Made by a program: the position numbers and the translations under genes. The notes below the pieces were generated by a model that worked only from the letters and a program-made list of their open reading frames with translations, was not told where the DNA came from and made no database searches. A DNA stretch of 64,000 nucleotides, from NCBI GenBank assembly GCA_030390025.1, contig CM059425.1, positions 160,952,001 through 161,016,000 on the forward strand, written 5' to 3'. This document shows positions 1 through 64,000 of the stretch, one piece after another; position 1 is the first letter of the stretch; each line of letters opens with the position of its first letter. Source of the DNA: Squalus acanthias. Its lineage: Eukaryota.

Positions 1-140
1 AAGGTACAATGGCACAGAAAATAACTGCCAACTGCAGCTTAAAAACAAATTGCATGATTGCATGCACCGTTGTCTTTATATTGTTCTGCTGCTATGGAAT
101 ATGTTCTGCAATGTAACAAAGAAAGAAAGAATTTTCATTT

Positions 141-362
141 ACATAGTGCTAGGAACATAGGAACAGGAGTAGGCCATTCACCCCCTCGAGCCTGCTACAC
201 CATTGAATTAGATCATGGCACCCACAGCCTTTTGGGAGATAGAGTTCCAGATTTTTACTACCCTTTGTGTGAAAAAGTGTTTCCTGATTTCACCCTTGAA
301 TGGCCAAGCTCTTATTTTAAGATTATGTCCCCTTATTCTTGATGCCCCCACCAGAGGAAATA
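141..362 (-). mobile_element. CR1 LINE 3' fragment (internally deleted)
   Basis: Reverse-complement CR1 tail (acataggaacaggagtaggccattcaccccctcgagcctgct...gatcatggc) followed by the ORF2 C-terminal region. Matches the CR1 copies at 8500-8610 and 21236-21330. Confidence 0.85.
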
Positions 363-409
363 ATCAAATTGTCAAGTTACCTCAAAACATTTCACAGCCA
401 TTGAATTTA

Positions 410-621
410 TTTTTGAAGAGTAGTCACTGTTGTTATGTAAGCAAACTTAGGATCCAATTTGCACACAAGGCATAACTTTTGGATAGAACACAGCCAGAAC
501 TTTCCTGAACTTCCTTGAATAGTGCCAAAGAATATTTTACATCCACCTGAGGCCTAGGTTTAAGGCACCATCCAAAAGACAACACCTTCAATAATTCAGT
601 GCTCCCTCAGTGCTGCACTGA
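410..621 (-). mobile_element. Degraded tRNA/Deu-type SINE fragment
   Basis: Blocks tttgaagagtagtcactgttgttatgtaa...ccaatttgcacaca and ccatccaaaagacaacacc...ctccctcagtgctgcactga are reverse-complement matches to the SINE at 2651-3109. Confidence 0.7.
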
Positions 622-1580
622 CACTATTTGAAGACAAGCAAAGAAGTTTTCACTGGCAAAACATTGATCCCGCAACCAACACCATCCAAAAGAGATTGTA
701 TAGTCATTCATTCATTCATTTGCTGTTTATGGGGTCTGTTCGTGCACAAATTGACTGCCACATTTGCCTATTTAATAATGTTAATTGCAAAGTTATTAAT
801 TTGTAGTAAAGCATTGTAAGCCAACATCAGGACTCAATCTTCAGGAGACAAAGCTGTTTCTCTGGTCTGGACCACTTCCCTCCCCCCACCAACGGGGTCC
901 TCTTACACCCTTCTAGAGGCCAGTGCAGCTCATCTCTCCCTGACAGTATCTTTGTAAGCGATGGGCAGACGTTCCACCCTTATAAGGCCAACCAGGAATC
1001 CAAGCGTAGGCCGGGATTATCCGGGTCCCAGTCTATTTTTGAATTTCCACCAGACTCTCACTGGAGTTACAGTGGGAGTCTGCCATAATGCCAAGGCAAT
1101 TTGGTTCCCATTTCGCTTGATGGAGACTTTCTCACTCGGGACAAGCACCTTCTATTCTCAGCCCCCTCCCCATCCTAAAAAGTCAACATAGATAAACCAT
1201 GAGCCTGTTCAGATCCACTGATTAAGGGAAAATATTCACAGAATGTTTTGATGCCTTGTTTATTGCCTCCTTCCAGAAGTCTAAACCTAGGTAGGCATTA
1301 ACAAAACTCAAAAAATTATAGTGGGGACAAGCATTGCACTTGCCGTAGGGAAATGCTATCTTCATCCCGAGTGCAGCAGAATTTTCTGAACAAGTTGGCT
1401 GCAAGCTAATGTCAACAATAGGGGTGTGACCCAAGCCAAATTTAAACCCTGAAAGTTATTCAAATTGGAGTGTTTGGGGCTAAGAAACCACAATACTCTG
1501 AAGGGTGGGAGAGTACTTTCAATCTGAGTCATTTCCCCAGAATACTACAAAAACAAATCCAGTTAAACAATTCAGGTACA

Positions 1581-2337
1581 GGGCTGGAAATTGGTTTCAC
1601 CCCATTTCTGGACCAAAGATAGGCGACGCACTCAGAGTGCACTTCAGAAGCTGTAGGCCTGAGGCTTTTCTGAAATTTGACCTTGGGCCTTATCAGTGTA
1701 ATTGTGGCTGCAGACACAAATCGGGGATCCCGAAGCATCTAGCTAATAGTGGACCTCAGGTAAATCTTATGGGGGGCGGCGGGGAAGAGAACAGGAGGGG
1801 GTTGAGTGTGGGCAGGCAACGGCACTCAGGGTCAAAATCCTGGAACGCCCTACCTAACTGCATTGTAGGAGCACCTTTACTACATGGTTCAAGAAGGCAG
1901 TCCACCACCACCTTCTCAAGGGAAACTAGGTATGGGCAATCAGTGCCGACCTTTTCTCAGTGACACCCACATTCCAAGAGTGGATTAAACAAAAAGGAAT
2001 GCTGCTCTTTCTGACACCACATGAAGGTAAGTTACAGAGAAGAAACTTACCTTTTTGTTGCCGGACTTTTCAGGACTGTTGGTTAGGCTGCAGCAAGAAC
2101 AGGAAAACCTCAGCAGAGTTGCCCTGTTCAGCACTGACCAATTTTAGCGATGGGTCCTTAAACAGGCATTAGGCCCCTCATTAGTATATGAAAGGGGCCT
2201 AACCTGTTTAAGGCAGCCGCCAAGGATGCCCGAATATCGCCTGAGCCAAAATGACAGGTCATTGCCGCACAAAATTGGACCTGTTCACCCCAATTTTGCA
2301 ACCAAAAAAATGGCATAACAAGGTCCAATTTCTCCCC
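1581..2337. mobile_element. Putative Harbinger-type non-autonomous element, interrupted by a LINE fragment
   Basis: Left end GGGCTGGAAATTGG; right end reverse-complements to GGGGAGAAATTGG. Same terminal style as 16083-16725. Confidence 0.5.
1828..1995 (+). mobile_element. 3' end of a second CR1-group LINE family
   Basis: gggtcaaaatcctggaac...ggttcaagaaggcagtccaccaccaccttctcaaggg matches the 3' end of the LINE at 23128-23675. Confidence 0.8.
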
Positions 2338-2650
2338 TAAAATTTCTCCAACTGGTCTTTTACAGCATGCAATCTTTAATTTGAGTGGCAGAGCTGGGAT
2401 CGGTATTCAGGACTGGGAAAGATGCAGACCCTCCACTCAGTAAAATGACAGCTGGACAGAGAGGTGGCAACTGAATTTATAATCTGAGCAAGCCTTGCTA
2501 ATCCAAGAGGCTGGTGTTTGACGAGCAAAATATAAATATTTTTGACATTGGAGACATTTTAAATAAATGTTTTCAATAGTTTTTTCAGAGAAAGGTATTT
2601 CAGATTAATACTTCACAAATACCTTGGTCTTACCCATATTTGGTCCCTTA

Positions 2651-3109
2651 GGTGTCAGCCATGGCTCAGTGGTAGCTCTCTAGTCTCTGAGTCAGAAGGT
2701 TGTGGGTTTCAAGTCCCACTCCTGAGACTTGAGCACAATATCTTGGCTGACACTTCAGTGCAGTACTGAGGCACTGTTGGAGGTGCCGTCTTTCAGATGA
2801 GACTTTAAATCAAGGGCCCGTCTGCCCCCTCAGGTAGACGTAAAAATCCCATGGCACTATTCCGAAGAAGAGCAGGGAAGTTCGCCCCGTGTCCCGGCCA
2901 ATATTTAGCCTTCAACCAACATCACTAAAACAGATTATCTGGTAATTATCACATTGCTGTTTGTGGGACCTTTCTGTTTGAAAATTGTCTGCCGTGTTTT
3001 CTGCATTAGAACAGTGACTACACTTCAAAAGTACTTCACAGGCTGTAAAGCATTTTGGGACGTCCTGAGGACATGAAAAGCGCTATATTAATGCAAGTTC
3101 TTTCTTTCT
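2651..3109 (+). mobile_element. Near full-length tRNA-derived SINE (DeuSINE/SacSINE1-like) with L2-type tail
   Basis: Pol III A-box-like TGGCTCAGTGG and B-box-like GGTTTCAAGTCCC, a central body also seen at 26484-26863, and the 3' tail gcgctatattaatgcaagtt(ctt)n. Confidence 0.85.
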
Positions 3110-3110
3110 C

Positions 3111-3585
3111 ATCCAAAGCTCTACTGCCCATATCCTAACTCATACCAAGTCCCGTTCACACATCACGCCTGTGCTCGCTGGCCTACATTGGTTCCCGTTC
3201 TGGCAAAGCCTTGATTTTAAAATTATCATCCTTGTTTTCAAATCCCTCCATGGCCTCACCCTCACCTATCTCTGTAACCTCCTCCGGCCCCACAACCCTC
3301 CGAGATCTCTGCAATTCTGGCTTCTTGCACATCCCCGATTTTAATCGCTCCACCATTGGCAGCTGTGGCTTCAGCTGCCTGGGCCCTAAGCTCTGGAATT
3401 CCCTCTTAAGCCTCTCCACCTCTTTACCTCTCTTACCTCCTTCAGGACGCTCCTTAAAACCTACCTCACCTCTCCTAATATCTGGGCTCGGTGTCAAATT
3501 TTGTTTGATAACGCTCCTTTGAAGCGCTTTGGGACGTTTTACTACGTTGACCGTGCTATATAAATGCAAGTTGTTGTTCTTTCTT
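3111..3585 (+). mobile_element. L2 LINE 3' fragment
   Basis: Frame from 3111 reads IQSSTAHILTHTKSRSHITPVLAGLHWFPFWQSLDFKIIILVFKSLHGL, the typical L2 ORF2 C-terminus (HITPVL..LHWLP...FK). Ends gctatataaatgcaagttgttgtt. Confidence 0.88.
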
Positions 3586-4978
3586 TGAAAAGAACATATG
3601 CACGAAAAACCCCTTTGTCCATATGCACCTCCATTTTCTTTATCCTGCTGTAAGTTTCCTGAGACAATGGCAGGTCACAAGTAGTCGGCAAGCAGCTGCC
3701 ATTTATGGAATGAGTCACAGCAACAAAGATAAATATTTAAACCAAGCTAGCGTATGTTGGGGGAGCATCCAACTTCTGTCATTTGAGTGGGATAGGGATG
3801 CAGATGCTGTTTGCCTAGTTTGTGTTTCTTGTCTCTGATGACATAATGGGAAGGTCGAGACTTCCAACCATCCAATCCCTGTTAGTCTATTAGTGGGATA
3901 AGTACTCATTGCTTCTTCAGGAGTCTGCAATCTAATCCTTGGCAGTGTCAAGGTCACTATTCATTTGCTTTCCCTTACAGTGCAGAATTCTACACATGTT
4001 CCCTGACAATCTACAAAAATACATATAGTCACCATCCAGATTATATCTTTGATTCCTTATCCTAAACATCTGAATTTTGGGCCCGTTAAGCTAAAATTAA
4101 AGTCAGTCCCACACGAACTTAAAACTGTCACCACGAACCAGTTAGCCAAGTTTCTTAAAGATCTCCTTAGGGAGTTGATATTAATCTAATCCCAATGTTG
4201 TAATAACTCGTAGCAAGTCACAACTGTGTTTACATGACCGACCCAGAGTACTACTGGAGAGCTTATGGAAAAGTCTATCAAAAAAGGTCACCAACATTTT
4301 CTATTGCTATTTATTTTGTAATTGTTTTTCAATTAGCTAAAAAGAAAGCAGTATTTTTATCTCCTACAATTCAAAATAGTTCTTGCAGTAATCATTAAGA
4401 ACATTTGAGATCATCATTGAGATCTTAACATTTTCCATCCAAAGAAGAATGAATGCCCTATTGGAGGCAAACTAAATCAAATCTGAGCCAAAACATTCAT
4501 TGATAACAGGTACAGTACAGGCTAGGAGGTGCTACAGTGCCACCACTAGCGGGAGGGTATAATTACAGCATGACAAGTTTACATAGCCAGTTTCCATTAT
4601 AAATGTGGATGTAGGAATTTATAATAGAAAAAGTTGACAGAAGGATGGCAAAAATGTGACAACAGGAAGTAAGGTTTTGTAGACAGGAAGTGTGCATAGA
4701 CGTAATTTTTTAACATAGATGTCTGGAATGAGTAATTATGATTTTTTTAAAACCTGCTTGGCCCATATTTCCAGACTTGACCTTGGAAGTCTAACACATT
4801 CTAATTAATTTGTTAGTAAGAAGAGATGAAGGGGGTGGTGCTGGTTTACATGCTAGAAAGCTCAAAATAACCTCCTTGTCAGAGAGGGAAGCTCATTAAG
4901 GGCCATCCATTACAGGAAACAAAATTTTCTTGACGTGTACAAATTATCTTTCATGAGTCAATGTGTTAAAATTTTCAG

Positions 4979-5470
4979 ATTAGAGCAACAGAACTGAAAA
5001 ACAAAGACGAATACCTGGAGAATTCCCAGTTTTTGCAGTCAGCCATTCAACCTGGGCAAGAAGATTCATGCCAGTATGTAACCTTGACAGAGTGTCCTAA
5101 CTGCATGGATGAACCTGAAAAGAACGACATTTGCATGAACTTGAGCATTCAATCTTCACATCATTTAAGAGGTGCTGGGAAATTCCAGTCATCAGTTGGC
5201 GTTGTGAATGAGAAAGAAAAACAAAAGGAGAAGCACTCCTCACTCCCAGCACAACACAAATCCAGAGTGGTTTATTTGCCGAAAAGAAAGCAGTTGCAGA
5301 GAAATCAGAGCTTTACCTCGATACAATCACTTACAGCCATGAATAGGAATGCATGGACAGGAGAGAGAAACGAGGGAAGCCTGCCTCTTGTAGGGCTCAC
5401 TCAACATGTCTTGCAGAAGTTGCACTCCCCCAAAGACTCTTCCAACTTATGGTCACAAAGTAATGCTGAG
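4979..5470 (+). pseudogene. Candidate coding exon A of an unidentified, probably decayed gene (164 codons, open)
   Basis: Acceptor attttcAG (4977-4978), donor GAG|GTAAGT (5471), 492 nt, phase 0/0, stop-free (IRATELKNKDEYLENSQFLQSAIQPG...WSQSNAE). In-frame stops lie just outside both splice sites (4967, 5492). Confidence 0.55.
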
Positions 5471-5493
5471 GTAAGTGTCACTGAAGAGGATTA

Positions 5494-5630
5494 ATGGAAG
5501 CGAATTTCCTCGGGGCTTCTCCCGCTCTGCAGCCGTAACTGTGGTGGAGGCCATGTTTACACACGTAAACAGGGTTTCCGCCAAAGTTATGGCAGCACAG
5601 CGGGAGAAGCCCCAATGAAATTCACCCTCT
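5494..5630. mobile_element. Palindromic MITE-like hairpin
   Basis: 59-nt arms 5502-5560 and 5565-5623 are inverted repeats with 10 mismatches and a 4-nt loop (ACAC). Confidence 0.75.
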
Positions 5631-5911
5631 AAATTGTGTTCTGAGCAATTGTTTTATACCCTACATTTACTGAGTTTTTAAAAGTGCCCAAAACTTGAGC
5701 AGCACCTCAAAGGAAATTTGGGCCCAAAAATCCGCTGGCTGAACACCGACAGTTATGCCAGGAGCCACTGCCACTGCCCTCCAACATTGACCCTGGTCAG
5801 GGGGGTCATCTAATTTAATGGGGCCTGTGGCTGCCCGCGTCACTGTGTGTGCATCTCCAGTGCCCACCTGCCACATGCAATTCTTGATTTTCTTTACAGC
5901 ATAAGAACTTT

Positions 5912-6023
5912 GGGCATGAAATTGGTCTGCAACAATGGAAAAGAAAATCGGGCGTGGTGTAAAACTGGCAGCCAATTCGCTATGAGCTTGTTTCGCACTA
6001 CTGGCGTAGACCAATTTCACCTC
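5912..6023. mobile_element. Short MITE-like element
   Basis: Terminal inverted repeats TGAAATTGGTCTGC and (reverse complement) TGAAATTGGTCTAC. Confidence 0.6.
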
Positions 6024-6050
6024 ATTTGTTATTTTTTCCCTATGTTTCAG

Positions 6051-6168
6051 TGAGCACATCTACAATCTTCCATGGTCAGGAGGGCAGAACAATCCAGCCT
6101 ACCAATGCCCCCATTAGCCTGTCTCCTTATTTGAGACCCACCCATGGAGATTCTCTTGATTACTGCAG
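6051..6168 (+). pseudogene. Candidate exon B of the unidentified gene
   Basis: Strong acceptor ttttttccctatgtttcAG, donor CAG|GTAGGA. One frame is open (STSTIFHGQEG...SLDYC, phase 1 to 2). The phase-0 frame is open except for two TGA codons. Confidence 0.4.
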
Positions 6169-7069
6169 GTAGGATCACCTTCCTAGGATCAAATTTAAAT
6201 ATGAAGAGCCTGGAATGTATTGAGTGATCCAGCAATAGCTGAATATTTTTCTTCCAAACCTATAAAGTCACAACTGCACACATGTAGGGATCTGAAAATA
6301 TCTCGAAACTGTAAAATCCTTGAACTAACAAAGTTTGAGCCTTGTCCATCTTTTAAACTTTATTTCTGTTTCCTTCCATTCCTTTTGGTTTTCCCCAGGC
6401 CACCTTGTTGTGAACAAAAGAGGGTTACAGGCAAGTGGCTCCCATTCCTCTCCCAATGCCATGAGGTACACAAAAACAGCTGGGGTGATTTTTCTTCTTC
6501 CATGTGGGAACCACATCATCACTTCTCATTGCTTATCCCTAACAGCAAGGTTGAGATCAGGAACTCATCTGATGGGACATATGAGCACAGACTCACATCT
6601 GCAGCCCATGAAACCACACATTATAGTAATAAACCTCAATGTTTTTTGATAAACGTCTGTGCATTTTCTCGGTATTACAATCAAATAAAACAATTTTAGT
6701 AATTTTGAAATTTTACATACTTTTTAATATTTTACATATCAAGCAGATCCTCTTGAGTTGTATCAAATATAATGTAGGAATTTGAGTAGCAAGAAGCAAG
6801 TATTTTTTTTTAAATTTTAAATAAACCAAAGTCTCGTATAAATCTCTGATGAATGTACCAATGTCACAGAAAAAGATTTACCCTGGATGTGGAGTGGATC
6901 TTTGCAAACACATGGAACTTTATAATTCAGCAGTTACAATTCTTATTAACTGTCACATCAAATATTGTTTCAGTTGTTTCCTGCAACTTTGGTTCAGTTT
7001 ATATCTACACTTGCTTTGAAGCGCGTCTATCTTAGCTGGTTCTGCCCTAGACCTATGGCTTCCAATCTG

Positions 7070-8611
7070 TGACTAGGGAACATCCTAGGGTTTTGAAAGA
7101 GGTGGTCATTGGGATAGTGGATGCATTGGTTGTCATCTTCCAAAATTCTATAGATTCTGGAACGGTTCATGCAGATTGGAGGATAGCAAATGTAACCCCG
7201 CTATTTAAGAAAGGAGGGAGAGAGAGAACGGGGAACTAAAGACCTGTTAGACTCACATCAGTAGTTGGGAAAATGCTGGAATCTATTATAAAGGATGCAA
7301 TAACTGGGCACTTAGAAACTAATAGTAAGATTGGGCAGAGTCAACATGGATTTATGAAAGGGAAATCCTGTTTAACAAACCTATTGGAGTTCTTTGAGGA
7401 TGTAACTAGTGGAGTAGACAAAGGGGAACCGGTAGATGTGTATTTGGATTTTCAGAAGGCCTTCGATAAGGTCCCACACAAGAGGTTGGTGAACAAAGTA
7501 AGGCACATGGAATTGGGGGTAATATACTAGCATGGATTGAGAATTGGTTAACAGACAGAAAACAAAGAGTAGGGATAAATGGGTCTTTTTCAGGATGGCA
7601 GGCTGTGACTAGTGGGGTACCGCAAGGATCGGTGCTTGGGCCCCAGCTATTCACGATCTATATCAATGATTTGGATGAGGGGACTAAATGTAACATTTCC
7701 AAATTTGCTGATGATACAAAGCTAGGTGGCAGTGTCAGTTGTGAAGAGGATGTGAAGAGGCTTCAAGGGGATCTCGACAGGCTCAGTGAGTGGGCAAGAA
7801 CATGGCAGATGGAATATAATGTGGAAAAAACAGAAAGGCAGAGTATTTCCTAAATGGTGAAAGATTGGGGAATGCAGATGCTCAAAGGGACCTGGGTGTC
7901 CTTGTACATGAGTCACTGAAAGTGAATGTGCAGGTGCAGCAAGCCATTAGGAAGGCAAATGGTATGCTGGCCTTCATTACAAGAGGATTTGAGTACAGGA
8001 GTAAAGAAGTCTTACTCCAATTATATAGGGCCTTGGTGAGACCACACCTGGGGTACTGTGTACAATTTTGGTCTCCTTACCTAAAGAAGGATATACTTGC
8101 CATAGAGGGAGTGCAATGAAGGTTCATGAGATTGATTCCTGGGATGGCGGGACTGTCGTATGAGAAGAGATTGAGTAAACTAGGCCTGTATTCTCTTTAA
8201 TTCAGAAGAATGAGAGGGGATCTCATTGAAGCATATAAAATTAGTACAGGGCTTGATAGGGTGGATGCTGGGAGAATGTTTCCCTTGGCTGGGGAGTCTA
8301 GAACCAGGGGCCACAGCCTCAGGATAAAGGGTAGGCCATTCAGGACTGAGATGAGAAGAAATTTCTTCACACAGAGGGTGGTGAATCTTTGGAATTCTCT
8401 ACCCCTGAGGGCGGTGGAGGCTCAGTCATTGGGTATATTCAAAACAGAAGTCGATAGATTTCTGACTAGTAAGGGCATCAAGGGATATGGCAATAGGGCC
8501 GGTGAATGGAGTTGAGGCAGAAGATCAGCCATGATCTCATTGAATGGCGGAGCAGGCTCGAAGGGCCGAATGGCCTACTCCTGCTCCTATTTCTTATGTG
8601 CTTATGTTCTT
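7070..8611 (+). mobile_element. 5'-truncated, degenerate CR1 LINE (RT domain to 3' tail)
   Basis: Split ORFs with [41 protein letters not shown] and FADD motifs. Stops, frameshifts and an internal deletion near 7828. Tail ttcttatgtgcttatgttctt. Confidence 0.95.
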
Positions 8612-9598
8612 AAACAGGTACCAGGCATTTCAGTGCAAGTGACTTTCTTTCTTGTCCTGTCACACAATATTTTAAGAGCTGAAAATGGGTAGCCCCTGAA
8701 TTACTGTACTCATTATATCATAAAGGACTATGATACCCTTTTGTGAAAGGTAGCAGCATCTACTTTCAACTGTCAGTTGCTAAAAATAACACAAAATACA
8801 CCTGTTCCATTGACGTGGAAACAGCAATATTGTATGAAAACTCAAAACAATTATTTGAAACTTTACCCTCTATCTTTGCTAAAATTAAAACTATAAAATT
8901 CTGTCAACTCATTCACCACATTACACAAAGCACTAAAGCCTACGTCTGTACAACACTGAGACACTGGAATTCTGAAAAACTGTAAAATATTCCAGCTTTA
9001 ACTTGCACTACAAAATAAACACATTTACGGTCAATGGGTAAAAAATCTATGAGGAGTGAATTAAAGCCTATAATTTAATGTCTGATGCTGCTGTAGTGAT
9101 TTATGATATCAGCTAAATTGGCTCAATTAGATCATAGCTAAGATCACAACTATGGCTGGAACCATGGGATATGATGGCCAGCGGAAAAAAAATCATGAAA
9201 ACCTTGTAATAAAGTGAAAATTAACTTATTCAGTCACCATAAACCAATGGCCCTAATTATAAATGAACAGATTCACAGTATGTAATCCCCAAACCATTAA
9301 TTAAAAAAATCCCACAATCCCACATGATAAAAACTTATTCAGTCACTGTAAACCATTGGTCTTGATTATATCATTGCAGCTCACTGCATGGTGTCCATTA
9401 CTCTGTAGGGGTAGTTTTACAAGTGTGTGCTGCCAGCGGGAAGTCTTGCCTGCCAGCAACACATACTGGAAACTCATGACCAGTTTTCTGTTAACTGCAA
9501 TGCAAACAAGTGTTTTTGTTTAGGTCGAAACATGTTTGCATTTAAAACAAAATAGTAAATTGATATATTGTCACATTTGTTTTATTTTTGTCTTCTAG

Positions 9599-9728
9599 AG
9601 ACATAGTAAAGAAATACTGTCCCAAAAGTACTTCAACTGGATCTTTGCCCGCCTTTCCCATTAGTTCACTTCACACAAGGGCTGGTGGTGGTTTACTGCA
9701 TGCAAGATCCAAATCTGGAGTGCAACCC
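9599..9728 (+). pseudogene. Candidate exon C of the unidentified gene
   Basis: Acceptor tttatttttgtcttctAG, donor CCC|GTAAGT (9729). Open frame DIVKKYCPKSTSTG...SGVQP, phase 2 to 0, compatible with the phase-2 end of exon B. Confidence 0.45.
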
Positions 9729-11541
9729 GTAAGTGTGCAAAAAGGAAGACCCAGGACATACCCACACCTCTCACCTTTGACCTGTGACTCTGGCACCCAA
9801 TTTGTTTTTGAACTTGAAATCAACAGAAAAGATAGTTAGCCGCCCTGTGTACAAGCAACCCATTTATTCTTCAGGAACAGCTTGGAAAGATGTATCCAGG
9901 TCACCTGACCCTGTGTTGTCACAGAAACATCTGAACCCTAACTCATCTTGCAATTAAACCCTGGACCAGCACATACATAACCTTTGACATATAAATGTTG
10001 GATTTCCACTTTATCAACTATCTGAAATATGTTGCCTCTTTCAATAAGCTTTGGATCACCACCAGGATCTCAATAAGTAAAAAAAAATGGAAATTTCTGT
10101 TTTGTGCATCTTTAACATTTTAGGTCTCAGCCACCCTCTGATGATTTAGAAAAAGCTGGCAACCACAAATTTATGATGCAATTACTTTTAATTATTGACA
10201 GTGGCAACCTTTCTCAACTAAACCTTCATTTCATATTGTTAATGGATACGAAAAACCAACACGTTCTTTGAATATTTAGCATTGTCTCTTCCGAACTGGA
10301 TTGCTCTTAGTTAATTAGAGCTGTACACAGACATTCAAGTAACTGGGACACCACAGACGTGATCGGTAAACAGCATTGTATGTGTTTATAAATACAAAAT
10401 GCCATCTGTAATCACATTTTGGAACCTCCAGAATAAAGAGGCCGGCTTCAAGAAGAGAATTTTAATAGAGCTTCAGCAATGCAGAGATTGGAGTCGACCT
10501 TTATTTGTAGGAAGCTTTTACCTGTTGCCTTTGTAGTGCCTGCAATACAGTGAGGCTGAAGCAACTGATCTTTGGACCTTTGTAGACAAGGAACTGTGGC
10601 ACAGTCGAAAACAATGGAGATTCCTGAAATTCTAAAGAGTTACGGGGATAAAATGAAATTCTTCTTTTGTATTGACTTCTCAATGCATAATAAAACTAAA
10701 ATGTAGATAATCTTGGATAAAGATTGCTGCACATTGTGTTTTATAAATAGCAAGTTCCTGCATCTTGTAGTGTTTATTAGTGGACAGCACATTGTATCTA
10801 AATAGACAGGGATAAAAAAAATGATAATTTTAAGCTAGACAATTAAATAATTATGCAAACTTCAATAAGTCAGGTGTGCCACAATTGATGTGATTACAGC
10901 TATGTGCTTTTTTTAAATGAAAACCCACACTGTGTGTTAGTCAGCCATTACCCATCATGCATGGTTTAACAACAACTAGTGCAAGAGGTTCACACTGAGA
11001 CAATCTAAAACAAAAATGAGTAAATACTAGAAATGACCAAATACAGACATTCTGTACCTGAGCTTTCTTCCTTCGCAAAGAAATAATTATTTGAAATTAG
11101 AATGAATTGTATGCTTAAATATGTGTATTTTGAGAAAACCAGGGCCTTAATTATAATTTGTTTGCTATAAATAGCACTTCAGCATACAACTATTGTGAAG
11201 AATTACAACATGGTCTGATTATTGTGAGATGAAACAAACCTGTTCTGTAATTCACTTTGCAGATGTCTAGTTAGTCAATCAAGTGATCTGTAATCACAAA
11301 CCCTGTCAGAAAATGAATGAATAATGGGCTGTGATAAAATGGTGGGATTTTCTGGTGTGCTTGTTCCATGTGGTGAATGCCATCTGTAATTGTCAGGTCC
11401 TGTTGGCTTTGTTCTTTATTTGAGCAGGGAAGTTAAACTATGTACTGTTCCCTTCATCCAGGGAATCTGCAAACAAGAGGATTGAGTTAAGCAGAGAAAG
11501 GGCTCATGAAAGTGATAGGGAAGCTTTTGAAACAATATTAA

Positions 11542-11726
11542 GGGATAAATTCTATCTTCCCCACATGGGCAGTAATCTAGCAGAGTGGATTGCCCGCCCA
11601 TTGCAGAACCCACCTTATTTTCATTCCAGTGAAATCAATGGAATGAAAATCAGATAGGCACTATAACAGACAGGTGATTTGCTCCGCCACATTACTGTAT
11701 ATGCAGTGATGAGGAAAATTTACCCC
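11542..11726. mobile_element. Palindromic MITE-like element
   Basis: Central inverted repeat TTTTCATTCCAGTGA-aa-TCAATGGAATGAAAA, degenerate pairing outward, termini GGGATAAATT / AATTTACCCC. Confidence 0.65.
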
Positions 11727-12328
11727 AAATGTTTTAACACTACTACTATTATCACTAAACCTTTGTTTAAAAGCGTAAGCAGTGTGCACAATGGTCCAGT
11801 AGCTCAAGCTGTTGGAAGTTCAGCACCAAGTGTATGTTGCCTATTTGAATCACAGAGCTGTTTATCACTTACATTCACTGAGCTCCATTGGTTGAGTTTC
11901 ACCAGCTTGGAACTGCTTAGATGGAGTGCAGTTCAGAAACACATTTACCCCAAAAATCCATGATGTGGGGGTGGGGCACCTTGGTGTGAGGACTGAGATG
12001 CGTCCATCGTGGACCTTCACTGCTTACCCAGCAGATGACCAAGATTTAATACAAGGTGCATGATATTGTTGGGCAGTTGATCAAATATGCCTAATTACTC
12101 TTTGTCGCACGGTAATGGTTTATGTATGGCCCTACTTAACTGCTGACAACTTTTTTTCTCCATTACTATAATACTAAAAATGACAGTTATCAAGTGTCAC
12201 ATGAACAACAATGCACACATTATGCTATCATATTTTATTGATTTGAATATAAGGCTAATTCACAAAAATAATACGCTTTTTGATGCTGACTAGTTATATT
12301 TCTGTTCCTATTCAGCAAGGCCCACTAG

Positions 12329-12401
12329 AAAGAAAGACTAGCACCTTTCATGACTTCAGGATGTCCCAAAGCATTTTACAGCTAATGGAGTACTTCTGAA
12401 G
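12329..12401 (-). mobile_element. SINE 3' tail fragment
   Basis: aagaaagact..gcacctttcatgac..caggatgtcccaaagcattttacagc matches the reverse complement of the SINE tail at 3030-3109. Confidence 0.7.
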
Positions 12402-15037
12402 CTTCAACCATCTGCAGCCTATGCTCCTGGACATTTCGGGTCAATTTTCTTGCTGTAGAAATGAGTTAGAGTACATTTTGTCAATTTTAATTTTTAAAAA
12501 CATCAAAAGTATGTATAATCTACCAACCATACACAAAATGATGCCACCTTGATTTTCCCTTGCTTGCAACTGCTCTGTGACCTCATACTTGAAGCTCCAG
12601 ACCTCCAAGAACACACAGGCCCATACCATATGACATCATAGTACATTAGTCCACAGCCAGAACGAGTGCATCTGGAAATGATGAAAAACAAGATAAAAAT
12701 ACAACTTGAGTAGTGAAGAAAGACGAGCAACAGGTATATGATGTGTATCTGCCATTTCCCATCATAACCTTTATCCTTCCACTAGTGATGGCACTGAATG
12801 CCTCCACTGACAGCATAATTAATGCATGACAAGTATACATAGACAATTTTTATTATAACGTAGACATATAAATTTATAATTGAAAAAGTTGACAGGAAGT
12901 GGACACATTTTTAAAATATCAAAGATATATTTTCCTTTGATTTTCATCTTCGTAAGAAAGCTCAATTTGTTGCAAGATGTATTAATATAATCGATAGTTT
13001 AAATTGTTCACTACAGTGAAGTCTTGCATAAACATCACCTTTAATATGTAATAACCATGCTCGGTTTGAGAGAATAGCAACCTTTTTCGTTCTTACTTTT
13101 TAATGCTTTTTTGCCTGTGTTATTTTCTTTTCTTCCTTTGCTTGGGTTCCCCCACCACTTTGTACCATTCTTTAAATGAAAGGGCAGGAGAGTGATTAAT
13201 CCCTAGGCCCCCGATAGTGCTGCTGCTGAGCTGGCCACCAGGGAGAAAGCAAGAATAGCCCTAGGGTGCTTCACCCTCTGATAATTTTTATACCCCTCCT
13301 TGTGGGGAAGCAACTTGGTAAATGTTCAGTGTCTCCCCCTGACAGCAAGCCTGAGATCATGAATTCCCTGTATGAGGAATTACAGACAAAAAAATGATTC
13401 TACTGCTCTGCGGAACATTGCATTGGAGCAACAGTGGACTGCACCTCCCTGCTCTGCCCTAAAACAGTGAGATTTACCACAAATAATATTTTAATTCTTA
13501 AAACCTGTGAGATTTAGATTTGTTAAGGCCTGTAAGTGTAATAATTCTTCAATACAATTAGAATAATTTAGGCATTCTGTCTGATTTTTTTCCTTATTTA
13601 TGTGATCATAAAAAACAAATGCATTCTTCAAATGAAAATGCATCTACAAAAAGTATTTTGGAAAGCAAACTCTAAATATTAAACACTGAAATGGATGTCA
13701 TATGTATAAGTCATAATTTCATATCAACCTTTTCCTTTAAATGTCAATGCAAATAAAGATATGTCTTTAACGTTCTTGGGTGTATGTCTTTATTGGTTTC
13801 ATATGATAACCTTTTTGGAAAGTGCATAAGAATTTATTGCACATCTGTTCTGTATTTTCTTTTTTATTAGGAAAAAGGGGATGAAACAAATCCCCCACCC
13901 CCGCCTCCCCTTCCCAGTACAGCTCCATCAACGTTATTAGAGGTGGGGCCTACCTGCAAAGGATTTATTGATTATTTCATAAACTATACTGAAATGACTT
14001 TGGTAGGGAAAATGAGTTAAACAAAGAGGTCCAAAGGTGTAAGAGCAAATATGAAAAGTTCATGCCAATGTTGAAGTCATGCAGTGCGGTTTGCAATAAA
14101 AAAAGGACAAAGCCCACATCTTTAATTCAGTAGTGGCTAGTAAATAAGTGGAATGAAAATCAAACCGCTCTGGTTTATAGGTACACATGTGTGGAATTGT
14201 AGATCAGCTGGCTTTTATTTTCTGGGGTTGGGTCAGCCGCCCTTTTGTAAATGTATTTTTCACCCGATATTTAACTGCTCCCCCCTCCCCCACAAGCTGT
14301 GCACCATTACCTGGCTAAGGGCTTGTGCACACAATCTGTCCACAGCCACTGCCAGTGTCCAGTCTGGCAGGGTGCCTTGTACTTTGATATTCCCTAATTC
14401 TTTGTGGTGGTGGTGGGGGGGGGGTGTTGCCTGGCACCTGCTAACTGTCTCTACTTGATAGCACAGCTGTGGCTGGGAACTCCCCACGTTGGCAACTGGG
14501 GTAATGAATGGAGGGCCTACACATGGTGTTCTGGGCGTCAATGCATAATTCCACTGGAATGTGTCTTTTGCATGCGTGCCACAGGTTGGCATAAGGTATA
14601 TAAGGGGCTTCGTGAAAAAGGCAGTGGCAAATACCGTTATGATCCGAAAAGAAATCTGTACTAGGCATCAGTTACTTCTAGGAATTAGGACTTCTAACAA
14701 CTCTTTATAGCACACTTCCCCTGTCTAAAACAGGGAAAGATTTTCACTCCAGACTTTTAATTGATTTTATTTGGTCTCTGGTCTCATGAGCGTCACAAAT
14801 GTTAGGTTATTTATTTACTCTGCAAAAATCACACTGACCAGCGTTCCAAATAGTGAGTTCTGAACCTCAGGCATGCCGAGCAGAGGATATAGTGTTTTCC
14901 TGCGGAGAGGGAAGAAAAATAAACAGAAGGCAAGTCACCCTGAGTCTCTCTCTCGCTCACCTCTTATTGACTGACTACAGAGCCATGGCCTAGCAGCAGA
15001 TCCATTCCATGTTCACGATTCCAAAGGGTTTTAGTTT

Positions 15038-15510
15038 TATTAGTAGTCTCTTACATGGGACCTTGTCAAAAGCTTTCTGGCACAAATAAATCACAACACA
15101 GGGAGTTCCACTACCTACTTTATTTGTAACATCTTCAAAGAAGTTAAGGAGGTTTGTTAACAGGACCTTCCGTTATAAACTGCTCTAGCTGTTTTTATTA
15201 AGTATTGCTATATAGCTACTTTTCCAGCCTACTTCTTAGTATTCTTTCCATTATTTCACCTGATAGTGATTTAAGGGCTCTGTAGTTACCTGGGTCAGAT
15301 TTGTCTTCCATTTTTTAAAAAGATAGCTACAAATTTTCTTTAATTCCAATCCTGTGAAACCTTTCCAGTACTCAATGAATCTTTCAGGACTATGAAAACT
15401 GCTGTCTGCGCCCGCCCCCACCAACACTTCACAAATTTCTTTCCTAGTCACCTTCAGCAACATAGGATGTATGCCATCCGGCCCAGGGAATTTCTTAGTC
15501 TTCAGTTCAC
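15038..15510 (-). mobile_element. Old CR1 RT fragment
   Basis: Reverse strand retains degenerate QKAFDKVP-like (gggaccttgtcaaaagctttctgg), FFEDVT-like and PGPDGIHP-like (ggatgtatgccatccggcccaggg) segments. Confidence 0.7.
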
Positions 15511-15569
15511 TTAATTATGAACTATTGTCTCCACATTGATTTCCAAATCCTCTAGGGTATTTGTTGCAC

Positions 15570-15999
15570 TACAATACTTTTAACCCCCCTCCCCCCACCC
15601 CAGATACTGCGGACAACCATCTATACCGGACAATTAACACTAGCCATTTGCCATTCCTATAGATGTCACTCACAAAGACACCGCTGATACCGTATTAAGT
15701 GCTCTGGCTATTCCAGGCAGACTCAGCAGTTCGCACCTTGTAAAAGTGTGATTACCGTGACTACTTAATCTCCTATCATTGTTATTGGGTTAAATCTTGC
15801 ACTAATCAGCATTGACTGCAGCAGCAAAATGGCTGGAAAGAGGAAAGCGATGAGCTTCAGCGTGAAAACTGACCTCCTAAACAAGACGGATGAACTGCTG
15901 AAGATGAGGCAGTATGATCTAACGCAAAACCACGATCTCCAAAATCTACTGTTGCTACTCATTTTACTTCCAGCTCATACAGTGGGCAAAACGCATTAA
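15570..15999 (+). mobile_element. Tigger/pogo DNA transposon 5' remnant
   Basis: ATG at 15829 reads MAGKRKAMSFSVKTDLLNKTDELLKMRQYDL, then PKSTVAT (15939) and IL across compensating frameshifts. This resembles the CENP-B/psq-type N-terminal HTH. A repeated CGGACAA motif lies near 15610-15632. Confidence 0.5.
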
Positions 16000-16082
16000 C
16001 GCGATATGGACTGTAATTGTGTAGTAAGCCAATATTTCCCTCCCCAATGAATACTTCCAGAAAACAATCATTAAGAAAATTA

Positions 16083-16725
16083 GGGGGAAAAATTCGTTAT
16101 TGACCATTTTGAGGTGCTAACAGCGCCTGGGTGCAAACTTTAGCACCCGGCGCTAATTAGCACCGGCAACCGCGAAATTCAGTTTTAGTGCCCCAAGAGG
16201 GAGGTGGAGCGCGAAATCAAGCACTCCACTTCCTTCTTGGAGCGCTAACCCCGAATATCGGGGCGGAGACTTCAGCAGCGCTGCACACTGAGCCGTTCAG
16301 AGCTGCCACGTTCAAAGGTTCCTTCCCTCCCTTTAAAGGGAAGAGCCATCGCTGCAGGCTCTGCAATAGAAAAATTACCTACCTGGACCACCGAGGCAGT
16401 TTTTTTTTTACTTACCTCAGCCACCTCGCCTTTAATCATCGCCCCCAAAGTGACCGGCCGCCCGATGCACGCCTCCTGCAGCTGTCGGTGTTTTCGACTG
16501 GCACTGCTGCAGGGGCCGAAAGTCCATTTCGGGTCCGGGGTGCTACCGGGGCGATGCGCACGGCGATGACGTCACGATCTCCGGGCAACGCCGTAGCACC
16601 GTAGCGCCGCCGCAAAACTCCCGATGTCAGCGCGCGCCTGGTCGCAAAGCATTTTGCACCCCGTTAGCGCCCCCCCCCCCCCGGTGGTGCTAATGAGAGA
16701 CGCAAAGGCACCCAATTTCTCCCCC
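16083..16725. mobile_element. PIF/Harbinger-type MITE with TTA target-site duplication
   Basis: TIRs GGGGGAAAAATT and (rc) GGGGGAGAAATT, TTA on both flanks (16080-16082, 16726-16728), repeated subterminal G(C/T)GCTAA motifs, CpG-rich. Confidence 0.8.
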
Positions 16726-17832
16726 TTATTTTCCCTTCATTATCAAATATGAGCATTATCTGGTTTAATTTCAGATTTCCAGTATCCACGTTTTTTACCA
16801 TTATTTTCTTGTATAGTAACTCCGCTTGCTCACAAATTTTCTATTTCCATGTATACAAATACCCAAGTTACAGCTATATTGGTGGCAGTGGTGATGCTAC
16901 ACTTTCCATATTGCTGAATGGCATGAAACTACAACTGGACTTCTGTTGGTATAGTATCTGCCCTGCTGAAAAGTCAATAAAATGTGGTCCATCTGTGTGA
17001 AATCAATGACCATGAAGGGGTTGCAGCTCAACAAAGACTTTAACAAATTTAGAAAAACACACATCAGTCCTGCAACAAACAAAAGGAAATGTTGAAATAT
17101 CATTGTGCAATGAACTAATCTAAATACTGCAGTCAGAATGTTTCATTAAACACAGCAGCCCAGTGAAGTGGTTAAGTATAATTTCAGACACTTTCAACAA
17201 ACCAACAAGCCTGATTACAATCTGATGTCTTCACAGATGCTGGAGTGAACTGAGCAAGCTAATAAGTGTAGCAATACATATCTGTGGCCAACAATCATGC
17301 AATTACTGTGCGCACACACACACCCCTTCTCAGTAACTCTCCAGCATGATTCCTTACAAGCATGTACTGTATAGTTATTCATACAGATTCAATATCTGTT
17401 GTCACTGCCAGTGAGGGTGTGTGGGCTTTGTATAAAGAGAAGTCAAAAACCATTGGAGGCTTGTTGAGGCTTTTCCCAGATAGCTACGATTTACAAATCA
17501 CATGTAAAGTTCTGTCAGACACTCGCTACAAATTCTTTGGCATGCTTTTATTGCTCTTCTGTTGAGTTGCTAATATTCTAAGGTATCATTCATGCTCTGA
17601 TAATTATTATCCAATAGGACTTTTCACTGGTAGCTGAATGGAGGTTGACTTCATTCTTTAATATTTTGAGGATGAGTTCTCAGAATTACAAGAGTGTTTC
17701 TGGGTGCTGACTGAGCTCATTACCAATCCATGAAGAAGCTACTTCATTTTGTCCCTTTCTAGTTTAGAGACACTTGAAAATAAGTTTTACTGGAACCCAT
17801 TAAGAATATTCCCCTTTTGTGGAATGTTGTAG

Positions 17833-17941
17833 CATGACAGAGTTTCAATACACTGCTATAATATAGCATCATATGTACTCAGTTCACTGTCCAACAAGTC
17901 CCTGATTGCAGACAACTCACCAGACAACCCTCTTAGCCAAG
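17833..17941 (+). pseudogene. Candidate exon D of the unidentified gene
   Basis: Weak acceptor ttgtAG, donor AAG|GTAAGG (17942). Open frame HDRVSIHCYNIASYVLSSLSNKSLIADNSPDNPLSQ, phase 0 to 1. Confidence 0.35.
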
Positions 17942-18874
17942 GTAAGGAACATGAAATAAAAGAAAATGCACGATTACAATAAAGCCCCAGAATTCTGATC
18001 ATGGCTAAGGTGGAATGCCGGCAGATCTCCGGAGTGGGGCTCGCAAAATGGAGCGGATTCCAGTTACACCGGGATCTTTCGCCAACACCCCTATGTCCTT
18101 ATAAAACCTCAGTGGAACTCTCACCAGCTGAAAGGCCCAGGAGTTCTGCAGACAAAGGCAATTGATCCCAGATGGGATTGATTACCTTGTTTGTCCCAGC
18201 AAATGGTTCCTTTCGGAGTTAAGACATTTTTTTGCTATGTTTTCTTAGGCCTAGGAGGGCCTCAGGGAACTTGTGGTGGAGAGGCTGTGAGCGGCTCTGC
18301 CTTACAAGTGTACATCGGAGCGAGTGCCACTGAAGCAGCCTTGCTGGCGGCCCATCCTGACCATGCAAATGACCCCCATCCCTGAAATTTGGGACAGGGT
18401 TTGCAGCTTACTGCACGGGACGATAAAGGTTCTGCTCCACAATTCTTCCATCGGCAAGGCAGCCCCAGCAGAAATTCCAGATCTCAGAATGTATTTAGAT
18501 CAGTATAAAACCGTTTCAGTCCACATCAATGTGAAAGTGGCAGTATAACTTGGAAGTCAGGTTGTGAAGCTGACTGCTGAGTGCATTGAAGCCAAATGCT
18601 ATGAAATCTAATAGGTTTGTGAACTTACTTCCAATGTTTTTAACATTAGGAGAAAGTGGATGCCCTCACCAATGCTCTCCTAACATTAAAAACAAGGGAA
18701 TAGAGCTTTGTGCACTTATCCAAGCAGACATATGCAGAACTCTTTATTTCTAAATTCAATGCAAGGTGCAGCTGACAGAATAGCTCAGCTGACCGCAGTC
18801 TAAAGATACTGGTCTGAGGCTGGTATTCACTGTATAAGTGCAGCATCAGATTCCTTTTTCCTGTTTCCCATTAG

Positions 18875-20033
18875 GAATCCAGCAAAGCCTCTACCAGTGC
18901 ATTTCTGAGTGACTGTGCACGGCTAACATTGGCAACTTGCATGTGGGGAATTTGCAGACACAAACTTACATCCTTTAACTCCACAACACAGAGCTGCATC
19001 ACCAAGCTGCACTCGGGAAGAGATGAAATGGAAATCGTTATTAACAGAACTTGCAAAACTCAGAACTTCTGATGAAACAAGTAGTATTCAATGCCATTCT
19101 CTAGCAAACAGAAAACTGAGGGGTGACCTGATAGAGGTCTTTAAGATTATGAAAGGGTTTGATAGGGAAGAAGTAGATAAGATGTTTCTACTTGTGGGGA
19201 GTCCAAAACTAGGAGGCATAAATATGATTGTCACTAATAAATCCAATAGGGAATTCAGGAGAAACTTCTATACCCAGAGCATGGTTAGAATCTGGAACTC
19301 ACTACCACAAGGTTGAGGCGAATAGCAATGATGCATTTAAGGGGAAGCTAGATAAACACATGAGGGAGAAAGGAATGGAAGGTTATGCTGATATGGTTAG
19401 ATGAAGAGGGGTGGTTTGTATAGAGTGTAAACACTGGCATGGACCCAATACTGCATCCAGTGTGCATTACACGGATACACTGAACAATTGTGGAATGAAT
19501 GTAAATGGCACATCCAGTAGCACTAGGGAGATGTGGGGGAGAGAGACACCTCACTGACCCATGGAGTGAAGTATACTTGGGATATTCTAAAGCTTCCAAA
19601 TCAAAGGCATGGATCCCAAACAGAAAGGAAATAATACCCTTAACTCTTCTGGTACTTACAAGTAAACATATCATTCACAGAAATGTGAGATTTATTGATT
19701 AAACAGAGTGATCCACATCAAAATAAGTTACACTTTGAAATCAAAATTAGTGATTGCACTCCAAATGGGTGAGTTTTGATAGAGATAGAAGCAGTCAGGG
19801 AGACCAATTTTTCAAATTTAGAAAGTGAGGGATATTCAGAGGTACACAAAGAAACCACCCAGTAGAACTGTTATACTAAGGAACGCCCAAGGTGAAAGTG
19901 CAGAAACAAAACACTACAGAAATCTTAAATAACTGTAATAATCTGAAAGTACAGACATTGATAATTCCAGACCATTGTCCTTAATAGTAAACTATAGAGA
20001 TTATAAAGTAGATTCACATATAAAGGAGCATCG
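18875..20033 (+). pseudogene. Candidate large exon E, disrupted by stops, frameshifts and a CR1 insertion
   Basis: Strong acceptor ttcctttttcctgtttcccattAG, donor CG|GTAACA (20034, phase 2). Coding-like patches (EEMKWKSLLTELAKLRTSDET; SESTDIDNSRPLSLIVNYRDYKVDSHIKEH) lie in shifting frames. Confidence 0.35.
19093..19445 (+). mobile_element. CR1 LINE 3' fragment
   Basis: Translates LRGDLIEVFKIMKGFDR...FRRNFYTQSMVRIWNSLPQ, the CR1 ORF2 C-terminus. Confidence 0.9.
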
Positions 20034-21235
20034 GTAACAGCAGCCACAATTTGGACACCATTTCTTAGGATGCAGTTGTACTGTCACTTTTATGCCAATT
20101 TGCAGCAGTTTTGAGTGTGCATTGATGACAAAGTAGCAGCATAATTGGGTCCTGTTCTGATTATAGAATGCACTAAGACCGAGTGATGTCAGGCTCCTTT
20201 GGGGATGCTGCCTCACAACACTTGGGCTCGGCACCATATGAAGTAGAATTCCAGTGCAGCGTGAAACTGGACTTAAAAAGAGCTTAGGCCGTCTTACTGG
20301 ACATTCCCAACTGTTCTAATAAAAATATTACTGGCCAGGGGGTAAAATTCTGTTGCTGCAAGCTTTGCACATGGACAGCACTCTCTCCTGACAGGCAGAG
20401 TGAGATTTGCAGTATAACATTTCACTCTCTACAGTTATTGGTCTCAGACTAGCAGTGTAACATCACTGCAATCTTAGTGTTGACCCAAGTATTATATAAA
20501 CCCTATGCTAAAGTTGCATGATTATGACTTAAGCAGGTCAGAGGCCATGCCAGTGTGTGTGTGTGTTAGGATGGTTGGTGACTTGCATCAGATGTATGAC
20601 AGTTACTGTATTTACACTTTCTATTTTAAATAATAGTTTAAAACTGAATATTCTCAAAACCCTAATGGTGACGGCTCAAAATATAATTGAAACAATGCAA
20701 ACAAACAGAGTAGTTTCTAATTCACAGTATTCTTTGAAGAATTTATATTATTTAAAATCTTGTGTATGTAATATTATATTGTAATATTGGGCTGAATTTT
20801 GCCGGCGCACAGAGGTCGGGTTCGGAGGCAGGTCTGCTGTCAAAATCATTAAGATTGACAGCTGGGTGATATCCCACTCTAAACCTGCCTCCTTGTGAGT
20901 TTCCCTAGTGCTGGTTCTGCCTGCGCTTTGCAGACACGGCACTAAGCGACATGTCATGCAATTGTGCGAGTTAAGAGGGTGTTTAAAGCAATTTAATCAC
21001 CATTTTACCAGGTACAAATCATTTTCCCAAGTTTTCCACAAGGTTCTCGTTGCTCGGGGATCACGCCAGGTAAGTATGTCGGGTTCTGAACAACTCTCCA
21101 TTTCTTTCATTAGGTGACAGCTGCAAACGTGGTTTAAAACCTACCATTTTACAGCTGGTCACTTTCCAATCTCAGAAGCTTCAGCCTTCAGTATTTGGAA
21201 CCCACGTTTGAGCTTTATGCACTTTAGAAGTGTTT

Positions 21236-22748
21236 ACATAGAAACATAGAAGATAGGAGCAGGAGTAGGCCATTCGGCCCCTCGAGCCTGCTCCACCATT
21301 CGATGAGATCATGGCTGATCATCTAAACTCAGTACCCTGTACCTGCCTTCTCCCCATATCCCTTGATACCTTTAGCTTTAAGAAATATATCTAACTCATC
21401 CTTGAATATATTTAATGACTTCGCCTCAACTACCTTCTGTGGTAGAGAATTCCACAGGTTCACCACTCTCTGGGTGAAGAAATTCTTCCTCATTTCTGTC
21501 CTAAATGGTTTACCCGTTATCCGTAGATTATGACCCCTGGTTCTGGACTCTCCGACCATCGGGAACATTCTTCCTGCATCTAGTTTGTCCAGACCTGTCA
21601 GAATTTTATATGTTTCGATGAGATCCCCTCTCATTCTTCTATACTCCAGTGAGTATAAGCCCAATCGACCCAATCTCTCCTCATATGTCATTCCTGCCAT
21701 CCCAGGTATCAGCCTTGTGAATCTTCGCTGAACTCCTTCCATGGCAAGAACATGCTTCCTCAGATAAGGCGACCAAAACTGCACACAGTACTCAAGGTGT
21801 GGTCTCACCAAGGCCCTGTACAACTGCAGCAGGACATCCCTGTTCCTATACTCAAACCCTTTCGCTATGAAGGCCAACATACCATTTGCCTTCTTCACCG
21901 CCTGCTGCACCTGCATGCTTACTTTCAGCGACTGGTGCACAAGGACACCCAGGTCTCGTTGCACTTCCCCTTCTCCCAATCTATTGCCATTCAGATAATA
22001 GTCTGCCTTTCTGTTTTTGACACCAAAGTGGATAACCTCGCACTTATCCACATTATATTGCATCTGCCACGCTTCTGCCCACTCACCCAACCTGTCCAGA
22101 TCATCCTGGAGTTTCTCGCTATCCTCCTCGCTGCACACACTCCCACCCAGCTTTGTGTCATCTGCAAACTTGGAGATATTACATTTAATTCCCTTATCTA
22201 GATCATTAATGTATATTGTGAATAGCTGGGGTCCAAGGACCGATCCCTGCGGTACCCCACTAGTCACTGCTTGCCACTCGGAAAAAGACCCATTAATTCC
22301 TACTCTCTGCTTTCTGTCCGCCAACCAGTTCTCTATCCAAGTCAATACCTTGCCCCCAATCCCATGTGCCTTAACTTTACCCGCTAATCTCTTATGCGGG
22401 ACCTTATCGAAAGCCTTTTGAAAGTCCAAATACACCACATCTACTGGTTCTCCCTTATCTATTTTCCCAGTTACATCCTCAAAAAATTCCAGTAGATTAG
22501 TCAAGCACGATTTACCTTTTGTAAATCCATGTTGACTTTGTCCGATCCTGTCACTGTTTTTCAAATGCTCAGCTATTACATCCTTTATAATGGACTCGAG
22601 CATTTTCCCCACTACCGATGTCAGGCTTACCGGTCTGTAATTCCCCGCTTTCTCTCTACCACCCTTTTTGAATAGTGGGGTAACATTAGCTACCCTCCAA
22701 TCCATGGGTACAGTTCCAGATTCCATCGAATGTTGGAAGATGATCAGC
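21236..22748 (-). mobile_element. Young 5'-truncated CR1 LINE with an uninterrupted 465-codon RT frame (21329-22726)
   Basis: [44 protein letters not shown] and FADD with no stops; tail (TTTCTATG)n. The endonuclease region is absent, so this is not a functional gene. Confidence 0.97.
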
Positions 22749-23127
22749 AGTTTGGAGTAATCTCTCTATCCACTGTCACCTCCTTGGAACAACCTGTCTC
22801 AGCATTGACAGATTACTTCTGTCATCTCAACCTCACCTGCCATCTATTCCATCAGCATCGGTACCCTTGAAAAAATCTCACCTTGGTTCTCAGAATCCCA
22901 ACACGATCAGCCCCAACACCAGCATCACCGGGCACACCAGCAGCACCAACATCCACACCAACCTTCTCCGCAAACAACTGATGCTGCACTGGACACAGGG
23001 CATCATGACCCATGCACATTGCTGCCCAGGATGCCAGTGATGGCCTCACCATGTCCAGATTTGCTTCACTTAACACTGTATACCCTGGCTGCCACATGAT
23101 GCACCAGGTTGGCACCACCCCACACCA

Positions 23128-23675
23128 GCACCATCTACAAGGCACAAGTAAGGAGTGTGATGGAATACTCTCCACTTGCCTGGATGAGTGCAGCTCCAAC
23201 AACACTCAAGAAGCTCGACATCATCCAGGACAAAGCAGCCCGCTTGATTGGCATCCCATCCACCACCTTAAACATTCACTCCCTCCACCACCAGTGTACT
23301 GTGGCTGCAGTGTGTACCATCTACAAGATGCACTGCAGCAACTTGCCAAGGCTTCTTCGGCAGCACCTCCCAAACCCGCGACTTCTACCACCTAGAAGGA
23401 CAAGGGCAGCAGGCGCATGGGAACACCACCACCTCCAAGTTCCCCTCCAAGTCACACACCATCCTGACTTGGAAGTATATCGCTGATCCTTCATCGTCGC
23501 TGGGTCAAAATCCTGGAACTCCCTCCCTAACAGCACTGTGGAAGTACCTTCACCACACGGACTGCAACGGTTCAAGAAGGCGGCTCACCACCACTTTCTC
23601 AAGGGCAATTAGGGATGGGCAATAAATGCTGGCCTTGCCAGCGATGCCCAGATCCCATGAACGAATTTTAAAAAA
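23128..23675 (+). mobile_element. 3' fragment of a second CR1-group LINE family
   Basis: TIYKAQVRSVMEYSPLAWMSAAPTTLKKLDIIQDKAARLIG is a post-RT region of CR1-group ORF2. A-rich end. Confidence 0.85.
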
Positions 23676-24127
23676 GCATTCCTACAATGTCCAAGCCATT
23701 CCTTTCACACTCATCACCATTGGTGTGTGTGTGGGGGGGGGGGGGGATGTTATGTCTCACCATTCACTGCAACTCACTAAGACACTTCCAAAGGTGCATA
23801 CAAATCTGTCCAAGAACGCAAAGTGTTCAAAATAAAGATTTCAATGTTTGACAGCACATTACCAGAAACTTCACAAGAACATTGGCTAAAACACTCAAGT
23901 GCCTACCCTTGTGTGTTCTTAGTTGGTATGATTGGACTAGGATGAGTGTGAGTGTGAGGGATGGATAGTGAGATGGAGAAGTGATAATATAGATAGAGAG
24001 GGATGGGTGGAGGTACAAGCTAAGTTGGTGTGAGTAAGGATGTGCAGAAGTAGGGTAGGGAAGGCAGAGTGTTGGGGATGTGATGAGTGGCACAGGAGGA
24101 TGAGGTTGAGTGTGGCTTTGCAGTAAC

Positions 24128-24436
24128 GTTTCGTGATCTACTGAGATCATTGAAAGGTTTGCGCCACTGCAGCCTGGTCCTACTCATGACATCCCTGCTT
24201 GTGCCCTCCTGTGCAATGTGCAACCAGGCTGCATTGGTGTCCTGGGGAAGTGTCTTCCACCCATTGGAAGGGAAGAGAACCTCCCTGTGTGCTGTGACTC
24301 CCTCCATAAGCATATGGAGGGAGTCATGGGAGAGCCTGGGTGTAGACGTGCACCTCTGTGCAGTGCTTGTCAGTGTTTGCAGCACCTCAATGCTGTAGAA
24401 CACTGACAGCAGAACTGTCAAAATCAATTTGGACAT
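24128..24436 (-). pseudogene. Harbinger accessory Myb/SANT-like DNA-binding protein remnant
   Basis: PRLSHDSLHMLMEGVTAHREVLFPSNGWK...AAWLHIAQEGTSRDVMSRTRLQWRKPFNDLSRS follows the Myb/SANT trihelix pattern (F/W..L..L...V......LF; W..IA; RT..Q.RK.FNDL) of Harbinger ORF2 proteins. Confidence 0.7.
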
Positions 24437-25200
24437 GGCCCCTTTAAGGTAACCGGCTGATGACGCGTCATCAAATGACGTCATCAGACCCACTTCCTAT
24501 TAATTGGCCGTGAACCTCGCAGAGCGGGCTTAACAAGCCCCATCATCGTAAAATCTTTTTGGAGGCCGGAATTGAGACAGATGCCAGGTCCCCACACACC
24601 ACGGACATCTCCCGCCCCAGACCCGCCGAGGTTGGAAAAATCCAGCCTATTGTGTGATTGTAGTAAGCCTCTATTATGTGATTCCAGGTACCAATCAAAT
24701 CCCAACATTGGTTCATACTAACCACACAGAGCAATCAAATTGTTGGGGGGAAAAATCAAGCCATTTTCAGTTGTCATGATAATTTCACATTCCCTCTTTC
24801 CTTATTCCTCCTCCCTGGACATTTTGCCCACTCTGCCTAATCTGCTTTGTCCCAGGTCCCTCATCCTGAGTGCTCAAGCTCTGAATCACCCTCCTCCCAG
24901 GCCTACCTTGAGTGTTTCAACTCCACTGCACTCACTCCCACCAAGGCCCACCCCAAGTGCTCCAATCCCCATATCTGCTCCTAAACCTCAATTCCCTAAA
25001 GTTGACACAAAAACTCCTGCTCACATGCCCTACTACCTGATAGTATCTCTAAGAGCGTTTGGCCAGAAAATTCCCCCTTCCTGTCGCCCCCCACCCCCCA
25101 CCCCCCCCCCCCTCACTCCCCATTCCCTCCTGCTGGGACTACTAGCGATACCACTAGGGCTCTCCTAATAAAAATAAAATATGTTCTTGTAACGTTTTAG

Positions 25201-25936
25201 ATTTGGTGCAGAAATGCTACTGCCGTTCTCAAAGAGTTTAAACAAGTACTGCAGTCCTCAAAGAGTTAATGTACAAGAACTGACAGGAACAGTGATAACT
25301 TTACTCCAGCCTATACCAACTGGGTGATACTCTCCATATGTCGCTTCCCTGACTGAGAATAAGGCCCGATTCAAACCATCTGCCTTAAGGCAAGGGGTGA
25401 GTGATAGCACCCACAACGCATTGGTCCTGTCTCAGCCAGTAACTTCTCCAGAAACAAAGCAAGCCACTGTTGAGGCAAACAGCTCAGACCACAAAACCTC
25501 ATCATATGATCCACTTGCAGGGAGAACAGGTCTCTGACAGCAACCAGCACTCACAACATCCAGCCAGACAAATGGCTGAAAAGCATTTTTACAGAAGTGA
25601 TTCTGCAGCCAGCCACAGAGGAAAACAGTCATATTAAGGATGGCTTGATGTCTTTCCTCCTTCACTGACCAGCATTGATGAAATTACAAGTGTCTGTGCT
25701 GTGGATAAGATAAGTGTCAGTTTACAAGCAGAATCAGAACTTAGGCCAAATACCCCCTTTTGGGACACTTACATAAAGATCGGCTCCTCCTCCATGTCCT
25801 TCTTCTACATCTCTAGGTCAACTACCTCACCTTTTCTCTTCATGCCAGTCAGAAACGCAAATTCAGCCTATTGAGAGTCTGTGGTTGCCTTTCCATCCAG
25901 ATGCACTGGAAGATATACCTAAAAATAAATTTTTAA
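25201..25936 (+). pseudogene. Candidate exon F of the unidentified gene (decayed)
   Basis: Acceptor aacgttttAG (phase 2, matching the exon E donor), donor AA|GTGAGT (25937). The frame FGAEMLLPFSKSLNKYCSPQR... runs about 150 codons broken only by TGA (25325, 25535, 25577, ...). Confidence 0.45.
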
Positions 25937-26483
25937 GTGAGTTATTTTTGTGAGTCTTTACAATATAATAAGGCGAGTATGTCAAATAATACACTGATTT
26001 TAGAGTTACATTTAGTCTACAAATGTGCAAGAGAAATGCCTATGTCACATCCTGCCAAAAGCAACATGGACGTTGGATCTGAAGTTTATATATTATCAAT
26101 TTGGGCAGACCAAATTTGCATAATTGGAGCATGAAATCACACTGGTAAGCAATACTGTATTTAATTGTCTCCTATATGGATTGGGAAGTAAGGAGGGTTA
26201 AATGTGCATTACTGCTAAATAGAGATTACCTTCATTAAAAAACTGTTGCAAAGAAATGACAAACCTTACTAAGGCTCTACGATAGGGACACTCCTCTCAG
26301 TCCAAATATGAACTTTATTTTCAAATACCAAATATACATTAGATCACAGAATGCGTCACACAGTGTCGTTCATTATATTCAATCATGTTTCAGGGTTCAA
26401 CTGCTGGTGTCACCCTTCTAAGTTTTAAACTGCAACATTGGCCTCTGTGAAAGAATATCACACATATAAGATACCTGTAAAAT

Positions 26484-26863
26484 AAGAAAGACTTGCATTC
26501 ATATAGCACCTTTCATGATCTTAAGATGTCCCAAAGTGCTTTACAGCCAATATAGCACTTTACAAGTCACAATTGTGATGTAGGAAATGTGGTAGCCAAT
26601 TTGCACACAACAAGCTCCCACAAACAGCAAAGAAATAAATGACCAGATCATCTGTTTTAGGTAGCAACGTGTTGGCTGAGGGTTAAATGTTGGTCAGGAT
26701 TCTGGGAGAACTCCCCGGTTTTTCTTCGAATATTGCCGTGGGCTCTTTTATGTCCACCTGAAAGGGCAGATGGGACCTCGGTTTAACGATTGATCCAAAA
26801 GACAGCACCTCCAATAGTGCAGCACTCCCTTAGTACTGCTACCATTGAGCCAAGGCTGACACC
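26484..26863 (-). mobile_element. tRNA/Deu-type SINE with a deletion in the head
   Basis: Reverse-complement copy of 2651-3109 from tail to ggctgacacc. It jumps from gtactgc to taccattgagcc, losing the B-box region. Confidence 0.85.
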
Positions 26864-27260
26864 TATCTAGAGGTTTTGTACTATCTCTTCTCCATGCTTA
26901 TTAATGAGTCAAACTTGCCTTAAAGTATTTTAACCCTAACAACCAAGGCAGAAGTTGGCATAAAGTAATATGCCAGTTATGTTACATTTTTGGGGCTTTA
27001 GAATTGTTATTGGAAAATAGGAAGCAGAATTAAAGCTGGAGTTTTAGTGAGAGAGGGTGCAGGTGGTGGAGTTTTGTATGAATTTATGTAGTATAGATTT
27101 GAGATGCAGCTCAGAAGGGATTTGGAGAAGTTGAGTTTAAAGATAACTAAAGCATGGCGAATAATTTAAGCAGCTGTGGAGTTGAGGTAAAGGCAGAAGT
27201 GGGTGATATTGTGAGGTGGAAGTGATGGATAAGATATGGGTTTGAAGTTCAGCTCAGTGT

Positions 27261-27384
27261 CATAGAAACATAGAAACATAGAAACTAGGAGCAGGAGTAG
27301 ACCATTCGGCCCGTCGAGCCTGCTCCACCATTCAATACGATCATGGCTGATCATCCAAATCCAGTACCCTGTCCCTGCTTTCTC
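27261..27384 (-). mobile_element. CR1 3' tail insertion
   Basis: (CATAGAAA)3 followed by ctaggagcaggagtagaccattcggcccgtcgagcctgctccaccattc, nearly identical to 21236-21350. Confidence 0.9.
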
Positions 27385-27394
27385 ACACAGAATC

Positions 27395-27560
27395 CCCATC
27401 GAGCCTACACTGACACATATCCCACCCTATCCCCGTAACCCCACGTATTTAATTCCCCCTAACATATCCCATCCTATCCCTGTAACCCCACATATTTAAT
27501 CCCCCCCTAACACTAAGGGTCAATTTATCATAGCCAAATCAACCTAACCCGACTCTTTGG
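27395..27560 (-). mobile_element. V-SINE (HE1-like) fragment with an internal ~48-bp tandem duplication
   Basis: acactaagggtcaatttatcatagccaaatcaacctaacc...tctttgg resembles the V-SINE core. The unit acatatccc..ccctatccc.gtaaccccac.tatttaat.ccccctaac occurs twice. Confidence 0.6.
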
Positions 27561-28875
27561 TTAGATTCTTTCTGGTTTAGTGAGCAAACAATCAGGGAGG
27601 GAAATGGAGATGGAGACTAGGATAAAGTTTTTGGCAGGAGCCAAACAGGATGGCTTCAGTCTTGCTAATGTACAGTTGGACATGGTTCTGGCTTACCCAC
27701 CACTTATGTTGGATAAGCAATCTGACAGCATAGTGATGGTCAATAAAGTCGAGGGTGGTGATAGAGAGGTTGACCTGACTGTCATCGGCATATATGTGGA
27801 AGATGAACCCAAACCTATTGATAGTGTCACTCGGGGCAATATGTAAAAGAGGAAAAGGAGGGGGCCAAGGACGGAAACTTGGTGTATTCCCGAGGTGACC
27901 ACAAAAGGCAAAAGAAGAAGCTATTGCTAGATGTGTACCGCCTACTTTGGGAGGAGGACATTCCCATGGAGGCTGACATAGGAGGAGGGGCGGTGGAGTG
28001 GTTAACTGCCTCAAATGCCATAAGAGGTTGAGGAGGAGGATAAGAAGGATAACATGCTGTGGTCACAGTCATAGTCATAAAGGATGTTAGGCAGTGCTAT
28101 GCTGTGAGCAGGCATAAACCAGAATGAAAGGATTCAACAGGTAATTTGGGGAGAACTGAACATGGAACTGGTTGGAAAATAAAGCATTCAAACATCTTAG
28201 AAAGGAAAGATATTTTAAGTAATAGTTGCAGCAGACAGAAGTGTCAAGCATGGATTTTTTGAAGAGGTTGTTTATGACAAAATCTTTAAAGGGAAGGAGA
28301 ACACTGCCTCTGCAAAGGAAGCCATTAACAATGTCATCAAGCATTGGAGCAAAGAAAGGTGTGGTCAAGAGTTCAGTTGTGAAGGGATTGAAACAGCAGG
28401 ATCTCATTGACCAGATGGGCCTGGTAATGGTTGGGTAGGGGGAGCAGGACAATTGGGAAGAAGTTATGAAATGAGATGGACTGGGGTAAGGGATGCAATG
28501 GGGAGGTCAGGGACAAGGGAGCAGGAGGAGACGAAGGTACCCAAGCAGTTACAATCTTGGAGACAAAAAAATCCATAAACTCCTTGCACTTGGCGTTGTA
28601 GGTGAGGATGGAGAGAACAGAGAGGGCAACACAGGGGGTTGTTAGTTGTTGAGCAGAGGAATATGGGATTGTTTATACCCACCAGGTGATCCTGGAGTAG
28701 TAGGAAGATTAAACCATGGAGCAGGACAGACTTTATTACTTGAGGAAGTCCAACCAGATCTGGTGGAGGACAAGCAGTCACATAATGTGTCAGATGCCCT
28801 CAAGTCTGCAAATTTCAGATTTGAGGGTGCATAATTAGGAGCTGTACATGAGCAGACAGTGAGATGACATGCCAT

Positions 28876-29376
28876 GAGAGACGATTCACACGGTTGATTC
28901 CTGAGATGAGGGGGTTGACTTATGAAGAAAGGTTGAGCAGGTTAGGCCTATACTCATTGGAATTTAGAAGAATGAGAGGTGATCTTACTGACACATTTAA
29001 GATACTGAGGGGGCTCGATAAGGTAGATGCAGAGAGGATGTTTCCCCTCGTGGGGAAATCTAAAACTCGGGGGCATAGTTTCAGAATAAAGGGTCGGCCT
29101 TTTAGAACTGAGATGAGGAGGAATTTCTTCTCTCAGAGGGTCGTAAATCTGTGGAATTCTCTGCCCCAGAGAGCCGTGGAGGCTGGGTCATTAAATACAT
29201 TTAAGGTGGAGATAGACAGATTTTTACAAGATAAGGGAGTGAAGGGTTATGGGGAGCGGGCAGGGAAGTGGCTTTGAGCCCAAGATCAGCCATGATCTTA
29301 TTGAATGGCGGAGCAGGCTCGAGGGATCAAGTGGCCTATTCCTGCTCCTATTTCTTATGTTCTTATGTTCTTATGA
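28876..29376 (+). mobile_element. CR1 LINE 3' fragment nested in the L2
   Basis: RRFTRLIPEMRGLTYEERLSRLGLYSLEFRRMRGDL...WNSLPQ; tail (TTCTTATG)3. Confidence 0.95.
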
Positions 29377-31063
29377 CCTGGTAGGGTGAGGACATCAAAA
29401 ACAATCCCCAGGGAGCTGTTGAGCAGGTTGATAGAGGCGGTAGTGTCATGGAAGGTGGAGAACCAAAAGACAGGAAATTGGCAATTATAGAGTGTGTTGA
29501 TGGGGAATGTTTTTCCAGATGCAGAGGGCAAAGGTAGTGTGGCTGGAGGTTAAAAAGGAAGATGTGAATATTGAGAGGAACAAAGAAATGATCAGAGATG
29601 GCCTGGTCAATTATCAAAACCTCAAAGTTAGTGAGGTCTCATGTAATGTGTAGGGTAAGGTTGATTAAGGAGAGGGGGCAGAGAAATTGGATGAAAGGGG
29701 CAAGGGAAATTTAGCTAACGGTTGAAATCACCAAGGAGGAGGAGTCCCTCAGTTCAAAGGCGAAGACAAAAGAATAGGGAGGAGGACTTGATGAAGAAAT
29801 CAATTATGGATTTGTGAAGGCTTGCACTTACGTCGCCATCAATGTTACTGGTACACTTCTGTTCCGAGATCTCTTTTTATTTCTGAACAGAGATCTTAGA
29901 TTCCTTGCCTATTCAAACATTAATGGAACAACATTTTGATAACTGGTTATGATAGAAAAATGTTACAGGATTGAAAAATCTGTCCTGCTGGGTAGTTTCT
30001 TCAGATGAGACCTGGGGTGTACTGTATGGGTGGAAGCCCTTTTATATGATTTGAAGAAGTTGTCCTAATTCTCTTTTGTTGGCTCCTGTGCCTTACTAAC
30101 ACCATGCTTTGTCAAGCACAGTCCACTAAAGGCTTTATTTGAAGCAGAATGTTTCAAGCTAGCTTTGACAATAGCACACATTGATGATTTACCTGGTAGC
30201 TGCATTTAAAAATACTGAAAAAATCAGGTGGACATATTAATTCAATGGCATGGCTTTGCATTTCAACTGAACACTATTATTCACGTCCATAAAATCAGAA
30301 AGTCAAAAAGGACCCATAATCTAAAAACAACAACCACAAACAAAACAATAGCCACAAACAAGTCTCAGAACTCTAATTTAAGGCAACAATTAACAAATTG
30401 CATTCACTCCACATTGCACCAGAATTCAGTTCAGTTGCACAAAGTGAGCACAGCTGCATAATATCAAGGTTTCAGTGCTGATATTATACTCACCACAATC
30501 TCACAGTCAGGCAAAAATGAAACTGAATGAAAATAATGGTGGAACAGCATGAGAAAATGAAAGTTAAAGTGCACCAATTTGGCTGAAGGATGATAGCTAC
30601 TCCACATATGATTTTACTGAAAGTAAGTAACAGAATAACTAGAGGGTCAATGCATAGAGTTGCATGTCTATGAGAAGCGGTTTATGAAAAATACCCCACC
30701 GAGTAACACCAAACCTTATAACCCACAAGCACTGCAGGTGTGTGATCGAAAAGTGAAAACATTGCTACTTTCCTATATCAAATTTAGAAAACCATTAACA
30801 TCTAATCAATGTGCAAAGTGACCATTTCGCAAGCTGCAGCTGGCTTTATTTATTACCAATGAAAATCATATGTATGTATTGTTTTTGAAACATTCTCGAA
30901 ATGATTGTACAGATGTCTAATCAAATTTTATTTTTTTTAAATGACAGCGGTTTTCAAAAGGTAAATTGCCAGTGTTGTCCTAGATAAAGAAAATTAACTT
31001 CAGAGCTCCAAGCTTATTTTCTTCTTTATAAATAGTGACCATAATATGATTAAATTTGATAGT

Positions 31064-31839
31064 GACCCGGATTTTGCGGTAGAAATAATGACGAGGCTAA
31101 CAGTGCTCACCGTTATTAAACTGTAAATTGGACAACAACTTCCAGCGACCGCATATGCGCAGTTAAATACATAAATCAGAGAGTTGCTGTCCAAGATGCC
31201 CTGCTCCTCCAGAAGCTGCGCTACAATGGTATCCTTCCCAAGAGACTCGCCATTAAAAGACATGGAATGGCATGACGTTGCTGTACTCACCTGATATATA
31301 TGAACTAAACTTGCCAGAAAAAGTATGGGTTTGACCATCCCAGTGTAAGTACCCTTTTAATGGTGTGATAAGTCTTAATTACTACCAAGCAACCTCTCTG
31401 GCACTGAAAATTAACTTTAACAAGTGTGGAGTCTCATTCCTTCAGATATTAATTATTGTTGGAGATTTTTTTAAATTCAAAAAAAAATTCAACTTTTTCT
31501 TTCTGTCTCTTTTATCTCTCTCTCTCTTAATCCAATCTTACTTTCCCTCTTTTTATTTCACTTTCTGTACTTGATTTGGCGAATGCAATATTCTAACTGA
31601 TGCTTCCTGGTTCAGACTCTGCGCTGTTCATTAACGATTCTTCAATCTGATTGGTTAAGATGATGCACAGTAGCTTACCCTGTTCACACAGATCCAAGAT
31701 GCCCTGTAGAGGGCACTGTGTTTTTTAAATAGTTGGCTGACAGGAATTCCGGTGCAAAAGTCCATAAAAAGTCATTGAGCAAGTGCAAGTGTAACAAACG
31801 GCTAGCGCCTCATTCACCACTGACCGCAAAATCCGGCCA
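31064..31839. mobile_element. Non-autonomous DNA transposon (Harbinger-like)
   Basis: Perfect 14-bp inverted repeat CCGGATTTTGCGGT at 31067-31080 and 31823-31836. Confidence 0.7.
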
Positions 31840-32049
31840 ATTTTAACTTTGAAGAGATGAGAAATTAATTAAGCGAAGTAAATAGCTCATACTTACAGAC
31901 AGTGGGAAGTATCCAAAGGATTATTTGGTACAATACAAAACCAGTACATACCCCGAAAAGGCAAAGGCTTCACTTGTGTAGTTAAGCACACATGGACAAC
32001 AAATGAGGTAAGGGTCAGTATCAATCTAAAAGTAAATGCTTCCACAAAT

Positions 32050-32395
32050 GCAAGGAAAAGTGGAAATCCAGTGGACTCGGAGTGCTATAAAAAGCAACAA
32101 AGGGATACAAAGAAAGTAGTAAGTGGTGTAAAAAGGAATATGAAAAAAACTTGCAAGGGATATCAAAGCTAACAGCAAAGGCTTTTATAAATACATTAAG
32201 AGAAGGAGAGTGGTAAAGGGAAATGTGGGCCCATTAAAGACAGATGCACGCAAGACAATAATGGATAATAAGGAAAAGGTAGACTGTCTAAATGAGTACT
32301 TTGTATCCATGTTCACAGTGAAGGAAGAAGACAAAATACCAGCAGTACACGGGAACATAAAAATAAGTCATGGAGAGGAACTTAGTCAGCCTAAA
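32050..32395 (+). mobile_element. Old CR1 ORF2 internal fragment
   Basis: LARDIKANSKGFYKYIKRRRVVKGNVGPLK...DCLNEYFVSMFT is the CR1 linker between endonuclease and RT. Confidence 0.8.
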
Positions 32396-33380
32396 CTGTT
32401 GTCACGCATTTCTGAGGGGTTAGAGCAAGAGTCACATCGTAAGAGCTCTGAAGCAAGCTAATTGGCCATGTTCTTGATTGTGATGTGAAAGGGACGTTTT
32501 TAAAAAATAAATTATAGATAAAAATAACACAGAAGTCCTGCTCTTTAACATGCCTAATCTAAATTAAATTTCTATTTCTGAGCCAAAAGATGGTCAATGA
32601 TTTTTAATTAGTTTAAGAGCTACCTTTAGTTGGTGGTCAGAGGCCACATTCAATCAATTAAAGCACTATATTAATTAACAAAATATCATAATGCTTATAG
32701 CATTAAAAAAAACTGTCCCCAATTTCCAACAAAGATGTACATCTCATTTCTTTATTCAGAAACAAAATCTTCTGTCAAGTTTCCTGAATCGTGTGCTGCT
32801 ATGTTGTTGAGCAATGCAGTTTGTAACACCTTTTTTTCACCAGCAGTAGATGTGATTGCTTCTACCTCCTGCAAAATGTTTGGCCAGGCACCATCACTGT
32901 TACTAATGTGTGCTTTCTAACTGTGCTAAAATAACTTTTAACAGAATTTAGTCGCATAAATTAAGTTAATATTTATAATTTCTCATGCTTCAAAATTCTG
33001 TGACAATTCTGAGAAATATAACAATAGCCCTTGGTACATTGCTAAATGAAACAAAGGAGACTTTTATAGATGGATATGTGAAAGTGAGACAGCACCTTGC
33101 GGCAGTGCCCACTCACAGAGAGAGGGGGGAGAACCAGAGAGCAAGTCACCTTGGGCTGCTCTTGAGTACCTCTCAGGGGCTTGGTCATTAGGAGAATCTT
33201 AGGAGCAGGTTGGCTGTTTGCTCTCTCAGCAACCAAATGGTGTATACCACAGGATGATCTTAAAAAATGGAACATTTTTTTTCTTAATGAAATATATGTA
33301 ATATAAACCAAATTAGCTAACAGAAAACATTGTCCCATAACAGCTGTTGTTAATCACTAACATTGTGAAATATTATACAG

Positions 33381-33732
33381 ATCAGATACCTGACATATTT
33401 CCATAAAAACTTTGCAAAGTGAAAATAGAGAAAAAAATCAGTGCCAAACTCTTCATCTAAAAATAACAGCAAGGCCTTCCAGTGAAACTGAATCAAGAAC
33501 TGAAGGAAAGTTCCAAGATCTAATTTCCTTACACTTCCATAAACTTGAATATTGTACACTTCATGTTCACCAACTATTAATGCATACAAGCTCTTTAAAC
33601 AAAAAGAAAAAAATATTTTTTTCTGCAAGCCAATATACAGGCCATCAAACAAGCAAATATATTACAGAAATGTCTGAAGGTGGTAGAACAGCATTTGGAT
33701 ATTGGATGCAATGTAGTTTTAATATCTCTTAA
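33381..33732 (+). pseudogene. Candidate distal exon G of the unidentified gene
   Basis: Branch point CACTAAC (33355-33361) and acceptor tacAG (33379-33380). The phase-2 frame has one TGA (33391) then stays open to 33732. Confidence 0.3.
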
Positions 33733-36700
33733 GAATTTTTTAGTAAAATAGGCTGATGAGGACTATGACGAACTGTTGGATTTAATCTGGCTGTTGTTTG
33801 TTCTTGAAAAAGACAGGGCCTGAAATGGTGCAATCGTGATACGTGCAGGATAGTTACAAATACATCACTTTCAATATTACTAGGCAGCCAGATTCCATAT
33901 ATACTATTATTTTAAATATGCACCTACTCAACCATTTGTGCTCTGGATATCATTACTGGGATGGGAAAAAATTAAAAGCCTTGCCTATCAAACTCCTCCA
34001 GCAGCATCAATAATTATGACCAAACCTTGTTTCAATTACTCTTCCATTACACTGATCTGAATTGCTGTTTCTTCTTCAAATCCTAAGGATTTTACGGTTT
34101 CAGGTTTTACTATATGACAGTTTTATTGATATTAGTTCATATTATTTAATTTTGATGTATGGTTAAACCTACAGTAATGATCAATGTATTGATAAAATAA
34201 TATATTTCCCAGCATAGAAAAATAGACCCATCTTAACCTTTTGTATTTAGTTTTCCTTCCTTCGCTTGATGTGTGAAATAAAGGTATACAGAAGGAAGCT
34301 AATTTAAAAAATTTAAAAGACAATAAAGTTATTTTAAAATGTATTACATTTAGTGAAAGCTTGGTATTACATATTACATGCACATTACTAAATAGAAATC
34401 AAAATCCTAAAGTTACTCTTAAATTTAACAACAACAACATAACAGAAACACTTTAACTTATACTGTTTTTAGCAATTCAGCAACACAACAAACTTCAAAC
34501 CTAAGTTCTGGTTTGGAAAAGCTAAGAATGAATGTGATGCAGACAAACCAGCAAGTGAGGGGTACTGTAGTTCTGCAACCACTGGTAAATTTGTCCAATT
34601 TGTTTGCAAGCTATTAGTGGCTTTATGGCATTTGTTTTCATTTATCTATACTGAAGAAGTTCTGAATATTTTTCACTTGGATCAAAGTAACTGAAAAATT
34701 GTGACTGCTTATTCAGGTTCAGTGTTGGCAGTATAGCTCTTTTTGAGTGCTCCTAATGGTTAATTTATTCAAAATGGACGGACTTTTGCTATTATCTGTG
34801 TGATTTGACATGCAACTAAAACATTTTCATTAACTTAAAAAAAAAGACTGAACAAAAAGAAATTAAATATTTTCTAGTCTAAAAAGGGTTTTGTGTTCAC
34901 TCTTTGAACTTAGTATACTAAAAGCAATTGGGAGCTGAAATGCTTAAATAAATTAACCCTTGGGTAATTTTGGGCAGTTCAGTTGCAAATAGATGTAACT
35001 TTACTGGCATGAATGGTATTTTGTTGCCAAAATGAATTTATTCCAATTTTATTATCGCATTAGCAAAATCTCCAGAGAAAACAATTATAAATAAAACTGC
35101 TTTAATATACGTAAATGTTTCTGTCATAATCTGATGCTTTTTTTTGGTTCTTGTTGGAGTTGCACAACTAGATTACTTATTTTCCTATGCATAACTGTTA
35201 CAAAAATATAGAAACTGACAAATGATATCTACTGATTAATCTGCACTTTATACAACATAGCTCTTTAAATATATTATACTGTAACTTATAAAAACATATC
35301 TCAAAGAAACATGCACACTCACTTCATCAATCAAACATGCTTAAAATAATTTCTGAACAAATCATTTTATTAAATAGTTATATATAATCTTTGGATGGAC
35401 AAATAAGAAACAATTGCTTTGTATAAATATTCTTTAGTAACTCTACTCAAGTTAAATAAAATATTTCTAATGTGCAATTTTCAAAAGTGATTATTTTTCA
35501 TTAATTATGGAGAAAACTGCTTAGAAAAGAGAATTGATACAACTGTGAACTGGAGCCGCTATTCTGTATTTACATACAAGTGGAAGTAAATGCCATAGAG
35601 AGATGAGATTATTCCTCTCTTAGCATATGCAATAATACTGAATGATAATTTGTTTTCCTGTGGTTACTGCAGCTGTTTTAAAAAAGTACTCCCTGTGCAT
35701 TATTTATTTTCATATTCAAGTTTAGTTCCCACATTGAAATAATAATAGTCAATGTGTGATCCACATGGACAGTTTTGCATAGAACTATTCAAGGCTAGTA
35801 GCTTGTTTCAAAGAGTCTAACTTTCCAAAGTTTTTTTACACAATAACTAAGCATTTCTACAAAAGGTTGTGCCTTTGTAAGTTGTTCCTCTCATTGCTTT
35901 TACAGAAACAAAAGAATCTTAATACCTGTACAAAAAAACCTTATTTATTAATGTCCTTGGAATGCAGTAGAAAAAGGTGCATCCTTGCAGCCAACTGGGG
36001 GATTTGGGCTTTGTGGTTCTATTTTTACAAGAATGGGCTGATTTGTCTTAGGCTATTACCGTCTATTACTGCTGGAAGTATCCTGTAAAGGTGGGAAGCA
36101 GCGAATCCTGGCATTCTGCCTAAAGAGAAATCAATGAAACAAATTAATCCTTCGCAGGCTGCAATGACACAGTAATCCATCATTCAGAGCTGCTTTTATA
36201 CACGAAATCAGGGAGCAGGCAGGGAGAAAAGGCCCTGGGGGATACCATAGACACTCACTCACAACATACAGCAAAAAAAATACTGGGGAATCATTTCATT
36301 TGGCTGGGCTACATTTTAAGTTGATTGCCCAATGCTAATAATTTCATTGGGTTAAATACTGATCCCAAAGTATGCACCCAAGGCTAAATGGGCATTTATT
36401 GCGAGGTGCAAAATTACTGGGAATTATACTTAATTGGATGGACAAATAAATAAGAACTTGACCCTGATGTGATCTAATGAATATGGGACCGTTTCACAAA
36501 GTAAATAATTAAGAATAGAATGTCCGAGAAAAGTCGACTTGAGCAACCATTTGCCTTACCAAATGCAATTGAGCTAAAAATGTGCGTAAGGATAATAACG
36601 CCGGGTCTGTAAGGGTTTCAGTCCACATATATATATTTGATGTGACCCAACCATCAGCCACAATTACCCTTTAAAATATTGATTATTTTATGTTAGTGTG

Positions 36701-36970
36701 TGGGTGCGACCGCCCGCCCGCCCGCCGCTGGTGTGTTCCAGCTCCCAAAAGATCTGTATTACATCTTATTCCACTAATGCAGATATTTCAGCCGCACTGC
36801 ATAGACTGCACAAGATATCTTTATGAGTTTAGACTTAACTTAGGAAAATGTGTCATGAAGCGAAATAGAATCATATTCCCTTACAGGTACCGATTAAATA
36901 TTGATTTTAAACATGGTTTATCTCCCTACAGCCTACTTTTCAGCTTCTCGCCATATATTGCATATCAATC

Positions 36971-36992
36971 AGATAGATAGATAGATAGATAA
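36971..36992. repeat. (GATA)n microsatellite
   Basis: agatagatagatagatagataa. Confidence 0.9.
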
Positions 36993-51566: not shown

Positions 51567-52798
51567 AGAATTTAGCACAACATTTAAAAAAGAAACTTTT
51601 TGTCGCTTTAAGCGGACCAACTAGCCTGCAGTATTGGCGAAACTGACGTTTTAAAAAGTGATCAGATTGTAAGAGAGCACTGCTAAATGTTAATAGAGAA
51701 AACGTGTTTTTAGAACTATCACACAGTGGGCCCTCTAAAGAACACTTGTATTCTGTGTCAATTCCCATTGCCTTTGTAGAAATAAGAGTTTTGGTCTGAG
51801 TGTCCAAGACACCTTTTTCTTTGATTTAAAAAAAAGTCTTCATGAACTCTGGAATTAGGTTGATTGAAGTTCTTGATTTGTGTTCAGGACTGACCTTGAT
51901 TACAGTTTTGTTTTGTTACTATAACCAGTTGCCCCCCCCCCCCCCCCCCCCCCTCATTGTCTCTGACTTTCCACGTGGAAACAAAATAGTTTTATTTTCT
52001 GTTTGTTCCCCCATCCCCCAAAACTCACCTCCACTCCCCAGTTTTTAACCATGTAACAAAACTTTCCTATCACTACTGCCAAGCCTGTTTACCTGTAGAC
52101 TTTTTAAAAAACGGAACACAACGTCTAGATCAAGTACAAGCGTTGTACTCTTGCAAACACGCTGTACTGTGGCGTTGTTCTGTGGGTATGATGAAATATT
52201 CTTGTAAAAAATGGTTGTTATGTTGGAACAGTTACAAAAGTGATATAAAAGAGATCTATCGCAGCTGTGTCTGTGTTATCTGTTCACTGGTGGTGTCGTT
52301 CTCTGCTCGGTGATCGACAAGATAGATTTTAGGGGACTCCCATCCCACAGATATATGGAAATTAATCGGCGGGGCCTTAATAATCATATATATGTATAAA
52401 TTCCTCATCATGTTCTAAATAATACCATTAAAGTGATGTGCTGGTTATATCTGGATAAAAATATTCGGAAGAAGATGTGAAAGAGCCCACCGCTTTCAGA
52501 CAGTGGAGATGTAAAGACTGCTGTGCCTTGCCTAGAGAAGGTTGTTGTAGATTTCAGTTGCTGCTTTCATTAATGTTTTATAATCCGGGTCAAAGCTCTA
52601 GCACACACTGTCATGGGAGAGCTTTCTTTAACAACTCTGCATCGAAATTAAACCTAACAGCCAGCCCAGAGTAAAGCAGCACGAGGCACATTGTGAATCC
52701 GAGAGAGTGGCTGGAAGTATATGTGTGTGTGTTGGTGGGAGTGAATGTATATTGTGCGTGTGTATATGTATGTGTGTGTGAGAGAGATGTGTCTGTTT

Positions 52799-52818
52799 TA
52801 TATATATATATATATATA
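52799..52818. repeat. (TA)n microsatellite, preceded by a GT-rich run
   Basis: tatatatatatatatatata. Confidence 0.9.
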
Positions 52819-55280
52819 TGTATGTTTTTTTTCATTTTCCTCTCTATGCTCTCAAGCTTTCTCTTTGCATTTAACGAGATCCTGCTATCTGGCCGCTTGG
52901 GGTTTTTAACATTCTAGTCGCAAAGCTGCAGGATACACAAGGCGATGGCTATAGACACTTTTAGATGGAATAATTAACGTGTAAATAGATTGTCTATGTA
53001 TGTTCTAATACACATGTATATATGCACCCACAACAGCAGTATGCAGTGACAATACACAAACATGCCTACACACACAAGTAAGATGAAGAACCAGAAAAAA
53101 AGAACTGAGACATTGCTGTGCACACCCTGGTTGCACTTAATATTATGGATATTTCAGGGTATTTTTTTAATTCTGATCAGCGCTGTTTCAGTGGGTTTGA
53201 CTACAACTTATTGTCTGTTGTCGCTATGAGCGTTGCCCCTAGGCCCCTCTTTCCTTCAACCCCGACTTTTACATTACCCTTTTACGGCCGCCCATCGACA
53301 TCAAAGCCCTAATAGATAATGATTTTTCATCGTTTCACCGTTAAATCCAATTAAAATACTGTTTAAACTTGTTAGCATAGAGTATGACAGGGGCGTCCTG
53401 TGGTATTTCATAACATGTCAGGAACTGTGGGGGATAGTAGTTGTGTTCCAAAATACAATTTTTTTCTATTTTGAAGCACTGTTTCTGATTACTTGTTTGA
53501 ATTCACTTATATAAACAAATCTATTCTATTTCATGGCTCTGTTTGTGAGACCTAAGACCTGATTCCAGCATGATATGTGGCGACTCAGTTCTCTATAATA
53601 CCGCGCGATTCCATTCTATATAGATTAATAGCCTTGATGTTGTCTGTGATGATATTAAACACGCAGCTCTGACACTATGTAAATACTGCACGCCACTTTC
53701 TTTTTGCTAAAGACATATTTGTACATTGAGTACAGATTGTTTAATAACTGATGGAGTCTTTTTTTTACTGCCACCTGCTTTTAACCTGCGCAGACATTTT
53801 GTGAGGATGACGCTATCTTAACCCAGTCCGTTCTAAACTCCCTACTGATAATTATCTTTTTTTTGTTATTATTTTTAATTTACATTTCCTTTTTAAGAAG
53901 TACAACTGAGCAGCTATCTCGGAAGGTTTTCCAAGGAATAAAATTAATTGGAATATTCAAAGATTATCAATCCTTTCAAAAACTAAAGTGCAGATCACTG
54001 TTGCAGAATATTAATGTTTAACCTGGAACTGAATGTTGATTTCAACTTTAGATGCCTGAAATTGACACTTTTGTGTTGCAGTTGGCTCAATGTATTGTGT
54101 TTCAGTCGAAGTAAAACACTGATTGTATTGGAGATGACGAGCATATTTATTATTAAAGGTTGCCCTTTTCTTCTTGGCGAAATTGCAGCCCAGTCCAGTA
54201 CTTTAATAATATGTGAAACCAGGCTCATTTAACGCAGATGGTAGCAAACAAATATGGCGGCCTTTAAAGGCTTTTACATACATTTAAGAAAACGTTTTCT
54301 CCTGTCCAGTTCCAGCCCTTGTGAAACAGCAAAGTCAAAGCCTCTTGGAGACATAATCTATAGCTTCTATCATCATAATTCATTAAACAAATCTGAAAAC
54401 TTTGCAGTGTGTGGTCAAGTATTAATGATCTGAATAGTACGTGGATTATACTTCCGTATCCTAGAGGTTATCCTCTAGTTATTTATATTTGTATTATTTA
54501 ATTTTTGTACTCTGTGTACCACATTGAGTTTTATATCAAAATGGTGAAATTTTAGTGTAATAAATCACTTTTCCACACACTACTGTTTACACATTTAAAT
54601 GCTGCTTTCTGTTCCTTCTCTATTTCAAATAAATTCCTCTGCAAATGATTTTATTTCTATTGTAGTCATATTATTTGTTTTCTTCCCCAATAAATTCTTC
54701 TGTAGTTAAAAAATAGGATTTTCAAATTATTTCACTGAAAAAGGATGTAATATGCTATGAGGTTGTGAATTTTACCCATTGACTTTCCAGCATGGTTAAT
54801 ATGAGAGGGTGGAATGGTGTTACGCCCCAGGAACAAACTCTGAATAAAACTAGACCCGCAATTAAGAAAAAGACGGTTGTTTTATATCAGAATATTTCGA
54901 GGTTTCTCAAATTAAAATGATCCAAAGGTCCAGAATGCGCAAGAAGGGAGTTGTGGAAAAGTAAGGGTTGCCAGAGCTTTACATTTCAGCAACAGAAGCT
55001 GAAAAGCTGGCCTTTTGGTTGGAAGGGGGTGGGGCGGTTGGAGGGGGGCTTATATTGCTGTCAATGCATAAATTAATCTGAAAATGAGTATGAACAATTA
55101 AACGCAGGAAAAGTGTATGTGTTTAACTATGATGTTAGTGTACTTTTAATAAAACATGAAACCAGCTGTATATTGTTCGTGTAATAAATCATGTGCAGTT
55201 TGCAAAGATGTTTTATTCTTTCATGAAGCGTTACACTTCTAATTTTTAAAAGAGCAAAGACAAATTTGAGAGCTGTTGGA

Positions 55281-55760
55281 TGCAGAATTCCATCTGTTTT
55301 CCCTTTTCAGTATTTGCCCTGAATTATCACAAACATTATCCCTCAATCTCTTTTTGCCCGAATTTTCTTTTAAACCCGCCGTCTGGTCTTTCGCCCTGTT
55401 TCTGTTTGAATTTTCTTTAACACGGGGTCTGGATTCTACTTTCTCAAACACAATCTTCCCTTTATTGGTTTCTCCGAATTGTCATTGAGCACACAGCCCT
55501 GTCTCTTTGCCTTCTTTTGCCTGATTCTCCCCTCAAGCATTGCTGGCTCGTCTCTTTCCCTACTTTGCCTGAATTCTCTCTTTTGGTCTCTCCATTCCTT
55601 TAAAACCCGAATTCTCTTCAAACACTTACTCGGTTCCTTTTTTTGTTTGATTGTCCCTTAACTGCACGATTTTATCTCTTTTTGTCCGAATTTTTACTTT
55701 CGAACGCACTACCTGTCCTATTCTGCCCCTTTTTTGCCTGGCTTCAGTTTTTCAAACGGG
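55281..55760. repeat. Degenerate pyrimidine-rich repeat, ~11-12 units mostly 36-52 bp apart
   Basis: Recurring TTTGYCYGAATTYTC...YAAACRC-like motif with GAATT/GATT cores at 55285, 55321, 55360, 55408, 55431, 55476, 55523, 55571, 55609, 55649 and 55688. Confidence 0.6.
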
Positions 55761-58700
55761 TTGTCCAGTCTTTTTTAAATGGATTTGAAGCTGCTGTTTG
55801 TTTAAAAAATCAAAAAGGGACTCCCTTAGGGATCTAACTATGCAAAGGCTAAGCACTGTCTGCCCGTCGTTTGAAACATTTCTTTTAAATAACTGTGTTT
55901 ATTACAGTTCCAGTTGAGTGAAGTGAATTTATTTTCATTCCACCTGTCCATCTTCACCGCTTAACTCGGCCACTTCTTTTGCACCGTTTGAGCACGTTTT
56001 AAAAAAATAACAAATTAAAAAGATATTTGATCGGCCTGATTTTAAGCTGCAGAGCGAATCTGTTGATGTTGTATTCAATATGGTTTTGGAGAAAGCGAGG
56101 TCTTGAGATTAATCCTGAAAAGTAGTTTGTTTTAAAAACACTACTTAAATTGAACGCCCCCCCCCCCCCCCCATCGTGTTTGTCTAAAAAGGTGGTTTTA
56201 TTTTACAAGCAGATGTCATTTGTCAAATAGGAAAAGTATGTTTACCTTCTAATACATTCCCATTTAACTTCTCGCATTTCCAAACCTCAAGTATTTTCAC
56301 AAAACAAATCTATTAATCTCCATATGTGCACCAAAGTTAGGGCCTGTTCAGATTTTTCACTGCTGAGCTGGTGACCATTGTAATTGACTGACGTTTGGAT
56401 TTAATGGCAAAAATGTGGGTGAAGGAGTGGAAACTAATAAAACTCTTTTTTTTAAATAGCGATTGCCCTGGGTACATGGCGTCTCCGTGTCTTTCACTTA
56501 GAGAGCCAAGAGTTTTATTCCTAAATGAGTTAAAGACCCATTTACCGATGTCGTGTTCTATTCATCAACCTACAAGTCGAGAGTCTTACATGAAACTATT
56601 TGTTTGCTTACACAACCAGCTGGGCGCAATTTCACGTCTGAGATATCTATCTGAAAGCGACTCTCATTTATTATCCCCACTTGTCAGGGAATACGTTTCA
56701 AACCCTGCACCGAAGAATCCGAGTTCCAGCGTCCACCCACCCCATAAAAATATCAGCCTAAAAAAAAGTTCACATCGCACATTTCACTATCTGTACAAGA
56801 GAGTACACAAGTGCACAGCCCAGAGTCTTGTCATGTCAGCTATTGGGGACTCCATTGCACCCTCCCTGGCTTATTCTCTGATTGAAGAGAGGCACATTCG
56901 CCATTTATTTGCACTTAGGAAAGAAGGCCACTGACTTTCAGACAAAAAAAAGTTTACTTGCCGCCAGTTCTCAGACAAACATAAAAAGCAGCCTGTCATT
57001 TTCTGGATATTTAATTAATCGAAACATTGTGTTAGCTTGAGATCTTCTGTATCTATGTTATGAATCATTGTCCATTCCATGATGCCTTCTATAAAATATG
57101 CAACATCAGTGGCTTGGCATCATATAAACAGTTCAGGGATTATTAAAATGTCTTAAGAAATATGGACCAGCCGCGTTAACACTGTAGGCAAAAGTGTGGG
57201 CTGGGGAGGGGGGTGGTGGGGGGGGGAGCCTTGTTAAGATGTATGTGAGGTTGCAATGTCATTGTCAAGCAACATGAAAGGATTTCTAAAAATGCTCAGC
57301 AATGATATGTATTTCCTGATGTATTATTAATAAAAATGAATTTATATAACCATCGTTTACATTGTTGACAAATTGATTTAAATAAAAATGTTGTACTGCA
57401 AAATAAAACAAGACTATGTGGGTTTCTTTCTCTCAGTAGACCAAACACAACCGGGCTATCAGGGACAAGTCTGTTAGCAGGCAAGATGATGGCTGTATAA
57501 TTGTGTATATATCTTCCTGTCTACAGAGTCCTAGATCAAGCTGAGGCAATGGATCAAATGAAAGCTACGGGATATAAAATATCCCAATCGTGAAGGGCGT
57601 TTTCCAAAGTGGGTAGTGGGATGGCTTCTGTAAGCGAACCGTTTGTGTTGATTTAGGAAGACGTTTGCTGTATATAACATTCAAGGCTGATAATATCATT
57701 GCTCGCCCAGATAAAGCATTGCCCAAACCATTGGGTCAGCTATCGATCCCTGTGCACACACACAGCTCCAGTCTTCACTGCAAAGCCTCATTAGCATTCT
57801 CGGCCCATGGACCTGCATTGACAACTAACAGAGATATCTATGTCCTCACTATTTGTTCTCTCATTCCGTCTTCATTTTTCTTTCTGCGGGGGCTCAAATT
57901 TCCACACATGTTGCAAATAGTGTTTTATGGTAGAAATAATAATCGATGCAGTTTGGAGGAGAACGCAGCAGTGTCGCTGAGCTGCACAGAACACGTGTGT
58001 ATGTGGCCTACATGATATTTCGCCTGGATTTGTCGTTTTCAGTTTCTAGGCTGATCATCACATGTTAAATGAATGAAATGAATAAAGCAATCAGAGCATT
58101 TTTTGGCACCAGGCATTAAATTGTGGTTTCACACGCTGTGTGACGCTGCCCATTTCTTCAGCTGTCACTATTTCGTCTGAGTTTCCCCTCATTTGATTTC
58201 CCATTAATAACTGCACTCATTACATAAGGACGGGATCATTATAAACCAAGTCAGCAGCAATGTGCTGAATCTGGGAAGGTACTTCACATTTTACCGGAAC
58301 ACATGGTCGCTTTAACCGTGCACTTGTAAACAATTTATTCTGTGCTGTCCTTTCTTCACTTTAACTGTTGCAGGTTTTAACCGTACTCAATGTCTTTGGG
58401 TGAACAACCCAATCAACATAGAATTGAAGCAGAATTCTCCCAAGTTTGCAATACACGTTGCCCAGGGTGTTCTGAAAGGATAGCAATTATTGGATATAAT
58501 TTTTTAAAACAGAGATTCTTATCGCTCAGAAACTTCTCTTCCAAGTTTTTTTTTTGTTTCTCTAAGCCTTGTTCCTCGCTTGCTTTGTTGTTTTAAAATA
58601 TGCATGTCGCTCAGGAATGCAAGTCACGAGTCCAAACTTTGTGTCCAACCTCCCACATGAAATGATCCTTTTATAAGGAACCCGATATGTCTCAATCTGC

Positions 58701-58954
58701 ACTTAACTGAGAGCCTTTGGGTATGGGGCGCGCAGTCCCTTCTCAAAAAAAACACAGCACCGAGATTCTATCCAAAACCCCAGGCTTTTTTTTTCACAGG
58801 GAAGAAATCTAGCACACATAATTAAAGGAGGCAGCGGCCAGAGGGGAATGTCTGCAAAAAGTAAGAGTTTTATTTCTTTTGAGATTGGATTTAGGTTGTC
58901 ATTAAGTACAAATTTATCAACACGTGGCATTTGCATCTCAGTGATATTTGTATA

Positions 58955-58991
<37 letters not shown>

Positions 58992-61900
58992 GGCAGGCCG
59001 AGATGGAAAAAAAGGCTGCAAAAAAGCGAGGAAGAACAAGGGAATTGATTTATAGCACTGCGATTATGGAATAATGACTAAGTGAATTCACAAGGATACA
59101 TATTTTTGAAAAAGTATAAATTGGTATAAGAAACGGTTCTAAAAATACTCTAAAAAAGAAAATAAAAGATACGAACACAAGTGAAAAGCAAGGAGATGGG
59201 GGAAAAGAAGGGCTTTTGTTTGTAGACCCGGGGTTCAGTGAATGGTAAAGTAAATGGAAATATGCAGATGATAGAATAAGGGCAGAGTGGAGAGGTTTCA
59301 CTTGAAGATCTGACAGGCACAGGAGATGCTCTCGGCTGGAGTTTCTCTGCAGCCTCAGTACAGCGAATGTAAACAGAATAAAACCTTTAACAGTCAGTGG
59401 GAATGTCAGGAGATTCCTTCTGCTGTACACTCTGATCAGCAACAGTGACGTCAATACATTTTAAAGACATCCTCTACAGAGCACAGATGTGGACATATTT
59501 GTTTCAATAAATATGTAAAAGGTCTCCTTCTTGCATAGGCCGCACTAAGTATGTAGGCAGAGATGTGGTTTGGACCATGGTGTGATTGATGTGACACCTT
59601 TCCTTATTTTCACTACATTCACATGTGGAAAACTTAACATGAGTAGAGGACTTACTGGGGCTGCTCACACCTGGGTTTTCTTCAATAGTGCCGGAGCGCT
59701 TCGAGTACACAGCAGCCAGTCTGTGACTCTGACTCCATGATCAACTATCTCTTTAAATGTTATTTGGAAACATTCTGTTGCAATTATACACCATGCTGAG
59801 ACCAATTTTATTAGTGGCTTGTTTTAATGCAGCCACATTGCTAAGTCACCAGCGCTTGTATTTCATAACGGTCTCTCGCTCCCTCTATAGATTAATACAT
59901 ATATACAACTAACCCGAATACTGGACTGTCACCATCCAATCACATACAGTGAATTAAAATTTCAATCTGTTTACTTTTTCCAATAAAATAGTTGTTTAAC
60001 TGCGCACATATTTGTGAATTGCATTGTTCGTTAATGCAAATAGAAACATGATTACATATTGGGAGATAACTAAATCTAGAAATAAACTACACATACAACA
60101 GATAACGTTTTCAATGAGGACGAAGGGACACGCGATTTACATTTGAACATTTTAATAATTTCTCCCGAGGTAAAAATCACAGATGCTTGTTTGATAGATC
60201 TGATTTGCACTCCAGTTTCTCTTGAGTTTAATATATCTGAAGTAACAATCATTTAGCAAACAATATGGGCGGACTGGAACATTTCCAACGTAATACATGT
60301 ACCCAGTCACTGTATGAAACGTGCAAAAATAACATCTGCCTTTCTGCAATGACATGTGCGAGGTAGGTCTATTGTAAATGTTGAATCGTTTTAAAGGGAA
60401 GAGGAATTGATGAACTGGCACACATACGTTTAGTACATTCAGGACAGTTTTATGACATAAAGCTGGAACCATTCATATCGTCCTTTAGATTTAATATTAC
60501 ACAAACCCAGAAACCCAGTGTTGCTATATCGGAGCTATAACAGAGAGAGGAGAGAGGGAGATTTTTAAAGTATAAACTACACCATAACCAGCAAATGTTC
60601 AAATGTGAATTTGCTTTAATTTAATTGCACATCAGGACAGACAGGCGTGGAGCTGTGTGAATGATGTTGTGGTTAATATTCTTCTAATTTAGAATTTATT
60701 TACCTAATTTCTCAGCATGGCTCCTATTTTTCTTCATAATGGATGGCTAGAGTGTTTTGTTAGATTTTTTTCGTCTTCACGTTTTAGCTGCAGTGTTACA
60801 GATTGAACGTGTAGCCAGCAATACATCATGATATAATCAGTCCCCCTCCCCCTTGCGAAGGGGGGACGCGGACTCTTACTAATTCCCCAATATGTCTACA
60901 ATAAAAGCCGTGCAGCCTTTGGTGAATTAGTAGCCTCAATGTTTCGCAGATGTGCCACTTAGACCAGAACTTGACCCTCTGATTCCCTCGTAAATAATCC
61001 ATTACTAAACGTTCCCGTCAACATACATTTTCCTGCATAACCAAGCAAGTCCGTAAAAAAAATAGAAAGAATGAAAAACAAACAGAAAATACCTTCAACA
61101 GCACATTGCCAGCGAGGCTTTTTTAAAATATAGATGCGCCAGGTAATGACTCTTTGCCGGCCACATCCCACACTTTAATATATTTTGCTTATTGCTGATA
61201 TTGAGTCAGCCATATTTAATTTTAATTCATAGAGAGACTTGCTATAGAGCGAAGCAGCAACAGTCGATAAAAATCCTACAAGCCCGAGACTCGAACGCTC
61301 CAGGGAGGACATCACTAGCTGTTTGGTAGCACTTTGTGGCCTACATACCGTTGCTATGATTACAGAAGCACCTCGTTTTCTTGTAAAAAGCCAAATCTTT
61401 AATCTTTGTAGCATGTTGCCTTAAAGCCAGCCCGGACCGAGGTTTGTTTAGAGTGAGAGTGAGTGAGCGCTGTGGTTGTGGGGAGGGGGAGAGGGAAGGA
61501 ATAGCCCTTTTCTGAGTGACATGACCTCTCTGTTCAAAGGCCAAGCAAGAAATAAACGCTCCTAATCTGAATGGGGCGAATTTTTTTGCAGGTTTGAAAC
61601 CCTTTCTTTTGAAATGGGATGAATTTAGAGTCAAGGAGCAGTCTTTCTTACTCAACATCGGAGCATTTAAGGAGGTTCTAAGAACATACTTGCAAAGGAC
61701 GTTGTCTGTTTTGCATTTTTATGAAAATTAATTCTGTGTACGTTGACAAAATCATTAAAATTATGTTAGCAGACATCACGTGGGGGGTTCTAGGGACAGA
61801 CTGGACACAGGGTGGACAGAGACAGCAGGGGCATGCACGCTTTAAGACAGGGGGTCTTTATTAAGTTGGAGCATTTAGAGAAAGAAAAACGAATATCTTA

Positions 61901-64000
61901 CAAAGCTCTCACTATACTACTGACAACAAAACCTGTCAGATCTTCGCTCTCTGTTACTAGAAAGGAGACAGTGTCCTCATGTGAACACCTTTCAAGGCGC
62001 TATTTAGAGACGTCTTTGTGAATACTCACTTTCTGAAAGGGAGTCTTAAGTACAAAGGGCAGCTACGAAAATTCGCTCAAACTAAAGTTTATAAGAAAGT
62101 TTCATTCACAGTTTAACCAGCCTTTGTGTTATCACGATTATTTAACTTCAGACCGATACTTCCGAGTAGTCTTCTCATGTTTGGTAACGATTCAAATGCT
62201 GCACATATTTCAAATATTCTTTCCGTGGAGGACGAGAAAAAGTTTTAAAAAAAATCTGACGTGTCTGTGGTTATTCTTTCCTATTCATTCAGACAGTTGA
62301 ACTCGGTTTACTAATTGTTGCTCTTCGGATTATACATTAACGGCCCTCCGAACTTTGCACGTGACTGCTGTGTGAAAATTTAACTCACGCTTTCCATAAC
62401 ATTATACAGACAGCACAAGGAAGGACAAAGGACAGTTTAATAAGCTATCACTGGACAGAAGGAATGTGGTGGTTTTAATAAGAAACAAGAGGAGGAGGGG
62501 GGAGCTAAACATTCAGGTGAAGTTCAGTTTTTATGAACCACATCAAAGTAAGTTTGAAATCCCCTGCGTTCAGCACCACGTAGATTTCGTAAGTGGGGAT
62601 GTTTGATATATAGATGAGAGTGTTAAGGTAAGGCGTGGTGTCACAATGCACTCTTGTTAACAGTATACAATTATACACTGCAAGACTGTACAGCAGAGGC
62701 AAGCATGCACCTTCAATTTAAGCTGTAATTCTTTATTCATCTCCTGCAGAATATTTAATGTACAGATTGCCTAATATGGAATTGCAAATATTACAGCGCC
62801 GGCAGCACGAAGTTAACACCTTTTACTAAAAGGAACATTTCGACAGGCGTTAAGCAGTCTCTTTATATTGTTTGCAATTGATCTCACTTCTGTTGCCTTA
62901 TCTTTTTCTGTAACATTCTCCATTCATTTGCCAACAATACTTCAAAACACCAATAAAACGAAAGGAGAAATCAAACAATTTCTGCACGATTGTGAAACAA
63001 TTAATGGCAGTTGTCACGTAATCATTAGAAGAATATTTTCTGACGTTCTGAAGAAATAAAGCTGAGCGCCGCTGGCATCTATGCTCTTTGCTTTTTAATA
63101 CTATAAACCGCTGTTAATCCACACTGCATTCACTGTGTTATAAAAAGACTGGTGTACAGTTATACTGATATTGTCTTGCCTCTTAACTGTGAACCTATTT
63201 TGAAATCTATATGTATTCGAAGCTTAAAATGTGACTTTCTTTACATGTTAGTGAACCAGTTTGGATTTTTTTTAAAGAGGCTTTAGGTGAAGGTTATTGA
63301 CATTGTCGCTATAAAATTGCAGCAATTTGCTCAGTATGCTACTCAACATAATGTTGAATCTCATTCTCTCTGTGCTGTGACTTTTGAGATGGGGAGAATG
63401 TAAGTAAATGCTTATTGTTTTAAAGGAAGTGTTTGCTTGCATTGGATTCACACATGGGATTTATCACTGGTGTCTGGTCAAAATAATCACACAATATGAA
63501 CGTGTCCTTCCTTTGCTTAAATACCTCGAAGGAGAAAATAAGGATAATTGCCATAGGAACAGTAACTATCAGTCTTGAAACAAGCCTTTTGGTGGCCAGT
63601 ATTTCTGAATTTATAGTTCTCTTTTCATTCCTTTGTTCAGTCGCTTTTTTTCCATATCTGCTAAATAAGACTCCACGACATGCTTTCCTGGCGCAGTTTG
63701 ATGACCATTTAAGTCAATTTAAGCAAGCTCCTGGACAACATAGCACTAAATGTATCACTGTGTAATATTTGTGGGAATTTTGTCTCCATTTGAGTAGACG
63801 AAGGAACAAATTATTAAACTCATATATGGAAGTTCGTGACTCCGGTTGTGTAAAATTATTACTTAAAAAAAAACTTGAGCCATAAACCATTCCAGCACAG
63901 TACAGTACAAAACAGAATAGAGTCTGATTCTAAGGGAATCAGATGCGTTACATCAGTTATGTCACTGTGCTGCTAACAACTTTAAGATGAAATAATTATA

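What the first reader, a model, noticed from the sequence alone, without database searches (positions are those of the whole stretch)
4979..33732. Hidden, apparently decaying multi-exon gene upstream of NR2F1
Seen: seven non-repeat segments on the + strand start at AG acceptors, and six of them end at GT donors (4979-5470, 6051-6168, 9599-9728, 17833-17941, 18875-20033, 25201-25936, and 33381 onward). Several donors are consensus (GTAAGT twice, GTAAGG, GTGAGT). Exon A is 164 stop-free codons with in-frame stops just outside each splice site. Phases join for B to C (2), C to D (0) and E to F (2). Distal exons carry stops, frameshifts and a CR1 insertion. Inference: a Ser/Thr/Glu/Lys-rich protein gene whose 5' end lies left of the window, now a unitary pseudogene, truncated gene or spliced lncRNA. 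I recognise no family, and in mammals this side of NR2F1 is a gene desert with an antisense lncRNA. Caveats: A to B joins only through a TGA-containing frame or a weaker acceptor at 6079, and F to G phases do not match directly.
Basis: partly seen in the sequence, partly recalled or inferred. Interest (0 to 1): 0.75.

Follow-up and report, generated by a model that had tools for sequence, protein, structure and literature searches.

The report
Broken ancient RCC1 gene beside NR2F1
Two of the seven proposed exons are the last exons of an unnamed gene shared by sharks, sturgeons, eels, coelacanth and amphioxus (an RCC1-type propeller with a long, likely floppy tail); in this shark the last exon carries two frameshifts that cut off the conserved end, so the gene is likely a young pseudogene, while the other five segments have no support as parts of it.

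Summary
Exon A (4979-5470) and 9599-9957 are the last two coding exons of an unnamed gene that exists only as automatic RefSeq/GenBank models in sharks, chimaera, sturgeons, bowfin, eels, coelacanth and amphioxus. Complete relatives have an RCC1 beta-propeller (exons left of the window), a tail predicted to be disordered, and a near-invariant C-terminal motif. The window copy has two frameshifts in this last exon (about 9614 and 9805). Both are present in gap-free contigs from three sequencing runs, so they are not assembly errors. A related species about 2-3% diverged has a nonsense codon in exon A. The protein is otherwise undecayed, so the loss looks recent. B and D-G match nothing in the family. 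E, F and G look mildly coding-like, but not beyond what picking the best segments could give; relics of a second gene are not excluded. No spliced read was seen at any junction. Verdict: a probable young unitary pseudogene of an unstudied, ancient RCC1-domain gene 37 kb upstream of NR2F1.

The parts
4979..5470 (+). Penultimate coding exon (exon A), 164 codons, phase 0 at both ends; encodes part of the tail
   Evidence: 71-85% identical to five shark proteins, 51% to chimaera; open frame longer than in 860 of 860 background windows
9599..9957 (+).
   Evidence: 80-90% identical to five sharks when read with X at the two breaks; tblastn in two frames
9612..9617 (+). Frameshift 1: one base stands where relatives have a whole codon (net -2)
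   Evidence: gap-free contigs X2 9227-11595, X7 9376-9868, X6 9389-10549
9662..9664 (+). Premature TAG reached after the ancestral A-to-C splice (5 normal and 16 novel residues; 114 C-terminal residues lost)
9729..9734 (+).
   Evidence: crossed unspliced by X6 and X7 contigs
9804..9810 (+). Frameshift 2: one extra base in a T run (+1)
   Evidence: same three gap-free contigs
9865..9924 (+). Conserved C-terminal motif (YSSGTAWK...DPVLS), intact in sequence but now out of frame
   Evidence: invariant or near-invariant columns in a 16-protein alignment including amphioxus
9958..10850 (+). Probable 3' UTR; AATAAA at 10432 and 10689, ATTAAA at 10842
   Evidence: 9965-9988 translates to 7 of 8 residues of the extra tail of the S. 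torazame model, so the UTR start is homologous; end inferred
5360..5362 (+). Gly codon 128 of exon A, read as TGA in related organism C
   Evidence: one contig, depth 11.6 of 11.6, 59 letters from its end; codon effect
6051..6168 (+). Segment B: strong splice-like sites, no match in relatives; begins with an in-frame TGA after A, so at most a poison or cryptic exon
   Evidence: acceptor crossed unspliced by an X7 contig
17833..17941 (+). Segment D: unsupported; strong donor, otherwise like background
   Evidence: crossed unspliced by an X6 contig
18875..20033 (+). Segment E, with an old CR1 3' fragment at about 19110-19465; unsupported, mildly coding-like
25201..25936 (+). Segment F: no homologue found; coding-like score in the top 1% of GC-matched windows; unexplained
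33381..33732 (+). Segment G: no homologue found; 112-codon open frame, top 0.7% of GC-matched windows; unexplained
7080..8610 (+). CR1 LINE 3' part in the last intron
   Evidence: reverse-transcriptase-like frames, self-matches, very high depth
47366..51035 (+). NR2F1, three intact exons (47366-47816, 48533-49060, 50761-51035), same strand, 37 kb after the RCC1 gene's stop
   Evidence: open frames, boundaries; the name NR2F1 rests on recalled diagnostic residues, not on a search

Best explanation
How the intact gene works (inferred): complete relatives encode a predicted seven-bladed RCC1 propeller, a 300-650-residue tail predicted to be disordered, and a roughly 20-residue motif kept from amphioxus to sharks. 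It most likely acts as a protein-binding adaptor: the propeller binds one partner, and the motif is a short docking signal on a flexible tether. No catalytic domain was found. How it is broken here: splicing A to 9599 as in relatives would give 21 residues and a stop at 9662 (computed). Such a last-exon stop would escape nonsense-mediated decay, but the protein would lack 114 residues and the motif. The second frameshift blocks any route back to the motif that only bypasses the first. A related species has a stop in exon A, 110 bases before the last junction, which would be expected to trigger decay. Shown: homology, exon ends, frameshifts, their presence in reads, the nonsense allele. Inferred: loss of function, its date, the adaptor role, and that the propeller exons lie left of the window.
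For: Exon A finds 5 shark proteins among 109 candidates (E 1e-60 to 1e-84). The family profile finds 15 of 3891 candidates, and 14 of them carry the motif 22-34 residues from the C-terminus. tblastn of these proteins hits only A and 9599-9957 with good E-values; a profile search of all six frames gives the same, the next hit being E 0.27. Pfam RCC1 repeats and no other domain above cut-off. Sturgeon model: seven groups of four strands in residues 10-383, residues 385-688 under pLDDT 50; Foldseek top matches are RCC1-like domains. Frameshifts: contigs with 0 gaps across both sites in 3 of 4 runs laid: X2 (organism A, DNA), X7 (organism A, another sample) and X6 (organism B). Organism C: TGA at 5360; 4 of the 5 listed differences in 5300-5470 change the residue.
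Against: The protein shows no accelerated change: 10 window-only against 19 Heptranchias-only changes (Heterodontus as outgroup), end branch 0.041 against 0.098, and 3 of 160 otherwise invariant columns changed. This fits a young lesion, but also continued selection on a truncated protein. Exon A is fully open in organism A. The X2 contig has depth 5.86, about half the single-copy level, so a second allele without the frameshifts could be hidden among the 26 indel rows not shown. Organism B differs from the window no more than organism A samples do (0-3 letters per contig of 0.4-1.2 kb), so it is not a clearly independent species. X2 may be the assembly's own sample. Whether organism C shares the frameshifts is hidden: its contig there has 20 gap letters at places not listed. 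The nonsense call rests on one contig, and 2 of the 5 differences (5345, 5372) also occur in organism A runs and match the residue of most relatives. The 5' exons were not seen. E, F and G score as coding-like as the real exons.
Confidence: 0.74

Rival explanations
1. The gene is still working as a C-terminally truncated protein (propeller plus most of the tail); only the last exon was released from selection.
For: Exon A is open and slowly evolving in organism A. A last-exon stop is expected to escape decay (established knowledge). Strong donor at 5470.
Against: The lost part is the most conserved piece of the tail. Organism C has a stop in exon A.
Confidence: 0.12
2. New splicing rescues a reading frame: A, then B from the acceptor at 6080, then 9599-9728, D and E. 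This would give an open frame that ends 12 codons into E with a new C-terminus.
For: That join is open for 285 codons from the start of A (computed). B's donor, D's donor and E's acceptor score high. The 9729 GT is absent in the five sharks that have Ile there.
Against: The 6080 acceptor is ordinary (799 of 8053 AG sites score as high). The chimaera also has Val at 9729 and reads through. Contigs of the two runs guessed to be RNA cross 9599, 9728, 17833, 17941, 18875 and 20033 unspliced, and none of the 15 listed joints is one of these (3101 not shown; the runs may hold DNA). The motif is still lost.
Confidence: 0.05
3. One reading: A to G are exons of one long Ser/Thr/Glu/Lys-rich gene decaying from its 3' end.
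For: Phases match B-C, C-D and E-F. E2, F and G are A-skewed and coding-like on the + strand.
Against: All 14 motif-bearing relatives end 22-34 residues after the motif, which lies at 9865. None matches B or D-G.
Confidence: 0.04
4. The broken copy is a null allele that is still polymorphic, or a duplicate, and the species keeps an intact copy.
For: Half-depth X2 contig and hidden indel rows. No whole genome was available to search.
Against: All three near-identical contigs and the window carry both lesions. The copy keeps its introns and is not repeated within the window.
Confidence: 0.05
5. Compatible with the best explanation and scored separately: D-G are relics of a second, older gene between the RCC1 gene and NR2F1.
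For: GC-matched coding-like score: F top 1.1% (n=92), G 0.7% (n=306), E2 5.3%, E1 7.2%, against 2.1% and 6.3% for the real exons. All are on the + strand. G, F and E2 are among the top 12 of the 25 peaks listed. E and D are single-copy in DNA contigs.
Against: Windows with no proposed gene (55301 minus, 59001 plus, 4601 plus) score as high or higher. No Pfam family below E 0.02 in 24 read-through frames. The pooled homologue search found 0 of 7696 candidates, a weak test. D is like background.
Confidence: 0.27

Closest known systems
Automatic gene models 'uncharacterized protein' of sharks and chimaera: XP_067838275.1 (Heptranchias perlo), XP_067885103.1 (Heterodontus francisci), XP_072372373.1 (Scyliorhinus torazame), XP_038661198.1 / LOC119970512 (S. 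canicula), XP_078421217.1 / LOC144694533 (Cetorhinus maximus), XP_007891340.2 / LOC103178421 (Callorhinchus milii)
   Same: Same two terminal exons, same stop position, 71-90% identity in sharks. Almost certainly orthologues; synteny was not tested.
   Different: Their last exon is open and ends with the motif; the window's is frameshifted twice. All these models lack the first five or more propeller blades that sturgeon and eel models have: incomplete annotation or real loss, not resolved.
Complete bony-fish and amphioxus models: XP_058843354.1 (Acipenser ruthenus, 690 aa), XP_035234359.1 (Anguilla anguilla, 722 aa, named 'probable E3 ubiquitin-protein ligase HERC2'), XP_066273662.1 (Branchiostoma lanceolatum, 1036 aa); partial: XP_005990075.1 (Latimeria), XP_066567783.1 (Amia)
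   Same: RCC1 propeller, low-complexity tail and the same C-terminal motif.
   Different: Tail length and sequence vary widely. The HERC2, HERC4 and UVR8 names given by sources are similarity labels; no HECT domain was found.
RPGR (retinitis pigmentosa GTPase regulator)
   Same: N-terminal RCC1-like domain followed by a long low-complexity tail; joint top Foldseek match; among the top Atlas feature hits, 0.93.
   Different: Only 26% identical, no closer than UVR8 or the HERC domains. No CaaX end. No Glu/Gly ORF15-type tail in the sequences (RPGR features recalled).
Bystander-gene loss in genomic regulatory blocks (PMC2831330, passages read)
   Same: A gene next to a developmental regulator is lost and leaves exon remnants and a gene desert; NR2F1 is listed there as a target gene.
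   Different: That paper concerns human-zebrafish comparisons and another host gene (O94914). No regulatory role of these exons was tested here.

Membership tests
RCC1-like domain proteins | RCC1 repeats (PF00415/PF13540) above the curated cut-off | tested here: met
   In relatives P0001, P0002, P0005, P0009-P0013 and P0016. The window itself holds only tail exons.
RCC1-like domain proteins | Seven-bladed beta-propeller | tested here: met
   Sturgeon relative: seven four-strand groups, 201 of 690 residues at pLDDT 70 or more, mean 51; Foldseek E 5e-26 to RCC1-like domains. A prediction of modest confidence.
Unnamed chordate RCC1-plus-tail family | C-terminal motif YSSGTAWK...DPVLS near the end of the last exon | tested here: met
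   Present at 9865 in the window, out of frame.
Unnamed chordate RCC1-plus-tail family | Propeller exons upstream in the same genome | not testable with these tools
   Not in 1-4978; no genome held.
Unitary pseudogene | Disabling lesions that are real in the DNA | tested here: met
   Two frameshifts, gap-free contigs in 3 of 4 runs; nonsense codon in the fourth.
Unitary pseudogene | Lesions fixed in the species and no intact copy elsewhere | tested here: inconclusive
   Contigs drop variants, 26 indel rows were hidden, and no genome could be searched.
Unitary pseudogene | Relaxed selection (dN/dS near 1) | tested here: inconclusive
   4 of 5 listed differences change the residue, but there is no protein-level acceleration; no orthologous DNA was available.
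HERC E3 ligases | C-terminal HECT domain | tested here: not met
   No HECT in P0013 or P0016, both named HERC2 by their sources, or in any other relative scanned.
RPGR | High identity to the RPGR propeller, and a CaaX or ORF15 C-terminus (features recalled) | tested here: not met
   26% identity; C-terminal residues such as SSCN, SSQK, GQKR and VGPS.
UVR8 photoreceptors | Three GWRHT motifs (recalled) | tested here: not met
   0 matches to GW.H in all 30 proteins held.
Spliced lncRNA over A-G | Spliced reads at the proposed junctions | tested here: inconclusive
   None among 15 listed joints of 3116; the runs are only guessed to be RNA and may hold DNA. No Rfam family in the window.

The most novel reading that the evidence does not exclude
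The shark locus catches the NR2F1 gene desert in the making. An RCC1-plus-tail gene as old as chordates sits beside NR2F1, was lost in tetrapods and most teleosts, and is now dying independently in this shark lineage, while D-G are the older remains of a second lost neighbour. The family, with its invariant terminal motif, would be an undescribed adaptor lost repeatedly in vertebrates.
Probability: 0.2. Interest if true: 0.6.

Novelty: new member of a known kind. Interest (0 to 1): 0.3.

Why it matters
It identifies an unstudied vertebrate gene that automatic annotation splits and mislabels as HERC2 or UVR8. It also gives a datable case of gene loss with almost no sequence decay. If the gene's place beside NR2F1 is ancestral and its absence from tetrapod and clupeocephalan hits is real, it would help explain how the gene-poor region upstream of mammalian NR2F1 arose. 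As it stands, a young pseudogene of an already annotated gene is of modest interest.

Tried and rejected
Assembly error as the source of the frameshifts: rejected, because of gap-free contigs in three runs. Repeat origin of A or C: rejected, since neither has a self-match and both have protein orthologues. Whole-genome search: no genome held. Run search: no RNA holder listed as such; this is no evidence on expression. No spliced joint was visible, not even the ancestral A-to-C join, because repeat joints filled the table; parts without cover are not read as silence. Complex prediction of the sturgeon propeller (1-388) with its motif region (615-682): no answer, score 0.00, not used as evidence. 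Pfam on nine window pieces: nothing below E 0.07; on 24 read-through frames of B and D-G: best E 0.022, below the cut-off. Pooled search with six pieces of E, F and G aligned as one query: 0 of 7696, weak by design. Rfam gathering scan of the whole window: 0. Literature: 0 papers for RCC1+NR2F1+shark+gene loss (27); Nr2f1+synteny+Callorhinchus+Fam172a (37); six LOC identifiers (48); RCC1 domain+chondrichthyan+pseudogene (63); NR2F1-AS1+conserved+zebrafish+elephant shark (64). The 10 listings were unrelated. PMC8608329 (passages read) names Lysmd3, Arrdc3, Mctp1 and Mef2 as Nr2f1 neighbours and has no occurrence of 'rcc1' or 'herc' in the main text; its figures and supplements were not seen and unconserved genes were excluded there. 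Earlier scan notes: nothing near or similar; the 8 shown concern other loci. An Atlas look-up for segment F was not obtained, which leaves F's family open.


Full report
Observation. Only exon A stands out from background: its 164-codon frame beats all 860 length-matched non-repeat windows, whereas B, C, D, E and F are matched by 12-51% and G by 1.5%. The consensus donor hexamers occur 12-23 times per strand each. With an approximate recalled matrix, the donors of A, D and B and the acceptors of E, B and C are strong and the rest ordinary. The matrix also scores A's real acceptor low, so it is a blunt tool.

Identity. Exon A found 5 shark proteins among 109 longer candidates and 3 of 1.84 billion cluster representatives. 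All named ones are automatic 'uncharacterized' models. A profile of them found 15 of 3891 candidates: five sharks, chimaera, paddlefish, beluga sturgeon, bowfin, three elopomorph teleosts, coelacanth, amphioxus, and one unrelated RCC1-only protein. No tetrapod, lungfish, ray or clupeocephalan teleost appeared. That search depends on shared words and lengths of 201-889 residues, so absence is only a lead. The closest protein is Heptranchias (87% over 281 columns), though the tree leaves that fork open; the window comes from a shark.

Gene structure. tblastn of the relatives hits only 4979-5470 and 9599-9954 with good E-values. A profile search over all six frames agrees, the next hit being E 0.27. 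In relatives A joins 9599 directly in phase 0 and reading continues through the GTAAGT at 9729 (Ile in five sharks, Val in chimaera and here) to a stop matching 9955-9957. Fourteen of the 15 hits end 22-34 residues after a motif that lies at 9865. The S. torazame model's extra tail matches the window just after the stop (7 of 8 residues), which marks that stretch as homologous 3' UTR. So the gene ends near 10 kb, and B and D-G are not coding exons of any known form of it.

The lesions. The last exon has one base where relatives have a codon (about 9614) and one extra base in a T run (about 9805). Both lie in short repeats, as sequencing errors often do, so I laid four runs on 5300-25299. Contigs with 0 gaps span both sites in X2 (organism A, DNA), X7 (organism A, another sample) and X6 (organism B). 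The lesions are therefore real. Caveats: X2 may be the assembly's sample; its contig is at half depth; 26 indel rows and 715 substitution rows were hidden; organism B is as close to the window as organism A samples are. Organism C, 2.2-3.5% diverged over six long contigs, has gaps at unlisted places in this region. It shows G>T at 5360, turning codon 128 of exon A into TGA (one contig, depth 11.6 of 11.6). Four of five listed differences in the 170 exon bases laid change the residue; two of them also occur in organism A runs.

Consequence and age. The ancestral splice would give 21 residues and a stop at 9662, losing 114 residues and the motif. Including B stops at once. Entering B at 6080 bypasses the first frameshift but meets a stop at 9837, or 12 codons into E if the 9729 donor is used. 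Read with X at the breaks, the protein is not accelerated: 10 against 19 lineage-specific changes relative to Heptranchias, 3 of 160 otherwise invariant columns changed, motif intact. This fits a recent loss in a slowly evolving lineage. It also leaves room for a working truncated protein (12%).

Expression. No run is on record as RNA. In the two guessed RNA runs, long contigs cross 6051, 9599, 9728, 17833, 17941, 18875 and 20033 unspliced, and none of the 15 listed joints (of 3116) is a proposed junction. These runs also cover introns, so they may hold DNA or nascent RNA. Nothing can be concluded on splicing.

The intact protein. Complete relatives are sturgeon (690 aa), eel (722-735 aa) and amphioxus (1036 aa). 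Pfam finds RCC1 repeats only. The sturgeon model shows seven four-strand groups up to residue 383 and no confident structure after it. RPGR, UVR8, HERC and RCC1 domains match about equally, at 20-32% identity. The Atlas's nearest clusters by features are a rotifer RCC1 cluster of 753 aa (0.94) and alsin-like, RPGR-like and SERGEF-like clusters (0.92-0.93). It fails the tests for HERC (no HECT), UVR8 (no GWRHT) and RPGR (low identity, no CaaX). I infer a non-catalytic adaptor: propeller plus a tethered docking motif. A ciliary role like RPGR's is a guess from architecture. All cartilaginous-fish models lack at least the first five blades, as do several bony-fish and amphioxus models whose close kin have them, so split annotation is the likelier cause.

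D to G. They have no match to the family, no Pfam family above cut-off and no homologue in a weak pooled search (0 of 7696). A simple coding score still puts F and G in the top 1% of GC-matched windows and E in the top 5-7%, like the real exons (2% and 6%). An unbiased scan ranks G, F and E2 high on the + strand, but ranks unrelated windows as high.

Context and novelty. NR2F1 (name from recalled residues) starts 37 kb after the stop on the same strand. PMC8608329 (passages read) lists Arrdc3, Lysmd3, Mctp1 and Mef2 as Nr2f1 neighbours and does not mention an RCC1 gene in its main text; figures and supplements were not seen. PMC2831330 (passages read) describes bystander-gene loss creating gene deserts around such regulators. 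Synteny of the orthologues could not be tested. Five searches found no paper on this gene (open-licence library only). Verdict: a probable young unitary pseudogene of an annotated but unstudied RCC1-domain gene; new member of a known kind; interest 0.3.

Noticed in passing
Relatives P0001-P0006, P0008-P0012, P0014-P0016, P0018: Most automatic models of this gene break at or after the same place, between propeller blades 5 and 6, in amphioxus, sturgeon, elopomorphs and sharks; in sturgeons the front part is annotated as a separate 'UVR8-like' gene. An unusual or very long intron there could explain it.
   Followed up: no
one search hit list: No tetrapod, lungfish, ray or clupeocephalan teleost among 15 hits, although eel, tarpon, bowfin and coelacanth have the gene; possible repeated loss.
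   Followed up: partly
window 6051-6168: Segment B is one of three non-NR2F1 segments on the + strand (five segments in all outside NR2F1's coding exons, counting both strands) that pass the strictest exon-like filter, and it opens with an in-frame TGA after exon A, like a poison exon.
   Followed up: partly
window 4559-4640 and 12815-12895: An 82-base direct repeat (82% identical) lies on either side of the gene's last two exons; probably a small dispersed element.
   Followed up: no
window 21231-22750: Young CR1 on the minus strand with a 478-codon open reverse-transcriptase frame; joints skipping it appear in all four runs, either an empty site or other copies of the flanking repeat.
   Followed up: no
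window 50753-50760: The acceptor of NR2F1's last exon ends in AAG rather than CAG or TAG, with a poor pyrimidine tract.
   Followed up: no
window 5502-5623, 37417-37543: Imperfect palindromes of 122 and 127 bases (80% and 72% self-complementary); the first looks like part of a multi-copy element just after exon A's donor.
   Followed up: no
window 55301-55601 (minus) and 59001-59301 (plus): These rank first and third in the coding-like scan; 59053-59460 has a 136-codon minus-strand frame. They lie downstream of NR2F1, where the end of a neighbouring gene might be.
   Followed up: no
P0007 (unnamed 90-residue record): A fragment 63% identical to exon A, more diverged than any named shark protein; may come from another cartilaginous-fish lineage or another decayed copy.
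   Followed up: no
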